Source: Candidatus Iainarchaeum sp.
GTDB lineage: Archaea; Iainarchaeota; Iainarchaeia; Iainarchaeales; VGJJ01
Direction of reading: 5' to 3'
Length of the DNA stretch: 64,000 nt
Assembly (NCBI GenBank): GCA_030688545.1
Contig: JAUYHT010000008.1
Location: forward strand, 84,608 to 148,607
Of this stretch, positions 1 through 64,000 are shown piece by piece. Every line of letters begins with the position of its first letter. The stretch's first letter is position 1. Below the pieces are notes generated by a model, which saw only the letters and a program-made list of their open reading frames with translations, did not search any database and was not told where the DNA came from. The translations under genes were made by a program, and so were the position numbers.

Positions 1-234
1 CACATCCACCTTCTTCCGCTCATCGGAGATGATGCCCTTGAGTTCGCCCAGGCGCCCATGCACCTCGTTGAACTCCAATCCTTCTTTCTTGTAGCGGTCC
101 TTCATCCGCTCAACAATTTTCTCAATCTGCTTCTCCTGAATCACATCCTCATTGGCGGATTCGAGAAAGCCCTTTCGCTTCTTCTTTTTCTGCTCCTCAA
201 TCCGTTCACGGATACCGGAGATGTCGGCGGGCAT
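1..234 (-). CDS. hypothetical coiled-coil protein, partial (3' end beyond window start); translated MPADISGIRERIEEQKKKKRKGF...
   Basis: Reverse-strand ORF read manually. Its ATG (234..232) overlaps the TGA stop of the upstream ATPase gene (ATGA coupling). Charged helical composition; no recognisable family. Confidence 0.45.
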   Translation of the reverse strand, partial: MPADISGIRERIEEQKKKKRKGFLESANEDVIQEKQIEKIVERMKDRYKKEGLEFNEVHGRLGELKGIISDERKKVDV

Positions 235-2060
235 CAGAGTTCCCCCACGTACTGCTGGGCGGCATGCGACACATCCGCCATATCCCTTAACCCGCGATCC
301 ACCATACTTTGGAGGAAACGTTCCCGACGTTTTAATTCTGCCTCCAATTCCTCCACGGATTTGCCGGATAGGGAGGAAAGCCGGTCTAAATACTGAACGG
401 GAAGGCTGGAACGCTGGAGCTCATCCTTGATGGGATCCCAGGAGAACACCGCATGAGTTTTTGGTTTTCCCTCGATGACCCCCGTGACCTCTGAAATCTC
501 GGTGATGCGGCGATAGGAACCGCGATGGGCTGAATGAAAGAGGTTTTCAACAATCACAAAATTCAAGCCGGAGAGCATGGCCTGGGGAACATCCATGGGG
601 GGACTAGTCACGCGCACTAATGTTTCGGCCGCGGAGTTGGCGTGGATGGTTCCTAAACTACCATCATGTCCCGTATTCATGGCGGTGAACAAGGAGAAGG
701 CCTCGTTGTGCCGCACTTCCCCCACGATGATACGATCGGGACGCATGCGCAGGGAATTTTTAGTAAGGATGTCCAGGGTGATTTCCCCTTTCCCCTCCAA
801 CCCGGGAGGACGCCCTTCCAGGCGGATCCAGTGACGGAGGGGAAGGTTTAATTCAGACGTGTCCTCGATGGAAATGACGCGTTCGCTGGCGGGGATGAAG
901 GAACATAAGACGTTCAACAAGGTTGTCTTCCCTGAACTCGTGCCCCCGGATATCAGCATGTTGGCGGGTTGCGTGCGCATCCCATCGACGCACAACCAAA
1001 GGAAGGCAGCGGACTCCACGTTCAACGTTTTGTAGGAAATGAGGTCGATTAAAGAATAAGGGTCCTCCCTGAATTTTCGCACCGTCAATGTGGAACCTGA
1101 AACCGAGGCGGGAGGAATGGTGGCATTCACGCGCGACCCATCGAGGAGACGCGCATCCAAAAGAGGAGAGGAGATGTCCACGCGTCGTCCTATCTCCCGG
1201 GCGATACGGTTGATGATGTCTTCAATTTCCCCATCACTTGAGAACTGCACATTGGTCATCATCATGTCGTATTTACGATGAAAAACATACACGGGTTGAG
1301 TGGGACCGATGACCATTATTTCCTCGAGGAGATCATCCTTGATCAGGGCATCAATCAACCCATAACCCACCATCTCGGAGACTACTGCTTCCGCATAAAA
1401 GGAGAACTTATGGGAAGGAACCTTCAATTCGGGGGAAACGCGCAGGATGTCCTTGACCTGTTGGGCGTAGACATTGCGCTTCTGGATGGGATCACGAATA
1501 CGGTAGGGGGTGATGCTGATGAGACGGGTCGTGGCCTCTTTCAAGGTGTTGATGATGGCGCGCTCGCTGATGGTGGGACGGGCGACGGGCACCCAATAGT
1601 AGAGCAGAGGCTCATCCTGGACGCGGTAAATCTTGGTTTCCCCATATTCCTCCAATAATGTCTTGGGCTTCCCCTCCATGACCTGCTCGAAAGAGGTTTC
1701 GGATGCGGTTTGAGCATCCTTGAATGATTGCACCAACCCTTTTGTTGGGAGAGCGAGATCTTCCTTGAGGGGGGGCAAGGAAATGTTTTGGGGGGAATCT
1801 TGCGGGAGGGAGGCGGGAGCGGGAGCGTTTTCCGTGGGGGAAGCATTGGAGGGAATGGAAGAACGGAGCTGATTGATTTTCTGGAGGAGCGCATCCAGGT
1901 TTTCAGGCTGCGTAGGAGGGGGAATTTCATCCGCGACCCGGGAGACGAGGGGTTTGGAAGAGGAAGCGGAGGGCGGAGTGGAAGGGGGTTTGGCTCCCTT
2001 GCCGGTTACCAAGTCCTTAAGGTAATCTTTAGTAGATTTGCCAGCCATATATGCTCCCAC
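234..2060 (-). CDS. type II/IV secretion-system ATPase (archaeal FlaI/TadA-like, VirB11 superfamily) with Pro/Ser-rich N-terminal extension
   Basis: Walker A GGTSSGKTTLLN, Walker B-like region and conserved C-terminal ...GEVRHNEAFSLFTAMNTGHDGSLGTIHAN typical of GspE/FlaI ATPases. The first ~110 aa are a P/S/T-rich low-complexity segment. Confidence 0.85.
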   Translation of the reverse strand: MGAYMAGKSTKDYLKDLVTGKGAKPPSTPPSASSSKPLVSRVADEIPPPTQPENLDALLQKINQLRSSIPSNASPTENAPAPASLPQDSPQNISLPPLKEDLALPTKGLVQSFKDAQTASETSFEQVMEGKPKTLLEEYGETKIYRVQDEPLLYYWVPVARPTISERAIINTLKEATTRLISITPYRIRDPIQKRNVYAQQVKDILRVSPELKVPSHKFSFYAEAVVSEMVGYGLIDALIKDDLLEEIMVIGPTQPVYVFHRKYDMMMTNVQFSSDGEIEDIINRIAREIGRRVDISSPLLDARLLDGSRVNATIPPASVSGSTLTVRKFREDPYSLIDLISYKTLNVESAAFLWLCVDGMRTQPANMLISGGTSSGKTTLLNVLCSFIPASERVISIEDTSELNLPLRHWIRLEGRPPGLEGKGEITLDILTKNSLRMRPDRIIVGEVRHNEAFSLFTAMNTGHDGSLGTIHANSAAETLVRVTSPPMDVPQAMLSGLNFVIVENLFHSAHRGSYRRITEISEVTGVIEGKPKTHAVFSWDPIKDELQRSSLPVQYLDRLSSLSGKSVEELEAELKRRERFLQSMVDRGLRDMADVSHAAQQYVGEL

Positions 2061-2176
2061 GGGAAGGAAGAATTGGCCTATATAAAGGCGAGTTTTGGGG
2101 GGAAAAGAAGGAAAGGAGGGAAGGCCCCCGTTTAAATAGAAGAAGGGAATGGTGGGAGAAGCAGGAGCGTGGAACG

Positions 2177-2602
2177 ATGCGACGCATCATGGTTTTCCGG
2201 TTGGGTTCAAGGGATGTTCATTTACCGAAGCTCTTCGGAGCATTCATCATGCTCGCCGCCACGCTCATGCTTTTGCAATCCCTGACAAGTATGTTTGGGT
2301 CATGGGAAAACGTGAAGGAAATCCATGGGTGTATCGATGCCGCCAACGCGGGGGCCGCGAGCATCACCACGTGCCAGACCCAAGCGTATTATGCGTTCGG
2401 AATATTATTGCGCGCGGGACAATACAGATTAACGGATATGCAGATCGCATCTGGATTACTGACGCCCATTGCGATGGTGTTCTTCTGGGTCGCCATGCTG
2501 ATCATCGGGGTCGCGTTCTACCGCTCCTGGCGGATGACGTTGCCGGTGGAAGAAAATACTTTTCGAGTGAAATCATCAGCGACATGGAAGAAGAAGCGAT
2601 AA
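2177..2602 (+). CDS. small integral membrane protein (about 141 aa)
   Basis: Internal ATG of listed ORF 2051..2602. Several hydrophobic segments (FGAFIMLAATLMLLQ, IAMVFFWVAMLIIGVAF). Lies between two minus-strand genes. Confidence 0.35.
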   Translation: MRRIMVFRLGSRDVHLPKLFGAFIMLAATLMLLQSLTSMFGSWENVKEIHGCIDAANAGAASITTCQTQAYYAFGILLRAGQYRLTDMQIASGLLTPIAMVFFWVAMLIIGVAFYRSWRMTLPVEENTFRVKSSATWKKKR

Positions 2603-2674
2603 AAAAAGAATGGGGGGAAAATGGCCCCCCGGTTATTTTTTATTTGATATTGGTTGGATTAGATGACGGAATGC

Positions 2675-4147
2675 TCATTCCAAAACCAATGTTTTCACGG
2701 GCGAATCCGCGAATTTCCCACGCTTCACGCCCACAACTAGATCAACACCGGCCTTTCCCGCGGCATCGACGAGACGCTTGGTGATGATCCCATCGTACAC
2801 GATGACATGGACGTTTTTGGCATCCTTCAATTTGGCCACGAGGGTGCGCACGGGAACCTCTTCCAACACCTTATGTTTGGCATCCAAGAAAAGGGAAATC
2901 TTCTTCCCCTTTACCTTTTCGAGGAAAGGGAAATAGGCCCCCTTTTCTTCAGACGAGATGATGGGCGCCGATTCGGTGACGCTCGGTATGTCAAAGGTGG
3001 GGAGCTTTTCCCTGTTGGATGGTTGGAAGGAACGACGCTCGCTTTCATGGGTTGGTGGTTGAGGAACATCCCCAAACGTGCGGTGAATGCGCACCGGTCC
3101 GCGAGTGGAAGGAGGGTGGCGGCCGGCTTTCCGCGGATCCATCCCGGATGGGGGGCTGATATCGCGGAAATGAGTTTGAGTCCCCAATCCCGGGGTGGGG
3201 CGTCTGAACCCTACTGCGGGGGAAGGAGCAGGCCATTGGGAAAAAGTTGGTTGGGGGGTATCCGGGCGGCGCTCAGGAAAGGAACGCTGGCTCCTCCCTA
3301 ACTCGCGAGAGGAAACCCCTTGGTCCTGCAAGAACTCCTCAATTACCCGGCGGCGGCGGAGGGCCTGGATGATCTCCTTCTGCTGGAGCTCCTCCACTTC
3401 CTTCCCATCGGGGGCCTGCGCCACCGTTTCGACGCGGGCCAATTGGATGAGCTTGCGCGCATTCAATACTCCCCCACGATCGCCATCCACAAAGAGGACG
3501 AGGGGCTTACGCTTGGAGAGGGCAATGATATCGGATGCAATTTTTGATCCTCCCATTCCAATGACGTTTTTGAAGCCATGACGGAGTAAATTCAAAACGT
3601 CCGCACGACCTTCCACCACAATCACTTCCTCCGCCGTGTCAATATCGGGACCCGCGGGAAGTTTTTCCCGGCCGTACTCCACGAGGTTGCCCACGCGGAG
3701 CTGGGAACGAATTTCCTGAGTTAGAGTATCTATTTCGGGAGCGGAATCCAGCTTCATGCGCTGCAACAGCTCCTTGGCCCGCTTGGCGATGTCATCGCGC
3801 TTGCTCTTGCGCACATCATCAATGGTTTGAGTGACAAAGCTGGATTCGCAGGGACCCACTTTGTCCACGGTTTCGATGGCGGCCGCCAATACGGAGGTCT
3901 CCGCCATGTCCATGGAGGTGGGCACATGAATCTCTCCCGAGGTGTTACCCCCATCCTGGCGGACGGACACTTCAATCCGACCGACACGCCCCTTTTTCTG
4001 GAGCTCACGGAGATCCATTTCCTCACCTAAAAGGCCTTCGGATTGCCCAAAGACCGCGCCCACGATATCGGGCTTGTCGACGATGCCTTTGATTTGAAAT
4101 TTAATCTTGATGAGGTACTTGACCGCATCCACATATGTTTTTGCCAT
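2675..4147 (-). CDS. dnaG: archaeal DnaG-type primase (TOPRIM domain) with internal Pro-rich insertion
   Basis: N-terminal archaeal DnaG region, then TOPRIM segment (EVIVVEGRADVLNLLRHGFKNVIGMGG, LFVDGDRGG). An ~90-aa P/S/T-rich low-complexity insert (about 3050-3330) precedes a conserved C-terminal region. Confidence 0.85.
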   Translation of the reverse strand: MAKTYVDAVKYLIKIKFQIKGIVDKPDIVGAVFGQSEGLLGEEMDLRELQKKGRVGRIEVSVRQDGGNTSGEIHVPTSMDMAETSVLAAAIETVDKVGPCESSFVTQTIDDVRKSKRDDIAKRAKELLQRMKLDSAPEIDTLTQEIRSQLRVGNLVEYGREKLPAGPDIDTAEEVIVVEGRADVLNLLRHGFKNVIGMGGSKIASDIIALSKRKPLVLFVDGDRGGVLNARKLIQLARVETVAQAPDGKEVEELQQKEIIQALRRRRVIEEFLQDQGVSSRELGRSQRSFPERRPDTPQPTFSQWPAPSPAVGFRRPTPGLGTQTHFRDISPPSGMDPRKAGRHPPSTRGPVRIHRTFGDVPQPPTHESERRSFQPSNREKLPTFDIPSVTESAPIISSEEKGAYFPFLEKVKGKKISLFLDAKHKVLEEVPVRTLVAKLKDAKNVHVIVYDGIITKRLVDAAGKAGVDLVVGVKRGKFADSPVKTLVLE

Positions 4148-4171
4148 GTTGGTATCACTCGCAGTGTTTGT

Positions 4172-4492
4172 TCAGTTTTCTTTTGGAAGACGTCGGCGGG
4201 CGAGTACGCGAAACAGGTCGCGTTGAGAAAGGCCTATTTCAAGCACCTTGCGGTGGGAGGAATGGCCCCTCACGATGTTGGTGGGCGCGCCCAACAGGCG
4301 CGCGCATTCGTGTTCTATTTCACGATTAGCCAACCCGCCTTGAGGGGACGCATGGACGTGGAGAATCCATTCTCCGGTCCAGGCATCCGGTTCAACAAAA
4401 CCGAAGACAGGTTTCCGAGTTCGAACCCGGACCCGTAAAAGGGTTTTATTGGAAACAGGTTTGAGGCCACCTAGTGAATAAACGTGAATCAT
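4172..4492 (-). CDS. DUF167 (YggU/UPF0235) family protein
   Basis: Motif ILHVHASPQGGLANREIEHECARLLGA....IVRGHSSHRKVLEI matches DUF167 signature (PxGGxAN ... G..sr.K.v.I). The start is uncertain because the ORF extends to 4612. Confidence 0.6.
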   Translation of the reverse strand: MIHVYSLGGLKPVSNKTLLRVRVRTRKPVFGFVEPDAWTGEWILHVHASPQGGLANREIEHECARLLGAPTNIVRGHSSHRKVLEIGLSQRDLFRVLARRRLPKEN

Positions 4493-4605
4493 CAATTGCC
4501 CGCCCGAGCGGACTTCTATCAATAATGGCTGGAATGGGTTTTTTAAACAAAATGGCATTTGGGGGCGAAAAAGGCCCTTAAATAGGCCAAAAGGATAGGG
4601 GGGGT

Positions 4606-5025
4606 ATGACATTCTACACCAAGGGAGCTAATGCCGAAAGGGAATTATTGATGCTCCTTTATGCCGCGGGAATGGCCGTTTGTCGGGCCGCGGGATCGGG
4701 AAAAGGGAAGAATAACATCCCCACTCCCGATGCTATCGCTTTGCGGGGAGGGAAGATCTATGCATTCGAATGCAAGGCCTGGAAGAAAGGGAGCCTGCAC
4801 ATCTCCCACCAGCAGATGAATGATTTGGAGGCATGGTGCGGAATGGCGGGAGCGGAGTTGGTGATCGCGTGGAAGATCCCCCGGAAAGGGTGGTGGTTTT
4901 TCACCAAAAAGGATTTGCGGCCACTGGAGAAGAGCTATGGAATAACGCAAGGAGAAGCGTTTGCCAAGGGGAAGCGAATCGCGCACTTTACGCATGTTCC
5001 ACTAGTGGTGGGGGAACTGACGTAG
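4606..5025 (+). CDS. hjc: Holliday junction resolvase Hjc (PD-(D/E)xK nuclease)
   Basis: N-terminal KGANAERELLMLLYAAG...RAAGSG and catalytic PDAIALRGGKIYAFECKAWK (D...ExK) are typical of archaeal Hjc; about 139 aa. Confidence 0.85.
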   Translation: MTFYTKGANAERELLMLLYAAGMAVCRAAGSGKGKNNIPTPDAIALRGGKIYAFECKAWKKGSLHISHQQMNDLEAWCGMAGAELVIAWKIPRKGWWFFTKKDLRPLEKSYGITQGEAFAKGKRIAHFTHVPLVVGELT

Positions 5026-5055
5026 GCTTAAATGCCTGTAGGAGGGGAATAGGGT

Positions 5056-5214
5056 ATGGAACCCCTGGAAGTCATCATTGAGGAATTAGAACAACTGCGG
5101 AACAAACAACCCTCCTACCGGGCCCGCGTGTACCTGGAATGGGCTATTGAGAATCTGAACAAATTCGACACCCTTGAAAAAGAAGGGATTGTCAATCGAA
5201 GCAAGAAGCAGTGA
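5056..5214 (+). CDS. small ORF (52 aa) with strong upstream GGAGGGG ribosome-binding site
   Basis: Not in ORF track (<60 aa). ATG at 5056 is preceded by GGAGGGG at 5041-5047. Translation MEPLEVIIEELEQLRNKQPSYRARVYLEWAIENLNKFDTLEKEGIVNRSKKQ. Confidence 0.35.
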   Translation: MEPLEVIIEELEQLRNKQPSYRARVYLEWAIENLNKFDTLEKEGIVNRSKKQ

Positions 5215-5252
5215 TTATTCCATTGAAAAAAATATTACTCCATTGAAAAAAA
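5214..5252 (-). terminator. tandem 19-nt direct repeat (attattccattgaaaaaaa / attactccattgaaaaaaa) giving two oligo-T tracts on minus strand; putative archaeal oligo-T terminator(s) in convergent intergenic region
   Basis: Seen directly in sequence between the convergent 5056..5214(+) and 5286..5972(-) genes. Confidence 0.3.
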
Positions 5253-5285
5253 CCCTAATTGCAAATCTTCTTGGCCCGGCATGCC

Positions 5286-5972
5286 TCACACCAGCGTAGC
5301 GACGAACATTAGAGTGACCCCGATCATGCCCATGACGATGAAGATGAGCACGGAATCGATGGCGATGGTGGCGCCGAAGTTGACGATGAAGAGGTAGAGG
5401 TCGGCGAGGATGAAGAGCAATCCTACTCCCAGGAGGAGCATGCTGGTGAGCCTGTTCTGCGTGCCGATGCCGCGGAGTTTTATTTCATCCTGGTCAACCT
5501 TGACCTGCTGCATATCCTTCCCCAATTCATTCACGCGCATGCGGATGCGCTCGGAGAGATCAGTGAATTTCTGGACCACATCCACTGTCTGAGTTTCAAA
5601 GGTACGGCGCTGCTTGGAGACCTCATTCTCATAGGATTGGAGATCGGCTTTGATCTGCTCGAACATCTGGTGGCCCACGGCCTGCATGGAGGTTTGGGTT
5701 TCCTTCTGAATGAATTGCTTGAGGGCCTCTTTCTCCTTTTCGACGTCCAGCTTGACGAGCTTGTTAATTTCGTTCTGGAGGAGAGCGAAGGTATCGGCCT
5801 GGGCGAGGAGGAGGAGACGCTGGGCCTTCTTGGGTTCGACCCCCAATTGGTTGAGGGTTTGGATGATGGCATCCTCGGATTCGCCCTCGCGCACCATGTT
5901 CTGGATAATTTCAATGATGCTGGGAGGCGTTCCGGGTTTGGGGGTGGTTTGAGTAGGAGGAATCGAGGGCAT
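5286..5972 (-). CDS. coiled-coil protein with C-terminal double transmembrane anchor (hypothetical)
   Basis: Long heptad-like charged region, then two hydrophobic helices (LLLGVGLLFILADLYLFIV, IFIVMGMIGVTLMFVATLV). Confidence 0.55.
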   Translation of the reverse strand: MPSIPPTQTTPKPGTPPSIIEIIQNMVREGESEDAIIQTLNQLGVEPKKAQRLLLLAQADTFALLQNEINKLVKLDVEKEKEALKQFIQKETQTSMQAVGHQMFEQIKADLQSYENEVSKQRRTFETQTVDVVQKFTDLSERIRMRVNELGKDMQQVKVDQDEIKLRGIGTQNRLTSMLLLGVGLLFILADLYLFIVNFGATIAIDSVLIFIVMGMIGVTLMFVATLV

Positions 5973-5978
5973 GGAGGG

Positions 5979-6695
5979 TCACCCGGAGGGAGCATCGCCA
6001 TTCGCACCATTCTCGACGAGGAAGATGTCGAGCACGTGGGCCTGCTCCACGATCACGAGGGTCTGATTCAAAACGCGTATATTAAGGGATAGGTCTTTCG
6101 CCTCGGAGGAGGGGGTAAAGGGAAGAGTGACGGAGGCGCATGTCCCGGGCTGTATAGTCCAGGATTGGGGGGAGGGATTGGGAGCGATGGAGGAATCACT
6201 GAGACGCAACTCCACGCGAAGAGGAATGGGAAAATTTTCCTGATTGCATGCCCGAACAACGGGTTCCACGGGAACATCCACGAAACCAAAATCGGGATAT
6301 GAAAACGTGAGGAGCACATTGGGGGGCACTTGATTGGCCCGGGCGGCGATCACGAGCTGTTGGGATAAATGATAGGGGGCGGAGGCCTCGAGGACGATAA
6401 ACCCCTGGTCGGCATACTCGGGGAGGAGCAGCACGGGGATTTGGTCTTCGGGTTGCAAGGAGGGAATATGGTGGAGGGGGATCTTCTCCCCCGCTTTCAC
6501 GTATACGATTTGGATGTCTCGAATGAGGTGGACGGATTCATTGCGGATAGTTACAATGCCATCCTGGTTGGTGGGATCGGGATGCAAGGAGAGACCGGTG
6601 TTGAAGGAGAAGAAATAGAGGAGGGCGAGGCCGAAGACGAGGTAGAGGACAATCATCACGCGCACGACGCGCTTGCGCCGGTCTTCGGGGAGCAT
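5979..6695 (-). CDS. membrane-anchored hypothetical protein (N-terminal signal anchor)
   Basis: Internal start MLPEDRRKRVVRVMIVLYLVFGLALLYFF chosen to avoid overlap with the upstream GTPase gene. The larger ORF runs 5979..6791. Confidence 0.5.
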   Translation of the reverse strand: MLPEDRRKRVVRVMIVLYLVFGLALLYFFSFNTGLSLHPDPTNQDGIVTIRNESVHLIRDIQIVYVKAGEKIPLHHIPSLQPEDQIPVLLLPEYADQGFIVLEASAPYHLSQQLVIAARANQVPPNVLLTFSYPDFGFVDVPVEPVVRACNQENFPIPLRVELRLSDSSIAPNPSPQSWTIQPGTCASVTLPFTPSSEAKDLSLNIRVLNQTLVIVEQAHVLDIFLVENGANGDAPSG

Positions 6696-6717
6696 GCGAG
6701 AAAAAAGATTGGACGCT

Positions 6718-7491
6718 TTAATTGGCTTTCCCTGGAAAAATGGGTTTAGCGCCCTGCTGCCAATCCAGGAGGAGCTTGAGGGCCATGGCACGGGTATCAG
6801 GCAACCCCCCCTTCCGGAGACGATTGAGTTTTACCGCTAGATTTTCGAGGCACTCATATCCATCCGCCCCTTCGAGGTCTACACCGTATTGGCGTTGAAT
6901 CCACGTGCCCCAATGGGGATGGGTAGGCAACCATTCGAGCAATTGCTCAGCGGCCGTCTGAGGATTTTTTACCTGGTTGGGGGATTTAGCATTCACTAAT
7001 ACGAGACGGAATTCATCGCGTTCAGCCAGGGGAATAACCCCAGGTGTGTCAAGGAGGTAAGTATCCTCTTTCAGCTTGATCATGCTCCGCCCTCGCGTGA
7101 AACCGGCTTGTTTGGAGGTGGGGGCGGCATGGCGGCCGGCGAGAGCATTGATGACGCAGGACTTCCCGGCATTGGGATAGCCGACAACCGCTATTTTGCC
7201 CCCATGAGGGAGGAGGGAGAATAGGAGGGTGCGGAGGAGACGGATGTTTTTTTTGGGAGTGCAGGAGATAGAGACAATTTTCAGGTCGTCCGAAAAGGTG
7301 CGGGTGACGCGGGGAATATCCTTGGGAAGCAGATCCATCTTGTTGAGGATGAGCACCACTATTTTTCCGCGACGCACCAGCTCCTTCTCGAGCGGGCGGT
7401 TCTGCATGATGTCGGCGAAACGGGCGTCGACTACTTCCAGGACGACATCGGCCTCTTTGATGGCCGCGAAAGCGTGCTTGGCGAGACCCAT
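6718..7491 (-). CDS. circularly permuted GTPase (YlqF/RbgA/Nug1-like ribosome-biogenesis GTPase family)
   Basis: G4 (NKMD) precedes G1 (GYPNAGKS) and G3 (DTPG), the permuted order diagnostic of the YlqF/YawG family. Confidence 0.8.
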   Translation of the reverse strand: MGLAKHAFAAIKEADVVLEVVDARFADIMQNRPLEKELVRRGKIVVLILNKMDLLPKDIPRVTRTFSDDLKIVSISCTPKKNIRLLRTLLFSLLPHGGKIAVVGYPNAGKSCVINALAGRHAAPTSKQAGFTRGRSMIKLKEDTYLLDTPGVIPLAERDEFRLVLVNAKSPNQVKNPQTAAEQLLEWLPTHPHWGTWIQRQYGVDLEGADGYECLENLAVKLNRLRKGGLPDTRAMALKLLLDWQQGAKPIFPGKAN

Positions 7492-7503
7492 TAGGAAAAA
7501 AGG

Positions 7504-7857
7504 TTAAAGCAGCTTTAAATGACCCGTGTATTTGTCCACATCCGACTCCCGGGCGGGACCAATGCCAATACAGGTTTTAGTGCCAGGAGTTACTTGCGTG
7601 TGACCCGCGTCGGCGATAAGGGCGGAAGGGAAATGGTTCTTCACCTGCTCAAACAAATGAAGCAGCTCTTCCTCGGAAGACACTTTAACCACGATCTTCT
7701 GCGCCCCCTCATCCAACCATTCCTGCCAAGCCGAACCATACTTCCTTTCCTGGGACTTGAGAAAGGCCTGGAGGGACGCATGCGCGCACTGGGCGGCGAG
7801 CTTGCCCTTGCCCAATTTTAAGTCGGAACGAATGACGAGGACTTGAGTGTAAGCCAT
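7504..7857 (-). CDS. pth2: peptidyl-tRNA hydrolase, archaeal type (Pth2)
   Basis: KLGKGKLAAQCAHASL motif and about 117-aa length match the Pth2 family. Confidence 0.85.
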   Translation of the reverse strand: MAYTQVLVIRSDLKLGKGKLAAQCAHASLQAFLKSQERKYGSAWQEWLDEGAQKIVVKVSSEEELLHLFEQVKNHFPSALIADAGHTQVTPGTKTCIGIGPARESDVDKYTGHLKLL

Positions 7858-7900
7858 GATATGAGGAAGAAACTATGATTGGGTAAATAAACGAGGGGGG

Positions 7901-8890
7901 TTACTTTAGGCGGAGTTGAAGATAGTATTGGAATTTTTGGATTATTCTTTTCAATTCTTTGGACATGTTTCCTTTCGACATGCCTAATTCTCTCGCCAAA
8001 TCTTTCGCTAACTCCCCATGACCAAAAAGTCGGATCAACAATATGCGTTCCTCCGGAGGTAATCGACTCAGGGCATATCGAATAGGTTCCGCCCACTCCA
8101 TGCGATTGCTTTGAACTACCGCGGATGGGTCCTCAATGAATTGGCGGATGAGTTGTGAGCGTTCACTCCGCCTTTCGACGGGAACATCCATTGATACTAC
8201 CTTCTTTTTGCGTCGAAGTGTCCCTTGTTGCTCATTTAGAAATTTCCAGCTTTCAAATTTGGCAACCTTTTTCAGGTAGGGATCCAACTCCCCTTTCTCT
8301 GGGTCGTAGAGGAACAAGGCTTCGCACAATTCCATTAAAATGGATTGATAAACTTCCTCACGATGGGGTAAGCGCCACAATTCACGCATGATCAATTCTT
8401 TTTTGGACTCCACTATTTTTATCGCTTCTTCCATGGTCGCGACATTCTTTTTTTCACGGAAAGCCAAAGCGGGATTTTGAAGGATTCCCTCCCGCTCGAG
8501 TGTATTGAGGATGCTCCTGGCTAAATTGGAAGGAAGAGTGGTACGGAGTTCTTCCGCAAATGCCTGGTAAGCGTCTCGGTATTTTTTTCGGTTTTGAACA
8601 TCCAATTTGGGGGCATGTTTAAGGAAAATTTTATGGCCCGTTTCGAGCAAAGCCATTCGGTGGCTGACCTCTTTCTTATATTCTCTTAGGAATTCAGGGA
8701 TCTGTTCCTTGGGAAGAGTGGCCATGATTCCCCTTACCTGCGTGTCGTGGAGCTTTTTGACCAAAGGCGGCCGTTTTCTCTCCTCGCCTCTGCTCCAATG
8801 GGGTATTCTTACTCCTGCCGTCGACTCGAAACGCAACCGTGCCAAATTCTGAGCGGCCCTTTTAGCATTAGGAGTGCGCGAGGGAGGCAT
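7901..8890 (-). CDS. HTH protein with sigma-70 region-4-like C-terminal domain (and possible region-2-like segment)
   Basis: C-terminal ERILLIRLFGHGELAKDLARELGMSKGNMSKELKRIIQKF resembles the sigma-70 r4 / LuxR HTH. The mid-region YQSILMELCEALFLYDPEKGELDPYLKKVAKFESWKFL resembles sigma r2. Confidence 0.6.
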   Translation of the reverse strand: MPPSRTPNAKRAAQNLARLRFESTAGVRIPHWSRGEERKRPPLVKKLHDTQVRGIMATLPKEQIPEFLREYKKEVSHRMALLETGHKIFLKHAPKLDVQNRKKYRDAYQAFAEELRTTLPSNLARSILNTLEREGILQNPALAFREKKNVATMEEAIKIVESKKELIMRELWRLPHREEVYQSILMELCEALFLYDPEKGELDPYLKKVAKFESWKFLNEQQGTLRRKKKVVSMDVPVERRSERSQLIRQFIEDPSAVVQSNRMEWAEPIRYALSRLPPEERILLIRLFGHGELAKDLARELGMSKGNMSKELKRIIQKFQYYLQLRLK

Positions 8891-8910
8891 TATGGTAGAA
8901 CGAATTATCT

Positions 8911-8920
8911 CTATAAAAAT
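8911..8920 (-). promoter_or_regulatory. TATA box (TTTTTATAG on minus strand) about 26 nt upstream of the ATG at 8890; leaderless-type archaeal promoter
   Basis: Sequence and spacing seen directly. Confidence 0.45.
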
Positions 8921-9003
8921 GACATACCCCCGGCCTTGACCGTTTAGGATTAAGCTGTTTTGATGAAACTTTTTACTAAAAAATTTCGTATGAGGGAAAG
9001 GAG

Positions 9004-9516
9004 CTAGCGGGGGCGGTAGATTTCGGTGTCATTGGTGACGGTGGTGGAATACTTGGATTGGGCGATCTCCTCGCGGGCCTGCTGGCGGAGAACTTCAAAC
9101 GAGGGTCGGGGTTCTTCTTCCGCGGGAGGGGAAGCAGGGGTTTCGGGGTTTCCATCTGACGAAGGGGAAGTGGGTTGGGGCGTTTTGATGGTTTCTCCGG
9201 AACGGACTTCACGGAGGGTCACCGTTTTGGTGATGCCATTATCCTCCCATAAGGAAGCGAATGGAGTGGGGGAATGGATGTCGAGCCACACCTTGCGCTC
9301 GGAAGGATGCGCATACCCCTTTAATGTATACAACCGGTTGTAGGCGATCTGGACCTTGCTCTCTTGGATGGCATCCACGGTGAACAAGTAGGACCCATTT
9401 TTCAACACCTCGAACTGGTCCCCTTCCTTCACGGAATGGGAACGAAGTTCTCGCTTCTTGGCGAATGGCGGCTTCCAATCCTGGCGCAACTCTTCCACTT
9501 CGATGACCGCTTGCAT
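9004..9516 (-). CDS. hypothetical protein with Pro-rich C-terminus
   Basis: Coherent 170-aa ORF; no recognisable motif. Confidence 0.45.
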   Translation of the reverse strand: MQAVIEVEELRQDWKPPFAKKRELRSHSVKEGDQFEVLKNGSYLFTVDAIQESKVQIAYNRLYTLKGYAHPSERKVWLDIHSPTPFASLWEDNGITKTVTLREVRSGETIKTPQPTSPSSDGNPETPASPPAEEEPRPSFEVLRQQAREEIAQSKYSTTVTNDTEIYRPR

Positions 9517-9635
9517 ACAACTATCACTCCTAAATTGACGGATGACACGAGAACGGCCTCCATGTTTTTAATGGGAATAGATGACGGGAGTCAGGTTTCC
9601 ATGGACTTAAAAGCCTGGCACGCCCTAAAGGGAAT

Positions 9636-10712
9636 ATGGGTTTCCTGCAATGGCTGGATGAGGTTATTTCCCATATCCGACGGAAGCAAGCGGACCACGA
9701 GACCATAGGGAAAACCATTCGGGAACTCCCTCAAACGGTGGACCTGTCAGGGGAGGGGGCCCTCCGGAGACCCATGACCAAAGCGGGGGTGCAGGGGAAA
9801 GTAGGGGGAGTGGATTCAGGGTTTGTGTCCCAGTCATTCTATGCCATGGACCTGATGCTCGTGCGGGCAATGGGGGTGTGCTTCACCTATGAACAAGGGA
9901 AGATGGTGCGCGCGGAATATTGGCCGGAACACCCGGGGATGCCCCAGCCCATTGTGGATACGAAAGGATTGGAGCCGGATGAATTCAGGCGGTTTGTTTC
10001 ACTGACGCGAGTAAGGGCCGAAATGGACCAGGCGAGGGAACTCATCGCGAGGTGCCGACCAGATGTCATGTTTCTGGATGGGAGTTTGATCCTGCACCCC
10101 GCAGATAAGCCTGGGAATGAGAGCAAGCTGAAGGAGGAATATGAGATAGCCATCCGGAGTGGGGTGGCCTTGTATTCGGCGGCGGAGAAAGCCAATTGTT
10201 TGTTGATTGGGGCAGTGGAAGACTCGCGATCGACGAGGTTGAGTGAGATGCTGCGGAAGCAGTACCCTCACCACCCAATATTGGGAAAACAATTGGGAAA
10301 AGAACTCCAGGACGCGCCCCTCATGGATAAGGTGTTGCACGCCGGAGAAAGAAGCATCGCTTTCCGTGTGGCAGAGGATATCATGAAACACCCCATCCTG
10401 ATGGACTATCCATCCGAATGGGGGGCGCGGATGCACGCGAGCTACATCAAACCGTCCCCATGGGATTATCCCCTGCGGATTGAGTTCTTCAGCGGGAAAG
10501 AGGGGTTGACCGCGGCCGCGGACGCGGCAGCATCCCAGGCGTTTGCGCAAAGCAGCCTGCACAAGGAATACGCGTATCCCTCGGTGCTCATCGAAGCGGA
10601 CATGCGGGCGGGACTCAAGCCGGAGGAAGTGGATTTGGTGAGCGACAAAATCTTTTCTAAGATTGGACGGCACACCATTCACTTGAGGCGAAGGGACCGG
10701 CGGCCGTTCTGA
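9636..10712 (+). CDS. nurA: NurA 5'-3' nuclease
   Basis: GVDSGF...ANCLLIGAVEDSRS pattern of the NurA domain, and position immediately upstream of herA (operon-like). The start may lie further downstream. Confidence 0.75.
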   Translation: MGFLQWLDEVISHIRRKQADHETIGKTIRELPQTVDLSGEGALRRPMTKAGVQGKVGGVDSGFVSQSFYAMDLMLVRAMGVCFTYEQGKMVRAEYWPEHPGMPQPIVDTKGLEPDEFRRFVSLTRVRAEMDQARELIARCRPDVMFLDGSLILHPADKPGNESKLKEEYEIAIRSGVALYSAAEKANCLLIGAVEDSRSTRLSEMLRKQYPHHPILGKQLGKELQDAPLMDKVLHAGERSIAFRVAEDIMKHPILMDYPSEWGARMHASYIKPSPWDYPLRIEFFSGKEGLTAAADAAASQAFAQSSLHKEYAYPSVLIEADMRAGLKPEEVDLVSDKIFSKIGRHTIHLRRRDRRPF

Positions 10713-10753
10713 CAAAACAAACAGGATGGTTATAACGGAAGTCCGGCATCCAA

Positions 10754-12343
10754 ATGGTTAAAACAAGGAAGCGGGGTTTCTCTAGCATGGTTGACGAGAC
10801 AATTGAAGTGGGGACGGTAGTGTCCACGCCCGAAAGCCCTTCCCCCACGCGGGTGGATTTTGTGGTGACCAAGGGGAAGGTGCATCGGGGGCAATATGTG
10901 GAAATCCCATATGGAGAGGGCACCATCATCGGGTTGGTGGAAAATGTGCTGAAGACCAATAAGTATTTCGAGCGGGCCGATGCAGTGAAGGAATTCGAGG
11001 CCCAGGGAGCCAAGCTTTTTGAACAATTTCCGGTGCATGATTGGGAATATACTCTGGCGCAGACCAACCCATTAGGATTGTTCACGGCTGAAAATAGGAT
11101 CAAGCGCATGACCTATCCCCCTTCCCCGGGAAGCAAGGTGTTCATCGCCCACCCCACTAGTATCACGCGGTTCTTGGCCCTGGATATGGAGGCCGGGTTG
11201 GAATTGGGGGAAATGGAATTCCATCCGGTGAAAGTGAGGCTGAACCTATCCAAAATGTTCCAGAAACACGTAGCCATTTTGGCAGTTTCCGGCGCAGGAA
11301 AATCGTGGTCGGTGGCTTGCCTGCTTGAGGAATTGCTTAAACGGAAGAAAGAGCATGGGCGGATGGCCACGGTGGTGTTCGATGTGCACGGGGAATACAC
11401 TAATTTTGCCCAGCCGGTAACGGAAAAAAAATATACTGATTTCTCGGGGAAGACCAAAATTATCCGGGCACGGGACCTGCGGATTGGAGTGCCAAAGATT
11501 AGCGCGGGGATGTTCTTCGCGCTGCTGCCCCATGCTTCCCCCGCGCAGAAGCGGGAGTTGATGAAAATCCTTGGGCACTTGCGTCAAAAAATGGTAGAGG
11601 GGCATGGGCCCTATGATTTGCAATCTATCAAGGAGGAGCTGTTAGGGGAACTGCAAGAGAAAGAGGGAAAGGAAAGCACGATTCAAGCATTAATCGGGTG
11701 GATGCATGAGTTGGAGAGCCTGGACCTATTCGGGAAAGCGGATAACCCATCTTTGCTTGATTTGGTGCAGCCGGGGATATTGACTATTGTAGATTTGAGT
11801 GATGTCATCCACCAGAGGAAGAAGCAGGTGATTGTGCATTATCTGGCGTCCCGGCTGTTTAATGAGAGGAGAAACAAAAATATCCCCCCCACCCTTATTG
11901 TATTGGAGGAAGCGCATAATTTCATCCCCAACCAAGTCAAGCGGGAGGAGAGTATTACTAAGAGTATTATGCGCACGATCGCCCGGGAGGGAAGGAAGTT
12001 TGGGGTGAGTTTGTGCCTTATATCCCAACGACCCATTCAATTGGATACGACGACGCTATCGCAATGCAATACGCAATTACTCCTGCGCATCACTAATCCT
12101 TACGACTTGAAACATATTGGGGAGAGTGCGGAGGGGTTGACCTCGCAGAGCATGGGAATGCTATCATCTTTACGCGTGGGGGAAGCCCTTTTGATTGGGG
12201 AAGCGGTGAACGCCCCCACTTTCTTCAAAGTAAGGAATAGGGAATCCCAGCCCTCGCGGCATGAAGGGACGCTGGAGCAAGCGGGGATTGCTTTTGAAAA
12301 AGGGTTAGAAAAAAATAGGAAAGAGACGGAAGATTTATTGTGA
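10754..12343 (+). CDS. herA: HerA DNA helicase/translocase (FtsK-HerA superfamily ATPase)
   Basis: Walker A AILAVSGAGKSWSVA, Walker B IVLEEAHNFIP, and HerA-type N-terminal barrel region. Confidence 0.85.
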   Translation: MVKTRKRGFSSMVDETIEVGTVVSTPESPSPTRVDFVVTKGKVHRGQYVEIPYGEGTIIGLVENVLKTNKYFERADAVKEFEAQGAKLFEQFPVHDWEYTLAQTNPLGLFTAENRIKRMTYPPSPGSKVFIAHPTSITRFLALDMEAGLELGEMEFHPVKVRLNLSKMFQKHVAILAVSGAGKSWSVACLLEELLKRKKEHGRMATVVFDVHGEYTNFAQPVTEKKYTDFSGKTKIIRARDLRIGVPKISAGMFFALLPHASPAQKRELMKILGHLRQKMVEGHGPYDLQSIKEELLGELQEKEGKESTIQALIGWMHELESLDLFGKADNPSLLDLVQPGILTIVDLSDVIHQRKKQVIVHYLASRLFNERRNKNIPPTLIVLEEAHNFIPNQVKREESITKSIMRTIAREGRKFGVSLCLISQRPIQLDTTTLSQCNTQLLLRITNPYDLKHIGESAEGLTSQSMGMLSSLRVGEALLIGEAVNAPTFFKVRNRESQPSRHEGTLEQAGIAFEKGLEKNRKETEDLL

Positions 12344-12537
12344 AGGAGAGGGGGAATTCCCAAACGAAATTTCTTATTATGTAGCATCAATATACATAAC
12401 ATAATTTCTTTTTTGTCCAAAATAGTATTTTTCTTTTATGTCGCAACAGAGGAGGAATTGAAGTAGATACTCCTGAATTCACAAAAACCTGTAACTCGCT
12501 CCACGGAACCAATGGCGGTTCACCCTTCCGTAGCGAC

Positions 12538-12544
12538 TATATAA
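12538..12544 (+). promoter_or_regulatory. TATATAA box centred about 26 nt upstream of the ATG at 12567
   Basis: Seen directly; AT-rich 217-nt intergenic region also contains a TTATGTA-N9-TACATAA inverted repeat. Confidence 0.45.
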
Positions 12545-12566
12545 GCCGCCACCCAGGACCTTGAGA

Positions 12567-13856
12567 ATGACTCCCCCTACGTATAGTCTGGTATCAGTGT
12601 CCACCCGCTCCGAGAAAAAAGGAGTGGAGGTCATCTTCGCTTCCCCCCAGAAGCGCCTATCCAAATTCTATCCTTTCTTCCCCAGCCTCTTCCTCCCGCA
12701 CCACCTTCAAAATACATTCGATGAGCTCCTTCCCCAGCTCGACCTTCCCAAATATCAAACCATTACTCACCCTCATTCCCTCCAGGTGACGGCCACTCAT
12801 TTTGAGGACCTCAAGCGCATCGCGCACGCGGTGTTCCAGCACACCGCCTATTATCCCTCCCTCCTCGAACCCGAGCGCCAATTCCTACTGCTTCAGGGAT
12901 GGCGTTATTTCCAAGGATTCGATGACCACGGCAACCCCCTTCCTCACCTATTTGGGGACACCCGCCTGGACGAGATGACGGACAGCCTGCACCCCACCCT
13001 GAATGCGCTTCGCACGCACAACCCGCATGTGTGGAAAGACATTATGGAACGCCTCGCCCTCTCGCATGAATTGTTCATCCCCTATACGGCCGTGCCCCCC
13101 TCTCCCGAAGAGCGGTTGAACACTCTCCTCGAAAATCATTTCTTCACCCACACGCATGCCCAACCTATCACTCCCGGACAACGACTCACCACTTCCACTT
13201 GGAGCATGGGCGAAAGGGAATTGGCCAAGAGACGCGTATTTCAAACGCCCCTCGAAGGGGAAGGACAATGCGCCTGCTGCCGCCCCCAAATGGCCATCGA
13301 ATCGCACGTGCATCCCGGGACGCTCGTGGAGGCTATCGCCACCCAGGATGGGGTGTACATCCACACCCACCAGGAAGCAATGAGCACTGCCTATGATACT
13401 ACTCATGATCATTCCACTCGACGCATTTCTCATGCCCGGGAATGGGGATTACGCATCCTCCCCATTGGTCCCTTGCACCGGGAGGAAAAAATCCTTATTC
13501 CCCTCACCGATGCTCTCGCGGCCCACCACCAAGGATTAATCACCATTCATTTGCCCGAGAATGCCGCGTGGCATTGCCACCGCACTCCTTTTCTTCTCGC
13601 CCGGTTGAAGAACGCATTGGATGAGCGCCTCAGTTCCCACCAGACGCAGGAAACCATGCTCCTCCAGCCCTACCTCCAACAATACCAATTGGCCTTCACC
13701 CAGTATTCCCAAACCAACCCCACTGTCCAATTCCACCATGCCGCTTCCACTATCATCCAAAATCTTTATGGGGGCCTCGCCTGGCACCTGGTACAAGGAC
13801 CCACCCCCTGGAGGGATGCCACCATGGCTCGCCTCCTCTCCCAATCCCTTCCCTGA
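12567..13856 (+). CDS. His-rich hypothetical protein between herA and rpoK
   Basis: Long ORF; the first ATG at 12567 follows a TTG-initiated track ORF. Multiple His clusters (HTHAQP, HVHPGT, HTHQEAM..THDHS). No calcineurin-like phosphoesterase motifs identified. Confidence 0.5.
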   Translation: MTPPTYSLVSVSTRSEKKGVEVIFASPQKRLSKFYPFFPSLFLPHHLQNTFDELLPQLDLPKYQTITHPHSLQVTATHFEDLKRIAHAVFQHTAYYPSLLEPERQFLLLQGWRYFQGFDDHGNPLPHLFGDTRLDEMTDSLHPTLNALRTHNPHVWKDIMERLALSHELFIPYTAVPPSPEERLNTLLENHFFTHTHAQPITPGQRLTTSTWSMGERELAKRRVFQTPLEGEGQCACCRPQMAIESHVHPGTLVEAIATQDGVYIHTHQEAMSTAYDTTHDHSTRRISHAREWGLRILPIGPLHREEKILIPLTDALAAHHQGLITIHLPENAAWHCHRTPFLLARLKNALDERLSSHQTQETMLLQPYLQQYQLAFTQYSQTNPTVQFHHAASTIIQNLYGGLAWHLVQGPTPWRDATMARLLSQSLP

Positions 13857-13905
13857 TCGCACGAAAGGGGTTATTTAAATACGTTTCTCCGGGGTCTTCT
13901 CGTAT

Positions 13906-14127
13906 ATGGAAGGCAAAACCATCCCCACACTCACCCGGTTTGAAAAAACGCGCCTCATCGGGGCGCGCGCCCTCCAACTCGCTTTCGGTGCCCCCACCCT
14001 GCTCGACACCAAAAAGATCACCTCCCCCTATGACCTGGCCAAAATGGAGTTTGACGAGAAAACCATTCCCCTATCCGTGGTACGTATGCTCCCCAATGGC
14101 CAGCAGATTAGGATTGAGGTGATCTGA
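13906..14127 (+). CDS. rpoK: DNA-directed RNA polymerase subunit K (Rpb6/omega homologue)
   Basis: TRFEKTRLIGARALQLAFGAP motif is diagnostic of RpoK. Confidence 0.85.
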   Translation: MEGKTIPTLTRFEKTRLIGARALQLAFGAPTLLDTKKITSPYDLAKMEFDEKTIPLSVVRMLPNGQQIRIEVI

Positions 14128-14128
14128 T

Positions 14129-14404
14129 ATGGGAAAAGCCGTTCCAAAAGGGATCAAGAGCCGCGCCCATTTAGTCATGAAAGAATTTCCAGAGAACGTA
14201 GGGGTTGTATTCGAACACAACAAGACATTCCTCAATGAACTGAAACTCCCCATCTCCAAATGGACGCGCAATGTGATGACAGGTTTCGTCACCCGCACCA
14301 AGAAAAAAGAGGCCAAGGCCGCCCAACAAAAAGAAGATGCCCGCATCAAACGCGAAGCCAAAGCCCAACCCAAGACCGAAGAGCCAACACCCCCCGCTCA
14401 GTGA
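14129..14404 (+). CDS. rps17e: ribosomal protein eS17 (S17e)
   Basis: Pattern MGK...K..A......E......F..NK.....L..P.SK..RN...G.VTR matches eS17; start is 1 nt after the rpoK stop. Confidence 0.8.
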   Translation: MGKAVPKGIKSRAHLVMKEFPENVGVVFEHNKTFLNELKLPISKWTRNVMTGFVTRTKKKEAKAAQQKEDARIKREAKAQPKTEEPTPPAQ

Positions 14405-16761
14405 ACGGGGGTCCCGCCCCCTAATGGTTTGAGCAGGGGGATGGTAATCCCATCCTCATCCTTCTCCCTCTGCAACACATACAAAGATCCGGTCGCCGCC
14501 TTCTCTATTTCCGGAGCATGGGTGATGACAAATACCTGATCCACCAGTAATGGGAGTCGCTCCCGCAGCATCATGGCCAGCATGTTCACGGATTTAGAAT
14601 CCAGATTGTGCGTGGGCTCGTCTAAAATAACCCAACTCAATTGCCGCGTGAGCACGAAAGCCAAGGCCATGCGTAATGCCAGCGCGGCCGCGCTCCGCTC
14701 GCCCCCCGACAAAGCGGATTCTGCCGCCACCCAATTCCCCGACCGCTCCTGGAGCATGAGCACATAATCACTGTCCTCGATCTTCAATCGCGCGGTACGG
14801 AAATCCTGATAGGGGTACACTGAGGGCCACATCTCATCCAAAGCCGCATTAATGGCCTCCACCACGGACGTACGCAACTGTTCCTGCGTCACCTGCAACG
14901 CATGAGAGAAAATCCCCAACTGTTCCGTGATTTCCCCCGCGCGGGCGATACGAACCCTCACTTTTTCCTGTTCGCCCATCACCTTTTCCGCATCCCTCAC
15001 ACGCCCTTCTAACTCTTCCACCATCCTGAAAATCCAATCCTTTTCCTTTCGGGCGTTCCCCCATTCATTCTGGATTATGGATAATGCTTTATGCGCCTCC
15101 ACCACCTCATCCTGTTCCACGGCGATAGCTTCCGCCTGTTTCTTTAGGTCATCCATCTCCACACCCAATTTTCCCAACTCGACCACGGATGTATGATTTT
15201 GCACGGCTTTCTCTAACTCCAGGACCTGCGTCCGCCATCCCTCCAATGCCTCATTTGAAATGGGGGGACCCATTGCCTCCACTTGCTTCTGAGCGGCTTC
15301 CCATTCAATAGTGGCCCGCCCCATTTCTTCTTCCGTTTTGATCAGATCGGCTTCTTTGCTGAGAAGAATATCCAACCGCCCCACATGGGATTGCAAACCC
15401 TTCATCACGGCATCCACCCCCGACATGTCCTTCCGAAGGTGTTCCTGCTCTTTCTCACTCGCCTCCAGTTCCTGCGCCAGTCCCGCCCGCCTTCCCACGA
15501 TGTCCGCCAATAGCTGTTTCTTGTGCCCCTCCTCCATTTCCCGCTTGCACGTAGGGCATTGGGCATGAAGAGCTGCTAAACCTTTCTCTTCGTCCTCCAG
15601 GAAATGCATCCGCTCCTGGAGCACCTTGATCTTTGAATGGGCATTCTGGAGGGCTTGTTGAGCATGTTGCTGGCGCATCTCCAGATCATGCCTCTGTCCC
15701 ATAATTTGGGTATGCTCCCCCCGCCATTCGGAAAATGTTTTCCCACTCAAAAATGAATGTGCCTCTCTAATCCTATTCTGCAGAAAATCGACCTTCTGCG
15801 CGGCCTTCACCATAACCTGTTCGCGCTGCCGATACAATTCTTGGGCGGCCAAGGCCGCGGTGGCTTGTTTGGATAAACCTTCTTTCGACTCCAGCAACAA
15901 TGGCAATGCCTTCCCCGCCCACTGGGGATACGCGGACTCGAACGCGGCCACCTGCTCGCGTAGCATCTCCTGACGCGCTCGCTTCTTTTGGAGGATGTGA
16001 TTCAAGGCTTGCGTCCGCTCCCATTTTATTTCCAATTCCTTTACCCGTTTTTCCTCACTCGCCACTTTCTCCCTGAAACCTGATTCCTTTTCCTCCCATT
16101 CCCGCATGGAGGACTGGTGCGCGCTGATCTTGAGACGCAGCGCATTCACATCCACCTCCTCCAGCATTCTGGAAAACTGCTCCAGGGAACGCTGATGACC
16201 CTCCATGCCCTTCCTGAAATGAGATACCACCGCATGGGCATTCATCCTCACCGTTTCATATTTCTGGAGGTCCAACAGCTCATCGAACTTCCTCTTCCTA
16301 TCCCCCGGGTTCATCTTGAGGAAATAGTCCAGTTGGTTCTGCTCCGAATACACCGCGCGGGTAAACAATTCATACGAAACATCCAACTCCTTCTCGATAC
16401 GCTCAGTGACTTGCGTGGGCTTGGGACCCGCGATCAAAGTCTCATTGGCCCACAACCTCGCCTCATTCGAGCCCGTGCGCTTAAGGAGACGCTCCACCTT
16501 GTAGGCTTTTCCATTAACCGAAAAACAGACTTCCACCCGCGCCTCGTCCATGGGAACAGGCTTACGCATCAGCACATCCTCCCCATTCAGGCGATTGGAT
16601 TTTAAGGCAGGAAATGTGCCGAACAACCCATAACACAACCCATCCGTCACACTGGTCTTCCCCGACCCGATGACTCCCACCAGGACATTGGTGCCCTTCC
16701 TAAACTTTAATGTAGACTCCTTGTGGGTGCGCCAGTTCTCTAAGGTAATGGAATCAATCAT
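14398..16761 (-). CDS. rad50: Rad50 SMC-like ATPase with CxxC zinc hook
   Basis: N-terminal Walker A GVIGSGKTS, long coiled coil, central CPTC hook, C-terminal signature LSGGERSAAALALRMALAFVL and Walker B ILDEP. Confidence 0.9.
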   Translation of the reverse strand: MIDSITLENWRTHKESTLKFRKGTNVLVGVIGSGKTSVTDGLCYGLFGTFPALKSNRLNGEDVLMRKPVPMDEARVEVCFSVNGKAYKVERLLKRTGSNEARLWANETLIAGPKPTQVTERIEKELDVSYELFTRAVYSEQNQLDYFLKMNPGDRKRKFDELLDLQKYETVRMNAHAVVSHFRKGMEGHQRSLEQFSRMLEEVDVNALRLKISAHQSSMREWEEKESGFREKVASEEKRVKELEIKWERTQALNHILQKKRARQEMLREQVAAFESAYPQWAGKALPLLLESKEGLSKQATAALAAQELYRQREQVMVKAAQKVDFLQNRIREAHSFLSGKTFSEWRGEHTQIMGQRHDLEMRQQHAQQALQNAHSKIKVLQERMHFLEDEEKGLAALHAQCPTCKREMEEGHKKQLLADIVGRRAGLAQELEASEKEQEHLRKDMSGVDAVMKGLQSHVGRLDILLSKEADLIKTEEEMGRATIEWEAAQKQVEAMGPPISNEALEGWRTQVLELEKAVQNHTSVVELGKLGVEMDDLKKQAEAIAVEQDEVVEAHKALSIIQNEWGNARKEKDWIFRMVEELEGRVRDAEKVMGEQEKVRVRIARAGEITEQLGIFSHALQVTQEQLRTSVVEAINAALDEMWPSVYPYQDFRTARLKIEDSDYVLMLQERSGNWVAAESALSGGERSAAALALRMALAFVLTRQLSWVILDEPTHNLDSKSVNMLAMMLRERLPLLVDQVFVITHAPEIEKAATGSLYVLQREKDEDGITIPLLKPLGGGTPVH

Positions 16762-16878
16762 GCATTAGCACTACGGCCCTTCAGGATTAATAGGTACCGG
16801 AACCTATGGCGTTTTCCCAAAAATAGCTTTAAAAGGCCAATGAATCTTATATTATCATTAAACAATTTTAATTAATGA

Positions 16879-18039
16879 TTGTATATGACCAACCCTTACG
16901 ACCCACAAAACCCAGCCAAACCCGATTATTTTGGTGGACGCAAGCACATCCTTGAAATGGCCATCCAACGCATCGAAAAAGCATTGATGCAACGCCAATC
17001 GGGAGGAATCATGGTGTATGGTCACCGGGGAGTTGGGAAAACATCGCTCGTCCATAAAATAATGAACCTAACCGATAAACAAACTAATAATGAAGCCATC
17101 ACTATATACCGTCGCCTTGGAAAAACGATTTCGGACACGGAGCTATATCAGATTCTAACCGAAGAACTCATCGAAAAAATTGATTATAGAAAAAATCTCA
17201 TCGACAGGACAAAGGATGCCGCAAAGAAACTAAAATCGATAAAAGCCTATGACATCGAGTTTGCAATTACAAAGGAATTCAAACAGAAAAGTCCCTTTCA
17301 CCAGTGGCGCGCGCTAATCCGCGACATCAAGAATGTCCCTTTTATTCTCATCGCAATTGACGATGCCGATCAGCTATCGCATGAAGCATTAGGAGAATTG
17401 AAAACGATCATAGAAGATCAGAAGAACACTCCGGTTTTATTGCTTATCTCTGGAGGGATTGAATTCGAAAATAAATTAGTGGACGATTATTCCCCTATCG
17501 CGAGAGCCTTTTCCGGCGCTGCTTTCAATCTAAGCGAATTCATTCTAGAAGAAACAAAGGAGGCACTTGAAAAACCAGTGCTTGGAACCACCACAAAATG
17601 GGACGTTGAAGCCATCCACGAGGTACAAGAATTATCTCGCGGTTACCCTTATCTTGTCCAATGCATTGCCAGTGCGAGCCATTTGGATAGCGGGATTATC
17701 ACCCGAAAGCGCGTGATCGAAAAAATCGATGCCGCATTGAAACTAGGAAGCCCGTGGTTGAATCACGAACTTCAAAAAGCTTCAGATCATGACATAAATT
17801 GTTTTCTGCGAATAGTTGATTTAGATAAGGACATTTTCAAAAGTAATGAGATGACAAAAGTAGGAATTCAACCAGTATATATCAGCCGACTCATCAATCT
17901 AGGAGTAATCGAACAGATAAACCGCGGGAGATACCGCTTATTGAAGCCACCCATCGTTGCCTTCTACCATAGTCTCAAACGAGGATTAATCCCATCTATA
18001 AATAGAAAAGGAATGCAGGGGAAACTACCGACCAGTTAA
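16879..18039 (+). CDS. AAA+ ATPase of the archaeal-ATPase (PF01637-like) type with C-terminal winged-helix region
   Basis: Walker A GHRGVGKTS, Walker B FILIAIDDADQL. Lower GC than the flanking core genes. Confidence 0.6.
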   Translation: MYMTNPYDPQNPAKPDYFGGRKHILEMAIQRIEKALMQRQSGGIMVYGHRGVGKTSLVHKIMNLTDKQTNNEAITIYRRLGKTISDTELYQILTEELIEKIDYRKNLIDRTKDAAKKLKSIKAYDIEFAITKEFKQKSPFHQWRALIRDIKNVPFILIAIDDADQLSHEALGELKTIIEDQKNTPVLLLISGGIEFENKLVDDYSPIARAFSGAAFNLSEFILEETKEALEKPVLGTTTKWDVEAIHEVQELSRGYPYLVQCIASASHLDSGIITRKRVIEKIDAALKLGSPWLNHELQKASDHDINCFLRIVDLDKDIFKSNEMTKVGIQPVYISRLINLGVIEQINRGRYRLLKPPIVAFYHSLKRGLIPSINRKGMQGKLPTS

Positions 18040-18296
18040 ACCAGGGTCATGCCTTCCACTTCAGCGTTCTCCACCGAGGGAAGGGATTCGATTTCTTTAG
18101 TGAGGGCTTCCAAGGCCCCATCCTGCTTCTCGGGAATCAGGTACCCGACTTTCAACACGATGATTCCAAAGCCCACTTCCACCCGTTGAACGTCCTTGAA
18201 ATCCCCATTGGCCACGGCCTTCAATTCCTTCTCCGTGACCTCTAATTGTTCCAAATCCTTAGGATTCACCTTGTAAATGACAAACGTCTTACCCAT
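18036..18296 (-). CDS. ef1b: translation elongation factor aEF-1 beta
   Basis: About 86 aa; the pattern VEVGFGIIVLKV...ENAEVEGMTLV matches the archaeal EF-1beta family. The usual small zinc-ribbon gene lies immediately upstream. Confidence 0.8.
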   Translation of the reverse strand: MGKTFVIYKVNPKDLEQLEVTEKELKAVANGDFKDVQRVEVGFGIIVLKVGYLIPEKQDGALEALTKEIESLPSVENAEVEGMTLV

Positions 18297-18308
18297 ATGG
18301 AAATCTCC

Positions 18309-18473
18309 CTACGGACCCACGAATTCGCCCTCTTTGCAGGCGAAAGAACGCACGGTTTCCCGACACCGCTGACAGCGAACAATCTTTTCCTTTTCATGCA
18401 CGGGGCACCGGAATTCGATATAATTCCCCATCACCTGGGTGTTGCAGGACGAACAGATCTTCATAGAACTCAT
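18309..18473 (-). CDS. small zinc-ribbon protein (54 aa; COG2888-like) commonly found adjacent to aEF-1beta
   Basis: Manually translated: MSSMKICSSCNTQVMGNYIEFRCPVHEKEKIVRCQRCRETVRSFACKEGEFVGP; two CxxC pairs. Confidence 0.7.
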   Translation of the reverse strand: MSSMKICSSCNTQVMGNYIEFRCPVHEKEKIVRCQRCRETVRSFACKEGEFVGP

Positions 18474-18577
18474 GCCCTCCCCAACGTTTAAAAACGGAAC
18501 TCAGCCCCTGGGCCTCCACTTGGGGGCGGGGTTGGTTTAATACCCCTTCTCCTTCTGGATACTGAAAGGAAACGGCT

Positions 18578-18652
18578 GGCCCCGTAGCTTAGTCTGGATA
18601 GAGTGTCGGGCTTCGGACCCGAAGGTCGGGGGTTCAAATCCCTCCGGGGTCG
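18578..18652 (+). tRNA. tRNA-Arg (anticodon TCG)
   Basis: Folded by hand: acceptor GGCCCCG/CGGGGTC, D-arm GCTT..GAGT, anticodon stem TCGGG/CCCGA with loop CTTCGGA, 5-nt variable loop, T-arm GGGGG-TTCAAAT-CCCTC, discriminator G; no encoded CCA. Confidence 0.85.
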
Positions 18653-18717
18653 CTAAATCGTAAAGTCAACGTGCGCTAAAAGTCTTTTTAGGGAGCAACC
18701 GCACGCAGATGATATGA

Positions 18718-20097
18718 ATGCCCCCAAAACCAACCGACAATAGCATACACGGATACCACGAAAAATATCACAGAGTCCTCTATCAACTCTTTCCCGACAA
18801 ATTCCCAAGACCTATTCCAAAGAGAGAAGGCGTATCCAAACAGATAGAACCCTTTCAGATCAATTTGATCAACAAGAAAGTTCTATATGATCTATACTTG
18901 TTTCAAGAAGCATCCGACCAAACAGGGGTTGCTCGACGATGGACACTCTTACGGCTCCTATCCAAAATCAGTCTCCTGCTAGAAGAGACTGACGGGTTTT
19001 CAGGGGACTTACCTGAAAGGACATTCCAAAACATGCTCTCGCATGAAAAAGGAAAAGAAATTGTCCTGCAACTCGCCAACAAAGTACGAAGACAAACACA
19101 ATGGAACCGAACAACCGAAAACTTTCATCTTCGTGCACTCAAACAGCTCCTTCGACACATGAATGGAGGCGATTCCACTCCACACTGCATCTCATGGCTT
19201 AAGTTCAAACGAAAAAAGAATGATTCGGGAGAAGATCCAAGCAAGGCACCCAAATTGATTAAACGAGAAGACATTATCACCGAACCAGAAATGGCAAAAC
19301 TCTATGAGAATGCTTCGCACACCATGATTAAATGTGCACTCGCCTGCTTATGGGAAGGATTACGTGCCTCCGAATTATTGAATTTGAGAAAAAAGAGCGT
19401 TACCTTCGAAGAAAATACGGTCAACCTTTCAGTCCAAGGAAAGACGGGCTCTCGAATCGTAAAATCAGCGACAGGTGCACGATACATTCGTGATTGGTTA
19501 AGCCAACATCCAGATCCTTCCCCCGATTCGTGGCTCTTTGTGATCGTTTCAAACAAAAATAAGGGTCAACGTTACGGATATTTTCCATTGGGAAAAGAAA
19601 TTCACAACACGCTTCGTCGAGCTGGCATCATCAAGCGCGGAAATTTGCACGTGTTCAGGCATTCACGTGTCGTTGACATGCTTCTCAAAGGATATTCCCC
19701 CGCTATTATCCAAAAAGTGATGGGATGGTCAAGCTTAGATATGCTCCAAACCTATGGCCATCTTGTCGATGTGGACGCTCACAATGAAGTTTTACGAATT
19801 GAATTAGGAGGAAAACCAAGAGAAGCAAAGCCTTCCATTTTATCCGCCAGAGTTTGCCTCATTTGCTCAAAAGAAAACGATTTGAGTGCAGATAGCTGCG
19901 TGAGATGTTCCAATGCTCTAACCGACAAGGGCCTTGTCGAAAAGAACCGAGAATACCACGAGCTAAAAGACAAAGTTCAGGAACTCCAAGAAAGCATGAG
20001 TCTTCTAACTGCTTGGATGAAACGATTTGGCAAAAGTGAGCCATCTCCAAGAGAAGCCAAGGAATTTCACGACGAATGGATAAAAACTATTGAATAA
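18718..20097 (+). CDS. int: tyrosine recombinase / integrase (intact, tRNA-adjacent) with C-terminal CxxC...CxxC zinc ribbon
   Basis: Catalytic-domain motifs FRHSRV (HxxR) and LQTYGHL (Tyr); located 65 nt downstream of the tRNA-Arg 3' end. Confidence 0.85.
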   Translation: MPPKPTDNSIHGYHEKYHRVLYQLFPDKFPRPIPKREGVSKQIEPFQINLINKKVLYDLYLFQEASDQTGVARRWTLLRLLSKISLLLEETDGFSGDLPERTFQNMLSHEKGKEIVLQLANKVRRQTQWNRTTENFHLRALKQLLRHMNGGDSTPHCISWLKFKRKKNDSGEDPSKAPKLIKREDIITEPEMAKLYENASHTMIKCALACLWEGLRASELLNLRKKSVTFEENTVNLSVQGKTGSRIVKSATGARYIRDWLSQHPDPSPDSWLFVIVSNKNKGQRYGYFPLGKEIHNTLRRAGIIKRGNLHVFRHSRVVDMLLKGYSPAIIQKVMGWSSLDMLQTYGHLVDVDAHNEVLRIELGGKPREAKPSILSARVCLICSKENDLSADSCVRCSNALTDKGLVEKNREYHELKDKVQELQESMSLLTAWMKRFGKSEPSPREAKEFHDEWIKTIE

Positions 20098-20179
20098 AAA
20101 TATTCAACAGAGCCGGACCTGTTGAAAAATAAGGCCTTTTAGAATCGAGATTAAAACAGGTTTGTGAACTATAGATAGT

Positions 20180-20629
20180 ATGGTTAATGCTCCTCCGCTT
20201 CGACATGTAGTGAGACAACACTTAGATTCAAGGGTTTTGTTACGACTGCGTCTTTTTTTGTTGATTATAGTGGTTATGGCTGGCATTGTTGTGTATGATA
20301 TTTACTTGGGTGTTTCCGAACTTGTTTTTTTCATCCCCATACTTATCATTGGATTTGGGGTGGGACTGTTTAGCAGTCGCATGACCAAATTAAGCTGGAA
20401 CAAAGAAAAGGGAAAAGTCGTGGGGCAGATGGACGCAATAGGAATTGTCGTATTGGTGGTTTATATTGGGATAGAGGCAAGTCGGGAATGGATTCTTAGT
20501 CAATGGGTTGAGGGTCTTCTTTTGAGCGCATTGGGATTTGCCTTTATTGGCGCGGCCATGGCCGGACGCTTTTATCAAATGCGGATAAACATTTTGAAGA
20601 TTCTCACAGGGGAACAGAAACTAAATTAG
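20180..20629 (+). CDS. integral membrane protein (hypothetical)
   Basis: Four hydrophobic helices. Confidence 0.45.
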   Translation: MVNAPPLRHVVRQHLDSRVLLRLRLFLLIIVVMAGIVVYDIYLGVSELVFFIPILIIGFGVGLFSSRMTKLSWNKEKGKVVGQMDAIGIVVLVVYIGIEASREWILSQWVEGLLLSALGFAFIGAAMAGRFYQMRINILKILTGEQKLN

Positions 20630-20695
20630 CATATTCAGTGCCCTGAGACATCGGCATTAAAAATATTAGATGCCCGATATTTGCGAGGTGGTAGC

Positions 20696-21331
20696 ATGAG
20701 AATTGCATTATTTGGCGCAACAGGGAAAACAGGAATGAACATTGTTCGGCAGGCGCTCGAAATGGGCCATGAAGTAAAAGCCTTTGTCTGAAATCCCGCG
20801 AAGATGACTATTCAAGATGACAAACTTTCATTGGTTGAAGGTAACGTTGTAGATTCGAAAGCAGTAGAGCAAGCGGTTGAAGGGAGTGATTTGGTTATTT
20901 CTGCTCTCGGTCCGACCCCTGATGCGAATGAGATGATTCTGGCAAAAGGAACGGAGAATATCATAAACGCGATGAAAAAAAACGATGTAAAAAGGTTGAT
21001 TGTAGAGAGTTCGTGCCCTCTGTCTGGATCACCTGAAGGGATGGCTTTTCTGAAAGGATTTGGTATGACCGATGATAAGATAGCATCAGTCAGACCCATG
21101 ATTGACGACAAAATTAGACAAGAGACCATTGTTAGGAAAAGCGGATTAGACTGGACAATCGTTCGACCATTAGCTCTAACAGACGGACCAAAAACCGGTA
21201 CGTATCGTGCAGGAGAAACACTAAATATCAAGCAAACGGATAACATCTCGCGAGCAGACGTCGCGGACTTCATGCTAAAAAGTGCAAAAGACAATAAGTG
21301 GGTAGGTAAGATAGTTGTGGTTGCATATTGA
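20696..21331 (+). pseudogene. NAD(P)H-binding NmrA-like/atypical SDR protein interrupted by in-frame TGA at 20789-20791
   Basis: Upstream in-frame segment MRIALFGATGKTGMNIVRQALEMGHEVKAFV-(TGA)-NPAKM... carries the GxxGxxG Rossmann motif and continues into ORF 20804..21331. The TGA sits where these proteins usually have Arg. Confidence 0.55.
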
Positions 21332-21351
21332 TACGAAAAAATAATATTTCC

Positions 21352-22626
21352 TTATTCGTATCGCAGCGCTTCAATGGGTCTTAACCGTGATGCATTCATT
21401 GCGGGAACGAGACCTGCAATGATTCCGATGATCGTTGATAGAGTGATTGCAATAATAATTAATTCGGGTGAAACAAATATAGTGGATCCCTGTCCCCCCG
21501 GTACTGATAAGAGGCCGGTACTCGATACGCCCACCGAAGCGAGTGTGCCTAAAATGACTCCAATAATTCCCCCTACTAATCCAAATAATCCCGATTCCAT
21601 TACAAAAAGAGTTAGTATTTCATTGTTGGTCGAACCCAATGCTTTTAGGATCCCAATTTCTTTCGTTTTTTCCAGGACGGAAGTAAACATACTATTGGCC
21701 ACACCCAACGCTCCCACGATCAATGAGATGGCGGCAATGGCGCCTAGGAATAGGGTGAGTGTTCCAGTGATAGCACTTACTTGCTCCTGAAGTGCTTGCG
21801 AAGAGGTAACCGTAAAATCTTGATTTCGTTCCGTCACTCTTCGAGATATTTGTAAGGAGGCAGTAAGGTCATTTACCGTTTGATCAACCTGTTCGGAGTC
21901 CGAAACTTTTGCTTGAATGCTCGTATACGTATCGCGATTAACATCATCCGACAATACATTCCATGCTCCATTCAAGGTGGTATAAACAGTTGAATCGCCC
22001 TGTCCAAATCCACTTCCGGACGGCGAAAGAATTCCCACCACCGTGAAGGGCTTTCCTTCTAACGTGATAGTCCTCCCCAATGTAATGGGTTGCTTGAACA
22101 CAGTAGTAGCAACGTTCGTTCCAATCACTACCCCGACAGAATCACTCGGCGTAAGAAAACGGCCAGCGGACAAAGTTAGATTGGACGTCTGAGTCCACGT
22201 GACAGGATTAACACCCTGAAGACTCACATTAGTCGTTTCACCCAGAAAAATAATTTCGGCTCGTCCAGAAACGATTTCAGTGACAGCCGTAACATAGGGA
22301 TGAGTGTCAATAATGATGGCATCTTTCTTGGTAAGCGTGGGCGCCTCGTCCGTGGAAGCAGTAGTTGTCATACTGACTCCCCCGCCTCCTCCCCGAAAAC
22401 CACCACCAAATCCTTGTGCACGGCTGAAGCCCGGAGTAACCGTAATAATATCGGCTCCAAAACTGGAAAGTTGTTGGGTTACACTCGCTTGCGCCCCTTC
22501 TCCGATGGAGATGATTGCCACTACTGCCGCCACTCCAATAATGATTCCCAACAAGGTAAGCCAGGATCGAAGCCGACGATGGACAATACTGTTTAGCGAG
22601 AGCGCAAAGGAATCCGCAACTTTCAT
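21352..22626 (-). CDS. ABC transporter permease, MacB/FtsX-like
   Basis: N-terminal transmembrane helix, large extracytoplasmic domain, C-terminal FtsX-type 3-TM bundle. Confidence 0.85.
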   Translation of the reverse strand: MKVADSFALSLNSIVHRRLRSWLTLLGIIIGVAAVVAIISIGEGAQASVTQQLSSFGADIITVTPGFSRAQGFGGGFRGGGGGVSMTTTASTDEAPTLTKKDAIIIDTHPYVTAVTEIVSGRAEIIFLGETTNVSLQGVNPVTWTQTSNLTLSAGRFLTPSDSVGVVIGTNVATTVFKQPITLGRTITLEGKPFTVVGILSPSGSGFGQGDSTVYTTLNGAWNVLSDDVNRDTYTSIQAKVSDSEQVDQTVNDLTASLQISRRVTERNQDFTVTSSQALQEQVSAITGTLTLFLGAIAAISLIVGALGVANSMFTSVLEKTKEIGILKALGSTNNEILTLFVMESGLFGLVGGIIGVILGTLASVGVSSTGLLSVPGGQGSTIFVSPELIIIAITLSTIIGIIAGLVPAMNASRLRPIEALRYE

Positions 22627-22629
22627 ACC

Positions 22630-24138
22630 TTACCTCCGTTCCGGTTTTCGCGAATCGGATGATGTACGACCTTTTTCAAGTTCCCCTGATTGAAAGAAAT
22701 GGATAAACAAACCAGCCGATACAACAGCTGCCCCCAGGACTGCAAGTTCATTTCGACCGAGTAGGAAAATGGCTACCAGAAATAAGATTATCACTCCTAT
22801 TATTCGCACGGCAAGCGCTTTCCAATCCTTTTTGGCACGCCATTGATTGTAACCAATTCCCCCTCCCACGAGAAGAATCAATAACCCCCATGCAATCAAA
22901 GGGGATGCGCCGGTAGGGACGGGAGTAGTATTCGACCCATTTCCAACCGAGGTTGCAGGTAACGAAATTGTTTTTTGTACGCTTTGTCGTTCTCCCGTGG
23001 TATCCGTGTAGGATATCTCCATCTCCAGCGTGCGTGGGATCAATTCACTTGTTGGAGTGGGGCTGCGCGAAACACTTCCGGATGAAGTAACGCTATTCGG
23101 AGAAGATGATGGAGTGCTTTTGCTGGCTAAGGGAAACGTCGCAATCGTGAAATCCCCTTTATTGAGATTACCCAGGATCGAGACATTGCTTCCTCCGCTT
23201 GAACTTCCAAGAGGAGTTAAAAGTTTGGCTACGACTGCCCCTGCATTGTTGGAACCAATATTGGCAATGCTCACGGATAATTGTGTCGCCGTCATTTCGG
23301 CACTCACTTCAAAATCAGTAGTGCCTCCTACAATGACTCCTATTTCCGAGCTTTGTTCCTGTGTTCCATTGCTATCAATGAAGGATAAATCAATCGTCAA
23401 AGGGTAAATTCCTGTGGCAATGTTAGGATCGGCTGCTACCGTGTACTGGATATTGACTTTTTCTCCCGGCTGGATAATGGAAATGTATCGTTTGTTGTCC
23501 GATCCAACGGGTAAAATCAGTGAGCTTTCTTCAGCCCATGAAAAAGAAATATTTGAGATGGGAGACCCACTTACGTTAGTTAAAGTAAAGATAACATTCG
23601 TTTGGTTTCCAGGATTCACGACGCGCGGTTCCAAGACAACGTCAATATTTTTCTGCACGCCGGTAACGGGAACAATGATTTCATGCAGTTCGGTTACGGG
23701 AAGTCCATTTCGCAAATAGGAAAGGGAAAGGATTACGGGATAATGCCCAGGTATGGTATCTTCTTTGACGCGAAATGAAAAAATGAGTGTTTTGGTTGCA
23801 CCAGGTGCAATAGCGGATTCGACATCTGTTAGACTTACTGGTTCAAATTGATCTCCCACATCCAAAAAGGCATTCAAATCTTGAATGGTAATACTGGACC
23901 CTTTGTTATGGATGTCCACTGCAAGACTGACGGTGTCTCCTGCGTGGATAGTGCTTGGAAGAAAGTTGGTCTTTTGAATTTCGGCCAGGAAAGCAAACTC
24001 GCCCGGAAAATCTCCAAGTTGCGCATGGACGGAGGATCCTGCACTCAACAAAAATAATCCTAAAATAAAATAGAACACAGGATTCCTACTCCATTGGCGT
24101 GTCGTTGTTTTTCCATCTGCATCATTCATTTGTTTCAT
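22630..24138 (-). CDS. secreted surface protein with repeated CARDB/S-layer-like beta domains and C-terminal TM anchor
   Basis: Signal peptide, repetitive beta-rich domains, Ser/Thr-rich linker and C-terminal hydrophobic anchor. Located between the ABC ATPase and permease genes with 4-nt overlaps. Confidence 0.65.
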   Translation of the reverse strand: MKQMNDADGKTTTRQWSRNPVFYFILGLFLLSAGSSVHAQLGDFPGEFAFLAEIQKTNFLPSTIHAGDTVSLAVDIHNKGSSITIQDLNAFLDVGDQFEPVSLTDVESAIAPGATKTLIFSFRVKEDTIPGHYPVILSLSYLRNGLPVTELHEIIVPVTGVQKNIDVVLEPRVVNPGNQTNVIFTLTNVSGSPISNISFSWAEESSLILPVGSDNKRYISIIQPGEKVNIQYTVAADPNIATGIYPLTIDLSFIDSNGTQEQSSEIGVIVGGTTDFEVSAEMTATQLSVSIANIGSNNAGAVVAKLLTPLGSSSGGSNVSILGNLNKGDFTIATFPLASKSTPSSSPNSVTSSGSVSRSPTPTSELIPRTLEMEISYTDTTGERQSVQKTISLPATSVGNGSNTTPVPTGASPLIAWGLLILLVGGGIGYNQWRAKKDWKALAVRIIGVIILFLVAIFLLGRNELAVLGAAVVSAGLFIHFFQSGELEKGRTSSDSRKPERR

Positions 24139-24857
24139 CTCCCTGTCCTATTTTTTCCATCATAATGAATTTGACCATCTTTCAATTCAATGACACGATC
24201 CGCATACTTGGCAATATCCGATTCATGCGTAACCAACACGATGGTTTTTCCTTGCTTGGCATGAAGGTCCTCGAAAATATCCATGATCTCATAACTCGTT
24301 TTCGAATCCAAATTTCCGGTGGGCTCATCTGCCAAAATCATGGATGGATCGGCCGACAAGGCGCGCGCTACTGCCACGCGCTGGCGTTCTCCTCCAGAAA
24401 GCTGGGAAGGATAGTGTTGAATTCGATGGGATAGGCCGACTTGATCCAGAAGCTTGGTAACGGTCGTATTGATTTCATTTTTCTCAAACTCATGAATGCG
24501 CATGGGCAAAGCAACATTCTCAAAAACATTAAGGGTAGGATAAAGATTGAAAGTCTGGAATACGAAACCAATGGCTTTCCCCCGAATGCGTGAGACTTCC
24601 GATTCGGAAAGAGCGGAAATGGACGTTCCTTCCAGGAGGATTTCACCTTTTGTCGGAATATCCAATGCCCCTACCATATTCAATACGGTGGACTTTCCAG
24701 AGCCGGATGCTCCCATAATAGCTACAAATTCTCCTTTTCGGATCGTAAGACTGATTCCTTTTACGGCTGGAACCTGCACCTGGTCCATCTGGTAGATTTT
24801 CCAGGCATCTTTAATCTCCAAAATAGGGATATCCGTAGAAAATCGTTTAATCGCCAT
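24135..24857 (-). CDS. ABC transporter ATP-binding protein (MacB/LolD-like)
   Basis: Walker [10 protein letters not shown], signature [15 protein letters not shown], Walker [13 protein letters not shown]-loop. Confidence 0.9.
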
Positions 24858-24941
24858 ACTTTATATGGGAGTGCAACCATTAATAGATTGACCTGTAACG
24901 AGATGTAACGAGTAATCTCTTCAATTGAAATAGGGTGAAAC

Positions 24942-25532
24942 ATGAAACAAGCTGAAACGATTTATAAAACCAAAAAAAGATACCTTGCACTAATGATTCT
25001 CTGTTTCTTCTACGGAGGATTCACCCTTATTATGGCGCTGATTGTGGGATATTCTACTTTCTGGAGAAGCCAAATCGCCGATCCGAGTCTATTCCAGCGT
25101 AGTATCTTTGATCGTGGACCTGCTGATGCCAATCGCTTTTTACCCCCGGATTTTAATCGCGCATTTGTCGAGCGCCTTCCCCTCGATCCTTTTTCAATTC
25201 TCACATCGCCCCCTATTTTGCTTTTCATATTAGGTGGGGTTCTCTCTATTCTTGCAGGGCTAGCTATTTGGAATTTGATGAGAGAAAAGGAAATTAAGAA
25301 AATCAGAGAGGAAACGGCAAATCACTTGTTGCTTCCAGAAGAACTCCAAGTGTTGGAAGCCTTGAAGAAATCCAACATGGAATCCACACAATCTCGAATA
25401 ACAGCAGAAACAGGATTGAGCCGTGTCCAGGTGCATCGCGTGATCAACCGATTGGAGGCCAAGGGAATCCTCGAAAAGCACAAGTATGGACTGACAAACA
25501 AAATTATTTTGAAAAAAGAAATATTCGAATAA
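24942..25532 (+). CDS. membrane-anchored winged-helix (MarR/ArsR-like) transcriptional regulator
   Basis: Two N-terminal TM helices plus C-terminal LQVLEALKKSNMESTQSRITAETGLSRVQVHRVINRLEAKGIL wHTH. Confidence 0.55.
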   Translation: MKQAETIYKTKKRYLALMILCFFYGGFTLIMALIVGYSTFWRSQIADPSLFQRSIFDRGPADANRFLPPDFNRAFVERLPLDPFSILTSPPILLFILGGVLSILAGLAIWNLMREKEIKKIREETANHLLLPEELQVLEALKKSNMESTQSRITAETGLSRVQVHRVINRLEAKGILEKHKYGLTNKIILKKEIFE

Positions 25533-25679
25533 ACTCAGAGTGCAAGCGCTGCTGTTTTTTTGCCTGATTGCATAGGCATATGCCCTTCCCTCCGTTGAAA
25601 AGGGAAAGGGATACACCATTTGCACTTTCTTTACCCGCCATTAAAAGACAACCCCGGAGCACCTTTTCACCCTTGCTAC

Positions 25680-26627
25680 CTAATTATTCCCAAAGTCTGA
25701 ATTCTCCAAGAGGTCTTTGGATTCTTTTATTTTGATTTCCTGATCAAAGTGGTTCAATCTGTGGAGAACTCTTTCGAGCATTATTTGGTCTCTTTTCTCA
25801 CTGTATATTACGTGGAGTATGTTATTGATTGTTTGGATGGTTTTTTCGTCGAAGTTGGCTTCTCTTCTATTTTGGATGTCGGAATATGCAGACAGGAGGG
25901 TGTTGAGCAGTATGTTTTGTAATTCGGTTGAGATGTAGTTTACATAATTGAAGTCGTAGTCTCTTCGTCTCAGTCTTTCCATTTCTGTTTTTTGCATTCT
26001 TTCCTTAGCTTTTATTTCCATTTGTTTCAGTTGGTTAATTCCTTCGACTTGCTCTTGAAAATAGGCGGCCTCTTCGTGGTTGTTCTTTTTCTTCATTTTC
26101 TTAGCAAGAATGCGCATTCCTTTGGCGGCGTGTCGTTCTTGCCGCTTGAGGTGCGTAATAAAATATTTTCTACTGAATTCGACTTGTCTTAATCGGTTGT
26201 TCCACGTTTCCATCATTAACTGTTTTATTTTTTCAATCTCAATCTCTTGTAAAGGGCCAAGAGTAATGAGAATGTTGTTGAAGAACGTTTCAATAGGGCT
26301 TTCTGTGATGAAATATTTTTTTCTTTTTGCGTCCGAACCAATTCTAATTCCCTGAAATCCTTTTCCATCTACATTAACGTGAATATTTTTCCCAATTCTT
26401 ATCTCATTTTGAATAAGGTTTGTTCCTTCCAACTCTTTAAGCGCCAGTTGTATACCAGTGTCTTTTTTGGCGTCTAACAACTCGAATATATCTCGTTGGA
26501 AAAGTCCGTCTGGGAACAGTTCGAGCAGGTATAGCACGCGACTGATTCGCGGAGTTTTCAGGCAGGTAACCCACTTGGTAGTAGGTTTGGATTTTTCCCC
26601 TACTTTATTTCCGTCTTTGGACATCAT
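25680..26627 (-). CDS. hypothetical protein (N-terminal wH-like segment, coiled-coil rest); AT-rich
   Basis: Coherent 315-aa ORF in low-GC island. Confidence 0.45.
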   Translation of the reverse strand: MMSKDGNKVGEKSKPTTKWVTCLKTPRISRVLYLLELFPDGLFQRDIFELLDAKKDTGIQLALKELEGTNLIQNEIRIGKNIHVNVDGKGFQGIRIGSDAKRKKYFITESPIETFFNNILITLGPLQEIEIEKIKQLMMETWNNRLRQVEFSRKYFITHLKRQERHAAKGMRILAKKMKKKNNHEEAAYFQEQVEGINQLKQMEIKAKERMQKTEMERLRRRDYDFNYVNYISTELQNILLNTLLSAYSDIQNRREANFDEKTIQTINNILHVIYSEKRDQIMLERVLHRLNHFDQEIKIKESKDLLENSDFGNN

Positions 26628-26702
26628 CTATGTTCATTAGTGGCTTAACCCCTATAAATCTCCGTAGAAAATCAACAGTTTTTCTACGTGGAGGTGAGAA
26701 CG

Positions 26703-26831
26703 GTGAAGACCTTTCAAATAACGGTTCCTGAAGCCTTAGATTCACGGCTCCAGGAACAAAAGAAGAGCTTTACCACCCGAAACGCCCTGATTCTCCACTT
26801 GTTGAATCGGGGATTGGAGGCCCAAAAATGA
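26703..26831 (+). CDS. ribbon-helix-helix (CopG/Arc-like) small DNA-binding protein, about 42 aa
   Basis: Below ORF-track size cutoff; translation VKTFQITVPEALDSRLQEQKKSFTTRNALILHLLNRGLEAQK has the RHH beta-strand plus helix pattern. GTG start at 26703 (or 26694). Confidence 0.45.
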   Translation: MKTFQITVPEALDSRLQEQKKSFTTRNALILHLLNRGLEAQK

Positions 26832-26963
26832 GTCAAAATCAGACGATTTTGAGGATCGTCAGGTTGGCCAAGGAAGGAGGGGCTGAAAAGTTCCGTTCGT
26901 GGGAGCTCAAACTCATCGAAAAATGAAAAATCCACTCCGACTAGGGAATGGAAAAATTAGGTT

Positions 26964-27179
26964 TTGGATATGGATAAGCAGCAAAAGCTCACTTTAATCT
27001 TTTCGGAAACGACTTTCCCAATTCGCGCGCGCTATTGTACGCAACGCACGGCTAAGTTGTATGGCGCGAAGAAGCTTTTCCAGCTTCTTTATTCTCAAAA
27101 TCGACTTTTTCATGGAAGCATCGCAGTTTCAGAAGATGGCAAGCGCTACTTTATTTTTGAAACAGGGGTACTTGAATGA
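26964..27179 (+). CDS. small hypothetical protein (71 aa)
   Basis: Its stop overlaps the next ATG (ATGA). Confidence 0.3.
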   Translation: MDMDKQQKLTLIFSETTFPIRARYCTQRTAKLYGAKKLFQLLYSQNRLFHGSIAVSEDGKRYFIFETGVLE

Positions 27180-27316
27180 ATCCACATCCTGTTTGTACGT
27201 TTTGTAATCAAGAAAAACCTCCATTCATCGGACTCGGATTCGAAATTTTCTGCCCGAAACATGCTGAAGATGTTGGAAAAGCACTTTTAGAATTCTCTAA
27301 GAAGGCGAATCCATGA
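27176..27316 (+). CDS. small zinc-ribbon-like protein (46 aa; C..C...C..H)
   Basis: Manually translated MNPHPVCTFCNQEKPPFIGLGFEIFCPKHAEDVGKALLEFSKKANP; overlaps the flanking genes by ATGA at both ends. Confidence 0.4.
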   Translation: MNPHPVCTFCNQEKPPFIGLGFEIFCPKHAEDVGKALLEFSKKANP

Positions 27317-28929
27317 ATAGAAAAGAAAAGTCTTTGCGCATTCGCGGAGAATGGACTTGCAAACAATGCAATGAAAAGTTTTATGAAACGACCCAACCAA
27401 CAGTTTGTAAATGTAGACGCGGAGATTTTTATTTTTCAGGATCGCGCGAAGAAGAAGTCGTCAAAATAACGGTGGAAGGAGTTCACTACGAGACTATTTG
27501 CGACGAAAACAATAATGTCTCCTTTGCATTTCTAACAGAGAGTGGATCGCCCAACATTACTGCATTTGTTGATGATGAGGACAAAAATATACGATTTGTT
27601 CCAATTTTTAAGAAAAAAATAATGAAAAAAGATGCAACAGTAGTGATTTTCCCTGAAATACCAGTCGAATATGGAAGCGACTCCGAACTAGTCCATGAAA
27701 TCAAGAGCTTTATCCACCGATATTTGGATATTTCATCTGAACATGAGATGTTCGCGACGCAATATATTTTGCTTTCGTGGGTATACGAAGCGCTAACCAC
27801 TATCCCTTATTTATCGGCCCGAGGAGACTTTTCGACAGGGAAAAGTCGATATCTAGATACCATTGGAGATCTATGTTACTTACCTATTCATGCGAATGGA
27901 GCAACAACCGATAGTCCAATCTTTCGTTTGATAGGAACTTTTGGAGGAACTTTGGTCGCAGAAGAAATTGACAAAGAAAAAAGCGACACAACCCAAATGC
28001 TAACAAAAATAATCAATCTCGGCTACGAAAAGAAAAATTCCATCCTCCGCTCAGACAAAGAAGATCCAAATGAAATTGAGTCATTTAATGTTTTTGGACC
28101 AAAAGTTTTCTCAAGGCGATTTGAATTTCAAGACAAAGCGACTGAGAGTCGATGCATTACAGAATTAATGTGCGACACAACAAGAGAGGATATTCCAATC
28201 CAACTCCCACAAAAGTTCTTTGAAGAACAAAAAGTTCTACGAAATAAATTATTGATGTTTCGATTACGAAATTTACAAAAAGTTGACCCAAATGCGATTG
28301 AAAAAATTCGCTTACCCAAACAACTAGACTCTCGAATAAGACAAGGGCTCGCAAGCTTTGCCATCTTGTTTCATAATAATGAAGAAATCTTCACACAATT
28401 TTTAGACTTCGCCAAAAAACACCAACTAAAAATTAAAGAAGAGTTATCCACGAGCATCGAAGGACAAATAGCCCAATTTCTTTTCGACTACAAAGAAGCA
28501 CCAAAAGAACAGCAGGAAAAAATTCAACCCCAACTAATCGCTAAATGCTTAAGTGAAAAATCAAACAAACCATTAACCCCTAATTTTATCGGTGTTCGAC
28601 TAAAGAGTTTGGGAGTAAAGACGGTTCAAGGACATGAAGAAGAAGGCGGAAAACGTAAAACCATTCGCCACATCGTTTGGGATGAACCACTTTTTGAACG
28701 AATATTTCTGAAATACTTGCCGGAATATTGGATTGAAAAGAATAAGGATTATTTTGATACTGAGGCCCAGAGTCTCGTGCCTGCTGTGCCAAACGTGCCA
28801 GTCGTGCCAAGCTCTATCCACCTGGCACAAGCGGCACAAGTGGCGCAACCAGCACAACGTTCACCCATTACCCATGAAACAGACCCTGAACCCAATTCAG
28901 AGGAGATTGTTCCTCGGGAGCTGATTTGA
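27313..28929 (+). CDS. zinc-ribbon plus P-loop NTPase protein; putative replication-associated (SF3-helicase-like) protein of the element
   Basis: N-terminal CKQC...CKC; Walker A GDFSTGKS; Walker-B-like TLVAEEID; C-terminal low-complexity VPAVPNVPVVP. Family assignment is inference. Confidence 0.45.
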   Translation: MNRKEKSLRIRGEWTCKQCNEKFYETTQPTVCKCRRGDFYFSGSREEEVVKITVEGVHYETICDENNNVSFAFLTESGSPNITAFVDDEDKNIRFVPIFKKKIMKKDATVVIFPEIPVEYGSDSELVHEIKSFIHRYLDISSEHEMFATQYILLSWVYEALTTIPYLSARGDFSTGKSRYLDTIGDLCYLPIHANGATTDSPIFRLIGTFGGTLVAEEIDKEKSDTTQMLTKIINLGYEKKNSILRSDKEDPNEIESFNVFGPKVFSRRFEFQDKATESRCITELMCDTTREDIPIQLPQKFFEEQKVLRNKLLMFRLRNLQKVDPNAIEKIRLPKQLDSRIRQGLASFAILFHNNEEIFTQFLDFAKKHQLKIKEELSTSIEGQIAQFLFDYKEAPKEQQEKIQPQLIAKCLSEKSNKPLTPNFIGVRLKSLGVKTVQGHEEEGGKRKTIRHIVWDEPLFERIFLKYLPEYWIEKNKDYFDTEAQSLVPAVPNVPVVPSSIHLAQAAQVAQPAQRSPITHETDPEPNSEEIVPRELI

Positions 28930-29211
28930 TTGAAAAAACCTATTCGAGTTCACCGCGCTTGGCGGATATCTCCCGAAACCGATCAAGCCATCAAGAAATG
29001 GTCAAAGATCTTAGGAGTCTCCGAGACCCAATTTGTCGAATCCACTATACTAACTGTATCTGAGGGCTTAGCGGAGAGTGCGACACGCGTGAAATCGCGT
29101 GTATCTGCCTCAATAGCTTCAAAATCCACTCAAAAAGAAGAGAAAAATACGCCCACCCCATCATCAAAGATAATAGAAAAGACTATACAAAAAGACACGG
29201 AGGAACCGTGA
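28930..29211 (+). CDS. small hypothetical protein
   Basis: Start 1 nt after the previous stop. Confidence 0.4.
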   Translation: MKKPIRVHRAWRISPETDQAIKKWSKILGVSETQFVESTILTVSEGLAESATRVKSRVSASIASKSTQKEEKNTPTPSSKIIEKTIQKDTEEP

Positions 29212-29212
29212 C

Positions 29213-29770
29213 ATGGAAACGAAAGCCGTTTTTAAAACACATGGAGAACCCGATCAGGTGCTATATCAGCTTATTCAACGAAATCACTTCCTCCCCTGGT
29301 ATCGATTCTCGCCTGAGCATTGGGTAGCGATCCAATTAGGCAGACATCGAATTGCGGAGTATAATGAAGGAAAAATAGTGTCGCGATGTTACACCACGAT
29401 GAAAGAATTTCAAGATAGTGTTTCCCTCCAAATATTATTCCTTGGAACCCCCTTAGTTGGAGTTAACCCCGAACTGTATGAACGATTCCGAAACGATGAC
29501 GTTTTACAAACTAAAGCTATCGAAGCCGTTAGTTCTTGGCATCGTGACGGAACTCCCAATGCCAAAAGACGATTAGCACAAATCAGAATGTTTTGTCTAT
29601 TACTCGCGATTGCAAAAGAAGAAGGGCGTTCAATCGAAGAAATTTCCATGGAAGGACATGAGGCAGACAAAAATCTTTCCCAAGAAACAAAAGCAGAAAT
29701 CAAAGCAAAAGGCTCGTGCTTGGCCACTCCAATACTTATTGAAGAAATGATTAAAACCACTCAACAATAA
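29213..29770 (+). CDS. hypothetical protein
   Basis: Start 2 nt after the previous stop; last gene of the co-directional module. Confidence 0.45.
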   Translation: METKAVFKTHGEPDQVLYQLIQRNHFLPWYRFSPEHWVAIQLGRHRIAEYNEGKIVSRCYTTMKEFQDSVSLQILFLGTPLVGVNPELYERFRNDDVLQTKAIEAVSSWHRDGTPNAKRRLAQIRMFCLLLAIAKEEGRSIEEISMEGHEADKNLSQETKAEIKAKGSCLATPILIEEMIKTTQQ

Positions 29771-29782
29771 CACATAATTTAG

Positions 29783-29819
29783 CCAGAAAAAATAAAGTTG
29801 TGTGTTTTTTATTTTCTGG
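29783..29819 (+). terminator. hairpin (CCAGAAAAAATAAA-N8-TTTTTTATTTTCTGG) with T-runs after the module
   Basis: Seen directly. Confidence 0.4.
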
Positions 29820-29961
29820 AACATTCATGCAGGCAAAAATATCTCTTGTTTTCCCGCAAAAACAGCTCTTTTTTCACAATTCAAATCAAAAGACAATGAT
29901 TTCTGCATTGCCTGAAAAACATTTTTTCCAAAAATTTCAAAATTATGAAGACAACATGGAC

Positions 29962-30222
29962 CTAAAGCGCTTCAATTTCATGAAGCAGTTTTCCCAAACT
30001 CTGACCCTTAGAAGTCAGACTATAGGCGAAGAACTTTCTTCTTTTTTCACGAATCACGGTCGACTCAATCAAATTCAGTTCTTCGAGCTCCTTGATACGA
30101 CTCGACAATGTGGCTTCCCGGTCTACCGTCTTTTTGAGGTCCTTGAACCGCAAGCCCTTGCTCTTATAGAGCGATAAAAGCACTTTTACGATATATTTCC
30201 TTTCGAGAATCGTTGTATCCAT
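29962..30222 (-). CDS. small winged-helix transcriptional regulator
   Basis: 86 aa; KVLLSLYKSKGLRFKDLKKTVDREATLSSRIKELEELNLIES wHTH pattern. Confidence 0.55.
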   Translation of the reverse strand: MDTTILERKYIVKVLLSLYKSKGLRFKDLKKTVDREATLSSRIKELEELNLIESTVIREKRRKFFAYSLTSKGQSLGKLLHEIEAL

Positions 30223-30301
30223 ACCTACCGAAATCGTAGGTATTTTACCTCAAATAGCTTTTACGCACATTAAATAGTGTTACTTACGCTGGCAGTAAGT
30301 A
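30221..30301. promoter_or_regulatory. two related hairpins, ATACCTAC-N7-GTAGGTAT (30221-30243) and TACTTAC-N7-GTAAGTA (30281-30301), each followed by TATTTTA, in a divergent promoter region
   Basis: Seen directly; the first overlaps the regulator start codon. Confidence 0.4.
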
Positions 30302-30338
30302 TTTTAATGGGGGTTTTGTTCCTACTTTATGGTAAAGT

Positions 30339-31421
30339 ATGCCCCGAATCGCCCTTTTTGGAACCTTTTGGCTTTTGGCTATTATCGGGCTGAGCGCGTG
30401 CATAAGTGCCCCTGAAAATCAACAGCAGGAGATTAACCCTATTGACATCCCCGAAGTTACTCCGAATCTAAAAATTGCTGGGATAGTTGAGACTGATGTT
30501 TTCCGACTCTTTCCAGCAATTCGACAAGTGAATTCCAACACTATATCCTATGAGGTAAGACGTTGTGCATTTGGCGAAGAAGCAGTTCCAGGTGCCAATT
30601 TTGGACGACCCGTAGTGAGTATTCATTCATTAGATGAAACAACATCTAAGCGCAATGACATTATCATGTCAGTGGTTGAAGATTCACGCGACTATGTGCA
30701 AACGCTCTCCGCACCGCTCCTTACATTTCTCATTTCAAATGAAAGTGACGTGAATTCAGGCGAAATAATTCTTTCCTATGATGAATCGGATAATGGTGAC
30801 CAATATTGGGTTCCGCGACCATTCAGTTTTTCTCCTTCATTTTCAAAATTTACTGAATTAACCTTGGTCGGAGCTTCCGAAAATAGCGATTATGCGTATT
30901 TTTTCAATCCCGCATTGACTTCAAGGACCTATTTCTACGATCAAAATGAAAACTTGATTTTCACAGACGCGGGAAAACTGGGAGATAAGAATGCAACCTA
31001 CGAATTCAATGAAATCCCTCCCGAAAAAATTTTGGATGCAAATATCTTGGGCTTGTGCGACAGCGAATTTGACTATGTCGAAATTGAACAGAATACTTTC
31101 CCTGTTTCAACTAGGAAAATTCCATGCAAACAAAATTTCGACCAGATCAGAATTGATAACCTCCAACCGAACGAATCAGCACTTGTTTCCCTTCACTATT
31201 ATCCTATGCGACGAATAAATTTGAACATGGAGCATACACCCGATCCTCCATTTCAATGGCCTGTAAAGGAACAAAAAGAAGCCGCGATCAACATTCAAAT
31301 AAACGCACAGTATTCTGCCAAGAAAGAGAAGTTATTCCAGATTGAATTAAAGTTTACCAATCGGGAATATGAGTATGATATCTATGATAATGTGTGCAAA
31401 CCAATTAGTGAGAGTTCTTGA
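30339..31421 (+). CDS. secreted/lipoprotein-like hypothetical protein
   Basis: N-terminal signal peptide ending LSAC (lipobox-like). Confidence 0.5.
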   Translation: MPRIALFGTFWLLAIIGLSACISAPENQQQEINPIDIPEVTPNLKIAGIVETDVFRLFPAIRQVNSNTISYEVRRCAFGEEAVPGANFGRPVVSIHSLDETTSKRNDIIMSVVEDSRDYVQTLSAPLLTFLISNESDVNSGEIILSYDESDNGDQYWVPRPFSFSPSFSKFTELTLVGASENSDYAYFFNPALTSRTYFYDQNENLIFTDAGKLGDKNATYEFNEIPPEKILDANILGLCDSEFDYVEIEQNTFPVSTRKIPCKQNFDQIRIDNLQPNESALVSLHYYPMRRINLNMEHTPDPPFQWPVKEQKEAAINIQINAQYSAKKEKLFQIELKFTNREYEYDIYDNVCKPISESS

Positions 31422-31647
31422 AATTGTTAATCATTGATTTCTCAGCTCTGTTCCTCATAAGAAAAGCTGTGAGGAACATGCATACTCTCTCTTCGCCAAA
31501 GAACCCTATTTTTTCGGAAATGTGAACAAAAACATAAAAAATACGGAAAAGAAGAATCCTTTTCCGAAACGGAACATCAAAAATCATGACCTTGGTGATT
31601 TGCTCGTTCTTTTTAAGAAAAAACAAAATGGAAAATTTCTATTTGTC

Positions 31648-32376
31648 TTACTCCTTTGATACCCCGTCTTCACAAACCATTGTAAAATCTTCTGTGACAC
31701 TGAGTTCCATTTTTCTAACGTTTTTCCTCAATCGATTGATAACTGCAGGTTCTCCCTTTTCTTTAATATTTTCTTTCAATTGCCAATGTGTGAAGTTGGC
31801 AACAATATCCGCTATTCGAATAAGCGGATAATCCCAATCACCATCTTGCAAATCGCAAGACCCTAACCAATTTTCTGCATGCTCTCGTACTTTTTGCTTT
31901 GATGTTTCCCAACCATATCCTTTCAAGTCTTTGTCCCATCGCATGACGGTTTCACCTTTGAATCCCTGGATTTTTAGAACCTCAACCACTAACCATTCAT
32001 GTTTAGCATAGATATCATTCATTGTGGTATATGCTGATGTTCCATCGTCTTTGAAAGTGATTCGCCAAAAGGGAATCCTGTCATAGTTTTTCTTATCAAT
32101 TTTTCCACGAAAAATTTCTTTGTCAACATACAGAATAAAGAATTGAAAATCAGTCTTGGCAAGCCGATCCACAATTTCTTCCCATGAGCTATGTAAATTT
32201 ACTCCTTTTTTTCCTGGCCAGCTTGTTTCAAGCCAATCACAAATTTTTTCAGCGGCTTTGAAATCCCGGGTTGTGATCGTGACAAGAGCGAGATATCGAT
32301 TAGAGTAATTATCATATTCGATCTCACGATTTCCCGAGGCATCAAAACCAGCATAAATTTCCTTCAAAGAGTCCAT
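31648..32376 (-). CDS. DUF3800-like protein
   Basis: N-terminal GFDASGN and C-terminal LIRIADIVANF resemble the DUF3800 terminal motifs (D.SG ... LQ.AD..A). Confidence 0.45.
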   Translation of the reverse strand: MDSLKEIYAGFDASGNREIEYDNYSNRYLALVTITTRDFKAAEKICDWLETSWPGKKGVNLHSSWEEIVDRLAKTDFQFFILYVDKEIFRGKIDKKNYDRIPFWRITFKDDGTSAYTTMNDIYAKHEWLVVEVLKIQGFKGETVMRWDKDLKGYGWETSKQKVREHAENWLGSCDLQDGDWDYPLIRIADIVANFTHWQLKENIKEKGEPAVINRLRKNVRKMELSVTEDFTMVCEDGVSKE

Positions 32377-32445
32377 AATTAGGTCTTTTCCAAATTAAGG
32401 TTAAAAAATGAATCAAACCACCCGTGCTAATCATGCTAATGAGAT

Positions 32446-32952
32446 GTGAATACCATGATTGATCCAGCCGTCCCCAATGAGACACGCGAGCAAAACCGAA
32501 TTGCAATTGTGATTGGTGTTTTTGCCATCTTGTTTGTTTTGTATCCTCACGTTAACCAATCTACTGATGAAATCAAACTTCTTTTTTACCTCACGGCCTT
32601 AGTAGCTATGTTTTACGGTTTGTATCTCTTTTTCATTGCCCTTGCGTATACCCCTGAAAGCGTTGGTCGAATGCATTCAAAATATTTTAACAAATTCAAA
32701 GAACTGGCATATTTCAATTATTTCATCGGCTCGTATGCAGCGTTTCTATTTATGGCCGTAATTGTTGTTTCGCTTATTTTTGGCGGAGTCGCAAAGGCAA
32801 TTTTGGGTTTTGAAATCCCTCTAATAATTCAACAAATTCTTCTTATACTTTTGATTGCTGTTGAAGCGATTAAAATTTTTGGAGTGAATACAGAGGAAAA
32901 AACTGAAGAGCCGATTTGGTCTAGAAGAAGGCGGTACCATGAGCAAAAATAG
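32446..32952 (+). CDS. 4-TM membrane protein
   Basis: Hydrophobic helices; overlaps the next gene by 14 nt (operon). Confidence 0.5.
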   Translation: MNTMIDPAVPNETREQNRIAIVIGVFAILFVLYPHVNQSTDEIKLLFYLTALVAMFYGLYLFFIALAYTPESVGRMHSKYFNKFKELAYFNYFIGSYAAFLFMAVIVVSLIFGGVAKAILGFEIPLIIQQILLILLIAVEAIKIFGVNTEEKTEEPIWSRRRRYHEQK

Positions 32953-34129
32953 TGCCGACTTTGTTAAGGCAAAGAAACTCTACTATGTTGAAAAATGGGC
33001 CGTTACTGAAGTTAACATAAAATTTGAGAATGTTGATGGAAACCAAAGTATTTCTGCTACGATGATTTTTGAAAAGGGCGGGAAAACTGAAACGATTGTA
33101 TCAGGTGAACCAGATTTTGTTGACATGGCATTTAATTTCAAAACATTATATCGAGACGGTGAAACTAAGATTATAGATTTATCATCTACTCCAATTAAGA
33201 ATGTCGCTAATCTTTACAAGAATGTCGAGTTTTTCAAAGACCTTTCCAAAGATAAGGTTAGAGAACTTATTGGAGAAATACAAAGTGGTAAATTTTTATT
33301 TCCTTCTGGATTTAACTTGCGTTCGACGATATTAGATGTCTTAGCTAAGAGATTTGATAATGAACATGTAAAATTCCTGCTCGCAAACTACAATGCATCT
33401 TTAGCGTTGCAACTAGCTGGGATGCCGTTATGGTATTCATCTTACCAGAAAATGAAGAATGCTGCAAATGACAAAGGGAGATTCGAAAATTTTGAGAGAA
33501 TATTTAGCAGAGTTTTTAGGGAGACACTTGGTGAAATGCCTGTTATAAAGGCGTTTTTAGCGAAGGAAACAAAATACAAAGCCGATAGAAATTTATTGTT
33601 AAAAAATCTTGGAACCGAATTTTCGCGCCATAAAGAACGGTGGGATACTTACTACAAAACTACCGGCGGACAGATGGATGGAAATGCTGCAGTATTGCAT
33701 TTTCTTGATGATTACGCAAATTTGTTTGAGATTATCAAACCTTCTCTTCAAGATATGGTCTCTATCGTGAAGGAGAAAAACAATGAAAATAATATCTCTT
33801 TAGAAAGTGATAATCAAATAGCAGCGTATCTCAAACAAAAGGGATTTTCTGATTTAGTTGACCCGATTGACCCAATACTGAGGAATGGCAGGAGTCATTA
33901 CGCGCTTGAGCAGATAGAAAAAGGGAAGCTTCATATTTATAATACAAAATTCAAAGATAGAAAGCTGCTTAAAATTTATGATATACAAGATGTCATTGAT
34001 AAGTACATGGAATTTTGTGACTTTGCTCGCGCGTTAGTAATTACTGATGTCCTTAACGACGAACTTCTTTTGCTAAAGGCCCTTGATTCGCCCGATTTTA
34101 AATTCTTTGTCATTGAAAATAAGACTTAG
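32939..34129 (+). CDS. hypothetical protein (396 aa)
   Basis: Coherent AT-rich ORF; no recognised motif. Confidence 0.5.
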   Translation: MSKNSADFVKAKKLYYVEKWAVTEVNIKFENVDGNQSISATMIFEKGGKTETIVSGEPDFVDMAFNFKTLYRDGETKIIDLSSTPIKNVANLYKNVEFFKDLSKDKVRELIGEIQSGKFLFPSGFNLRSTILDVLAKRFDNEHVKFLLANYNASLALQLAGMPLWYSSYQKMKNAANDKGRFENFERIFSRVFRETLGEMPVIKAFLAKETKYKADRNLLLKNLGTEFSRHKERWDTYYKTTGGQMDGNAAVLHFLDDYANLFEIIKPSLQDMVSIVKEKNNENNISLESDNQIAAYLKQKGFSDLVDPIDPILRNGRSHYALEQIEKGKLHIYNTKFKDRKLLKIYDIQDVIDKYMEFCDFARALVITDVLNDELLLLKALDSPDFKFFVIENKT

Positions 34130-34872
34130 TTTATTGCTGTAACAATTTGTTCAACTTTTTTGATATTTTCCAAGAGTGTTTTAGTTTTATTATTCTCGAA
34201 TTCTTCAAGCGAATAAATAATCTCACTATTATTAAGGTAGTTATAGTATTCCGCAAAGGATCGCGCTAGAATTTTGATATTAAATTCTAAAACTTTTCTA
34301 GTAACTTTTGGATCATAGTTTCGAGTTGTCTTTTTCAGATTTGCTAAACCTTTTCTGTGATAGGTTTGGAAAGGCAACATCAGCTTTTCCGTATTACTAT
34401 GTGCTATTTTTGAAAAACTGCTGTACAAATTTAGGCGCAAGTGTCTTTCCATTTGACTATAATTTGGTTTGTGACCATATTCTATCATCTCTTGGATAAG
34501 GTCAAAATTATTTGTATCTAAGCAATATACGACTCGCAGCATTCTTTCGTAATTTGCTCTCAATATTGTGACGGATTCGCCCAAACTTCCTTTTAATGCT
34601 AAATCTTCTATTATTCGGGATGCGTCTAAATTTTCCACAAGAAAATATTCATAAATTACGGATGATTTCCAACTAATTTTTCCATTTTTGTAAAAAAGGC
34701 CTTGTATTGATTCAAAAAGAAGTTGTCGAACTTTTTCACATTTTTCTAATAGCTTCTTCAATTCTTTTTCATTATTACTATGGATACTTTTTTCTTCATT
34801 TTTAGATTTTTCTTCGAATGTTTCTTCGCTAGTCGCAAAGGAATGAATAATTTTTTGTAATGTTGATTTCAT
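34126..34872 (-). CDS. hypothetical protein (248 aa)
   Basis: Coherent ORF; overlaps the previous gene by 4 nt (convergent). Confidence 0.45.
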   Translation of the reverse strand: MKSTLQKIIHSFATSEETFEEKSKNEEKSIHSNNEKELKKLLEKCEKVRQLLFESIQGLFYKNGKISWKSSVIYEYFLVENLDASRIIEDLALKGSLGESVTILRANYERMLRVVYCLDTNNFDLIQEMIEYGHKPNYSQMERHLRLNLYSSFSKIAHSNTEKLMLPFQTYHRKGLANLKKTTRNYDPKVTRKVLEFNIKILARSFAEYYNYLNNSEIIYSLEEFENNKTKTLLENIKKVEQIVTAIN

Positions 34873-34968
34873 CCGTTGATTCCTTCATGGTTACAAATTC
34901 TTAGATTATTATCTAGACAACGAACATAATGAGAAAGGCCGTAAAAAGCATTTGGTCTAATACTCGCT

Positions 34969-35817
34969 ATGGATAAAAAAACCGTACTTGAGCTTGAGGA
35001 TGCCGTAAAGACCCTGAAAGTTTGGATGAATCAATCTGCGGCTATGGTGACTCCAGAAATAAGAGATGCCGCTCTAGAATTATTTCAGTTAGGTAAATGC
35101 GATCTGGCAGTATCAAAACTTGCTTTTGATGGTGGTCACTATCCACAAGCCCTATCACTGTTACAACAGTCAGTAGAAAAACTGGGAAAAAGTGGGTTTT
35201 TAGTGACCGGTCAGGAGAAGCCTGAAAAGCTGGCCACTCATTATTTTTATGAGCCGGTAAGTAAAAAAATATTGGATACCAACGCGACCGCATTTGACTA
35301 TTTTACTGAAGTTTCTAAAATTGACCTGCCATTTAGTTCTGATTTTTCCGAAATCAGAAGAAATGAAGTGAAACTAAGAGAGATGTCCAAAGAAAAAATC
35401 AATGAATTTTTTAATTCTTTTGATGAAGGTGTGGCGCAAGTAATGGATGATGGTTTTATCGCTACAGAATTGAATAGACAGTTTGGCTTTTATGAGGGAA
35501 AAATTGATGTTCATCATCTCAATGTCGCACGTAAAAGTGCTAAAGAACAAACTCCACGCGTTAGAAATATGTTGCTAAGTGTTCTAAACTGGGCAAAACT
35601 AACAAGCTTGGTCGTCTTACTTACATCGCATTATCAGTCCTCCAGATACCCCTATGACAATAAGGGTGCGTCCTACTCTGATGATTATCACATAAAGTAT
35701 GTTCAGAATCTTGGGGTTATTCAAGCATATCCATTAGTGTATATTCAAATTCAGAATCTATTCACGTTTTTTGGAGATAGTTATGGATTAGAACTGAAAC
35801 AAGTCACGGATGATTAA
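34969..35817 (+). CDS. hypothetical protein; HEPN-like N-terminal helical segment
   Basis: AALELFQLGKCDLAVSKLAFDGGHYPQALSLLQQSVEKLGKS resembles the HEPN N-terminal helix pair; the Rx4-6H motif is not secure. Confidence 0.4.
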   Translation: MDKKTVLELEDAVKTLKVWMNQSAAMVTPEIRDAALELFQLGKCDLAVSKLAFDGGHYPQALSLLQQSVEKLGKSGFLVTGQEKPEKLATHYFYEPVSKKILDTNATAFDYFTEVSKIDLPFSSDFSEIRRNEVKLREMSKEKINEFFNSFDEGVAQVMDDGFIATELNRQFGFYEGKIDVHHLNVARKSAKEQTPRVRNMLLSVLNWAKLTSLVVLLTSHYQSSRYPYDNKGASYSDDYHIKYVQNLGVIQAYPLVYIQIQNLFTFFGDSYGLELKQVTDD

Positions 35818-35825
35818 GAATTATG

Positions 35826-36101
35826 TCAGGGTTTCAACCACGTCACAATTACAATTAAGAATGTGGCAATTGTCATCAAGATTGTTGCGATTGCCATCCA
35901 TTTTTGCATCTTTGTTGATGCCCTCATTTCATTGATTAGTTCCCGGCCGCTTCGCCGTTCCATTTCAAACTTTACCATCGTTAAATAATTTTTGTTGATG
36001 GTGTGGGATGTAATTAGTCTCAAATCTTCATCAGATAGATCGCTGACCATTCCATTATCCAAAGAACGGTATAACTGATCCAAGTGTTCAGCCTTATTCA
36101 T
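35826..36101 (-). CDS. small protein with C-terminal TM helix
   Basis: Start codon is 1 nt after the AbrB-like gene stop. Confidence 0.35.
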   Translation of the reverse strand: MNKAEHLDQLYRSLDNGMVSDLSDEDLRLITSHTINKNYLTMVKFEMERRSGRELINEMRASTKMQKWMAIATILMTIATFLIVIVTWLKP

Positions 36102-36102
36102 G

Positions 36103-36279
36103 TCAGTTCTCCATTTTTGGTAGTTCACGTATCAGGAGTGTATTCCTTCCTTGTCGTTCCCACAGTAGCTTTGTGCCTTTTTCCCATAGCATCAAGTGCA
36201 TGAGTTCGACGGGTATGGTGGCATGGTAGCGGAATGAGCCGTCTTTGTTGGCGCTTTTCTGGATTTTGGAAGTTGCCAT
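36103..36279 (-). CDS. AbrB/SpoVT/MazE-like swapped-hairpin DNA-binding protein (58 aa)
   Basis: MATSKIQKSANKDGSFRYHATIPVELMHLMLWEKGTKLLWERQ fits the SpoVT_AbrB fold pattern; internal start of track ORF 36103..36408. Confidence 0.45.
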   Translation of the reverse strand: MATSKIQKSANKDGSFRYHATIPVELMHLMLWEKGTKLLWERQGRNTLLIRELPKMEN

Positions 36280-36545
36280 AGGGAAAACATTACCATTATA
36301 TGGATTGCTTCCTATAAGGTTTGTTACCTCTAAAAGGCTAAAAAAAGAGCATCTTGATTTTACGAATAAGCGTCCTCCGGGGCCGTTTAATTTTTTGTAA
36401 GGTAGCAAACAGGGTAGCCTCTTTTCTTTTTTGGAGATGGAATGGCATATGTCGGTGGAATCAGACCGATTTTATCACTACGAACTTTTTTACGAACTAC
36501 TGAAAGGCCGAATCTGGCCCGAAAAATTTTCTCGCAAATTTTGCT

Positions 36546-37001
36546 TTATGGTTTTTTCACCGCACTTATTGATTTCCATTCATTTAATAGTGCTATGGCT
36601 TCCTTTTTTTCTACGCCGCCTTTTACTATTATTTTACCAATTTTATTTTTTTTAAGAATGTAAAATGTTCTTGTTTTCCCATATTCTCCATGTGGACATC
36701 CATAGATTACTTTGGATATTCCAGCATAAACCATTGCTTTTGCACACATTAAACAAGGTTCCACTGTGGTATAGAGAATAGATCCTTTCAACGAGTCTTT
36801 TTTCCGAGATGCTTTTCGAATAGCAGAAATTTCAGCATGAGCTGTAGGATCGTGCTTCCCGCCCTCTTGACTTCGAGATTTAGCGACGATTTTATCACTT
36901 TTTACAATGATACAACCGCATGGATAATCGCCGCGATTTAATCCTCTTTCGGCTTCTATGAGAGCAATTTTCATTATCCGTTGATCTGAGTTGCTTTTCA
37001 T
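36546..37001 (-). CDS. CMP/dCMP (CDA-fold) zinc deaminase
   Basis: HAEISAIRKA ... TVEPCLMCAKAMVYAGISKVIYG (H(A)E ... PCxxC zinc-binding motifs). Confidence 0.8.
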   Translation of the reverse strand: MKSNSDQRIMKIALIEAERGLNRGDYPCGCIIVKSDKIVAKSRSQEGGKHDPTAHAEISAIRKASRKKDSLKGSILYTTVEPCLMCAKAMVYAGISKVIYGCPHGEYGKTRTFYILKKNKIGKIIVKGGVEKKEAIALLNEWKSISAVKKP

Positions 37002-37003
37002 AG

Positions 37004-37642
37004 TTAAATCCACTTTTTCTTGTTTAGGGCAGCCCACACAATTTTTTCAATGAGTTGATGACCTTTATTATTCGGGTGAATTCCATCATTCAATGTAGAA
37101 ATGAACGTTTTATTATTTAATATAGCAAATGCGTTGACAAAATAGACTTTTTCCTCCATACAAATTTTCTTCAAGGCTTCGTTGTACTTTTCAAATTGCT
37201 TTAAACGATACGACCCTTTTGGGTACCATGGAATTGGATCTACTTTGCTTTCATCGCATGGCTTTATTCCCAAGAAAACCATTTTATCTGAATACCTTCG
37301 CGTCATCTTTATTAGACGACGAATATTGCGCTTGAATATAGGTAGAGCAACCTTATTTTGTTTCTTTTTAGGTAACCAGATAGCATCGTTCCCCCCTCCG
37401 GAAAAAATGAAAATGTTTTGCTCAGTTGGATCATCATCTAAGCGAATCTTAGCCTCACTTTCAAATCTTTTAACTAATCCAGTTGTTGTGCCACCTGAGA
37501 TCCCAAGATTATAGATCAGTAGATATTTGTTATTTGGAATATTTTTCTGATCTAATTTCTCTCGAATTCGTGAAACCCATCCGCCTTTTTTATCCCAAGC
37601 ACCATAGGTAGTTGAATCACCAAAAACCAAAATATGTGTCAT
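37004..37642 (-). CDS. SGNH/GDSL-family hydrolase
   Basis: ILVFGDSTTYG (GDS block I), GGND (block III), DGIHPN (block V). Confidence 0.7.
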   Translation of the reverse strand: MTHILVFGDSTTYGAWDKKGGWVSRIREKLDQKNIPNNKYLLIYNLGISGGTTTGLVKRFESEAKIRLDDDPTEQNIFIFSGGGNDAIWLPKKKQNKVALPIFKRNIRRLIKMTRRYSDKMVFLGIKPCDESKVDPIPWYPKGSYRLKQFEKYNEALKKICMEEKVYFVNAFAILNNKTFISTLNDGIHPNNKGHQLIEKIVWAALNKKKWI

Positions 37643-37644
37643 AG

Positions 37645-37959
37645 TCAAACTCCAAGAGATTCTTTTACCCACTTTTCAAGTTTGCTTTCATTTTTTGCGA
37701 CTCGAACAAATTCTATTGCTGGCAAATCGTATGAGTGTACTTTCTTTGTCTCTACAATAATTTGCTCTATTTTTTCTTTGGTCGTTTTGACAAGGAGCAT
37801 TGTTTCATTAGAAGATTCCATTTTTCCCTTCCACCAATAATATGACTCAATACTGGGAATAATATTCCCACATGCCACCAGCTTTTTCAGCAGGAGATTT
37901 TGAACAATTTTCTTGGCTTCGGAACGATCTTTACAAGTAATAAATCCGATATAAATCAT
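37645..37959 (-). CDS. cutA: CutA1 divalent-cation tolerance protein
   Basis: Length and pattern IYIGFITCKDRSEAKKIV...VACGNIIP...YWWKGK match CutA. Confidence 0.8.
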   Translation of the reverse strand: MIYIGFITCKDRSEAKKIVQNLLLKKLVACGNIIPSIESYYWWKGKMESSNETMLLVKTTKEKIEQIIVETKKVHSYDLPAIEFVRVAKNESKLEKWVKESLGV

Positions 37960-38008
37960 TCTAGACTTTTTGTTTTTTCCTTTATATTACTCACTCGTAA
38001 TTAGATTA

Positions 38009-38392
38009 TTAGGGGCTTCTACAGAGGTGTTCATGGACAATCTTCATCCCGTTAAGACCCTTCACAATGAGCATAGTTCCTCGACCACTTCCCTCTGCCA
38101 TTTTCCCGATGACAATCCCTTTCCAATGAAAATTAAAAGTGCACACTGCGCACTCGTCTCCAATATACAACCACTTCACTTTTGAAATTTGGTATTTTTC
38201 GTCTTTTATTTTGTTAAACGTCTTTTCAAAAGCTATCCTTATCTCGTCTATTCCTTTGAATGAACCATCCGTAAACTCATATATTGCATTGACATCGATG
38301 AATGGTTCTACATTTTTGAAATCGTGAGAATTAGAGGCCTTTTCATACTCCATCAAAAAATTATCCAGTACTTTTTCTTCCATAACCCCCAA
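38009..38392 (-). CDS. SnoaL/NTF2-like small protein
   Basis: 127 aa; alpha+beta cone-like pattern; weak. Confidence 0.4.
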   Translation of the reverse strand: MGVMEEKVLDNFLMEYEKASNSHDFKNVEPFIDVNAIYEFTDGSFKGIDEIRIAFEKTFNKIKDEKYQISKVKWLYIGDECAVCTFNFHWKGIVIGKMAEGSGRGTMLIVKGLNGMKIVHEHLCRSP

Positions 38393-38435
38393 TAGTGCCC
38401 TTAATCTTAAAATAACTCCTTGCTCTATCTAGCAT

Positions 38436-39068
38436 ATGCAAGTTACAAAGTATTGTCACTGTTGTCTATTTATTGAGGAAAATGAAGCGCGGATTCTTAT
38501 CGATCCAGGAAGCTATTCAAATCCCCCCTTCGATTTGAAGCTGAATGCTATTTTCATTACGCACCAACACTCGGATCATATCGATGTGAGTTTGCTGAAG
38601 AATATTTTAGCCGAAAATACTGGTTGTCCAATTTATACATGTCAAGACGTGTCCGAAATATTATCCAAAGAAGGAATTTCATCAACTGCTCTCAAAGAAG
38701 GACAAGTTATCACAGTCAAAAATACTCCAATAAAGACTGTGGGAAAAGAACATGCTATTCTCTATCAGAAAAGTCCATGTATGAATCACGGATTTCTAGT
38801 TTCAAATCGATTTTTCTTTCCCGGAGACGCACTAACAATTCCTAATGAATCTGTCGAAATTCTCGCCCTGCCCGTAGCCGGCCCCTGGTTGAAACTCTCA
38901 GATGCAATTGAATATGCTATAAAAGTAAAACCAAAAATAGCATTTCCAGTACATGACGGAATTCTCAAAAAACCTGGAACAACAAACACCATTCCTCAAA
39001 TCAGCTTACCGCAACAAGGAATTCAATGGATTATCCCTGAAGACGGGAAAAAAATGGGGTTTGGCTAG
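38436..39068 (+). CDS. metallo-beta-lactamase fold hydrolase
   Basis: HQHSDH motif and further conserved His/Asp. Confidence 0.75.
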   Translation: MQVTKYCHCCLFIEENEARILIDPGSYSNPPFDLKLNAIFITHQHSDHIDVSLLKNILAENTGCPIYTCQDVSEILSKEGISSTALKEGQVITVKNTPIKTVGKEHAILYQKSPCMNHGFLVSNRFFFPGDALTIPNESVEILALPVAGPWLKLSDAIEYAIKVKPKIAFPVHDGILKKPGTTNTIPQISLPQQGIQWIIPEDGKKMGFG

Positions 39069-39150
39069 TTTCAGAAATTAGTCTACTGGAATCTTTTTTG
39101 TTTAAATTAAGAGTAAAAAGAACGCCCCACCTCCACGGTGGCGATTCGTT

Positions 39151-39564
39151 TCACGCCAGCTGGATCACAATCTCTTTCGCATTGAGTTTTGGATAGACAT
39201 ATTTTCCCTTTTTGGATTTGACAATAAGGTGGCTTTTTTCGAGCGCATTAAGGTCGCGGGATATGGATTCCTGCTTTCTTTTTGTTTTTTTGGCTAGCTG
39301 TGAAACACCCAATGGTTTTTCATCATCATATTCAATAAGTTGCTGAAGCAAATGAAGCTTCTGTGGAGACAACGCCTCCAACATACTTTTCCAATCCTTG
39401 AAATAAATCACATGACTAGTCACTTTAATGAGTTTTGGGTTTTGGAAAACGGCCTTAAGGTCTTCCCGCGGGTTCCCCCCGATTCTGAAAACGATCCTTC
39501 GCCCCATCATACGTATAGCACACTCCGTTATATATAATTGTTTTGGTATTGAGCCAAATACCAT
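39151..39564 (-). CDS. ArsR-like winged-helix transcriptional regulator
   Basis: LSPQKLHLLQQLIEYDDEKPLGVSQLAKKTKRKQESISRDLNALEKSHLI. Confidence 0.55.
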   Translation of the reverse strand: MVFGSIPKQLYITECAIRMMGRRIVFRIGGNPREDLKAVFQNPKLIKVTSHVIYFKDWKSMLEALSPQKLHLLQQLIEYDDEKPLGVSQLAKKTKRKQESISRDLNALEKSHLIVKSKKGKYVYPKLNAKEIVIQLA

Positions 39565-39878
39565 CTCCAGTTTCCCATGACCTTCTCATAGTAATATATC
39601 ACCGCCTCATACGAAACAGGACGATTATGATACTCCTTTTCTCCTGGACCTATGAAAAAATTATGCATGTGAATGGACTCCTTTTTGTTCCCGTCAATTT
39701 TGACAATTTCAATTGGATGACTATCTTTCCAATGAAGCTGAATGATAGCGAATGATTCAATAATCGAAAAATCTTCATCAGCCCGAATCCGGACGACCAT
39801 TTTATTCTGTTCGGTTTCATCGAGTGAAACTATCATTTTATAATTTTTCAAATCGCTCATTTTAGCAACCGCCAGCAT
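39528..39878 (-). CDS. hypothetical protein
   Basis: Coherent 116-aa ORF at the island edge. Confidence 0.4.
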   Translation of the reverse strand: MLAVAKMSDLKNYKMIVSLDETEQNKMVVRIRADEDFSIIESFAIIQLHWKDSHPIEIVKIDGNKKESIHMHNFFIGPGEKEYHNRPVSYEAVIYYYEKVMGNWRWYLAQYQNNYI

Positions 39879-39955
39879 TCAATTTATATTGTTAGGGAAA
39901 ATTTTTGCGCGAATTCATACCTTTATTTTTATACTGTTGACTACAAAATAGCAAT

Positions 39956-40345
39956 ATGCCCCCTATTCTCAATGTCAACGCCATCGACCACATCAACATG
40001 TCCGTGAAGGACCTGGAGAAGAGCGTGCGGTTCTACCGAGAGGTGTTCGGCTTCGAGATCAAGGAGGACCAATCCAAGGACGCTTCCTACATCATCGGCA
40101 ATGCGCACGTGAAACTCTGTTTATATGAGGACAAGAATTTACATGTCAAGGAAGGGCTGAACCATTTCGGCTTCCACATCGAAAATTTTGATGAGATAAT
40201 TTCAAGATGCAAGGAAATGGGAGTGCCGGTTTCCTATGATGGAGCAATTGAGTGGAAAAACCCCGCGCGATCCAAATCCATCTACATCACCGACCCCTCC
40301 GGATATGTCATTGAATTAAGCAACCTTCCCGGGGGCGGGTTGTGA
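39956..40345 (+). CDS. glyoxalase/bleomycin-resistance/dioxygenase (VOC) family protein
   Basis: IDHINMSVKDLEKSVRFYREVFGFE ... GLNHFGFHI typical VOC pattern. Confidence 0.8.
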   Translation: MPPILNVNAIDHINMSVKDLEKSVRFYREVFGFEIKEDQSKDASYIIGNAHVKLCLYEDKNLHVKEGLNHFGFHIENFDEIISRCKEMGVPVSYDGAIEWKNPARSKSIYITDPSGYVIELSNLPGGGL

Positions 40346-40346
40346 A

Positions 40347-40790
40347 TCACGCAATCGGGTTTATGGCAGTGATCCCCGGAATATTATTGAAATCCTTTAC
40401 GTTTTCAGTGTAAATGACATGGGTTTTATTTCGTAGTGCCGTTTGGGCTAAAACAACATCGTAATAGTCAAGACGCTGCTGGCCGCAAATCGCAACCGCT
40501 TCGCGAATGCTTATCGGGTCATCCACCAATACTATGGGAAACATCTCGCAAAAAAAGGAGATGAAATCGCCGACTTCTTGAGAATGGGTGCCTTTCTTTT
40601 GAATCATCACGCTACCAAATTCGCGCAAATTCTGCATTGCAATAAGAAAATGATCCTTATTCTCTTCCACTTCTCGCATAAACCGTTGGGCTTTGGCGTG
40701 CTTTTCCTTCTCGTTCGCATCCGCAAAATAAACGAGGATGTTGGTGTCAATTAGGGCTGTCCCGCTCATTCGAACACCTTTCAAAATCAT
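40347..40790 (-). CDS. vapC: PIN-domain ribonuclease toxin VapC
   Basis: LIDTNIL (first Asp) and downstream conserved acidic residues. Upstream antitoxin gene with 4-nt overlap. Confidence 0.8.
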   Translation of the reverse strand: MILKGVRMSGTALIDTNILVYFADANEKEKHAKAQRFMREVEENKDHFLIAMQNLREFGSVMIQKKGTHSQEVGDFISFFCEMFPIVLVDDPISIREAVAICGQQRLDYYDVVLAQTALRNKTHVIYTENVKDFNNIPGITAINPIA

Positions 40791-41083
40791 TCTCCGTCTG
40801 AATCGCCCACGATTTTATGCAAGTGCTCAAACCGTTTTCCTTTGTAAAGGTCGGCGCGCTTAAACGTTCCCACGCCTAAATCAATATCACGATTGGATAA
40901 TTCCCAGGCTTTTTTCCAGGCCCGTTTCCGTCTGTTTTCTTTATCTAATAATTCGAGGGCCTCTTCTACGGTCGCCGAGATGGCCCCTTTTTTACCGCCT
41001 TTTTCCATGGCCAATTTTGTCAATAGCTTATCCTTTTCATCACTAATGGAGATTAAACGCTGTTTCATAGTAGATATGGGCAT
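40787..41083 (-). CDS. vapB: VapB-type antitoxin (putative RHH/AbrB-like)
   Basis: Small 98-aa basic/acidic protein overlapping vapC. Confidence 0.55.
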   Translation of the reverse strand: MPISTMKQRLISISDEKDKLLTKLAMEKGGKKGAISATVEEALELLDKENRRKRAWKKAWELSNRDIDLGVGTFKRADLYKGKRFEHLHKIVGDSDGE

Positions 41084-41193
41084 TCCAACTATATATGGAT
41101 TACCATATATATCCTTTTCGAGGGCGGAGCGCCGAGAAAAAAGGGCCGCTGAAACCTACAGACGGGGAATTCCTTTCTTGGGATAAAACTGCT

Positions 41194-42564
41194 TCACCGG
41201 GTACGGCGCGATGGGGGCTTTTCGAAAAACCCTCCTTGCTTCAAAATTCGTTTCAAATCCATTTTCCCTTTTTCCTTCAACGCGTAATTCACCTGCACGA
41301 TGGGCTTGTTGAGCTTAACAATGTTCCCCAAATCAATAGGAGTGCCGGAAACCACATAGTCACAATCCGCCTTATTCAACGTCTTCTCCAGTTCGCTGAT
41401 CTGGATTTTGGAATAACCCAGCGCAGGAATCACTTCTTTCAGATTGGGATATTTGTCGAACGCTTTCCGAATATCCCCCACCAGGAAGGGTTTGGGGTCT
41501 AGGATGATGGCGCCCTTCTCTTTAGCGAAAACGGTTCCCGCTCCAAATGGCATACCCCCATGCGTCACGGTGGGACCATCTTCCACCACCACCACTTTTT
41601 TCCCACGCAACCGAATCTTAGAATCGGTATGGAGTACAGAATCCGCATGGATGATTTTAGCCTTTGGATTATAATGCTGAATGTTCCGCTGGGTCACCTT
41701 GATTTGGGACGGGTGCGCGGCATTCTCCTTGTTGATCACAATAACGTCGGCCATGCGCAGGTTGGTTTCGCCGGGATGATAATGCATCTCGTCCCCCGCC
41801 CGCAGGGGGTCCACAATTACGAAAAGGAGATCCGGCTTGATGAACGAAAAATCATTGTTCCCCCCATCCCAGATGATGACATCGGCTTCCTTCTCGGCGC
41901 GGCGGAGAATTTTTTCATAGTTCACCCCCGCGTACACAATTAATCCCTCCCGGATGTGTTTCTCGTATTCCTCCCGCTCCTCAATGGTGGCGCGGTGGTG
42001 CTTGAGGTCCTTGAGCGTGGCGTATCGCTGCACTTCCTGCCGGGTGAGATTACCATATGGCATGGGGTGCCGGATGACCACGCCCCGACGCTTAGCCAGC
42101 TTGAGCAACCCCCCAATTTTCCTCGTGGTCTGGGATTTCCCCGAACCGGTGCGCACCGCGCAGATGGCGATAACAGGTTTGCTCGATCGCAACATCGTGG
42201 CATCCGGCCCCAATAGCCTGAAATTGGTTCCCGCCGCCAGGCATTGAGAGGCGCGATGCATCACATACTCATGCGACACATCCGAATACGCGAACACCAC
42301 TTCATTCACCTTGTATTCCTGAATGAGTTGAGTCAGCTTGTCCTCCGGGAAGATGGGAATCCCTTTAGGATAGAGCTTCCCGGCGAGCTTGGCGGGAAAC
42401 TTCCTCCCCGCTATCCCTGGTATCTGGGTGGCCGTGAAACATACTACATCATAGAAAGGATTGTCCTTGTACACCTGATAGAAATCGAAGAAATCTCGTC
42501 CAGCTGCACCCATGATGATGATGCGGCGTTTTACGAATTGAAGGGGAGTTGTGGGCCCGGCCAT
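41194..42564 (-). CDS. P-loop NTPase, possibly COG2403 / cyclic 2,3-diphosphoglycerate synthetase-like family
   Basis: Rossmann-like N-terminus IIIMGAAGRD, internal Walker A AVRTGSGKSQTT, DGGNN and INK-type motifs. The family call rests on memory only. Confidence 0.4.
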   Translation of the reverse strand: MAGPTTPLQFVKRRIIIMGAAGRDFFDFYQVYKDNPFYDVVCFTATQIPGIAGRKFPAKLAGKLYPKGIPIFPEDKLTQLIQEYKVNEVVFAYSDVSHEYVMHRASQCLAAGTNFRLLGPDATMLRSSKPVIAICAVRTGSGKSQTTRKIGGLLKLAKRRGVVIRHPMPYGNLTRQEVQRYATLKDLKHHRATIEEREEYEKHIREGLIVYAGVNYEKILRRAEKEADVIIWDGGNNDFSFIKPDLLFVIVDPLRAGDEMHYHPGETNLRMADVIVINKENAAHPSQIKVTQRNIQHYNPKAKIIHADSVLHTDSKIRLRGKKVVVVEDGPTVTHGGMPFGAGTVFAKEKGAIILDPKPFLVGDIRKAFDKYPNLKEVIPALGYSKIQISELEKTLNKADCDYVVSGTPIDLGNIVKLNKPIVQVNYALKEKGKMDLKRILKQGGFFEKPPSRRTR

Positions 42565-42577
42565 TCTGGTTCACCAT

Positions 42578-43972
42578 TCACAGGAAAAATTCCTTGCCTT
42601 TTAAGAATGCGCTCAGGGCACGGGCGAATTCATCATCTTTGCGCGCGAGCCCAGTCAAATGCGTTTCCTGCAGAATCTTAAAATCACTCATCGCTGAGGC
42701 CAATTCGTCTTTTTCATTAGCAATCATCTTACCTTTCCATATCTCTTCCAGTGCGCCCTCGGCCTTAACAAAACGCCTTGTTTCTTCCACCACCAACCGC
42801 CCCTCCTCGATGCGGGGCCCCGACAAAGGATGAGAGTGGGCTTTAAGGAACGCCTCCGCATGCCCTGCTTCCACCACTTTCGGTCCAATCCTGGTTTTGG
42901 ATTTCTGCAGGATAGGATTGGCGACATCGAAGAAGAGGTAACAATCCTCCCCCCCACTCGTATGGGTGAAAGTGCGTCGCACGATGAAATCATTCTGCTG
43001 CAATCCGGTGGAGGCACGCCGGGACAATCGAGCGAGCTGCCCCCACACCACATCCTCGACGATTCCTTTTGGATAAGAAAAATGCAGGCCGATGAGCTCT
43101 TCCGTCTGGAACCTTTTTTTCAATTCCTTTTCTGGCAAAGCCTTTTCCTGGTGACCGAAAAAGAATGTCATTCGGGGGCGGTTGAGAAAGCTCCGGGCCG
43201 CCATGATAAGACGGGCGAACTGGTTATAGGACAAGGCCGCGGCCACATTACGAATTTTATCGGTGGGATCCACGACCACCAAGAACGCGCCTGGAAAAAG
43301 CGATAGGGCCTCGGACTCGGAACCGTATTCGTTTTCCCTATCAATCACCGTGCCCTCTTTCCAAAAAGCCATGGCGCGCAGCGCTTTCTCGAATGTCCCA
43401 TATTCCAGAATAAGCAATTCCACCAGATACCCTGGCACCCCCTGGTACCGGGTGTCCGCTCCATACACTTGGATGCCCTTGAAGAATTGTTTGAGCAGAC
43501 GAACCTGATTCCGTTGATAGATTTTCAATCGACGTTTGACATAGGAGGTATGAAACGGGGTGCGATCCACGGCAGAAATCTTCTCAGTAGCTTTTCCCAC
43601 CTTAAACACCGGGACAATTTCCACATCGAACCCATCGATATTTCCCCGGACGTAGGGGTGTTCGCTGTAGGCTTCCTCATGGGGATTTTTACCAAAAATG
43701 AAATGGCCCAGTTTCAATCCGTGCTTCTCGAAGGATTCCCGTTTGAGGGAAGGGGAATAATACACGAAAATATCCAAATCCTTGTCCCCCGCGAGATGCG
43801 TGTCGCGCGCGATGGAACCGGCGAGCACGGCACCTTTATGGGGGCCGCGGGTCTTCCGAATGGTGCGCATGATCCTCCGGCACAATGCCTGTTCCGCGGT
43901 CCGTTCTTTCTTGGAAGGAACGATATAGGTCAACACTTTCCGTGAGAGCGCTGCTAAGGAAACCATATGCAC
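42578..43972 (-). CDS. cca: tRNA CCA-adding enzyme, archaeal class I nucleotidyltransferase
   Basis: GSIARDTHLAGDKDLDIFV (GS...D.D nucleotidyltransferase motif) and about 460-aa archaeal CCA architecture. Confidence 0.85.
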   Translation of the reverse strand: MHMVSLAALSRKVLTYIVPSKKERTAEQALCRRIMRTIRKTRGPHKGAVLAGSIARDTHLAGDKDLDIFVYYSPSLKRESFEKHGLKLGHFIFGKNPHEEAYSEHPYVRGNIDGFDVEIVPVFKVGKATEKISAVDRTPFHTSYVKRRLKIYQRNQVRLLKQFFKGIQVYGADTRYQGVPGYLVELLILEYGTFEKALRAMAFWKEGTVIDRENEYGSESEALSLFPGAFLVVVDPTDKIRNVAAALSYNQFARLIMAARSFLNRPRMTFFFGHQEKALPEKELKKRFQTEELIGLHFSYPKGIVEDVVWGQLARLSRRASTGLQQNDFIVRRTFTHTSGGEDCYLFFDVANPILQKSKTRIGPKVVEAGHAEAFLKAHSHPLSGPRIEEGRLVVEETRRFVKAEGALEEIWKGKMIANEKDELASAMSDFKILQETHLTGLARKDDEFARALSAFLKGKEFFL

Positions 43973-45616
43973 GGGAAAACCCCCTGCTTAATATATTCCA
44001 CCGTGGTTCTCCCCTCCATGGACAAACGCATCACGTCCATCCGGGGCGAATTATTGGAAGACACTCCCCACGCCCGCATCTACGAGGGGTTTCCCTACAA
44101 CGAGTACGAGGCCAAGAAGCCTGTTTTCACCCCCCCTGAACAGGAATTCGCTGACGCATTGGCATCTGCCCTGAACGCGCGCACCCGCAGTGAAGAATGG
44201 TCGCACCGACTCCCAACAAACGTCGCCAAATCATTCGTCACGCCCTTCAAGATGCGCATGATTACCCTCGTTGAAAGTAATGAGCTCGTGGACAAACTCC
44301 CCTCGGAAGAGGATTGGGAGACCCTCCACGCGGTGTTGACGGGATTGCTCCGCGAGCACGGGGATATCGTGAAAGACATGGATGCTTTCGCTACCTATGT
44401 ATTGGATTATGGGGTGGGGTATGCGCAGATAGGGTCGCTCCTCCGCGACCCCCACTTGGAGGAAGTAATGGTGAATGGGCAGAAACGAAATGTCTTCGTC
44501 TACCACCATCGCCATGGTACTTGCAAGACTAATATCTTCGTGGAAGCGCACGACCCCCACATCCTGCGCATCATCACCAAGGCATCCAAATATGCCGGGA
44601 GAAAATTTCATGAGCACGAACCCCTATTAGACGCCCGCCTCCCCGATGGATCACGCCTCAATGCGACATTCGAAACCGTCACCCCATTTGGTCATTCCAT
44701 CACCATCCGCAAGTTCACCCGCAACATGCTGTCGGTAACCCAACTCATCGCCAACAATACCCTCACCTTTGAGACAGCCGCCTTCGTGTGGGTGATGACC
44801 GAAGGGATGGGAGTGAAACCCATGAATATGATCATCACCGGGGGCTCAGGATGCGGAAAAACGACCTTCCTCAACTGTGTGGGGAGCTTCATCCCATTTG
44901 GGGATAGGGTCATCACCATTGAAGACACGGCCGAACTCAAATTCTTCGATCGGGAGAATTGGATTTCCATGGAAGCCCAACCCCACACCCGAACCAATCC
45001 CGGGACGGACATGAATGATTTGCTCACCAATGCCATGCGGATGCGGCCCGATAGATTAATCGTGGGGGAAGTGCGGGGAAAGGAAGCCGAAACCCTGTTC
45101 ATAGCTATGGACACCGGTCACCAGGGGTGCATGGGAACCCTCCACTCCAATTCCGCGCGCGAAATGCTCGTGCGCTTGACAAATGATCCCATGAACGTGC
45201 CCCAATCCCTATTGCCGGTGTTGGATATGGTGGTGGTGCTCCAGAAAGTGAATGATGTGAAACACGGCCTCCAACGCCGAGTATCTCAAATTGCGGAAGT
45301 GTCCCACATGAACCAGAGCATCCTCCTCTCCAACCTCTTCGAACGCCACCCGGAAACCGATCTGCTGATGCGCACCGACACCCCCTCCCACCTGATGCAG
45401 GTGCTATCCGATGCTGCTGGAAAGAACAAGCGGAGCATCCTCCAAGAAATTCTTGTTCGCCAGCGCGTGCTGGAATGGATGATCCGCCACCGCATATTCG
45501 ACCCGGCGGACGTGGAAAAGGTGGTGCAGCAATACTACTTCGACCCGGCCGGGATCGTGGACCAAGTGACAAAGGAACTGGAAGACATCAACCCCCCTCC
45601 CCCGCGGAAGAAATGA
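43967..45616 (+). CDS. second type II/IV secretion-system ATPase (FlaI/TadA-like)
   Basis: Walker A GGSGCGKTTFLN, conserved GEVRGKEAETLFIAMDTGHQGCMGTLHSNSA. The real start may be at 44018 (MDKRITS). Confidence 0.8.
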   Translation: MHGKTPCLIYSTVVLPSMDKRITSIRGELLEDTPHARIYEGFPYNEYEAKKPVFTPPEQEFADALASALNARTRSEEWSHRLPTNVAKSFVTPFKMRMITLVESNELVDKLPSEEDWETLHAVLTGLLREHGDIVKDMDAFATYVLDYGVGYAQIGSLLRDPHLEEVMVNGQKRNVFVYHHRHGTCKTNIFVEAHDPHILRIITKASKYAGRKFHEHEPLLDARLPDGSRLNATFETVTPFGHSITIRKFTRNMLSVTQLIANNTLTFETAAFVWVMTEGMGVKPMNMIITGGSGCGKTTFLNCVGSFIPFGDRVITIEDTAELKFFDRENWISMEAQPHTRTNPGTDMNDLLTNAMRMRPDRLIVGEVRGKEAETLFIAMDTGHQGCMGTLHSNSAREMLVRLTNDPMNVPQSLLPVLDMVVVLQKVNDVKHGLQRRVSQIAEVSHMNQSILLSNLFERHPETDLLMRTDTPSHLMQVLSDAAGKNKRSILQEILVRQRVLEWMIRHRIFDPADVEKVVQQYYFDPAGIVDQVTKELEDINPPPPRKK

Positions 45617-45670
45617 ATGGGATTTACTCTCTGGCGAATCACCCGATTGTTTATATTCCAGTAAGCCCTA

Positions 45671-46474
45671 ATGGGAAGCATGCGTTTATTGGGAATAGGA
45701 TTGGCCTTTTTGCTCGTTCTCTCATTCGCCTCGGCCGATGCCCTCCTCGTGGACCCGGTGGTGGAGAAAGGGAAACCCGGCGCCACGTTTGACTTGGGAA
45801 AGATCGAACCCGGCCAGGGGATTGAGGTCATCCTCTCCAAGGACACCGGGTATGGGGCGTCCGCATTCTGGACCCAATTTGAATGGACCTCTCTTTCGGA
45901 TGACAGCCTTCGGGCGCAGGATTCCCAGATTGGCCAAGAAAGCCTTGTCGGCCGAATACAAGCCACCGGATTCACTGAGGAAGGAACGTACCACGCCACC
46001 CTCGTCCTGAAAGGCGACCCCACCCTATTACAAGAGGAAACCTACCACGTGATATTTACTGTTCAACCCACCCTCGTGAAAGGTAGCTTGGCCGTGAGGG
46101 GGGTAGAAGGAAGGGTCAACCAGGAAATGACCTTTGATGTCCTCCTGGTGAATGATTCCTCTTCCCCCGTGCGCATCCGCGTACAACCCGAGCTACCGGG
46201 AACATGGAGCTCGCCGCGCGAGATCCACTTGGCTCCCCGCTCATTCCAGAATGTGGAGGTTGGCATTACCCCCCGATTCGCGGGAGAGAAGACTTTCCCC
46301 CTGCACCTGGTGAATACTGAAACCAATCACATTTATTCCACGCTCCAGGGCAACCTCACGGCCCGACCCGAACTCAAAGACCGGTACGCGGCGGGGTTAT
46401 ACGGATTTCCATTTTTTACCATCTCATTAGTGGCGAACACCCTGGCGAATGCCTTTTTTAGCCTTCTCCTGTGA
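45671..46474 (+). CDS. secreted protein with signal peptide and C-terminal hydrophobic anchor
   Basis: Signal-peptide-like N-terminus; beta-rich; C-terminal FPFFTISLVANTLANAFFSLLL. Confidence 0.5.
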   Translation: MGSMRLLGIGLAFLLVLSFASADALLVDPVVEKGKPGATFDLGKIEPGQGIEVILSKDTGYGASAFWTQFEWTSLSDDSLRAQDSQIGQESLVGRIQATGFTEEGTYHATLVLKGDPTLLQEETYHVIFTVQPTLVKGSLAVRGVEGRVNQEMTFDVLLVNDSSSPVRIRVQPELPGTWSSPREIHLAPRSFQNVEVGITPRFAGEKTFPLHLVNTETNHIYSTLQGNLTARPELKDRYAAGLYGFPFFTISLVANTLANAFFSLLL

Positions 46475-48087
46475 TGCATCATTTCATGTCGCCCAATGAT
46501 AATCCCATGAAGCCTAATGAACGCCTGGCCCACCGGCTCTACACCGAGATTCAGGCCAATACGATTACGGACATTCCCCGCTTCAACACGCGCAAACGCG
46601 AGCTCGCAGAAGGTTTGGGAATCGCCCACTTACCCCCCAACCCGGATTTATTGCCCCTCATGCCAGGGGCATTGAGGAAGGAACAGCGCGCGCTTTTCGC
46701 CATCAAACCTGTTCGCAACATTTCAGGGGTTGCCGTCCTCGCGGCCATGGTGAAACCCCACCTCTGCCCGCATGGGACGTGCATCTACTGCCCTAAAGGA
46801 TTACACCACCCCGCACCCCCCGCTTACACGGGGGATGAACCCGCGGCCCAACGCGGATACCGGAATGATTTTGACCCCTATCGCCAAGTCAATGGCCGCA
46901 TTCAGCAGCTACAAGCGGTGGGCCGGGACACTGACAAGTGCGAGCTCATCATCATGGGAGGCACCTTCCTCTCGATGCCCCTGGATTACCAATATTCCTT
47001 CATGCAAGGATGCTTAGAAGGGCTCGCCGGGAAACGATTTCCATCCATGGGGGAGACCATAGCGGCGTGCGAAACGAGCGCGAACCGAGTCATTGGCATC
47101 ACCATGGAAACCCGCCCGGACGTGGCCAAAAAGGAAGACATCGCCCGCATGCTTTCATGGGGGAGCACCCGCGTCGAATTGGGGGTACAAACCATTTACG
47201 ATGACGTACTTGAAAAACTGAACCGCCAACACACGGTGAAGCAGACTATTGATGCCACGCGCCGATTGAAAGAAAGCAGTTTGAAGGTAGGCTATCATAT
47301 GATGGCCAAACTTCCCCATTCCGAATTGAAACGGGACATGGCCGCGCATTTAAACATATTTTCAAACCCAGATTTCAAGCCAGACATGGTGAAACTCTAC
47401 CCCGTCGCCGTGGTGGCCAACACCGCGCTCTATGGGATGTGGAAACGCGGCGAATATGAGGAGATGACTCAAGAGGAAGCGGTGGCATTCTACGCGGCAC
47501 TGAAACCCCGCATTCCGGAATGGGTGCGAGTGATGCGGGTGCAACGCGATATCCCCACTCCCAATATTTCCGCCGGGGTGAAGAAAACCAACCTCCGCCA
47601 GCTGGTGGAAAAACGAATGAAAGAAGAGGGAACACGCTGCCGCTGTATCCGGTGCCGCGAAATGGGATTCAAAAAGGTCAAGGAAGGGGTTTCCCCTCAA
47701 AAAATAGAATTGGTGACCCGCTCGTATGAAGCCTCCGGAGGAATGGAGTATTTTATTTCCGCCGAGGACGTGGAACAGGACATCCTGGTGGGGTTTATCC
47801 GCCTCCGGATCCCCCACCTCCCATTGTTCTCCGAACTGGCCGACTCCGGATTCGTGCGCGAAGTGCATGTATATGGCCAATCTGTTCCCCTGGGGGAGCA
47901 AAATGTCACAAGCGGCCAGCACAAAGGATGGGGCCAACGCCTGCTCCAGGAAGCCGAGCGCGTGACTAAAGAGAAGCACGGTTTATCCCACGTCAACGTC
48001 ATCGCCGGAATTGGAGTGAGGGAATACTACAAGAACTTGGGGTATGTGCAGAACGGGGCGTGGGTGCGGAAAAATCTGAAAGGATGA
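46471..48087 (+). CDS. elp3: Elp3 homologue (radical-SAM plus GNAT; tRNA carboxymethyluridine synthase)
   Basis: Radical SAM CxxxCxxC (CPHGTCIYCP), Elp3-specific conserved blocks, C-terminal GNAT (GWGQRLLQEAE). Confidence 0.85.
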   Translation: MMHHFMSPNDNPMKPNERLAHRLYTEIQANTITDIPRFNTRKRELAEGLGIAHLPPNPDLLPLMPGALRKEQRALFAIKPVRNISGVAVLAAMVKPHLCPHGTCIYCPKGLHHPAPPAYTGDEPAAQRGYRNDFDPYRQVNGRIQQLQAVGRDTDKCELIIMGGTFLSMPLDYQYSFMQGCLEGLAGKRFPSMGETIAACETSANRVIGITMETRPDVAKKEDIARMLSWGSTRVELGVQTIYDDVLEKLNRQHTVKQTIDATRRLKESSLKVGYHMMAKLPHSELKRDMAAHLNIFSNPDFKPDMVKLYPVAVVANTALYGMWKRGEYEEMTQEEAVAFYAALKPRIPEWVRVMRVQRDIPTPNISAGVKKTNLRQLVEKRMKEEGTRCRCIRCREMGFKKVKEGVSPQKIELVTRSYEASGGMEYFISAEDVEQDILVGFIRLRIPHLPLFSELADSGFVREVHVYGQSVPLGEQNVTSGQHKGWGQRLLQEAERVTKEKHGLSHVNVIAGIGVREYYKNLGYVQNGAWVRKNLKG

Positions 48088-48088
48088 A

Positions 48089-48778
48089 TCATTTCCTCAA
48101 TAATCTTTCCAATTTTTTCTTTTGTGTTTGCAGCAATCTTAGTTTTTCCCGCAGTAATTCGGGTGGCTCATTCCGGACCATCAAGTTGAATTCCTCCGCG
48201 AGATACAATTGGTTGGTATAAATATTGATATCAATAATGGTCTTCATCAAATTCTGAGAAATGTAATACTTTTTCAATCTGGAATAATATAATTTTTGAT
48301 TCGACTTACGAGCTATTGCCATCTGTCTAGAAATCACTTCTAATTCACTTTTCGCTTGTGCGGAATCATAGAGGTTATTCTCAATTTCGGTTGCCTTATG
48401 GATAGCGATAGATGGGTTTCCTCGGAAGGCATATGTCCATTTCAAATCCTTCATCTGTTGCATTTGAACGCCCATTTGCAATACCATATTATCCTGGAGC
48501 GATCCCGGATGCCTTTTCAACCAGGAAATAATCTTTGATATCCGCCGAATACGCAAGTCCGCATATTCCGACACCGCATTGGAGAAAGTAATTACGTTAA
48601 GGAGATTTAACACTATCCCATCAATGGAACGGAAATTTTGTAATGGCACATGACTCATTTTGCCTAATGTTTGCTTTAACCCCCGTATGTCCTCAGATAA
48701 AGGTTTAAGCTGTTTCCTTAGCTCGATCCACTTGTCCCGGGGATTTCGATCTCTCCTCCTATTGGGCTTTTTAGGCAT
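48089..48778 (-). CDS. basic hypothetical protein
   Basis: Coherent ORF; AT-richer than surroundings. Confidence 0.45.
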   Translation of the reverse strand: MPKKPNRRRDRNPRDKWIELRKQLKPLSEDIRGLKQTLGKMSHVPLQNFRSIDGIVLNLLNVITFSNAVSEYADLRIRRISKIISWLKRHPGSLQDNMVLQMGVQMQQMKDLKWTYAFRGNPSIAIHKATEIENNLYDSAQAKSELEVISRQMAIARKSNQKLYYSRLKKYYISQNLMKTIIDINIYTNQLYLAEEFNLMVRNEPPELLREKLRLLQTQKKKLERLLRK

Positions 48779-48821
48779 TAATGGGTTGGGAGATTGGAAT
48801 TTTTAACCTAATTGGTAAAAT

Positions 48822-49784
48822 TCAATTACCCATTTCCCGCTGGAAACGTCTAAGTGCCTTTTTGGAATATTCCAAGTCTTTCCGAATAATATCCCGCGTG
48901 CGTCCTTTGAACCGCAGTCCGGTCAGACGGAGGATTTTCAGCTCATATGTGAGGCGTTGAATATCACGGGAGTAATAATTGATTCCAGAGGTAAAAAATC
49001 GGTCGATCAATTGGGGGGAAGGGGATAGGTTTTTCTGTAATCTGTCTTGATGCGCGTCCATAGCTTCTACGAATTTCCTTTTCCAATCAATACCTTCAAG
49101 TGAATATCCTTCAAAAGCTTTAATCTCCGGTCCGATATTGAGCAATTGCTCAACTTTTCTCTTCTCTTTTCGCCATTCACTTTTCCAGGTCTCCAGATTC
49201 CGGATATATCGCTCTCGATATTTTGATGTCGCCCCGGTGAGGGAGGATGCGGATGTCAACCAATCCAATTCAATATCCAGCCGATTAATCTCAGCCTCAA
49301 TATATTTCACGTAAGCCGAATGAAACCCCAAAAGAACGGGAACGGCTCCCTTCAATTCACTAATCGTTTGGATCCTGATTTTTCCCATTCTATTGCGAGT
49401 CGTCCGGTATTCTCGGCGTTTTTCTTTTAGATCCGCTTCTCCCTCCGCCACTTTCCTTTGGTGCAATCGCCGAAGCGCCGCTAAACGATAGGTAATCGAA
49501 CGATACCGCCGATTCCTTCCAAATAGATTGACCATCAACTGGGAAGATCCTCGGTAATGAGAGGATAATGCTTGTTTCACCATATCGGGGTATACGCGCT
49601 CAACTGCCGATGTCCCGAAATAGATTGGTCTACGCGGCTCGGTCACCATATCCGGACGCATGACTATTCCGCGACGCCACACATTTGCACGCTTGGCTTC
49701 CCGCTCTAAAAAAGCCAAATCCCGCTTGGCTGTCTTCTTGGGATACGATCGTCTTTCTCTAGACCCCATGTTCCCCAATACCAT
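48822..49784 (-). CDS. basic/Arg-rich hypothetical protein
   Basis: Coherent ORF. Confidence 0.45.
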   Translation of the reverse strand: MVLGNMGSRERRSYPKKTAKRDLAFLEREAKRANVWRRGIVMRPDMVTEPRRPIYFGTSAVERVYPDMVKQALSSHYRGSSQLMVNLFGRNRRYRSITYRLAALRRLHQRKVAEGEADLKEKRREYRTTRNRMGKIRIQTISELKGAVPVLLGFHSAYVKYIEAEINRLDIELDWLTSASSLTGATSKYRERYIRNLETWKSEWRKEKRKVEQLLNIGPEIKAFEGYSLEGIDWKRKFVEAMDAHQDRLQKNLSPSPQLIDRFFTSGINYYSRDIQRLTYELKILRLTGLRFKGRTRDIIRKDLEYSKKALRRFQREMGN

Positions 49785-49800
49785 CGCGCGACTTTAAAGG

Positions 49801-50187
49801 GTGTCACTCCCACCAATATACATGATCCTCATCGCCACCATTGGTTCGGGAAAAGGGACGTGGGGACATGTCCAGCGGGTGATGAAAGAGGGGGATTGGG
49901 AGAAAACGCTGCTCATCGGGAACGATTGGAGTAAGGAGCATTTCTCTTTCCCGGAGGGGATGGATGTAGAATGGATCGTGCTCCATGCGCAGGAACCATT
50001 TGAGCAGATCAAGGAGCAGATCGCCGCCCGGTTGGATAAAAAATCGTATGGGGTGTGCCTGTCCTCGGGCAGCGGGAAGGAACATTCAGCCCTCCTCGCA
50101 GCGCTGCTGGAAAAAAGGGTGAAATGGTCCATCGCCTACCTTTCAAAAAGCCAGCTGGCCATCTACGGAGGGGAGAAGGATGCTTGA
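49801..50187 (+). CDS. hypothetical protein
   Basis: Overlaps the next gene by 8 nt (operon). Alternative start at MILIATIGSGKG. Confidence 0.45.
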   Translation: MSLPPIYMILIATIGSGKGTWGHVQRVMKEGDWEKTLLIGNDWSKEHFSFPEGMDVEWIVLHAQEPFEQIKEQIAARLDKKSYGVCLSSGSGKEHSALLAALLEKRVKWSIAYLSKSQLAIYGGEKDA

Positions 50188-50548
50188 ATGGGTGCTCGCC
50201 CTCCTGGTTCTCGTGCTCGCGGGAATCAGTTTCTTCCTCTACAAACGCGTGGAGGCGCTCAGCGCCTTTGCCAATGACCTGCAATTCGCCAAACAGAGTC
50301 AATCCGTGAAATATGGGAAAATGAGCGAGCACTGGATTCCTCTGTCAGAAAAATTTCCTTACGAGAAAGAACGCTTCCGCTTCCTCGGAAACCCCATCGA
50401 CGGCCTCGCATTCCTGGATGACAAAATCGTATTCTGCGAATTCAAAGCCAACACCAGCCGATTATCTTCCGTGCAGGACAATATCAAACGATTGGTGCAG
50501 GAGAAAAAGGTGGAGTGGTTGGAAATCCAGACGAAGGAAGGAGATTAG
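50180..50548 (+). CDS. membrane-anchored Hjc-like PD-(D/E)xK nuclease-fold protein
   Basis: N-terminal TM helix; IDGLAFLDDKIVFCEFKANTSRLSSVQDNIKRLVQE parallels the Hjc catalytic block PDAIALRGGKIYAFECKAWKKGSLHISHQQMNDLEAW in this window. Confidence 0.5.
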   Translation: MLEWVLALLVLVLAGISFFLYKRVEALSAFANDLQFAKQSQSVKYGKMSEHWIPLSEKFPYEKERFRFLGNPIDGLAFLDDKIVFCEFKANTSRLSSVQDNIKRLVQEKKVEWLEIQTKEGD

Positions 50549-50834
50549 CCTCTCCTACGTATCCTTCGAAGAAGTCCGGCCCCCCATTTTCGCAATCCAT
50601 ATTCTTTTCTTTCCTTTTCGATATGTGAATGCACCAAAATAGAAGGGTCTTGAGGGATGCTTTCCCCTTTTTCTCTCAACCTAAACCTTTTCATCAATTC
50701 GTATGCTTCCCCCCTCTCCAAGGGTGTCACCTTCAATTTTACATCGGGCCTCAGGTCTCCCTTTTTTTTTGGTTTTTTTTCATCCGGCATGGGAAAGGAA
50801 AAGGATATTTCCTATTTAACGATTTGTTTTTTCG

Positions 50835-51887
50835 CTATGAGTGCTCCACCCGGTACCGCAAAATAGCCGCGATGCCCCCTAAACCATCCAATTGCTTGCC
50901 CGGGTCGGAGTCCGAATCCAGGATGGGGGAAGGGATTCCCATGCGCTTGGCGAGCGCGAGAATAATGTCTACTCGTTCCCGATTGGAATCGTATAGGTTT
51001 TGGGAAACCAACACCCGGGAGGCCGCCCCCACCTCCACGGCGTATTCCACCTGCTTGAATCCATAGGTGGCCAACCCATCCTCTTTCCCCAAGTGGCGCA
51101 TCACCTCATCCACCGCCTGGGCGTGCCGGGACATCGCGTATTCTCCCACGGCCTTGGCGATGGCCTCCGAGGCAATGGCTTCCTTCACCCCCGACATCCC
51201 CGTGTCATGAGTGGGAATAGAGAGGAATTGTTTGTCGCCCTTAGGAAAGCGCTCTTGAAGGTACGCGAGCAAGGATTGTCGGGTGAAACCGGGCCCGGCA
51301 ATGACCATTTGACCAACAGGGGAATGCTGCAGGATGTCCGCGATGGATGAAAAATAGTCATCCGGTTTGGACTGGGAAGCATATTGCTTTCCCGATCGGT
51401 AGGCTTTCACCCGCGCGGACTCTTTCACTCCTACCCCCGAAACCTCCACGATCACGGCTTCCTCGTCATCCAACACGACACAAACCAATTTGGCTTTCTT
51501 GCTATCCGCTTCTATCTGACGTAGGCGCTCGATTTCATGAGCGGGCAAACGTGTTTTTTTCACCGCGATGGGTTGACGCACCCCGAATACCAGGGAATGC
51601 ATGGCATGCAATTCAACAAATTCTCCGGGTGAGCCGGATTCGATCGAGCCGGTGACACGGAGCTGGGACGAATGAGCATCCACCTCCACCTTATTGGTTT
51701 TGAGGGAGAGGAACATCTTCAACCGGAAGGGTTTCTGCCCCACCTCCTTGGGCTTGATGAGGCGATCCGTCTCCCCACTCACTAAATCTCCCGGATGAAT
51801 GAGCTGGGATACCAAACGTAATTCGTCCGAGGAATGGCACTCGACCTTGAAAGAAAACTCATCTGGCCGCAATGAAAGGATACGCAT
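50835..51887 (-). CDS. pelA: Pelota (Dom34) mRNA-surveillance / ribosome-rescue factor
   Basis: N-terminal MRILSLRPDEF...DELRLVSQLIHPGDLV and eRF1-like central and C-terminal domains. The track ORF extends upstream to 52025. Confidence 0.8.
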   Translation of the reverse strand: MRILSLRPDEFSFKVECHSSDELRLVSQLIHPGDLVSGETDRLIKPKEVGQKPFRLKMFLSLKTNKVEVDAHSSQLRVTGSIESGSPGEFVELHAMHSLVFGVRQPIAVKKTRLPAHEIERLRQIEADSKKAKLVCVVLDDEEAVIVEVSGVGVKESARVKAYRSGKQYASQSKPDDYFSSIADILQHSPVGQMVIAGPGFTRQSLLAYLQERFPKGDKQFLSIPTHDTGMSGVKEAIASEAIAKAVGEYAMSRHAQAVDEVMRHLGKEDGLATYGFKQVEYAVEVGAASRVLVSQNLYDSNRERVDIILALAKRMGIPSPILDSDSDPGKQLDGLGGIAAILRYRVEHS

Positions 51888-51947
51888 ACATAGGTCGAAA
51901 GGGCGCAGGGGGCTTAAAAAACGAGGGGAGGGTAGAATAAATACGAT

Positions 51948-52145
51948 ATGCGTCCCCTCACCAAGATAGGATGGTTCACCCTGGCAGTAGGATGGGTTAT
52001 CCTGGGGATCGTTTTCATCGCGCACAATGGGATGAATGACCCTATGGCCGCCCTCTTATGGATGTTAGGTCACCTCGTCTGGGGAGGCATTATCCTGGGA
52101 GGGTTGCTGTTCATCCTCATGGCGGTCCTCTTCCTTTCCGCTTAA
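51948..52145 (+). CDS. small 2-TM membrane protein
   Basis: 65 aa, two hydrophobic helices; immediately upstream of ABCE1. Confidence 0.4.
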   Translation: MRPLTKIGWFTLAVGWVILGIVFIAHNGMNDPMAALLWMLGHLVWGGIILGGLLFILMAVLFLSA

Positions 52146-52163
52146 CCATAAGGAAAACCCATC

Positions 52164-53936
52164 ATGAGCCTCAAACGAATCGCCGTCATCGATCACGCGA
52201 AGTGCTTTCCCGACAAGTGCAACTGGCTCTGCCAGCGCAAATGCCCGGTGAACCGAGTGGGAAAGGACTGCATTACTCAAAATACCTCATTGTTCAAGGC
52301 CCAGATATCGGAAGAATTATGCACGGGCTGCGGCATCTGCCCAAAAGTATGCCCCTTCGGGGCCATCACCATCATCAACCTGGACGTGGATTTTGGAAAC
52401 CCCATCCACTCCTATGGGGTTAATTTCTTCCGGTTGCATAAACTCCCCATCCCCCGCGCCCAAAACGTGGTGGGCATCGTGGGACGGAATGGAACGGGCA
52501 AAACCACCGCCCTCCGCATCCTATCAGGACAGATGCCTCCCAACCTGGGAGACTATGATCAAAAACCCACATATGGGGGAGCAGTGGAGGCCTTCCGCGG
52601 AAAAGAATTGCAGCATGTCTTCTCCCGCCTGCGGGATGGGACGCATACCCTTTCCATTAAACCCCAGGACGTAGAAAGGATCCCGCGACATTTCCAAGGG
52701 AGCGTGCGGGAATTGTTACACACCATTTCCCCAGAAAAAACGGATGCCACGGTGCACGCCCTTGGGTTAGAAAATATCCTCGACCGGGGTATTGAACAAT
52801 TATCGGGAGGGGAACTCCAGAAAGTGGCCCTCGCCGTGTGCGGAATGAAGGACGCCACCACCTATTACATCGACGAACCATCCTCCTTCCTGGATATCCG
52901 GGAACGCTTACGCATCGCCGGCTATATCCGGGGCCTCCTTGGAAATGATAGGGGGGTTATGGTCATCGAGCACGACCTAATCCTATTGGATTACCTCTCG
53001 GATTCGATTCACCTCATGTTCGGTGAACCCGCTGTATTCGGGGTCGTTTCGAGCGTCCATCCCACGCGGGAGGGTATCAATATGTATCTCGATGGTTATG
53101 CTAAAGACGAAAATTTCAGGTTCCGAAACCATTCCATCACCTTCATGGAACGCGGAGCGCGCGACTTTACCAAAACAACCCCTCTCATCCACTGGCCATC
53201 CTTCAAAGTCAAGCAGGGCCCGTTCACATTGGACGCGGAACCAGGGCACCTGGGAAAGAACGAAGTGATTGGGATATTAGGACCGAATGGAATAGGAAAA
53301 ACCACCTTCATCAAGGCCCTCGCGGGACTGCTCACTCCGGAAGAAGGAGTGTTGCCCCTGCACATGCCGGTGGCCTATAAACCCCAGTATGTGGAACCCA
53401 TTCCTGGAATGACGGTGGAATCCTATTTACGAACCCGCTTAACGGGAGCGGCCCGGGAGGCCCGTCATTTACTCGTGGAACCCCTCCACCTTCCCTCATT
53501 GTATGAGAAGGAGATGCAAACCCTCTCCGGAGGAGAATTGCAGCGCGTGGCCATCGCCGGGGCATTGGGAAGCGATGCCCCGCTCATTCTATTGGATGAA
53601 CCCAGCGCCAACCTTGATGTGGAACAGCGCCTCCAAGCCGCCCACGCCATCCGGAGCATCGTGGATGCGTTTGATAAAACCGCGTTGGTGGTGGACCATG
53701 ATCTCCTCTTCATGGATTTCGTATCGGATAGATTACTCCTATTCGATGGCGAACCCTCCACCCATGGAAACGTTCGCGGACCCATGGGGATGGAGGAAGG
53801 GATGAATGGACTATTATCCCAATTAGGTATCACTCTGCGCCGCGACCAGCACTCCAAACGCCCCCGCATCAACAAACCGGGAAGCGTTAAGGATACCGAG
53901 CAAAAAAAGACGGGGCAATATTACTACACCAAATGA
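52164..53936 (+). CDS. abcE1: ABCE1 / RNase L inhibitor (ribosome-recycling ABC ATPase with N-terminal 4Fe-4S domain)
   Basis: Two ferredoxin-like Cys clusters (CFPDKCNWLCQRKCP, CTGCGICPKVCP) followed by twin ABC cassettes (GRNGTGKTT / GPNGIGKTT, LSGGELQ signatures). Confidence 0.9.
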   Translation: MSLKRIAVIDHAKCFPDKCNWLCQRKCPVNRVGKDCITQNTSLFKAQISEELCTGCGICPKVCPFGAITIINLDVDFGNPIHSYGVNFFRLHKLPIPRAQNVVGIVGRNGTGKTTALRILSGQMPPNLGDYDQKPTYGGAVEAFRGKELQHVFSRLRDGTHTLSIKPQDVERIPRHFQGSVRELLHTISPEKTDATVHALGLENILDRGIEQLSGGELQKVALAVCGMKDATTYYIDEPSSFLDIRERLRIAGYIRGLLGNDRGVMVIEHDLILLDYLSDSIHLMFGEPAVFGVVSSVHPTREGINMYLDGYAKDENFRFRNHSITFMERGARDFTKTTPLIHWPSFKVKQGPFTLDAEPGHLGKNEVIGILGPNGIGKTTFIKALAGLLTPEEGVLPLHMPVAYKPQYVEPIPGMTVESYLRTRLTGAAREARHLLVEPLHLPSLYEKEMQTLSGGELQRVAIAGALGSDAPLILLDEPSANLDVEQRLQAAHAIRSIVDAFDKTALVVDHDLLFMDFVSDRLLLFDGEPSTHGNVRGPMGMEEGMNGLLSQLGITLRRDQHSKRPRINKPGSVKDTEQKKTGQYYYTK

Positions 53937-54023
53937 TTTTCCGTCCCAATGGATTATCAAAAAATCCATACTACACCAAAATATCTTGATAGAAACGGGG
54001 ATATTGGCGTGCGTGACGCGTAT

Positions 54024-54827
54024 CTAATCCGAATGTTCTATCTTCGTCATCAGATGCCCGCGCAACCCCGCGTGGTGGCGGGACGCGTACTCATGCCCCC
54101 GCACCAATTCAAAACGGCGCATATAGAGAATCGTCTTGAGAATCTCAATGAAAGGAATGACCAAAACAAACATGAGAACAAGAGTGATGTACCGCCCCAC
54201 GAAAAGAATGGAATCGATTCCCGCCTCAACCAAAGGAAGTAACCCCACGAGCAGGGTGGACACCACCAGGATCAACAGGAAATCCTTGGGATACTTGAAG
54301 ATCACATACCAATTGGTCTTGATGGCCTCGATGATGGGCTTCTCATCCACCACCAAAGACTGGGGGACGAAAATGAATGATAATGAGACCAGGAACAACG
54401 CGAGGTTGATCCAAACGATATCCAAACCCAGGAACAGCCCGGCGCTCACCACCAGAACAAAGAGGAGGCTGAGTAGAACAAAATAGATGAACATGGTGAG
54501 GAAGAAATGCTCCATCATGTCCCGCAGATACCGCTTCACGGGGACATGGGAAAGGTCATTGCGCACCGCGAGCAACAACAAGGAGAGGAGGATGGCATAC
54601 ATCGCCAGGAAAACCAATGAGCCCCCGACTAGGGCCGCCACCACTTCCACGGACAAAAGACTAAATGAATAATCAAAGAAAATCGTGCCATCCAGGAGAG
54701 CGGTGTTGTTGAACTGCTGGAAGAAGAACACGAACACCAGTAATATGGCGAAAGAGAGGCTAATCCTCAGGTTATTTCGATAAAGCTCCCAAACCTGCCC
54801 CCACCACTCGGATTCAGTCCGCGCCAT
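54024..54827 (-). CDS. polytopic membrane protein (hypothetical)
   Basis: 6-7 hydrophobic helices. Confidence 0.55.
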   Translation of the reverse strand: MARTESEWWGQVWELYRNNLRISLSFAILLVFVFFFQQFNNTALLDGTIFFDYSFSLLSVEVVAALVGGSLVFLAMYAILLSLLLLAVRNDLSHVPVKRYLRDMMEHFFLTMFIYFVLLSLLFVLVVSAGLFLGLDIVWINLALFLVSLSFIFVPQSLVVDEKPIIEAIKTNWYVIFKYPKDFLLILVVSTLLVGLLPLVEAGIDSILFVGRYITLVLMFVLVIPFIEILKTILYMRRFELVRGHEYASRHHAGLRGHLMTKIEHSD

Positions 54828-55015
54828 GCTTACACCAAGGCATTATCGGGTTAAAAGCCTGCCATTCAACCGCAGGGAATCCTGTTCCTCCCCTCGGAAA
54901 AAATAGGCCCTTACAACATAAAACAGGAGGAGTTCCCTTCCTCAAAAAATTCAGGAAGAAGCGGGGACCGCATAGACTGTTATCAGCAACCACTCGCAAA
55001 CAAATTTTAATGGTG

Positions 55016-55876
55016 TTAATCCTCATCATAGTGGCGCCTCATTTCGATGTTTAGCCTTTGTCCAGCCAATAGGCCTTTTGCCATCCCGCGGATATGTTGA
55101 TAAAAATAATCGTCTCTCTTTCCTAATCCTTTGAAATACGCATTTAATGCCAGTTCAAAGTCTTCTGGCGTCCTGAAGAGATAGTAATTACCAATGACGT
55201 GCCATGCCTCATGCAAAAAGTGATAGAATTCAGATAGTTTTGCTTTTTCGTACCCCTCTTGGTAAGCGGGAACAAATAGTTTCTTGCTTTTTCTTTTTTC
55301 TACCTCCTCTTTAGTTAACATCTGTTTGGTGTCGAGGACGGTGACTCGTGACCCATCAATGATAAAGTTGCCCATATGTGGATGTCCATGCCATATCCCG
55401 ACACGGTGCATCTTTCCGATGGTTTCAGCAATTTTTAATCCGATTTCTCTTTTTTGGTCAGCCGACATTTTTTGGTTGTTGAACGCTTCCTGTCCGCTTG
55501 TTCCCTTCACAAAACGGAATACGTGAAAACGTCTCTTTTTAGCGTCAACATATGATGCCAAAGGGGATTCCACGCGTACTCTTCGGCCTATTGCCATAAC
55601 AGCAGATACAAGAGCGCCTCGCTCACCTTTGAGTTCCCGATCAAGCATGTAGGAGTTTCTCCACCTCTTTAACGCTTCTGCATTTTTTATCACTAATTTC
55701 ATGCCGCTGGGAGTTTCCACTTGCATGGGATATTCATACGGGAATTCTTTTCCTAATGCTTTTTTCACTATTCTCCATTTTGACGGGTCGCGCAACTCAG
55801 GTCTATTTTCACGATAAATGATGGCGCGAATCGAGGAATGCGGTCTGCGCGCACGGGCAAAAGATTTTCCTTGCAT
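55016..55876 (-). CDS. protein-kinase-like fold protein (Kdo/LPS-kinase or RIO/Bud32-like)
   Basis: HRVGIWHGHPHMGNFIIDGSRVTVLD resembles the catalytic-loop/DFG-equivalent region of Kdo-type kinases. Confidence 0.5.
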   Translation of the reverse strand: MQGKSFARARRPHSSIRAIIYRENRPELRDPSKWRIVKKALGKEFPYEYPMQVETPSGMKLVIKNAEALKRWRNSYMLDRELKGERGALVSAVMAIGRRVRVESPLASYVDAKKRRFHVFRFVKGTSGQEAFNNQKMSADQKREIGLKIAETIGKMHRVGIWHGHPHMGNFIIDGSRVTVLDTKQMLTKEEVEKRKSKKLFVPAYQEGYEKAKLSEFYHFLHEAWHVIGNYYLFRTPEDFELALNAYFKGLGKRDDYFYQHIRGMAKGLLAGQRLNIEMRRHYDED

Positions 55877-55924
55877 AGGCTAGTTGGCTTTTTTGATTAT
55901 ATAAAATTTTGCAAGTAGTCCTTT

Positions 55925-56491
55925 CTACGTAGAAGCAGGGGCCGTGTGCGCGGCTTCCTTGGTATGGTGGGGCAGGGGCTCATCCCAATACCGATGAATG
56001 ATGACGAAAGAAACCCACCCCAGCAACCCCGCGAGCACGAATAGGAAGAAGGGTGACTTGAGGAGGAAATCAAGAAAGTTCTGCATCACGAAATCAATCG
56101 TAGGACTCAACGAGACGATGCCGGGGTATGCGTCTCCCTTATTGAGGGCCACTAGAAACGCATTGTTCCAATAATAACCCACCATGGAAAAGAACCAGGC
56201 CACATACCCTAACACCACCCACATCAAAGCAAACGGAATGGATAGAACAAAATCGTCCTTGAAATGAAGGGCATACCATTCCATCCCCAGCCAAACAAAA
56301 ATGAACCCAATCAAAGGAATCCCCCAGAACAAGGGGTCCACGAACAAGTATCCCTGGAGGGGCACTCCTTGGAATAGGGAATGACCATAGGCATCCCACT
56401 TGGGAAGGAAATCAAACACAAGATAAACAAGATACAAAATGACATACGTCAAAACAAGGAAAATGCCTATCTTCATGGGACGCGCGACCAT
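55925..56491 (-). CDS. membrane protein (hypothetical)
   Basis: Multiple hydrophobic helices, Trp/Tyr-rich. Confidence 0.5.
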   Translation of the reverse strand: MVARPMKIGIFLVLTYVILYLVYLVFDFLPKWDAYGHSLFQGVPLQGYLFVDPLFWGIPLIGFIFVWLGMEWYALHFKDDFVLSIPFALMWVVLGYVAWFFSMVGYYWNNAFLVALNKGDAYPGIVSLSPTIDFVMQNFLDFLLKSPFFLFVLAGLLGWVSFVIIHRYWDEPLPHHTKEAAHTAPAST

Positions 56492-56619
56492 ATGCTTCCA
56501 TTACAAGCCCAATGCCATAAAAACCCCATCTCCACTCCCCTCCAACACCCATCCTTCACTCACAATGGCTCTGCCCCCGGCGTACCCTAAAAAACCCAAT
56601 AGGGGATTAAGCATCTTGC

Positions 56620-59496
56620 ATGGAAGCCAAACTCCCCCCCAAAATGCCCTGGGTGGAAAAATACCGCCCTCACGCTCTCAAGGATGTAATCGGGCAACCT
56701 GAAATCGTTCCCCGACTTGAACGGTATGTGGCCACCCGGGATCTGCCGCACCTCATGTTCGCGGGGCACGCGGGAATAGGGAAGACATCAGCGGCCGTGG
56801 CATTGGCCAAAGAACTATTTGGTGAAGAGTGGGGGCAGAACTTCATGGAGCTCAACAGCTCGGACGACCGGGGCATTGATGTCGTAAGGGGCACCATCAA
56901 GGATTTCGCGCGCACGCTAGCGTTCAATGCGGATTTCAAGATCATATTTTTAGATGAGTGCGACGCACTCACCGCGGATGCCCAACAGGCTTTGCGTCGA
57001 ACGATGGAAAAATATTCCAGGACGGTTCGCTTTATTCTTTCGTGCGTAACACCCGAAACACGTATCGCAACACCTGAAGAAACTGAAATGACAATAGGCG
57101 AATACTTTGAGCGATTTGAAGAAAAAAAAATAAAACATGTTTTCAATGTCCACGAAAAAAGGAGCAAAGCAAAAACTGATTTGGTCTTGGCAGCCTTAAA
57201 ACAGAATCCAAAAATGAATGGAAAAAAAGTTATGGAAATACAAACGAATACTGGACGCACCCTCCACGTAACGGACGACCACCCCCTCTTCACGAGTGAA
57301 GGATGGAAAAAAGTCAAGGACCTCCAAATGAAAGAAAAGATCGTTATATTTCCGGCACTGGAAACTACTTCTTATCCAACTGATATTCGACCATTATTTG
57401 ATATTGAAGAATTTGAGCGATTCCTCGAGAACCTGGAGGTGCGTCCACGTCTAAATCTCACCAACGCTACCCAATTCAGACAGTTAACCGCCATGGACAA
57501 ACGGAAAATGGTTGATAAAATACACGAATATTACTCCTTCATTTCATCGGGAAAAGGAGTTACGCCACGAGAGTTAAAACTTTTGTCATTTATTCCAACC
57601 GATAAAAATATTTCCCGTGCCTCGTTAGCACAACATATGCAGCTATCGCGCATTCGTACCGTGCAACTACTACAAGTATTAGAATCCAAGGGGTTTGTCC
57701 GACGCACAATAGAAGGAAAAATCCATTCATTTTGCCGCACAAATGAAATCCCACGCAAAATAAGGAACTTTAGGGATATCCAAAATGAAATCAAAAAACA
57801 ATTTGGAATTAGTGTTTCTTATACCGAAGTCCAAAAGCTGGCACGACGGGAAGTAGTGTTTGAAGGAAAAACAGCCGGAACCCTGAACGAATTAACAAAA
57901 AAAGAACTGTTAACCCTCCGTTGTGATGATGAAAAAACGTTTGCTCTCATCCGAGTCCTTGGATTTGTATTTGGTGACGGCCACATCATCCATAACCACC
58001 AACGCATTTGGTTCAGTGGAAATACGGATGCGCTAGACGAAGTCCGCAACGATCTCAAAAAGCTGGGTTTCACTCCCAGCCCCACCCAGACCAAACAGAT
58101 TCGCGGGAACATTGGAGGAAGACAATTCGATGGCGAAACGACATTTATGTTTCTTGATTCGCGTCCCCTGGGATACTTGCTTGCCTTTTTGGGGGCATCA
58201 ACGGGAGATAAAGTAATCACGCCGTATTCCCTACCCTCTATAGTTAAAACAGGAAACCGTCTAATCAAGCGCGAATTCCTTCGTGCATTATTCGGATGCG
58301 AAGGTTATTCGCCGCGAATAACATACAAGAGTTTGGAAGCCATCACGTTGCGCATGCACAAGGATTTTATTCTCCGATCAAATATGCTCGCATTTTTTGG
58401 CGATCTCCAAACCTTATTGAAGGAATTCGACGTTGACTCCTACTTAGGGATAAACTCAACATCCTACACACGAAAAGATGGACAAAAATCTGAAATCCAC
58501 GAACTTATCATTACTCCCAATGAAGAAAACACCTATCGCTTCTTGAGTCGAGTTGGATACGCATTCGAAATAGCTAAAATGAACAAAGCACGATTGGTGG
58601 GAGAATATTTACGCTATAAAAGTGCTAACCTAATGCGCCAAAAAAAGAAAGCGGAAGAAATCGTTGTATTATTAAAGGATGGATATACCAAAAGCGCCAT
58701 CGCACGTATCGTTGATTGTTCAAGAGACTTCGTTGTTGGCCAATCTTTAGGAAAGCAAGTTCATTCACCGCACGACTTCTTATCTTATGAAAAATGGAAA
58801 GATAAATACGGTTTCAAAGAAGGCCTTGTATTCAATGAAATCACATCCATGCACGAAATTGAGGTTCCGTTTGTCATGGATATCACATGCCATAACGATC
58901 ACAATTTTATCGCGAATGGTATTATGGCCCATAATTGCAATTTTTCATCTCGGATAATCGAACCCATCCAAAGCCGGTGTGTCGTGTTCCGATTCCGCCC
59001 GCTGCGAAAGGTGGACCTGGAAAAGCAATTGCGATTAATCGCTGAAAAAGAGGGGGTGGTGCTGGAACCCAAAGCCATCGACGCCATAGAATATGTGAGC
59101 GAGGGGGATATGCGCAAGGCCATCAACGTGCTGCAGGCGGCCGCGACGCTTGAAAAAAAGGTCACTGAAACCATCGTGTACAACGTGGCCAACAAAGCGC
59201 AACCAAAAGAAGTGAAGGAAATGATCCATGCCGCCCTGAAGGGGAAATTCATGGACGCCCGGGAAAAACTGGATTACCTCATGCTAGAGAACGGGTTATC
59301 CGGGGAAGATATCATCAAACAGATCCACAAGGAAGTCCTGGATTGGGACGAAAACGAATTGGACTCCCAGACCAAAATTCGCCTTGTCGACCGAATTGGA
59401 GAATACGACTTCCGCCTCGTGGAAGGGGCCAATGAACGCATCCAGCTCGAAGCCTTGCTCGCCCAGATGGGCTTGGTTGCGAGTGAGAAGAAATAA
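56620..59496 (+). CDS. rfcS: replication factor C small subunit with one intein (mature exteins 141 + 186 = 327 aa)
   Basis: PWVEKYRP, Walker [14 protein letters not shown]-like FLDECD, intein inserted after RFILS and before [15 protein letters not shown]. Likely true start at MPWVEKYRP (56644). Confidence 0.9.
57043..58935 (+). mobile_element. intein (631 aa) with LAGLIDADG homing-endonuclease domain
   Basis: Starts with Cys (CVTPE...), ends ...MAHN followed by Cys+1. Two LAGLIDADG-like motifs ([25 protein letters not shown]). Confidence 0.8.
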
Positions 59497-59623
59497 GAAC
59501 CTCGACGCGCCATCTGAAAATGGCCAAAGATCGACCGGTCGCGCGAAAACACCAACCGAATCACCTATAAAGAAACAAAAAACCGTGCATTTGGACAAGA
59601 TTTAAATTAAGCCAAACAATGCC

Positions 59624-60931
59624 ATGTTCATGCCCCAAAAAAACCGATTGGCGTCGAGACAAGAAAGGGTATTGCGGAAAATAGGATTGATGCCATTAAC
59701 CTCTACTAAAGAAATTTCCACGCGTTTTGGAATATCAATTAATAACCTCAAAATTATTGAGAGATTACATGCGGGAAGGTTAGAAACCAAAAGAGGATTA
59801 ATCGAAAAGTTTTCAAGGGACCCCAACAAAAATCGTCTTTTAACGCACCCAAAATTATGGGCATTGCATCGAACCATGGAACTGGCACCCCTTTTAACCG
59901 CTAGGGAAATACATGAACAACTGGAAAGAGAAAAAAAACACCACCCTCACCTTTCCTCGCTAAAAATTCCGTCCGAAAATATGATAAATTTGACAATTAA
60001 AAATTTAAAACTCCGCACCGAAGAACAGGAAAAGATATTGCTTCGAAAAAGATATGATAAAAGAAGAAGGCCCATCAACGAATTGACTCCGGAGCAACGA
60101 CAGATGCTAGCCGATGCCGCAAAACCCCTTATTGAAAGATATTGGAGTAAGATACGAAGAAATTATGGAGACGAATTGGCTGACATCATCCGTGACCATA
60201 TTCAGGACGAAACCAAGTATGTTCGAATTCCCGCCCATTTATCAAAAGAAGAGATGGAACACGCATGGTTGGCCTACCTGAAAAAAGGACAACGCTACTT
60301 TTTTCTGCGAGGGGTAGCCATTCTCCGATCGCGCACAAAAGGAAAGCGCCGCATTCAGTTTCCCGAAGGAGAAATTCCTAATATTGAAATCGAAGCACTC
60401 CAACCGATAGAAAGAGAAATGGAATTCCCTCCCGACATAACGTTTCCTACCCGCTTAAGTCGACGAGAAGGGCAAGTATTGCAGTTATTGAAAGAAGGAA
60501 AAACGCGAAAGCAGATTGCTGTAATACAAGGGGTAGGAACCGCTGCTATCGGTGCTACTGTAAGTAGGATTCGAAAAAAAATAAAAATAGGAGGTGGCGA
60601 AGAAACACCCCGCCCATCAGAAAAAACCTCACTCCCAATAAAAAAAGCTATTCGCAGACCACTTGATCCTCCAAAACAACAAAAATATCCAGAAACACAT
60701 ATTGGTGACCCTATTCGACGAGCCATCATTACCTACCTTTCAAAGAGAGCAGGAACCTATTATTCACGAGGGAGATTAAAGCAAAGAATACGTGAGGAGT
60801 TTCCAAGTCCACATCCATCTACATTTTGGAAAAAACGTGTCATGCCCCAAATCCAATACTTATTAGAAAATGGCTGGATTGAGGAAGAAATCATCCAAGG
60901 GAAAGTACCTTGGTACCGGTTGAAAACCTAA
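59624..60931 (+). CDS. multi-HTH protein (N-terminal sigma-r4-like HTH, central LuxR/GerE-type HTH, C-terminal winged helix)
   Basis: LSRREGQVLQLLKEGKTRKQIAVIQGVGTAAIGATVSRIRKKI (LuxR-type); N-terminal RLASRQERVLRKIGLMPLTSTKEISTRFGISINNLKIIERL. Confidence 0.55.
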   Translation: MFMPQKNRLASRQERVLRKIGLMPLTSTKEISTRFGISINNLKIIERLHAGRLETKRGLIEKFSRDPNKNRLLTHPKLWALHRTMELAPLLTAREIHEQLEREKKHHPHLSSLKIPSENMINLTIKNLKLRTEEQEKILLRKRYDKRRRPINELTPEQRQMLADAAKPLIERYWSKIRRNYGDELADIIRDHIQDETKYVRIPAHLSKEEMEHAWLAYLKKGQRYFFLRGVAILRSRTKGKRRIQFPEGEIPNIEIEALQPIEREMEFPPDITFPTRLSRREGQVLQLLKEGKTRKQIAVIQGVGTAAIGATVSRIRKKIKIGGGEETPRPSEKTSLPIKKAIRRPLDPPKQQKYPETHIGDPIRRAIITYLSKRAGTYYSRGRLKQRIREEFPSPHPSTFWKKRVMPQIQYLLENGWIEEEIIQGKVPWYRLKT

Positions 60932-61009
60932 AAAACCAAATCCGCTGCTGAATGTTGGCACAATTCAACCGTTTTGAAACCTACGGCGGTTTGGTCCCGA
61001 TAAAATTAA

Positions 61010-61327
61010 ATGGATAAAAATGAAGGTCACCATATGTCTGATATTGAGCACGAAAATGAAGCCTATGAGGAGCTCAAGGATTTCCTTGAGAATCGGTTCA
61101 ATAATTTTCATTATACCATCATTGTCGGCCTCGGCCGAATTGAAAATGACAAAGAGATATATGCCATGGGATTCACATTATCGAATACGGATGCGCATAC
61201 ACCCTTTGGTATTATTAAGGGAATAATTGCTAATATAATAGCTGAATATCAGCAATTGATCGACCAGTATGAGCCAAACCCCGCCCCCTCGCTTTTCAAA
61301 ACAAAAGGAGAAAAACCAAATGCCTAA
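61010..61327 (+). CDS. hypothetical protein (105 aa)
   Basis: Coherent ORF; its stop overlaps the ATG of a further 44-aa ORF (61322..61456). Confidence 0.35.
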   Translation: MDKNEGHHMSDIEHENEAYEELKDFLENRFNNFHYTIIVGLGRIENDKEIYAMGFTLSNTDAHTPFGIIKGIIANIIAEYQQLIDQYEPNPAPSLFKTKGEKPNA

Positions 61328-61419
61328 CATTACCCGCATTCGTGTTCCGATTGACCGTCTCGATTTACTCCGAGTTCCTTTTCCAAAAGAAATACTCGTG
61401 GATGCTAAAAAGGAAATGG

Positions 61420-62697
61420 CTAAAAAAAATCAAGCAAACGACGCTGATGCATAATCCGATCCAGCAATTTTGAATTTTTCTTCCATTCCTTCAAAGGAAT
61501 GGTCAATTTTGATCCGAGTGCCTGTAACGCCGGTTCCAACGAATCGAATAAATATGAAGACTGTTCCATGGCGTTTCGCACATTCTGGCGACACTGCCAA
61601 ACACCCATAGGTTGTTGATACCCGGGCCCAATCTCCCGGAAGATTATGGCCGCGGCTTGCCGGCGGTTCTCTTTCATCCACTCAAGCACCGCGAGGCGCG
61701 TAGCATAATATCCTCCTGCCACATTCTCGGCATAATTTTTCCGCCCATCAAAGAATTCATGATCGCAACTCATGTGCACATTCGTCATCTCCTGCGCCCA
61801 AAAGGAACCCGGGCGATATGCTTCCATGATGTCGAATCCCCATTCCCGAGGAAGGAGGAGAACATAGAAATGATTATCCAAAAAATGGGATTCAAAAAGA
61901 CGGAACTCATCAATCTGAGAAAAATCCTTGATTTGGTCGATGAGATATTTGCCGATGGTGTCGTCGGATACGGTGATGCTCCAGCGCGTGGGAGTCAATT
62001 TTCGGTTCGCCATCACCCCCAACGTACCCGCGCTCAACAGTTTGTACAAATGATGCACAGGAATATCTTTCTCGTATAATTCCTGCATCGCGGTGGCGGC
62101 CTTGACCTGGTGATCACTGACCAAATACTCCACCTTATCGGGAATGTGGGGGTTTTCCTGCAACGAAAAATGTTTCATGGGCGCCTGTGGACCCATGGGG
62201 GGTGTGTCATGGGAGAATTCCAGTTTGGACATCGGGCTTTTTGTCAATTCCACTTCCACCTCCACCTTTTGGGAAGCCATGGCAATCTCCTGGATCTTCT
62301 GCAACTCATTGGAAGGATTGCGCGCGGCATGAATCGACATAGGAAGGTTGGACCGAATTAATTGGGAGCGGAATCCCACCAGTTCATCCAATGGCCTCCC
62401 GAACCAGCGCTCCGGGTTGTCCAACAGGTCCGCGGCGTCCGCATCCAAGGAGAACGTGGGGGCCATGGGGGCAATTTTAACCTTGGGATAACCATGATGG
62501 GAGACGAATAACGAGGGAGGGGAACTCCCTGAAAATACCTTTCCTTTCATCCGCGAAATGGTGCGCTGTTGCCCCTCATGCTTCTCCAAAACCCAGCATA
62601 TGGGCCCACACCACAAGCGCCCACGGCACTTGACACACGTTTCGGGGGAGGGCTTGAGGGGCTGCATACCTAGGTAAAGACAAAACGGGCTTTTCAA
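61420..62697 (-). CDS. Nre-family-like DNA repair protein with N-terminal Cys cluster and C-terminal PIP box
   Basis: CVKCRGRLWCGPICW zinc-binding-like motif near the N-terminus; extreme C-terminus QRRLLDFF matches the canonical PCNA-interacting motif Qxx[LIM]xx[FY][FY]. Confidence 0.5.
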   Translation of the reverse strand: MKSPFCLYLGMQPLKPSPETCVKCRGRLWCGPICWVLEKHEGQQRTISRMKGKVFSGSSPPSLFVSHHGYPKVKIAPMAPTFSLDADAADLLDNPERWFGRPLDELVGFRSQLIRSNLPMSIHAARNPSNELQKIQEIAMASQKVEVEVELTKSPMSKLEFSHDTPPMGPQAPMKHFSLQENPHIPDKVEYLVSDHQVKAATAMQELYEKDIPVHHLYKLLSAGTLGVMANRKLTPTRWSITVSDDTIGKYLIDQIKDFSQIDEFRLFESHFLDNHFYVLLLPREWGFDIMEAYRPGSFWAQEMTNVHMSCDHEFFDGRKNYAENVAGGYYATRLAVLEWMKENRRQAAAIIFREIGPGYQQPMGVWQCRQNVRNAMEQSSYLFDSLEPALQALGSKLTIPLKEWKKNSKLLDRIMHQRRLLDFF

Positions 62698-62731
62698 GGT
62701 TTGGACGGTCTATCGCCGAGGAAAACGTTAA

Positions 62732-63790
62732 ATGGGTGGATTGGGTCAATCCCCCATGACCCGATCCTCCCGGTTGCCCAGCGAGCGATTCCATCGCCGG
62801 CCATCAACGCGAGAAAGGACACGTGCCGCTCTACTAGCACGAACGAAAAAGGGATGGCTGGAACGCCTTCACGAACCGCCCCCCTGGTGGGAGAAAGGAA
62901 AACTGTTGGATTATAGAACTAAAAGATGGAATGAGGTGGAAGAAGGCATTCGTTCTACCAGTCCCGAAAAATACGCAGAAGCCGAGCGTCAGTTAAAAAA
63001 CCATTTTGATTATCAAGCTGAATACGCGATTAGAAAATATTTTGAATTGAGACCAAACACCCCCTATTCATTTGAAGAAATATATACGCGCATGCTCGAA
63101 AGACATTATTTCAACTTTTTGACAGCAGCCAAAGAAAATTTATCTGGTTCCTCTTATATTCTTGCAAGAATGAGCCTTGCCATCGGGCCGGAAAAAAGGG
63201 TTCTTGAAAGTTTTGAACAACAAAATCTACCAAAAGCAAGTCGCTTTACGAGCCACCCACGTTTTGGCAAAGCGAGTTCCAGAAAAATATCTTTACTTGG
63301 AATACTTCCCCCCCACATCCCGACAACGCCTAGCCGACCGGACATCGTGCATTACCTATCTGGGATACCTGAACCCAACCGGACCATTGTGATGCGCTAT
63401 TTCGGAGTAGGGACAGCACCCGAAACACTAGCTTCCATTGCAAAAGATTATGGCGTAACTGGGGTAAGAATTCGCCAACGGATTCGACGCTCGCTCGAAA
63501 TCATCCGCACCAGAACGCGGCCACCAAAATCAAAAAAAAAGATTATCCGACGGAGGCGGAATGAACTCATTCGGGAAACCCTTGAAATATTCATGAAAAA
63601 GGGGGAAGGTTCTATAAAAATGATCAAATCCAGAGACCTATTTTCCCTATTGCGATTAACATATCCGGCAATTAACTATTCCACTTTTATTCGGCTGCTA
63701 ACTCAACTGGAAAGAGAGGATCGAATCGACCATATCGCTTATGGGGTATACACCCTCCGCCCGAAAGGGCGGCCGAGGAAAGACCATTAA
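62732..63790 (+). CDS. HTH protein with sigma-70 region-4-like domain plus C-terminal winged helix
   Basis: NRTIVMRYFGVGTAPETLASIAKDYGVTGVRIRQRIRRSLEIIR closely follows the sigma70_r4 consensus. Confidence 0.55.
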   Translation: MGGLGQSPMTRSSRLPSERFHRRPSTRERTRAALLARTKKGWLERLHEPPPWWEKGKLLDYRTKRWNEVEEGIRSTSPEKYAEAERQLKNHFDYQAEYAIRKYFELRPNTPYSFEEIYTRMLERHYFNFLTAAKENLSGSSYILARMSLAIGPEKRVLESFEQQNLPKASRFTSHPRFGKASSRKISLLGILPPHIPTTPSRPDIVHYLSGIPEPNRTIVMRYFGVGTAPETLASIAKDYGVTGVRIRQRIRRSLEIIRTRTRPPKSKKKIIRRRRNELIRETLEIFMKKGEGSIKMIKSRDLFSLLRLTYPAINYSTFIRLLTQLEREDRIDHIAYGVYTLRPKGRPRKDH

Positions 63791-63815
63791 AACCCATCCT
63801 CCCGGAAGATAGGCT

Positions 63816-64000
63816 ATGGGCGAAACCGTTTCCCTGACCCTTCCTGACGGAAAAAAAATAGAGATGGAGAGAGGAACGACCGTGCGCCAAGCGGTGGAAA
63901 AAATTGGGCCGCGCCTGGCGAAAGACGCGCTCGCCGCATCCCTGAATGGGAAGCTCGTGGACCTATTCAGCGAAGTCATTACGGAGGCCGAATTAAAGGT
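63816..64000 (+). CDS. thrS: threonyl-tRNA synthetase, N-terminal TGS domain (partial; continues beyond window)
   Basis: MGETVSLTLPDGKKIEMERGTTVRQAVEKIGPRLAKDALAASLNGKLVDL matches the ThrRS N-terminal TGS consensus. Confidence 0.7.
   Translation, partial: MGETVSLTLPDGKKIEMERGTTVRQAVEKIGPRLAKDALAASLNGKLVDLFSEVITEAELK

Follow-up and report, generated by a model that had tools for sequence, protein, structure and literature searches.

The DNA analysed here, a window of 64,000 nt, comes from a contig of Candidatus Diapherotrites (DPANN) that is the source of three ORFs, P1, P2, and P3, all present where the initial annotation had placed them. As this annotation had also proposed, they lie among core informational genes, in a clearly archaeal context: the window contains genes for PTH2, NurA/HerA, Rad50, aRF1, ABCE1, and Nre, together with Elp3, the CCA-adding enzyme, and an intein-containing RFC. 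P1 adjoins the PTH2 gene, P2 comes after RFC, and P3 is located between Nre and a TGS-domain gene. We did not detect genes coding for a bacterial RNA polymerase (RNAP) in the 64,000-nt window. NCBI already names P1 as a member of the sigma-70 family, P2 as LuxR-related, and P3 as a sigma-factor-like HTH protein. The features relevant to our analysis, in window coordinates, are the following:

7504..7857, minus strand: PTH2, archaeal peptidyl-tRNA hydrolase, the conserved flank downstream of P1 (Pfam PTH2, E=3.6e-41)
7901..8890, minus strand: P1, sigma-70-family homolog of 329 aa (MDP2667015.1), comprising an N-terminal domain, sigma2, a disordered linker, and sigma4
7916..8098, minus strand: P1 sigma4 domain (aa 265-325) with the r4.2 HTH
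8099..8224, minus strand: P1 disordered linker (aa 223-264) that replaces sigma3 (pLDDT <50, no Sigma70_r3 match)
8225..8443, minus strand: P1 sigma2-like domain (aa ~150-222), motif YQS..L..ALFLYDPEKGELDPYL
8486..8890, minus strand: P1 N-terminal domain (aa 1-135), five predicted helices, basic (28 K+R versus 15 D+E), lineage-specific
8911..8918, minus strand: TATA-like box, read from the sequence as TTTTTATA, located 21-28 nt before the start codon (ATG) of P1
9004..9516, minus strand: small ORF of 170 aa directly upstream of P1, present in 6/6 loci
59624..60931, plus strand: P2, orphan of 435 aa (MDP2667073.1), GC3 0.36, with a LuxR/GerE-type HTH at aa 278-322 (nt 60455-60589)
62732..63790, plus strand: P3, orphan of 352 aa (344 from NCBI's start), GC3 0.42, with a sigma-70 r4 HTH at aa 209-259 (nt 63356-63508)

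P1 is a genuine sigma-70-family homolog that possesses sigma2 and sigma4 domains and lacks sigma3, and it is the only one among the three proteins. It matches the NCBIfam sigma70-ECF model TIGR02937 with 50.7 bits (cut-off 42.9), its residues 166-323 covering positions 13-164 of the 165 in the profile, and scores slightly below the gathering threshold of Pfam Sigma70_r4_2 (24.7 versus 25.7 bits) and below that of Sigma70_r2 (18 versus 24 bits), with no match to the Sigma70_r3 HMM. Both TIGR02937 and Pfam Sigma70_r4 (best E 8e-12) are matched by all of the seven known members of the P1 family, and the family profile retrieves solved sigma factors with values down to 1.5e-16 over alignments that span r2 and r4, including r2 of FliA, RpoS, and SigA. 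P1 also reaches 121 bits against a local ECF profile, but the members of this profile had been chosen as P1 matches, so this value carries no independent weight. Searching the PDB with the single sequences of P1, P2, P3, or the small ORF gave no useful information. The AF2 model of P1 (pLDDT 77) has full-length ECF sigma factors as top Foldseek matches, and its sigma2 and sigma4 domains each superpose on their solved counterparts at ~2 Å (2.1-2.2 Å for sigma2). The region 2-like segment that the initial annotation had pointed out in P1 is thus confirmed, since it falls inside both the TIGR02937 match and the superposable sigma2 domain. P1 keeps canonical sigma2 motifs (e.g., YDPEKG..YL), which judging from the sequence would also fit a true RNAP-binding role, whereas the r2.2 D-x-x-Q-E core-binding motif is degenerate in the P1 family. 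The three proteins are neither generic winged HTHs nor TrmB/Lrp-like regulators, the alternative that had been contemplated: none of them matches TrmB or Lrp/AsnC at E values up to 10, the matches of P1 to MarR, IclR, and HTH_10 are faint and far below its sigma scores, and what they resemble is specifically sigma r4/LuxR, plus sigma r2 in P1.

P2 and P3 tell a different story. P2 exceeds the gathering score of GerE (PF00196; 32.2 versus 23.5 bits), and the best PDB sequence matches of its HTH are those of RhlR and LasR (weak, E 0.05-1.6), with no autoinducer-binding or receiver domain in Pfam/NCBIfam at E values up to 10. P3 exceeds that of Sigma70_r4 (28.8 versus 24.1 bits), but no sigma2 was detected with Pfam, NCBIfam (TIGR02937), hhalign, or the local ECF profile, all of which match r4 alone (aa ~202-262); its single-sequence AF2 model was unusable (pLDDT 42). 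Searching P3 against 5.8 billion proteins yielded only the self-match, and its sole match in the viral search, to a giant-virus MAG over 37 residues, was taken as spurious. By these profile matches, P2 is a LuxR/GerE-type HTH protein and P3 has a lone r4 HTH. Each of the three ORFs does carry a sigma-r4/LuxR-type HTH, as initially described, but they do not form the lineage-specific set that had been envisaged. Paralogy was rejected, as BLASTP, hhalign, and hmmsearch revealed no similarity, in the N- and C-terminal accessory regions or elsewhere, beyond the r4 HTH common to P1 and P3. The C-terminal winged helices attributed to two of the proteins were not confirmed, with weak matches to the AbiEi wHTH in P3 (E=0.002) and to HTH_20 in P2 (E=0.13). 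We favor with middling confidence the idea that P2 and P3 are orphan regulators unrelated to P1, the common ground being the r4/LuxR-type HTH and an atypical base composition. HTHs of this type are well documented in archaea, in ~110 proteins (PMC5413776), among them LuxR solos, Tfx, and Bat HTH_10. P2 and P3, otherwise unrelated, each contain such an HTH as a single module; in contrast with these regulators, they have no recognizable sensor or receiver domain and no detectable homologs, and their composition is atypical. An r4/LuxR-type HTH by itself is not enough to call a protein a sigma factor.

The P1 family is very small among 1.8 billion representative proteins, and its seven members, all from metagenomes, are intact ORFs of 321-352 aa in seven lineages. 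A protein database search with the sequence of P1 or P3 retrieved only the self-match, and with the P1-family alignment two family members and bacterial sigma factors, nothing else. A profile search of genome contigs with the four closest P1-family sequences found one locus, and profile searches of metagenome contigs for P3 and the P1 family gave zero matches. The N-terminal domain, predicted to be all-helical and with no known relative, is the best conserved region of P1 (41% mean identity in the family), followed by sigma4 (31%), while sigma2, at 23%, ranks last among the structured parts. The ECF (group 4) sigma factors, such as Escherichia coli sigmaE, Mycobacterium tuberculosis SigE/SigL/SigH, and Bacillus subtilis SigW, consist only of sigma2 and sigma4 connected by a short linker, with neither sigma3 nor sigma1.1. 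P1 has no sigma3, but it has a conserved 135-aa N-terminal domain absent from ECF factors, and differs from them also in its place between core genes of an archaeon with no recognizable anti-sigma gene, its degenerate r2.2 core-binding motif, its hypervariability, and its putative TATA-type promoter. FliA/WhiG (group 3, sigma28) sequences provide the best profile matches for the sigma4 and partly the sigma2 of the family (E 1e-16 to 1e-14); the r4.2 recognition helix, (L/V)SES.V.K, is close to their VSESRVSQ, and TIGR02479 is matched by six of the seven members. Unlike FliA/WhiG, P1 has a disordered 42-residue linker in the place of sigma3 and belongs to an archaeon without a flagellar regulon context.

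Archaeal transcription initiation is held to rely on TBP, TFB, and TFE and to do without sigma factors. DPANN genomes are known to encode sigma homologs, for which, to our knowledge, no explanation has been given. The initial description of the three proteins as unexpected and uncharacterised holds only in part, since NCBI already names them as above and Castelle et al. 2021 published sigma-70 family genes in DPANN archaea and described the genomes as containing TBP, TFB, and TFE and no anti-sigma factors (PMC8204110). Compared by description, their fam00359, mainly found in Woesearchaeota, resembles P1 in its confidently archaeal contigs, the lack of a recognizable anti-sigma factor, and the coexistence with TBP/TFB/TFE; unlike what we observe for the P1 family, the main-text account of sigma in that article mentions no N-terminal domain, small ORF/PTH2 locus, or hypervariability (PMC8204110).

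A new aspect revealed by our analysis is the fixed genomic frame of the sigma-like gene: the order small ORF, sigma-like gene, PTH2 is kept in six out of six independent assemblies, surrounded by core genes of archaea, each with an A/T-rich TATA-like box at -28 to -20. The position of this box upstream of the P1 ATG suggests an archaeal-type promoter and a leaderless mRNA. The small ORF is composed of a conserved domain of ~105 aa, a variable low-complexity linker, and a near-invariant C-terminal EIYRP tail, and has no Pfam, PDB, PADLOC, or PHROG match. ECF sigma factors are usually co-transcribed with a cognate anti-sigma factor. We found no known anti-sigma domain in the neighbors of P1, the small ORF being outside known families, and consider the latter a candidate partner of P1. 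Because the genomes are fairly closely related, this synteny is no proof of a coupling of P1 to the small ORF or PTH2.

Equally new is the hypervariability of the sigma-like gene between near-identical flanks. In the genomes L002 and L007, the flanks are 99% and 95% identical whereas the sigma-like proteins share 28% identity, and only 14% in the sigma2 region. Nucleotide identity drops from 0.82-0.97 outside to ~0.4-0.5 exactly across the sigma-like ORF, with sharp boundaries. The dN of the sigma-like gene (0.89) is comparable to the dS of the flanks (0.6-1.1), values that are rough because the alignments have <30% identity; the dS of the sigma-like gene itself is saturated, as are synonymous sites in the flanks of some lineages. 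Moreover, the sigma-like gene tree is incongruent with the flank trees: L002 and L007 are paired in 1000/1000 bootstrap replicates of the flanks and in 0/1000 and 30/1000 of those of the sigma-like gene. In all six genomes, the upstream small ORF has a higher GC3 than the sigma-like gene, and GC3 is unusually low in P1, P2, and P3. An integrated element at tRNA-Arg has a similar GC3. Low GC3 and fast evolution could also mean weak constraint and low expression.

We propose, with moderate confidence, that P1 is a DNA-binding regulator exapted from a sigma factor and subject to diversifying selection or to an exchange of alleles. Its ancestor would be a two-domain sigma factor of bacterial type (sigma2 and sigma4, no sigma3), and it would now reside in one DPANN (Diapherotrites-related) clade, where it would have gained a basic all-helical N-terminal domain of ~135 residues and would be transcribed, apparently, from its own archaeal TATA-type promoter at a fixed locus. 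The suggestion of the initial annotation that such regulators were borrowed from bacteria is plausible for the remote origin of P1, but does not describe its present state, with a fixed archaeal locus, an apparent archaeal-type promoter, and an archaeal-specific N-terminal domain. Since the host machinery is archaeal and the surfaces of sigma2 and sigma4 change at a nearly neutral rate, P1 is most likely not a canonical sigma subunit. Its sigma4 HTH would read duplex DNA in a sequence-specific manner, sigma2 may provide a second contact, with DNA or protein, and the N-terminal domain probably links the regulator to archaeal partners. The sigma-like gene would be exchanged between lineages inside a conserved frame, and the combination of hypervariability and exchange within such a frame suggests selection for diversity, for instance through a conflict involving viruses or mobile elements, or through diversification of specificity. 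Near-identical flanks around a 28%-identical gene whose tree disagrees with theirs are a pattern typical of genes under diversifying selection. This locus, with its small family, constant genomic position, putative promoter of archaeal type, and additional conserved domain, represents a concrete and tractable case of a DPANN sigma homolog.

P1 and perhaps also P2 and P3 could alternatively be parts or leftovers of conflict systems (regulators derived from a mobile element or virus, or defence/counter-defence components) swapped as cassettes between flanks, which would make this an unrecognized variable locus in symbiotic archaea. The sharp divergence boundaries, the incongruence of the gene tree with the flanks, the low GC3 of P1-P3, like that of the integrated element, and the orphan nature of P2 and P3 agree with this idea, as do the known sigma-like proteins of phages and defence systems, a PHROG match to sigma families (4e-11), and weak similarity to MzaA and the type III-E CRISPR sigma in NCBIfam. 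However, none of the three genes has an integrase, a transposase, a repeat, or a defence partner beside it, the PADLOC matches are weak, non-specific, and at the level of HTH-bearing models (CARF3, CasR, AbiEi), the IMG/VR searches with the P1 family and P2 gave zero matches, and the viral structural matches are no better than the bacterial ones. A locus that never changes is also atypical for a mobile element, and the family-specific N-terminal domain is conserved. We regard such an origin as rather unlikely. We consider it quite improbable that P1 acts on the archaeal RNA polymerase as a genuine specificity factor of the sigma kind, redirecting or blocking initiation at a subset of promoters with a specificity that differs by allele. 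Its sigma2 would dock on the clamp coiled-coil of RpoA', and sigma4 and the N-terminal domain would contact the polymerase/TFB and promoter DNA. That site is conserved across domains for the binding of sigma70, TFB/TFE, and Spt4/5-NusG (PMC3223566), both sigma folds are kept across the P1 family and the sigma2 core motif in P1 itself, and in its conserved N-terminal domain one might see an adaptation to the archaeal enzyme. Nevertheless, DPANN archaea are described as keeping TBP, TFB, and TFE (PMC8204110), and the low conservation of sigma2 is hard to square with the binding of a highly conserved polymerase surface. The degenerate canonical r2.2 motif of the family also argues against such a role. 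We know of no report of sigma activity in archaea. In a more novel version, P1 would dock on the RNAP clamp coiled-coil, its N-terminal domain serving as the archaeal adaptor, and would work atop TBP/TFB as a swappable factor that confers promoter specificity or blocks initiation, with anciently diverged alleles of differing specificity exchanged at the small ORF/PTH2 locus; this is a long shot. Contact of P1 with the archaeal polymerase, if real, would have implications for the interchangeability of initiation factors between domains and for the proposed sigma/TFB relationship.

Finally, P1 might be a functionless, neutrally drifting remnant of an old bacterial transfer, and P2 and P3 fast-drifting or spurious ORFs. 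A dN of the sigma-like gene close to the dS of its flanks, a low GC3 consistent with weak selection, and the very small size of the family would fit this explanation, which we nonetheless regard as very improbable: the sigma-like gene tree is not clock-like, the ORFs have remained intact in seven lineages, some of them with synonymously saturated flanks, 7/7 members retain the sigma2/sigma4 folds and match the r4 HMM, and conservation extends to the N-terminal domain and the promoter-like box.

The window is archaeal DNA, with archaeal core genes (PTH2, NurA, HerA, Rad50, aRF1, ABCE1/RLI, Nre, and Elp3), an archaeal CCA-adding enzyme, and an RFC small subunit with an intein. Three of its ORFs, which lie exactly where the initial annotation had placed them, encode the HTH-bearing proteins P1 to P3, which NCBI lists in identical form on a 155,887-bp contig of a Candidatus Diapherotrites (DPANN) MAG:

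7901-8890, minus strand, P1 (329 aa); identical NCBI protein named 'sigma-70 family RNA polymerase sigma factor'
59624-60931, plus strand, P2 (435 aa); identical NCBI protein named 'LuxR C-terminal-related transcriptional regulator'
62732-63790, plus strand, P3 (352 aa); identical NCBI protein named 'sigma factor-like helix-turn-helix DNA-binding protein'

The sigma-r4/LuxR-type HTH ascribed to each of them is real and specific. Pfam scores are 32.2 bits for GerE in P2 (gathering score 23.5), 28.8 bits for Sigma70_r4 in P3 (24.1) and, for P1, 24.7 bits for Sigma70_r4_2 (25.7) and 18 bits for Sigma70_r2 (24). The NCBIfam sigma-70 superfamily model TIGR02937 matches P1 at 50.7 bits (cut-off 42.9), with residues 166-323 covering model positions 13-164 of 165; in P3 the match is confined to the r4 end of this model, and in P2 it is only weak. 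Profile searches found no match to the TrmB or Lrp families in any of the three proteins.

Sequence profiles and a predicted structure mark P1 as a true member of the sigma-70 family. When 1.84 billion representative proteins were searched exhaustively with HMMER, only six relatives of full length came up (321-352 aa, with 26-35% identity and E-values of 1e-17 to 1e-26), beyond which, after a gap, came ECF-sized proteins (170-230 aa) aligned to P1 residues ~165-320 only. All seven family members match TIGR02937 (E down to 1.4e-19) and Pfam Sigma70_r4 (E down to 8e-12), and six of them the FliA/WhiG and SigB/F/G models. The family profile aligned with solved sigma factors over both r2 and r4, down to E=1.5e-16, WhiG/FliA types coming first and SigF, RpoS, SigA, and ECFs after them. 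An AlphaFold2 model of P1 built from the family alignment (mean pLDDT 77, residues 223-264 disordered) had ECF sigmas (Mtb SigE, SigL, SigH) as its first seven Foldseek matches in the PDB, with AlgU, E. coli sigmaE, SigK, and SigW lower in the list; the alignments with ECF sigmas extend over about 180 columns, the full length of those proteins. The TIGR02937 span and the family profile alignments over r2 also bear out the sigma region 2 segment proposed in the initial annotation. P1 retains the core pattern of sigma2 (..YQS..L..ALFLYDPEKGELDPYL..) and its r4.2 helix resembles that of group-3 sigma factors; the r2.2 D-x-x-Q-E motif is degenerate throughout the family, and sigma3 is absent from P1. 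P1 also has an added N-terminal domain, the last helices of which (TTLPSNLARSILNTLEREGIL; aa 116-138; window 8486-8540, minus strand) show a weak likeness to IclR/MarR recognition helices, based on Pfam HTH_IclR at E=0.021, and align with a MarR-like protein of the window (24942-25532) at a BLASTP E of 0.09, which hints that this domain may contain a degenerate wHTH.

The sigma-like gene occupies a fixed locus. In all six loci with genomic context (the window and L001, L002/L003, L006, L007, and L008, the latter five from independent assemblies, L001 coming from an uncultured archaeon and measuring 63 kb), the small ORF is followed by the sigma-like gene and then by PTH2. NurA or NurA-HerA lies upstream wherever the contig extends that far (window, L001, L006, and L008), and a GTPase gene lies downstream, directly or one inserted gene away, in all but the short L002/L003. 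Such an identical archaeal gene order across independent assemblies rules out mis-binning. Two elements precede P1:

8911-8918, TATA-like box of P1, TTTTTATAG
9004-9516, minus strand, small ORF directly 5' of P1, conserved in the loci of its relatives

An A/T-rich TATA-like box is found 20-30 nt 5' of the sigma-like ATG in six of six loci, a placement that, as read from sequence, would suit an archaeal promoter that gives rise to a leaderless transcript. The small ORF (counterparts at L001 7540-7950, L006 5461-5967, and L008 1537-1962) is well conserved (53-99% identity) and consists of a ~105-aa conserved domain, a variable low-complexity linker rich in Pro, Ser, and Glu, and a C-terminal tail that hardly varies, (D/S)(T/S)EIYRP(N)Q. 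Searches of family and structure databases matched it to no known family; it may encode a partner of the sigma-like protein or, alternatively, be an unrelated core gene. The region beside the sigma-like gene seems to be an insertion hotspot, with extra genes at variable points of the frame in relatives: an unknown 312-aa ORF (GC3 0.29) that separates the sigma-like gene from PTH2 (L006 7219-8157), and an EamA transporter gene (L007 1778-2650) or a methyltransferase gene (L008 3394-4056) between PTH2 and the GTPase gene.

In sharp contrast with this conserved frame, the sigma-like gene itself is hypervariable, as seen in a small set of sequences taken entirely from metagenome assemblies. A comparison of the window with L001 gives 52-76% identity for neighbouring proteins and only 31% for the sigma-like protein. 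The contrast is much sharper between L002 and L007, with the reservation that uncertainty attaches to alignments of less than 30% identity and that NG86 estimates become unreliable near saturation: protein identity is 99% for the small ORF (dN 0.02, dS 0.60), 28% for the sigma-like protein (dN 0.89, dS saturated), and 95% for PTH2 (dN 0.06, dS 1.09), and the sigma-like dN exceeds even that of L002 with L001 and L008 (0.66-0.67), which are more distant (flank dS 1.3 to above 2). Nucleotide identity between L002 and L007 is 0.82-0.97 in the small ORF, 0.37-0.53 across the sigma-like ORF (0.18 in one gap-rich window), and again 0.75-0.93 in PTH2; both sequences are the same through the TATA-like box, divergence starts right after it, and all protein domains are affected. 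In bootstraps of the flanks, L002 and L007 were reciprocal nearest neighbours in 1000/1000 replicates, whereas for the sigma-like protein L002 was nearest to L007 in 0/1000 and L007 nearest to L002 in only 30/1000. The sigma-like gene tree is thus incongruent with its frame, through either allele exchange by recombination in the conserved flanks or evolution of one lineage at or above the neutral rate with the fold kept.

Base composition is also atypical. GC3 is 0.60-0.69 in core genes of the window, 0.50 in P1, 0.42 in P3, and 0.36 in P2, the latter three being near the values of the element at tRNA-Arg (0.33-0.42) and of the intein-bearing RFC gene. GC3 of the sigma-like gene is lower than that of the upstream small ORF in 6/6 genomes and than that of PTH2 in 5/6, which fits horizontal exchange but also weak selection or low expression.

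That DPANN archaea carry sigma-70 homologs is already known and annotated: the passages of Castelle et al. 2021 (PMC8204110) on these genes describe them in DPANN genomes, especially Woesearchaeota, exclude mis-binning, report that anti-sigma factors were not found, and leave the mechanism open. Our literature search found no paper characterising these proteins. What P1 adds is its domain architecture, its fixed locus, and hypervariable, incongruent behaviour within a conserved frame. The reading to which we give roughly even chances is that of a sigma-derived protein exapted as a putative DNA-binding regulator, with an archaeal-specific N-terminal domain as putative adaptor, expressed from a predicted archaeal promoter and subject to diversifying selection or allele exchange. 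That P1 could belong to a conflict system or mobile cassette, which would partly overlap with exaptation, is possible but doubtful, as neither partner nor mobility genes were found. Since sigma70, TFB/TFE, and Spt5/NusG all bind the RNAP clamp coiled-coil (PMC3223566) and sigma-TFB homology has been proposed (PMC4581349), an interaction of P1 with archaeal RNAP is conceivable; a true RNAP-directed sigma-like factor is improbable given its very poorly conserved sigma2. Least probable would be a decaying remnant, against which stand intact ORFs, retained folds, and conservation of the N-terminal domain and promoter box in seven lineages.

The initial observation is confirmed and its interpretation supported in part. 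The proposal that P1, P2, and P3 form one lineage-specific set did not hold. The three are not paralogs: BLASTP among them and among their accessory regions gave no significant similarity, and neither a comparison of P2 and P3 with the P1 family in hhalign nor local profile searches of all window ORFs detected anything beyond the r4 HTH common to P1 and P3 (E=0.0015, 53 columns by hhalign). The local searches revealed no further sigma-like ORFs in the window. P2 has a LuxR/GerE HTH (aa 278-322), closest, weakly, to RhlR/LasR among solved structures, and profile searches found no receiver or ligand-binding domain in it. P3 has a canonical sigma-70 r4 (aa 209-259) resembling that of RpoS, SigA, and RpoD, with no sigma2 detectable by Pfam, NCBIfam, or hhalign; among 5.8 billion proteins its only homolog was itself. 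Neither P2 nor P3 has relatives in viral contigs. The pattern of their sequences makes C-terminal winged helices plausible, with weak matches to the AbiEi wHTH in P3 (E=0.002) and HTH_20 in P2 (E=0.13). As HTHs of the r4/LuxR type are on record for many archaeal proteins (PMC5413776), P2 and P3 are unremarkable alone, and notable only as orphans of atypical composition. P2 with the small ORFs that follow it (61010-61327, for instance) and P3 lie in low-GC islets (0.38-0.45; 59500-61400 and 62730-63800) amid core genes of GC 0.50-0.56, the same signature as at the P1 locus.

Elsewhere in the window, the position between HerA and Rad50, where Mre11 would be expected, is taken by a 431-aa ORF (12561-13856, plus strand) that no Pfam model matches at E<0.001. 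The RFC small subunit gene (56620-59496, plus strand, 958 aa) contains an intein with a homing-endonuclease-like insert that brings its GC down to 0.38-0.42 over roughly 57100-58800. The region 18578-36000 probably represents an integrated mobile element or provirus: tRNA-Arg(TCG) (18578-18653) is directly followed by a tyrosine recombinase gene (18718-20097), and the region also includes HEPN-like and DUF5677-like genes and, at 25680-34129, a long series of ORFs that are low in GC (GC3 0.33-0.42) and have no Pfam match.

Follow-up and report, generated by a model that had tools for sequence, protein, structure and literature searches.

A 17.7-kb integrative plasmid-like element in the tRNA-Arg(TCG) gene of a Candidatus Iainarchaeum genome

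With a probability of about 85%, the DNA between positions 18650 and 36382 of the window (the whole stretch of 64,000 nt analyzed here) is an integrative plasmid-like mobile element of 17,733 bp inserted in a tRNA-Arg gene. As such it is a well-delimited tRNA-targeting archaeal integrative plasmid, i.e., an ordinary element of an already known kind. Its borders can be read exactly because near-identical strains without the element exist: when compared to the window by blastn, two public contigs, one from NCBI assembly GCA_034375545.1 and one from Logan SRR26726065, join position 18649 straight to 36383. The left flank matches both contigs at 100%, and the right flank matches the NCBI contig at 99.8%, with one mismatch in 650 nt, the sole mismatch over 3.2 kb of flank. 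We would like to note that the contigs with the empty site measure a mere 3.2 and 1.5 kb, respectively, and possibly derive from one sample. In NCBI labelling, the host archaeon belongs to Candidatus Diapherotrites (DPANN).

The blastn segments of the two contigs overlap on the window by the same 9 nt, CCTCCGGGG, so that the unit has a direct repeat at both ends and an empty site joined exactly there, as in other tRNA-targeting integrative elements. The 9-mer occurs exactly twice in the window, and its attR copy is followed by cCG. Since 0.72 matches are expected and at least two were found in 13 of 100 shuffles, the count alone gives the repeat no significance. The initial annotation had judged this 9+2-nt match to be near chance level, which holds for the count, but the empty-site contigs join there and thereby identify it as the true attR. 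The same junction settles a right boundary that had been left unresolved and shortens the island first proposed (18578-39950, about 21 kb); the comparison with related genomes suggested at that stage is thus what defined the empty site. An integrase-mediated insertion at the tRNA-Arg 3' end, bringing in accessory genes of foreign composition and a plasmid-like replication module, is supported as originally proposed. The earlier suspicion that the island is decayed is not supported: the mobile unit looks intact, since the 9-nt core is perfect on either side, the integrase gene (int) is unbroken, and attP can be rebuilt.

ARAGORN detects a single tRNA in the window, the tRNA-Arg(TCG) that serves as the integration target. 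The tRNA of the empty-site contigs has a perfect acceptor stem with a G2-C71 pair, which is G2-U71 in the occupied allele. A 7-bp acceptor stem forms in both versions, the fold of the occupied allele being 2.7 kcal/mol weaker.

The int ORF begins 64 nt past the end of the tRNA, with 68 nt between the attL core and its start codon. Its product matches Pfam Phage_integrase (PF00589, E 4.8e-19) and carries the R-K-H-R-(H/W)-Y signature of the tyrosine recombinase superfamily: R216, K242, H311, R314, and Y346 do not vary among eight family members, and W337 is present in the element's protein. The zinc-ribbon cysteines C380, C383, C394, and C397 are likewise invariant across the eight, bearing out the description of an intact recombinase with a C-terminal zinc ribbon. 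A related layout was found in three contigs, in which an integrase with 37% identity is encoded 52 nt past a tRNA-Asp gene and, like that of the tRNA-Arg element, reads away from the tRNA; the upstream flanks of these contigs have two different gene contents (L006 versus L007 and L008). The enzyme is not an SSV-type (type I) integrase, in which attP lies inside int and the gene is split, given that int is intact at 459 aa and the core lies outside it. Nor is it a XerA chromosome-dimer resolvase, as it scores 70.5 bits against the NCBIfam XerA model, whose cut-off is 220. Archaeal XerA nevertheless provides the closest solved catalytic domains (PDB 4a8e and 5hxy, E 2.8e-11 and 1.3e-9), and the element's attP is simple and Xer-like, with one inverted half-site on either side of a short central region. 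In contrast to XerA (NF040815), the integrase has an additional N-terminal region of about 150 aa and the zinc ribbon, is encoded on a mobile element, and acts at a tRNA gene rather than a dif site.

When attP is rebuilt from the two ends of the element, its dyad axis coincides with the exact centre of the core. Symmetric pairs number 22 of 30, and the arms match at 16 of 19 positions (fixed-position binomial p about 1.5e-6). The rejoined sequence aligns without gaps, across the junction, to the DNA that precedes int in contig L009, a relative whose 141-nt terminal overlap closes it into a 7,860-bp circle without a tRNA and whose integrase is 62% identical to that of the element. This circle keeps half-sites of the form TTTYACG-N27-CGTRAAA, the outer motif and the 27-nt spacing being those of the element's attP, and the conserved boxes are common to both. 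One of these, GTCTTTTTAGGGAGC, recurs as an identical 15-mer at the corresponding position of L009 and L010 and is probably an archaeal TATA-type promoter of int. On the other side of attP, the 59-aa ORF shares 36% identity over 58 aa with the ORF that L009 has at this position. It matches PHROG 661 (E 1e-4) and nothing in Pfam or the PDB, and a single-sequence AF2 model of moderate confidence was uninformative. We infer the roles of this ORF, a candidate regulator or directionality factor, and of the conserved boxes.

Table 1. Features of the tRNA-Arg element and of the adjoining low-GC stretch (window coordinates).
Feature	Position	Strand	Basis or remarks
tRNA-Arg(TCG), integration target	18578-18653	+	ARAGORN; attB read in the NCBI empty-site contig
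attL core CCTCCGGGG	18641-18649	+	T-stem 3' strand to start of 3' acceptor strand; blastn overlap, exact repeat of attR core
attP right arm CGCTAAATCGTAAAGTCAA, putative integrase half-site	18651-18669	+	Inverted relative to left arm, 16/19 positions complementary
Conserved box GTCTTTTTAGGGAGC	18682-18696	+	22-36 nt upstream of int ATG
Tyrosine integrase, 459 aa	18718-20097	+	Xer-like catalytic domain, C-terminal CxxC...CxxC zinc ribbon, helical tail
Predicted membrane protein, 149 aa, cargo	20180-20629	+	ORF list; no significant Pfam match
NAD(P)H-binding (NmrA-like) gene	20696-21331	+	Interrupted by in-frame TGA at 20786-20788
Cargo operon	21352-24857	-	Pfam
MacB/FtsX permease	21352-22626	-	Pfam MacB_PCD and FtsX
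Secreted CARDB/NEW3-type protein, 502 aa	22630-24138	-	Pfam NPCBM_assoc/CARDB
ABC ATPase	24135-24857	-	Pfam ABC_tran
Membrane-anchored winged-helix regulator (DUF7343/MarR-like)	24942-25532	+	Pfam
ORFan, 315 aa	25680-26627	-	No match in Pfam, PHROGs, PADLOC, NCBIfam
Replication module	26688-29770	+	Small ORFs (26688-27316), helicase, then 93-aa and 185-aa ORFs
Zn-ribbon and SF3/AAA+ helicase, 538 aa	27313-28929	+	Fold, Walker motifs, primase fusions of homologues
HxlR-type winged-helix regulator	29962-30222	-	Pfam HxlR, E 1.5e-8
ORFans: 360-aa secreted/lipoprotein-like (+), 242-aa (-), 168-aa membrane (+), 396-aa (+)	30339-34129		No significant family match (Pfam, PHROGs, PADLOC, NCBIfam)
Divergent pair: 248-aa (-), 282-aa HEPN-domain (+)	34126-35817		Weak DUF5677 (248-aa); Pfam HEPN, E 3.6e-5
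Small conserved ORF, 59 aa	36103-36282	-	Adjoins attP; divergent from int in circular form
attP left arm TTGATTTTACGAATAAGCG	36354-36372	+	Inverted partner of right arm
attR core CCTCCGGGG	36374-36382	+	Native tRNA 3' end (CCG) and T-rich trailer from 36383 onward
Low-GC accessory stretch, outside insertion	36383-41083		TadA-like deaminase, GDSL hydrolase, CutA1, SnoaL-like, MBL-fold
Deaminase gene (TadA-like)	36546-37037		Adjoins tRNA in strain without element
Rest of low-GC accessory stretch	within 36383-41083		wHTH/116-aa pair, glyoxalase, PIN/RHH pair
Glyoxalase	39956-40345		Pfam
PIN/RHH pair	40347-41083		Pfam

A plasmid-like replication module had been noticed in the island, and its central protein is an SF3-type helicase, assigned to the SF3/AAA+ replicative helicases by its P-loop motifs, fold matches, and the primase fusions of its homologues. 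The family comprises 4358 cluster representatives and has no model in Pfam, PHROG, or NCBIfam; its members include fusions to Prim-Pol/PriCT_1, DnaG primase, a PriL-like domain, NrS-1 HBD, or Gins51_C. The Walker A motif GxxxxGK spans G171-K177, with G171, G176, and K177 invariant and S178 following in the element's protein, and of the acidic Walker B residues E218 is invariant and D217 nearly so. The AF2 model (pLDDT 84) retrieved in Foldseek the helicase region of NrS-1 (6k9c, E 7e-9), PriRep1, MCM, and SV40 LTag as its best folds. Its fold is thus like that of primase-helicase replication proteins from plasmids and viruses (the phage NrS-1 polymerase C-terminal region 6k9c, PriRep1 7pds, and poxvirus D5/E5, Foldseek E 7e-9 to 1e-6), but in place of their primase domain it carries a Zn ribbon at the N terminus together with a beta-rich domain. 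Neither a primase nor an origin or iterons turned up in the element, which leaves its autonomous replication a presumption; its current activity is likewise inferred.

The composition check suggested by the initial annotation showed that GC is lowered out to about 40 kb, at 0.405 for 18650-36382 and 0.371 for 36383-39950 versus 0.522 and 0.495 in the flanks, and that tetranucleotide usage departs further from the flanks across this span, the distance climbing from about 0.16-0.23 to 0.29-0.60. The glyoxalase and VapBC-type pair expected at its right side are present. Nevertheless, the NCBI empty-site contig runs from the tRNA straight into 36383-37023, and since the deaminase gene adjoins the tRNA in a strain without the element, 36383-39950 lies outside the insertion. 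It is possible, though we lean against it, that all the low-GC DNA between the tRNA and about 40-41 kb forms a single composite island built by successive insertions at this tRNA, with the 17.7-kb element the newest layer and 36383-41083 an older remnant without an integrase. The composition of 36383-39950, whose tetranucleotide distance is as high as that of the element, points this way, as do its accessory content with toxin-antitoxin-like pairs and the two closest species found, where aEF-1beta lies directly beside the CCA-adding enzyme with no counterpart of the 36383-41083 genes and no tRNA between. However, these species are distant (about 43% protein identity) and their loss of synteny may have many causes. 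A second integrase is absent, the interval from 36383 to 42341 has no further copy of the core with at most one mismatch, a search for fragments of the tRNA 3' end was negative, and some of the stretch is fixed in the occupied and the empty allele alike. The earlier idea of a composite island survives in a weaker form, in which the compositionally odd 36383-41083 may be older accreted accessory DNA.

That the element itself is not a plasmid but a provirus, pleolipovirus-like or of an unknown archaeal virus, we consider improbable. The closest named integrases are those of the Archaeoglobi pleomorphic proviruses ThalV2 (BK065158, E 3e-21) and GacPV1 (BK065156), which share the CxxC...CxxC zinc ribbon and helical tail at 26-27% identity over residues 113-432; in addition, the island encodes secreted and membrane ORFans, and a protein of a small circular relative (L010) has a weak Zot-like ATPase match. 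Assignment to Pleolipoviridae was rejected, however: when every island ORF was compared with ThalV2 and GacPV1 by tblastn, which detects sequence similarity only, int alone matched, and the PHROG search was negative but for one small ORF of unknown function. Those proviruses carry VP3/VP4 virion genes, homologues of which are absent here, and a rolling-circle Rep in place of the SF3 helicase, and the 502-aa secreted protein of the element lies within an ABC-transporter operon. No virion or conjugation genes were found, although a virion module of an unfamiliar type may be present, since many genes are ORFans. The element is not an integrative conjugative element either, as 18650-36382 contains no VirB4/TraG-type ATPase, VirB6/TrbL, or pilin Pfam domains; such domains are present in the related tRNA-Asp element of L006. 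Hardly credible, and already contradicted, is the proposal that the region is native, or a mis-assembly joining an unrelated low-GC contig at a short repeat. While the source of the window is a metagenome-assembled genome and the repeat measures only 9 nt, assemblers with k of at least 31 cannot join at such a repeat, two Logan contigs hold the attL and attR junctions at 100% identity, the empty allele is present in two other assemblies, and the attP of a real circular relative aligns with it colinearly.

For the integrative plasmid, we propose that the recombinase would bind the two imperfect inverted half-sites around the 9-bp core of attP and pair it with the identical 9 bp in the T-stem and acceptor 3' strand of tRNA-Arg(TCG). 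Strand exchange, presumably inside the core, would insert the circle, yielding attL (tRNA and int) and attR (the small ORF and the native tRNA tail) and replacing the last bases of a tRNA that should still fold, with C71 becoming U. The excised form would be a circle replicated by the SF3-type helicase module, with int and the small conserved ORF transcribed divergently from attP. The free junction from 36382 to 18650 is carried by no contig found. Contigs of SRR13727534 end or start at 18649, 18620, 36403, and 36374, which suggests the k-1 overlap expected of coexisting occupied and empty alleles in the sample; these ends argue against an abundant circular form.

Similar arrangements are known. 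In AvPV1, one of the two att sites overlaps with a tRNA gene, the second adjoining int (PMC10919331), with repeats of 27 nt versus 9 nt here. In the SNJ2-type system of haloarchaeal pleolipoviruses, a tyrosine integrase targets the 3' part of a tRNA through a 14-bp core and int stays intact; this integrase clade is common to viruses and non-viral elements, and integration by SNJ2 Int requires two co-transcribed accessory proteins, Orf2 and Orf3 (PMC5861418). The tRNA-Arg element is alike in target and in its whole int, by description rather than by sequence, but its core is 9 bp, and no Orf2/Orf3-type operon is evident downstream of int, where the next gene encodes the 149-aa membrane protein.

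The remaining genes are cargo. The gene content described at the outset was recovered with Pfam and the ORF list, as an ABC transporter (a MacB-type exporter), winged-helix regulators, a replication protein, a HEPN-type pair, and many ORFans. The 248-aa and 282-aa proteins of the divergent pair share 42% and 27% identity with two adjacent proteins, of 266 and 274 aa, in the tRNA-Asp element (L006 and L007), and judging by these sequences the pair is part of the element backbone. In the interrupted NmrA-like gene, Pfam NAD_binding_10 covers profile positions 38-183 only, and the GATGKTG N-terminus lies in the same frame upstream of the TGA.

What is inserted at tRNA-Arg(TCG) is an integrative element of 17.7 kb, intact and plasmid-like, with a core of 9 bp; its borders can be given exactly. 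An exact look-up of the aEF-1beta protein, whose gene immediately precedes the tRNA, yielded three contigs, which were aligned to the window, and two of these are empty sites of the element: L002 (NCBI GCA_034375545.1, 3.2 kb) carries 16074-18649 followed directly by 36374-37023, and L003 (Logan SRR26726065, 1.5 kb) carries 17179-18649 followed directly by 36374-36443. In both contigs the two segments have the 9 nt CCTCCGGGG in common, 18641-18649 being identical to 36374-36382. Identity to the window is 100% for L003 and for the left flank of L002, and 99.8% for the right flank of L002 (1 mismatch in 650 nt). Because the flanks are joined at the 9-nt core, the inserted DNA runs from 18650 to 36382, i.e., 17,733 bp. 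The initial annotation had drawn an island of about 21 kb (18578-39950) whose right border was unresolved or decayed; the extent has to be corrected, and the border is fixed by the empty sites that its proposed comparison with relatives lacking the insertion has now defined. Exact-sequence look-ups of the deaminase ORF (as delimited here) and of the cDPGS-like gene returned no new alleles.

That annotation was right in its core idea of a foreign island whose integrase targets tRNA-Arg. The tRNA and the integrase ORF that follows it were both recovered, and the C-terminal zinc ribbon noticed earlier corresponds to C380, C383, C394 and C397, which are invariant across eight aligned family members, as are the catalytic residues R216, K242, H311, R314 and Y346. 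GC content is low in 18650-36382 (0.405) and in 36383-39950 (0.371) against 0.522 in the left and 0.495 in the right flank, the tetranucleotide distance to the flanks is about 2-3 times higher over the low-GC span 18650-39950, and the gene content is as had been described. A repeat search for the tRNA 3' end fails on the sequence alone, as reported before: exact 11-mers and blastn-short with word size 7 gave nothing above chance, nor did an 18-mer taken from the native end of the tRNA and searched with three mismatches allowed. A 9+2-nt match had been set aside as near chance level, and by count this holds, with CCTCCGGGG occurring twice in the window (0.72 expected; at least two in 13 of 100 shuffles); yet this match is the true attR according to the empty sites. 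An att core can be so short that repeat-based island finders miss it; here only the empty-site comparison revealed the border.

The junctions read ...TTCAAATCCCTCCGGGGTCGCTAAATCGTAAAG (attL), ...ACGAATAAGCGTCCTCCGGGGCCGTTTAATTTT (attR), ...TTCAAATCCCTCCGGGGCCGTTTAATTTT (attB, the empty target) and ...ACGAATAAGCGTCCTCCGGGGTCGCTAAATCG (attP, the element's own site). When rebuilt by joining 36382 to 18650, attP reads ...TTGATTTTACGAATAAGCG-T-CCTCCGGGG-T-CGCTAAATCGTAAAGTCAA..., and its best dyad axis, about which 22 of 30 pairs are symmetric, runs exactly through the middle of the 9-bp core; between the two 19-nt arms, 16 of 19 positions match (fixed-position binomial p ~1.5e-6). Judged from its sequence, attP is built like a simple Xer-like site, with two inverted putative recombinase half-sites and a short central region between them. 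Tyrosine recombinases typically have an overlap of 6-8 bp, which fits within the element's 9 bp of identity. Beyond the core, attP bears little sequence resemblance to attB. The tRNA of the empty allele ends in ...CCTCCGGGGCCG followed by a T-rich trailer, and its acceptor stem is perfect (GGCCCCG/CGGGGCC). In the occupied allele, the ...TCGC supplied by the element turns C71 into U, and with the resulting G2-U71 wobble the acceptor stem still forms, the fold being 2.7 kcal/mol weaker. Compared with the 27-nt att repeats of AvPV1 at tRNA-Gly (PMC10919331) and the 14-bp core of SNJ2 at tRNA-Met, where two accessory proteins are required (PMC5861418), the element's 9-bp core is short, though of the same kind.

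Four Logan contigs of SRR13727534 (L001, L004, L005 and L011) match the window, all at 100% identity. L001 stops at 18649, L004 begins at 18620, L005 stops at 36403, and L011 ends at the position equivalent to 36374, as derived from its locus coordinates. The resulting 30-nt overlaps fall exactly at the core, which is the pattern of a k=31 de Bruijn graph node with two continuations: attB would be one of them on either side, the other being attL on the left and attR on the right. These contig ends, rather than reads, lead us to infer a mixture of occupied and empty chromosomes in the sample. Had an attP junction been present, L004 and L005 would break elsewhere, which they do not, so the sample probably contains no abundant circular form. 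L004 and L005 also break, again with a 30-nt overlap, at 33550-33579, pointing to more than one sequence version of the element in the same sample.

Features of the element and of the remaining window, in window coordinates
Feature	Position (strand)	Remarks
STAND/AAA ATPase gene	16879-18039 (+)	386 aa; C-terminal AbiEi-like winged helix (Pfam AAA_16/ATPase_2; PADLOC AbiEi, E 1e-5)
tRNA-Arg(TCG)	18578-18653 (+)	sole tRNA in the window (ARAGORN)
Integrase	18718-20097	459 aa; starts 64 nt downstream of the tRNA; Pfam PF00589, E 4.8e-19
NmrA-like NAD(P)-binding gene	20696-21331	cargo; split by in-frame TGA at 20786-20788
Small ORF	26688-26831	read by eye as ribbon-helix-helix; no Pfam support
Replication protein	27313-28929	538 aa
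ORF	32939-34129	396 aa; contains the L004/L005 break
Backbone gene shared with the tRNA-Asp element	34126-34872	42% identity
HEPN protein, likewise shared	34969-35817	27% identity
Small ORF	36103-36282	59 aa
MacB-type ABC transporter operon and secreted beta-sandwich protein		cargo
Winged-helix regulators (n=3)		cargo
Membrane protein		cargo
Lipoprotein-like ORFan and further ORFans (including those at 30339-31421, 31648-32376 and 32939-34129)		cargo
Low-GC stretch beyond the element	36383-41083	TadA-like deaminase, GDSL hydrolase, CutA1, SnoaL-like protein, MBL-fold protein, wHTH/116-aa pair, glyoxalase, PIN/RHH pair
Overlapping gene pair	39151-39878 (-)	HVO_A0114-type winged-helix protein and 116-aa ORFan
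Low-GC patch	48001-49800	GC 0.408; ORFs of 229 and 320 aa, no Pfam match
Replication factor C small-subunit gene	56620-59496 (+)	intein with LAGLIDADG homing endonuclease (Pfam Intein_splicing, LAGLIDADG_3)

The 538-aa replication protein has no match in Pfam, PHROG, PADLOC or NCBIfam, and its family counts 4,358 cluster representatives at E <= 0.001 (50% clustering) in archaea and bacteria, one homologue (among P0013-P0268) being annotated as Bacillota. Fusion partners in homologues include Prim-Pol with PriCT_1, a DnaG-type primase, a PriL-like domain, NrS-1 HBD and Gins51_C. Among solved folds, an AlphaFold model built from 40 sequences (mean pLDDT 84) came closest to 6k9c, which is the helicase part of the NrS-1 phage polymerase (E 7e-9), and to PriRep1, followed by MCM subunits, SV40 large T antigen, and ASFV and poxvirus primase-helicases. 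We conclude that the protein is a replicative helicase of the SF3/AAA+ class, carrying a zinc ribbon at its N terminus and a winged-helix-like domain at its C terminus. Several small ORFs precede its gene and two ORFans follow it; no iterons or convincing origin repeats were found upstream.

Whether the element is plasmid-like or proviral was weighed from its gene content and its nearest named relatives. The closest named integrases, at 26-27% identity, are those of ThalV2 (E 3e-21) and Geoglobus acetivorans pleomorphic virus 1 (GacPV1; E 2e-17), pleomorphic proviruses of Archaeoglobi, and they carry the same zinc ribbon, which thus marks a broader clade of integrases from archaeal mobile elements and is not peculiar to this one. 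No other ORF of the island matched ThalV2 or GacPV1, neither VP3 nor VP4 was found, and those proviruses encode a rolling-circle Rep whereas the element has an SF3-type helicase; for these reasons we call it plasmid-like, although its ORFans could hide an unrecognised virion module. Neither conjugation genes nor recognisable virion genes were found in the element, and PADLOC made no defence-system assignment inside the island. The in-frame TGA of the NmrA-like gene is also present in the independent Logan contig L004, and the gene may be a pseudogene or, less likely, contain a recoded stop. An AbrB-like reading of the 59-aa ORF was dropped, as it had no Pfam or PDB match and a single-sequence AF2 model (pLDDT 72, a hairpin with a long helix) does not support that fold.

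The integrase, annotated as from a Candidatus Diapherotrites archaeon, belongs to a small family: a word-indexed search of 5.8 billion proteins gave only 11 at E <= 1e-5, a count that takes in the query's own cluster. A scan of metagenome_contigs with the integrase alignment found no relative, and a scan of viral_contigs found only distant integrases (27-32% identity), none near a tRNA. A homologue with 62% identity (P0002) lies on L009 (ENA ERZ27257191 k141_2506533), an 8,001-bp contig lacking a tRNA, whose 141-nt terminal overlap makes it a circle of 7,860 bp. The 189 bp upstream of its integrase gene align without gaps to the element's rejoined junction, the dyad centre falls in the same aligned column, and the outer half-sites keep the same spacing (TTTACG-N27-CGTAAA in the element, TTCACG-N27-CGTGAA in L009). 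Both share the 15-mer GTCTTTTTAGGGAGC, about 22-36 nt ahead of the integrase ATG, and in both CCTATAAGGTT precedes a small divergent ORF, these ORFs being homologous; the two boxes are putative TATA-type promoters of these two divergent genes. The att core of L009 (…CATCCCCGGTGCA…) differs from that of the element, as expected for a different target, and points to a target other than tRNA-Arg. L010, which overlaps L009 and represents the same element, encodes a 466-aa protein with a precomputed Pfam assignment (MTBMA_p00010_2nd) that our own hmmscan at E 0.01 did not return, and a protein of 340 aa that weakly matches a Zot-like P-loop.

A 37%-identical integrase, P0007, starts 52 nt downstream of tRNA-Asp(GTC) in L006, L007 and L008 and is directed away from that tRNA, like the integrase at tRNA-Arg. 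The identical protein stands behind two distinct upstream flank gene contents, one in L006 and the other in L007 and L008. L006 (Logan SRR23592399_2647) carries PIN/MazE, VirB4/TraG-like, TraC/PrgI-like, TrbL-like and TrbC-pilin-like genes at 9876-21311; on this gene content the tRNA-Asp element looks like an archaeal integrative conjugative element, so the family would include an ICE-like member. At roughly 35% probability, the present element may be the first with exact borders from a so far undescribed group of mobile elements in uncultured archaea, DPANN-type and others. A rare zinc-ribbon integrase, which appears to recombine at tRNA 3' ends through just 9 bp of identity, would define this family. 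Such a family may span a 7.9-kb circular replicon, a 17.7-kb integrative plasmid and a tRNA-Asp element with type IV secretion genes.

The low-GC stretch 36383-41083 is not part of the insertion, since in the empty allele the tRNA runs straight on into 36383-37023. Its foreign-like composition, together with the gene order in relatives, would fit a locus that gathered accessory DNA more than once, with this stretch as another layer. L012 (a Diapherotrites MAG) and L013 have T2SSE ATPase, CCA enzyme, aEF-1beta and Rad50 in this order, with nothing between and no tRNA, while in the window aEF-1beta and the CCA enzyme are 24 kb apart and Rad50 is separated from aEF-1beta by a low-GC STAND ATPase gene. 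However, these are the two nearest species found and are distant (CCA enzyme ~43% identical), the stretch has no second integrase, and a search of 36383-43000 found no att remnant; we regard repeated gathering as conceivable but rather doubtful. The genome_contigs scan with the CCA enzyme found only distant relatives (<=43% identity), none with tRNA-Arg(TCG) at the locus, and could therefore reveal broad synteny loss but no empty site. In L028, a more distant Iainarchaeum MAG, the cDPGS-like gene adjoins the CCA enzyme, as in the window. The STAND ATPase gene, in a patch of 0.418 GC, looks like a separate small insertion because Rad50 and aEF-1beta are adjacent in L012 and L013, and it is possibly defence-related. 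The pair at 39151-39878, just outside the element, resembles a toxin-antitoxin arrangement; its 116-aa ORFan has only a weak PADLOC match (CARF_HEPN_TM, E 1e-3).

The element adds to a known kind of tRNA-targeting integrative plasmid-like element and leaves the current understanding of how such elements work unchanged. Its interest is modest and lies in the DPANN-labelled host, the natural empty allele with a circular relative, and a very short att core that escapes repeat-based detection. To our knowledge, catalogues of DPANN mobile elements are poor, and a literature search returned nothing specific on integrative plasmids of Diapherotrites. Since occupied and empty alleles appear to coexist in nature, activity could be put to a direct test, and the exact attL, attR and attB, the rebuilt attP, the polymorphism and the circular relative are enough for recombination assays or read mapping. 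The helicase comes from a very large family (>4,000 cluster representatives) for which Pfam, PHROG and NCBIfam still offer no model. Elsewhere in the window, a low-GC patch lies at 48001-49800, and another at about 57-59 kb is largely due to the intein in the replication factor C gene.

Follow-up and report, generated by a model that had tools for sequence, protein, structure and literature searches.

What does a compact run of co-directional genes, built around a 538-aa protein with a Walker A motif, contribute to the chromosome of a Candidatus Diapherotrites (DPANN) archaeon? The initial annotation had read it as a plasmid- or virus-like module centred on what may be a divergent SF3-helicase or a primase-associated replication protein. 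We analysed the 64-kb stretch of DNA that contains these genes (hereafter the window).

Genomic setting and gene content of the module

The module lies in a low-GC island, at about 17-41 kb of the window, which has archaeal host genes on both flanks. At the left edge of the island stands a tRNA-Arg gene, the probable integration target, with a full-length tyrosine integrase gene beside it (Table 1). The layout recurs in an Iainarchaeum MAG (locus L085) as tRNA, integrase, divergent gene, RHH gene, small ORF and Zn-ribbon helicase, the two integrases being 32% identical. These observations agree with the proposed plasmid- or virus-like context. At least 10 related loci encode an integrase homolog on the same strand as the helicase gene and 2-3 kb upstream of it, and the helicase relative in locus L003 adjoins a terminase. 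A search of the whole 64-kb window for a second copy of the tRNA-Arg 3' end (attR) found none. Searches of the island found no viral hallmark genes, identified no primase or polymerase and saw neither ParA nor ParM. HEPN and PIN genes are likewise present in the island, metabolic and transport genes of ordinary kind are scattered through it, and a STAND-like ATPase is encoded immediately upstream of the tRNA. The 315-aa protein transcribed divergently from the module had no family match in the libraries searched; one homolog, 37% identical, adjoins an RHH_6 gene in marine archaeal contigs, and positional analogues occur in L085 (414 aa) and L003 (225 aa).

Table 1. Features of the module and of its surroundings (positions in the window)
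Feature	Position	Strand	Evidence and remarks
tRNA-Arg (TCG)	18578-18653	+	ARAGORN; Rfam 64.4 bits
Tyrosine integrase, 459 aa	18718-20097	+	PF00589 4.8e-19; phrog_1 7.9e-25; C-terminal CxxC...CxxC
Divergently transcribed 315-aa protein	25680-26627	-	N-terminal winged-HTH-like segment and long helical region (sequence reading)
Putative promoter/operator region	26653-26697	+	TATAAAT 26653-26659; palindrome 26663-26688; Shine-Dalgarno 26690-26697
RHH-like protein, 42 aa	26703-26831	+	Sequence pattern; phrog_4738 transcriptional repressor 0.0086; coding 0.19 bits/codon
32-aa ORF, ATGA-coupled to RHH gene	26828-26926	+	GGAGG 8 nt upstream; best of six frames, 0.12 bits/codon; status uncertain
69-aa ORF (71 aa from TTG 26964)	26970-27179	+	Best of six frames, weak 0.08 bits/codon
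46-aa ORF	27176-27316	+	C7-x2-C10...C26-x2-H29; ATGA-coupled on both sides; coding marginal, 0.01 bits/codon
Initiator-helicase candidate, 538 aa	27313-28929	+	AAA+ fold; coding 0.20 bits/codon
Left iteron-like arm, GTGCC x4, 9-bp spacing	28777-28812	+	Units at 28777, 28786, 28795, 28804
Right iteron-like arm, inverted	28824-28855	-	GGCAC 28824, 28833; one-mismatch GGCGC 28842, AGCAC 28851
93-aa ORF, TTG start	28930-29211	+	Coding 0.15 bits/codon
185-aa protein, last operon gene	29213-29770	+	Coding 0.23 bits/codon; one homolog, 69% identity
AT-rich imperfect inverted repeat	29783-29819	+	Contains TTTTTTATTTT; 14-nt arms, 86% complementary

All the co-directional ORFs that had been described exist. 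From the 71-aa ORF onwards they are joined by ATGA overlaps (27176-27179 between the 71-aa and 46-aa ORFs, 27313-27316 between the 46-aa and 538-aa ORFs) or by gaps of 0-1 nt: none between the 538-aa stop codon (TGA 28927-28929) and the 93-aa start (TTG 28930), and 1 nt between the 93-aa and 185-aa ORFs. The junction between the RHH gene and the 71-aa ORF, given earlier as 1-2 nt, is instead a gap of 132-138 nt (26831 to 26964 or 26970) containing an overlooked 32-aa ORF, for which a homolog search found none.

At the operon start, an inverted-repeat search found a perfect palindrome, CGTAGAAAA-N8-TTTTCTACG, between TATAAAT and a strong Shine-Dalgarno sequence, GGAGGTGA, which precedes the best start (GTG 26703) of the RHH-like ORF. 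Of 2000 shuffles, 5 reached a 9-nt arm, as did 5 of 920 windows taken from the island. We infer that TATAAAT is the promoter and, from the position and rarity of the palindrome, that the latter is the operator; the 42-aa protein is a candidate autorepressor of the operon. Alone, this protein fell below threshold in every family library searched, Pfam included, and its AF2 monomer model has one long helix instead of two. Syntenic RHH proteins are found in L085 (RHH_5, 8e-4) and L003, and a profile built from them matches SvtR (2kel) at 3e-6. The proposed backbone of an RHH regulator followed by an NTPase is seen in the window, L085 and L003, but an upstream RHH gene is a trait of this subset of elements and not of the family, RHH-type families being matched by 2 of 142 small ORFs upstream of helicase relatives. 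The archaeal plasmid pRN1 carries the CopG-like RHH protein ORF56 followed by the ORF904 primase-helicase, and resembles the window in having a small RHH gene coupled upstream of a replication gene in one operon; ORF904, however, is a Prim-Pol plus SF3 protein of a different family, and of the window helicase's relatives only the subset with L085 and L003 has such an upstream RHH gene.

For every ORF of the module the proposed frame had the best coding score of the six. Relative to the range of true genes (0.21 +/- 0.09 bits/codon), the RHH, 93-aa, 185-aa and helicase ORFs fall within it, the 32-aa and 71-aa ORFs are intermediate and the 46-aa ORF is marginal. The gene caller of an independent assembly (L165) called the 46-aa and 93-aa ORFs and did not call the RHH and 71-aa ORFs. 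Beside helicase homologs, sequence-conserved copies were detected for none of the small ORFs. Positional analogues do occur in L085 and L003, where an RHH gene comes first and a small ORF overlaps the start of the helicase gene; such overlapping small ORFs are present in L001 and L002 as well. The C..C..C..H pattern reported for the 46-aa protein is present. Neither the 69/71-aa ORF nor the 185-aa protein gave a family match in the libraries searched; the homolog of the latter is preceded by a 95-codon ORF. Weak matches of the 93-aa protein to TacA1 (0.029) and to the DUF1778 structure 7zg5 (1.1) suggest from sequence that it is possibly a second RHH-type (DUF1778/TacA-like) DNA-binding protein.

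The inverted repeat annotated as a hairpin terminator downstream of these genes exists, but it folds no better than shuffled sequences (z -0.6; 46 of 200 shuffles equal it), which leaves the terminator role unsupported. The T-run within it, rather than the hairpin, is probably the operon end or archaeal termination signal. An HxlR gene (29962-30222) is convergent with the operon end.

The 538-aa protein and its relatives

The 538-aa protein, a complete AAA+ ATPase, has a hexameric replicative helicase fold that lies between MCM/Cch and SF3. Its Zn ribbon (residues 16-34; C16-x2-C19...C32-x-C34) is followed by a beta domain (45-97), a helical bundle (123-156), the AAA+ core (166-285), lid helices (300-392), a winged helix (406-454) and a disordered tail (488-538). 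The N-terminal zinc ribbon and the Walker A motif GDFSTGKS (G171 to S178) are as first described; Walker B is E217-E218, a hairpin in the pre-sensor-1 position (243-259) carries R246, and R280 is an arginine-finger candidate. The catalytic motifs are intact and conserved among relatives.

Replicative helicases are the best structural matches in Foldseek and BFVD searches, and no Pfam model of MCM, DUF927 or SF3 type (D5, P4 alpha, VirE, DUF3987) matched the protein. MCM, including archaeal provirus and plasmid copies, and the MCM-like Cch of SCCmec (PDB 3f8t, 4r7z, 5dgk) share with the window protein the Zn-binding N-terminus, beta domain, AAA+ core, pre-sensor-1-position hairpin, helical lid and C-terminal winged helix. 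In small archaeal viruses MCM is often the sole replication protein (10.1101/2025.02.15.638363). The window protein is, however, much smaller than MCM and by sequence comparison is not derived from the host copy. SF3 primase-helicases (the C-terminal region of phage NrS-1 polymerase, poxvirus D5/E5, ASFV C962R, and P4 alpha-type, VirE and DUF3987 proteins) supply top Foldseek matches (NrS-1, 1.3e-8) and BFVD matches. In contrast to these proteins, the window protein has no primase domain, and its post-core helical lid aligns better with MCM-type AAA+ proteins.

The family to which the protein belongs is very large and has no database annotation, and its members are often fused to primases. Among 149 full-length loci from viruses and genomes, 47 have an N-terminal extension of at least 150 aa, and the fused domains comprise AEP Prim-Pol, PriCT_1, Zn_ribbon_DnaG with DNAG_N and Toprim, PriL, BT4734_N and Gins51_C. 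Relatives share the primase-PriCT-helicase architecture of SF3 proteins, which fits the association pattern described for mobile-element primases (PMC5862659). They occur in viruses and genomes, on at least 79 IMG/VR viral contigs, and in archaea and many bacterial phyla. The fold and the primase fusions bear out the replication protein that had been proposed. No match to a non-replicative NTPase family or a defence system was found in the libraries searched, and on this point also the replicative assignment stands.

Inverted 9-bp-phased arrays in the helicase gene

A feature that the initial annotation had missed lies within codons 489-515 of the helicase gene, which code for part of the disordered tail. 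Here four GTGCC units at 9-bp spacing are followed, after a 15-nt spacer, by an inverted arm in the same 9-bp phase. These inverted arrays are a new finding and the most informative feature of the module. Exact GTGCC/GGCAC copies number six within 61 bp, with no others in about 7 kb; nowhere else in the 64-kb window does a 9-bp-phased pentamer run reach three units as the left arm does, and none of 300 shuffles gave a run of four. The left arm encodes (VPx)4 (residues 489-500) and the right arm (xAQ)4 (residues 504-515). Since the two arms encode unrelated peptides, the symmetry resides in the DNA. No AT-rich unwinding element was found between or beside the window arms (spacer AT 0.53).

Family-wide, such arrays are linked to the place where the helicase gene ends, either inside its 3' end or immediately behind it. 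They were found in or directly after the gene in 88 of 163 loci, with none in the other 75 by a strict criterion, and their positions concentrate at 0.75-1.0 of the ORF or less than 150 nt downstream. Inside helicase ORFs, spacing 9 gave 165 runs, as against 0-6 for spacings 6-8 and 10-15. Among the 78 loci whose array is close to the gene, 44 carry an exact reverse-complement partner (scrambled control, 3). In L007 the arrays bracket the coding segment for the winged helix. Arm separation, 15 nt in the window, has a median of about 90 nt in relatives, whose spacer AT ranges from 0.29 to 0.76. Winged helices of loci with the same repeat core are more alike than ATPase identity predicts (0 of 2000 permutations, with phylogeny partly controlled).

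Interpretation of the module

The reading that we favour, with reasonable though far from complete confidence, is that an integrated mobile element has its replication and control module here, encoding a self-loading initiator-helicase with an iteron origin inside its own gene. Several results speak against it: the missing AT-rich unwinding element, the short distance between the window arms, the 75 loci without an array by the strict criterion, the missing attR, the subthreshold RHH protein with its single-helix model, small ORFs that lack detectable homologs beside related helicases, and an island in which no primase or polymerase was identified. A close parallel is SaPI Rep/PriRep of Staphylococcus aureus (PDB 7pds, 7ola, 8tch), self-loading initiator-helicases that match the window protein structurally and share its NTD, AAA+ ATPase and C-terminal winged helix, with primase fusion optional. 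Both systems are integrated elements with an integrase, and both have short opposite iterons or iteron-like units where the rep or helicase gene ends, at its 3' end or directly behind it; SaPI Reps bind penta- or hexanucleotide iterons of opposite orientation just downstream of rep via the winged helix (PMC9371898). Sequence similarity between the two proteins is, however, not detectable, and the arrays of the window family are strictly 9-bp phased and often inside coding sequence, those of the window lack an AT-rich centre, and the family spans archaea and many bacterial phyla. Inverted pentanucleotide repeats direct head-to-head double-hexamer assembly of large T antigen in SV40, and the lambda origin has its iterons within the linker-coding segment of initiator gene O. 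These and papillomavirus E1 involve other proteins and another geometry, the window family having 3-4 units per arm in strict 9-bp phase, and an origin function in the window is suggested by analogy.

It is rather unlikely, in our judgement, that the arrays are instead cis-sites without a role in initiation for which the helicase gene is a mere host, such as an RHH-bound partition centromere or operator (bound, for example, by the 93-aa protein), a packaging site or integrase arm-type sites. Plasmid RHH proteins (ParR, omega) do bind phased short repeats, a candidate RHH gene directly follows the window arrays, no AT-rich region accompanies them, and L054 and L013 have additional arrays kilobases away from the helicase. 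However, the arrays follow the helicase through very different settings, in fused and in stand-alone proteins, in viruses and in chromosomes, in bacteria and in archaea, and the core motif correlates with winged-helix similarity, whereas RHH genes do not track the helicase and the island shows neither ParA nor ParM. Terminases occur in some loci only, integrases lie 2-9 kb away in a subset of loci, and the 3' end of a gene is the wrong position for an operator.

Somewhat less probable again is a decayed, immobile island whose module is by now non-functional, as the missing attR, the interspersed metabolic and transport genes and the absence of viral hallmark genes might indicate; every module ORF is nevertheless intact with coding signal, the helicase keeps its conserved catalytic residues, the iteron arms show next to no deviation and the integrase is full length.

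That the 538-aa NTPase is part of a defence or conflict system (BrxL-like or TOTE-type AEP-associated) and not of a replicon seems to us very improbable. BrxL is among the Foldseek matches (E 2e-6), a few relatives carry an AEP-TOTE domain, and HEPN, PIN and STAND-like genes are nearby. Against this, PADLOC gave no match, replicative helicases match best, the fusion partners are genuine primase modules, PriL and GINS, relatives are found on viral contigs and also next to integrases and terminases, and inverted iteron arrays are typical of origins.

Selection of the repeats as protein, in the form of a V-T/P-x docking motif in a flexible linker with no DNA function, is the least credible account and largely refuted: at least three tandem [VI][TP]x triplets occur in 102 of 254 homologs (1 of 254 shuffled sequences) and the motif falls in a disordered segment of the window protein, but the inverted arms give different peptides in the window, L087 (ATT and VAx) and L007 (ETY and VSx), 43 arrays are found past the stop codon, no more than 1 kb from it (in L110 the two arms are wholly non-coding), the third base of the Val codons is constant within a gene whereas synonymous sites elsewhere vary, and the codon-compatible spacings 6, 12 and 15 are not enriched.

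Overall, the initial interpretation is supported and the observations behind it are confirmed in part. The element is best explained as a cryptic integrative plasmid or provirus beside tRNA-Arg in the Diapherotrites chromosome, replicating by an initiator-helicase. The arrays would be the iterons of its origin, read by the winged helix of the helicase, and the inverted arms would take up two hexamers in head-to-head orientation, as with SaPI Rep, SV40 large T antigen and papillomavirus E1. Since neither a primase nor a polymerase belongs to the module, the helicase would then recruit the host primase and replisome. Binding of the 42-aa RHH protein to the palindrome would repress the operon, and translational coupling through the ATGA overlaps may set the proportions in which the small accessory proteins, Zn-ribbon and RHH-like, are made.

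The predicted helicase and its family

The initial annotation had read nucleotides 26694-29819 as a plasmid- or virus-like replication module around a 538-residue protein with a Walker A motif. A hypothetical protein from a Candidatus Diapherotrites MAG shares 100% identity with this protein, which has no match in Pfam, PHROGs, NCBIfam, PADLOC or the PDB (phmmer and profile searches). No MCM family of Pfam matched it at E ≤ 0.1, nor any of 61 family members at E ≤ 0.01, the sole MCM trace in the family being a weak MCM_WH_arc match in one member. Pfam, NCBIfam and PHROG searches likewise gave no match to the Pox_D5, VirE, DUF927, DUF3987 or NrS-1-like/DUF5906 sequence families; alone among the SF3 and primase-associated families, DUF3874 was found, at 4e-4 in two of the 61 members.

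An alignment of the 61 members was then used for an AlphaFold model (pLDDT 84.6, pTM 0.81), whose domains are listed in the table. The best Foldseek match is the NrS-1 helicase region (1.3e-8); next come MCM, PriRep1, BrxL, LTag, mpox E5, ASFV PrimPol (C962R), Rep68 and E1. In the viral structure library BFVD the nearest folds are phage primase-helicases annotated as Toprim/twinkle, DUF927, VirE, NrS-1-like, DUF3987 and D5. All of these comparisons indicate replicative helicases, as the earlier description of a replication NTPase had anticipated, and a match to a non-replicative family was sought in PADLOC and the family libraries with no hit. In structure the AAA+ core is closest to MCM, with a beta-hairpin preceding sensor 1. 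It also resembles SF3 helicase domains, and relatives are fused to or associated with primases. Walker A, the Walker B acidic pair and an arginine-finger candidate are conserved across the family, as in P-loop NTPases. On the basis of these fold comparisons and the intact, conserved catalytic set, we conclude that the modelled protein is a replicative helicase of the AAA+ type, intermediate between MCM/Cch and SF3 and within none of their sequence families.

Features of the module, the predicted helicase and the surrounding island (nucleotide positions in the window unless residues are stated)
Feature	Position	Remarks
DnaG-type Toprim protein	2675-4147	island flank
HerA	10754-12343	island flank
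Rad50	14398-16761	island flank
tRNA-Arg(TCG)	18578-18653	left end of island
Tyrosine integrase, 459 aa	18718-20097	starts 65 nt past tRNA-Arg; PF00589, 4.8e-19
ABC-transporter cluster	20180-24857	cargo between integrase and replication core
CARDB/NPCBM-like secreted protein, 502 aa	within 20180-24857	cargo
NAD(P)-binding gene, N-terminally truncated	20804-21331	cargo
MacB-type ABC transporter	permease 21352-22626, ATPase 24135-24857	within cargo cluster
Membrane winged-HTH gene	24942-25532	between integrase and replication core
TATAAAT	26653-26659	
Perfect palindrome CGTAGAAAA-N8-TTTTCTACG	26663-26688	
Shine-Dalgarno sequence	26690-26697	
Left arm, GTGCC x4	28777-28808	exact 9-bp spacing
Spacer between arms		15 nt
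Right arm, GGCAC	28824, 28833	reverse complement of GTGCC, same phase
One-mismatch units	GGCGC 28842, AGCAC 28851	same 9-bp phase
Right part of island	34969-35817 and 36546-40790	HEPN, dCMP deaminase, GDSL lipase, SnoaL-like, metallo-beta-lactamase-fold, HVO_A0114-type winged HTH, glyoxalase, PIN-domain
RLI/ABCE1	52164-53936	island flank
RFC small subunit with intein	56620-59496 (+)	island flank; Rep_fac_C, Intein_splicing, LAGLIDADG_3
Zn ribbon	C16, C19, C32, C34	N-terminal; poorly modelled
Beta domain	residues 45-97	AlphaFold model
Helical bundle	residues 123-156	AlphaFold model
P-loop core	residues 166-285	AlphaFold model
Walker A	G171-S178	K177 invariant
Walker B	E217-E218	family consensus D-E; E218 invariant
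Beta-hairpin, pre-sensor-1 position	residues 243-259	R246 conserved
Arginine-finger candidate	R280 in 'ESRC' motif	invariant
Lid helices	residues 300-392	AlphaFold model
Winged helix	residues 406-454	AlphaFold model
Disordered tail	residues 488-538	AlphaFold model

When 1.84 billion cluster representatives were searched exhaustively with a profile, the family numbered 16,835 of them at E ≤ 1e-3, of which 9,730 remained at E ≤ 1e-10 and 2,203 at E ≤ 1e-30; each stands for a 50%-identity cluster. At least 336 species-representative genomes carry family members, the hosts being both archaeal (Iainarchaeum, Thermoplasmatota, Hadarchaeota, Woesearchaeota and Methanophagales) and bacterial (Acidobacteriota, Bacillota, Patescibacteria, Gemmatimonadota and Dehalococcoidia). 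The suspected kinship with plasmids and viruses was borne out by at least 79 IMG/VR viral contigs with family members, but not by the PLSDB plasmid collection, where no member was matched, and hardly by 50,697 deposited phage records, with one partial match (Virus Rctr41k). In one related locus, L003, the helicase gene lies two genes from a large terminase.

A primase-type fusion is present in about one third of the full-length loci (34 of 71 viral and 13 of 78 genomic). The N-terminal domains of relatives include Prim-Pol with or without PriCT_1, AEP-TOTE, BT4734-like_N and Toprim_2, and also Zn_ribbon_DnaG alone, a complete DnaG-type primase (Zn_ribbon_DnaG, DNAG_N and Toprim_3) or a PriL-like domain. 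Mobile-element primases pair with a helicase (PMC5862659), and the primase association of the family agrees with this rule.

Three single proteins of the family have unusual architectures. P0125 (955 aa) has the complete bacterial DnaG-type primase fused to the AAA+ helicase, a layout similar to that of T7 gp4, but its helicase is non-RecA. P0162 (1004 aa) carries the PriL-like domain. P0005 (604 aa) ends in a Gins51_C domain (residues 554-595, 1.5e-15), which suggests that in this member the helicase may be coupled directly to the archaeal GINS-type replisome.

Phased pentamer arrays in the helicase gene

The disordered tail of the window helicase contains a V-P/T-x triplet repeat (VPAVPNVPVVPS), and it was through this peptide repeat that the DNA arrays came to light. 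Such a repeat is present in 102 of 254 homologs, at variable positions, compared with 1 of 254 shuffled controls. At the DNA level, four and two exact units are followed by two with one mismatch and form two arms of opposite orientation, an arrangement typical of iteron-type origins. No further exact GTGCC/GGCAC copy occurs besides these six from 23325 to 30406, and the array is the sole 9-bp-phased pentamer run in the 64-kb window; none of 300 shuffles reached four units. The left arm is translated as (VPx)4 and the right arm as (xAQ)4, two unrelated peptides, so the symmetry is a property of the DNA. Intergenic iterons were also sought, but eight intergenic regions of the island showed no significant k-mer enrichment.

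The same phasing recurs across the family. Inside helicase ORFs we counted 165 pentamer runs of at least three units at a spacing of 9, with 146 located in the 3' 40% of the gene, against 0-6 runs for each of the spacings 6-8 and 10-15, codon-compatible controls (6, 12 and 15) included. Arrays were found in 88 of 163 loci, clustering at relative ORF position 0.75-1.0 or up to about 150 nt downstream; nearly half of the loci are without arrays under the strict criterion. An exact reverse-complement partner array in the same phase within 400 nt was present in 44 of the 78 loci with an array near the gene (scrambled control, 3). The separation of the arms clusters around 60-100 nt and 205-230 nt, the wider class bracketing the segment coding for the winged helix (locus L007). 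Arm spacing in the window is unusually short, and locus L087 shows a compact 4 + 4 layout like that of the window. Both arms of locus L110 are non-coding. Within a gene the Val codon is identical among units and other synonymous sites vary.

Among loci with a common pentamer core, winged helices are more alike than expected from ATPase identity (0 of 2000 permutations, phylogeny being only partly controlled). This tracking of the iteron core by winged-helix similarity provides indirect support, at the level of sequence comparison, for binding of the arrays by the putative initiator. No AT-rich unwinding element was found beside the arrays or near the module. The spacer of the window has an AT fraction of 0.53, the fraction in relatives is 0.29-0.76, and AT content within the island peaks elsewhere, at 34-35 kb.

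Much larger 9-bp-phased arrays were seen in three viral loci: five TGGGA arrays and one of inverted TCCCA in the ~500 nt that follow the helicase gene (L013, 4934-5457), a five-unit run beginning 1 nt past the stop codon (L022, 4137-4182) and three GGGCT arrays 3.4-3.7 kb downstream (L054, 9455-9732). A further viral sub-group (L061, L075, L076 and L082) has, unlike the compact pairs, inverted arrays at opposite ends of the helicase ORF, about 1.2 kb apart. Its units are TGCGG at relative position ~0.1 and CCGCA at ~0.93, or TGCAA and GTTGC in L082.

Operon, control region and integrated island

The tight packing of the module described initially holds at four junctions, namely ATGA overlaps between the 71-aa and 46-aa ORFs and between the 46-aa and 538-aa ORFs, and gaps of 0 nt (538-aa to 93-aa) and 1 nt (93-aa to 185-aa). 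It does not hold for the ribbon-helix-helix (RHH)-like ORF, which lies 132-138 nt from the 71-aa ORF. The best start of the RHH-like ORF is GTG at 26703, giving 42 aa, and is preceded by a strong Shine-Dalgarno sequence (GGAGGTGA). The gap contains a 32-aa ORF that is ATGA-coupled to the RHH gene and has its own GGAGG.

To score coding potential, a codon model was built from 14 long genes of the island, leaving out the module, and calibrated on true-gene chunks (0.21 +/- 0.09 bits/codon) and off-frame chunks (-0.29 +/- 0.21 bits/codon). The proposed frame ranked best of six in every module ORF. By this calibration the RHH (0.19), 93-aa (0.15), 185-aa (0.23) and helicase (0.20) ORFs score within the true-gene range, the 32-aa (0.12) and 71-aa (0.08) ORFs are intermediate and the 46-aa Zn ORF (0.01) is marginal. 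The coding signal expected of the small ORFs was thus largely found, but not their conservation, as tblastn of all of them against 164 related loci returned no homologs. The 185-aa protein and the 315-aa product of the divergent neighbouring gene have one distant homolog each, too few for structure prediction. PADLOC, whose defence-system models gave no match for the helicase, returned weak matches for the 185-aa protein and an unrelated upstream STAND-like ATPase only.

The sole distant homolog of the 315-aa protein (37% identical) is found on marine archaeal contigs (L166-L168, 7520-8963), where its neighbours are a DDE transposase and a small RHH gene (RHH_6); the association of this family with RHH proteins may be functional. 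In the deposited record locus tag Q8P05_06070 (helicase) is directly followed by Q8P05_06075 (185-aa protein), hence the TTG-start 93-aa ORF between them (28930-29211) appears to be missing from that annotation. It has a good coding signal and was called on L165, an independent Logan contig whose own gene caller also called the 46-aa ORF, and neither the RHH nor the 71-aa ORF.

A hairpin terminator had been placed at 29783-29819. The inverted repeat is there, but its stability is no better than that of shuffles (z -0.6), and as a hairpin terminator it is not supported; archaeal termination is more likely signalled by the T-run that it contains. Scans for sigma-70 promoters and intrinsic terminators gave background levels only.

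The 75-bp divergent intergenic region contains, in this order, TATAAAT, the palindrome and the Shine-Dalgarno sequence. Of 2000 shuffles, 5 contain an arm as long as that of the palindrome, as do 5 of 920 island windows. Because it sits over the expected transcription start, the palindrome would make a good operator for the 42-aa RHH protein, a predicted role that we infer from position. Taken alone, the window protein gave no significant match to an RHH family, its only matches being phrog_4738 (0.0086) and DUF7120 (0.19). Syntenic proteins do match such families (RHH_5 at 8e-4 in L085, RHH_6 at 1e-6 in L166), and a four-sequence RHH profile matches SvtR at 3e-6 and CopG at 0.46. A single-sequence AF2 monomer model (pLDDT 91.6) has residues 1-9 extended and one continuous helix at 10-41; the beta-ribbon of RHH proteins forms only in the dimer. 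The putative RHH assignment hence rests on several lines, namely the sequence pattern, the weak PHROG repressor match, the syntenic RHH proteins and the SvtR-matching profile.

The closest relative, locus L085 of an Iainarchaeum MAG (helicase 39% and integrase 32% identical), repeats the gene order of the window: tRNA-Met, integrase, a divergent 414-aa gene, a 57-aa RHH protein, a small ORF overlapping the helicase start, the Zn-ribbon helicase and then Zn-ribbon small ORFs. At least 10 loci have an integrase homolog in the same orientation as the helicase, 2-3 kb upstream of it. The L003 operon likewise opens with an RHH-like gene. The RHH-first architecture noted at the outset is therefore found in the window, L085 and L003, but a Pfam scan of 142 upstream small ORFs from 94 stand-alone loci led us to reject it as family-wide: these ORFs mostly belong to DUF5659 or HTH_17/excisionase, not RHH, and the layout is a feature of a sub-lineage. 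The recognisable small protein found most often directly upstream of stand-alone helicases is DUF5659 (10 of the 142 ORFs, best 8.5e-14), with HTH_17/excisionase next.

The island (~17-41 kb) has a GC content of 32-45% against a window background of ~53%, and its flanks encode archaeal housekeeping proteins. At its left end, the integrase shows the catalytic-domain match and the tRNA-adjacent position of a tyrosine recombinase. Low GC, archaeal flanks and the tRNA-Arg with its integrase together indicate that the module lies in foreign DNA integrated beside a tRNA gene. Direct repeats corresponding to attL/attR were sought by repeat finding, mismatch-tolerant pattern search, extension of exact matches and BLAST with short words. 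Within the 64-kb window the tRNA 3' region and the integrase-proximal sequence recur only as chance 9-11-mers, none of them exceeding 11 nt. Contig L165, a second assembly of the element, is 99.993% identical to window 18620-33579 with a single mismatch (A to G at 33310); with so little difference a selection test has no power, and the contig says nothing about the boundary of the element.

L165 ends within the tRNA-Arg gene (18620) and within a 396-aa ORF (33579); the break in the tRNA may be an assembly-graph branch at an att site, or merely tRNA sequence common to several organisms. The gene just upstream of the tRNA (16879-18039, +) encodes an ATPase of STAND/AAA_16 type, 386 aa long, whose C-terminal winged HTH is AbiEi-like. 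As this gene is already low in GC, the island, or a second one, may extend to the left of tRNA-Arg. Comparison of the window integrase with those of L085 (2940-4229) and L001 (3512-4909, another related locus) showed that integrases of this element type share a C-terminal CxxC...CxxC zinc ribbon and a helical tail beyond the catalytic domain. In the right flank, an intein with a LAGLIDADG homing-endonuclease domain splits the host RFC small subunit gene.

The ABC-transporter cluster is absent from the syntenic L085 element. None of the genes in the right part of the island is viral, several ORFs at 30.3-34.9 kb are without any family match, and Pfam and PHROGs searches found no viral hallmark genes in the island. 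No primase or polymerase gene was found there.

Proposed role and wider meaning

Inverted short repeats assemble double hexamers at the SV40 and papillomavirus origins, and the lambda ori sits inside gene O. SaPI Rep comprises an N-terminal domain, an ATPase and a winged helix, and is a self-loading helicase that recognises penta- or hexanucleotide iterons; these lie directly downstream of rep in opposite directions, and no loader is needed (PMC9371898). The SaPI Rep system is the best analogue of the window helicase and its arrays. From these analogies we propose that the arrays are the replication origin of the element. In this model the winged helix would mediate binding of the helicase to the arrays, followed by head-to-head loading and by recruitment of the host primase and polymerase. 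Against the proposal count the missing AT-rich unwinding element, the short arm spacing of the window and the many loci in which the strict criterion finds no arrays. The main rival is that the arrays serve another cis function, either as a centromere or operator for the small RHH proteins or as a packaging site. We rate this lower because the arrays follow the helicase gene, and no other gene, across contexts.

The interpretation as a replication module is supported, with corrections, by the fold, the primase fusions and the integrase/tRNA context. Our verdict, drawn from sequence, is that the module would be an initiator-helicase with an iteron origin, known in kind. The protein family is without database annotation, and in the literature we found no description of this helicase family or of gene-embedded 9-bp-phased twin arrays.

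We consider the chances evenly balanced that the family is a widespread, undescribed class of self-loading initiator-helicases, whose origins are twin inverted 9-bp-phased pentamer arrays in or after the 3' end of their own gene, often in the linker flanking the winged helix that reads them. To our knowledge, the replication origins and initiators of mobile elements from DPANN and other uncultivated archaea and bacteria are almost entirely unknown. The family is large, occurs in both domains, is fused to every main primase type and is unmatched by Pfam, NCBIfam, PHROGs and PADLOC; the arrays are a simple, recognisable cis-signature that is directly testable. If the proposal is true, sequence alone could suffice to predict the origins of thousands of uncultivated mobile elements, with an in-silico handle on those of metagenomic viruses, and the conserved 'VTxVTxVTx' peptide repeat would be explained as a by-product of the DNA signal. 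Arrays that are origins would also provide a clear case of a DNA signal shaping the disordered region of a protein, and a compact helicase-plus-origin cassette that might serve vectors for archaea without genetic tools.
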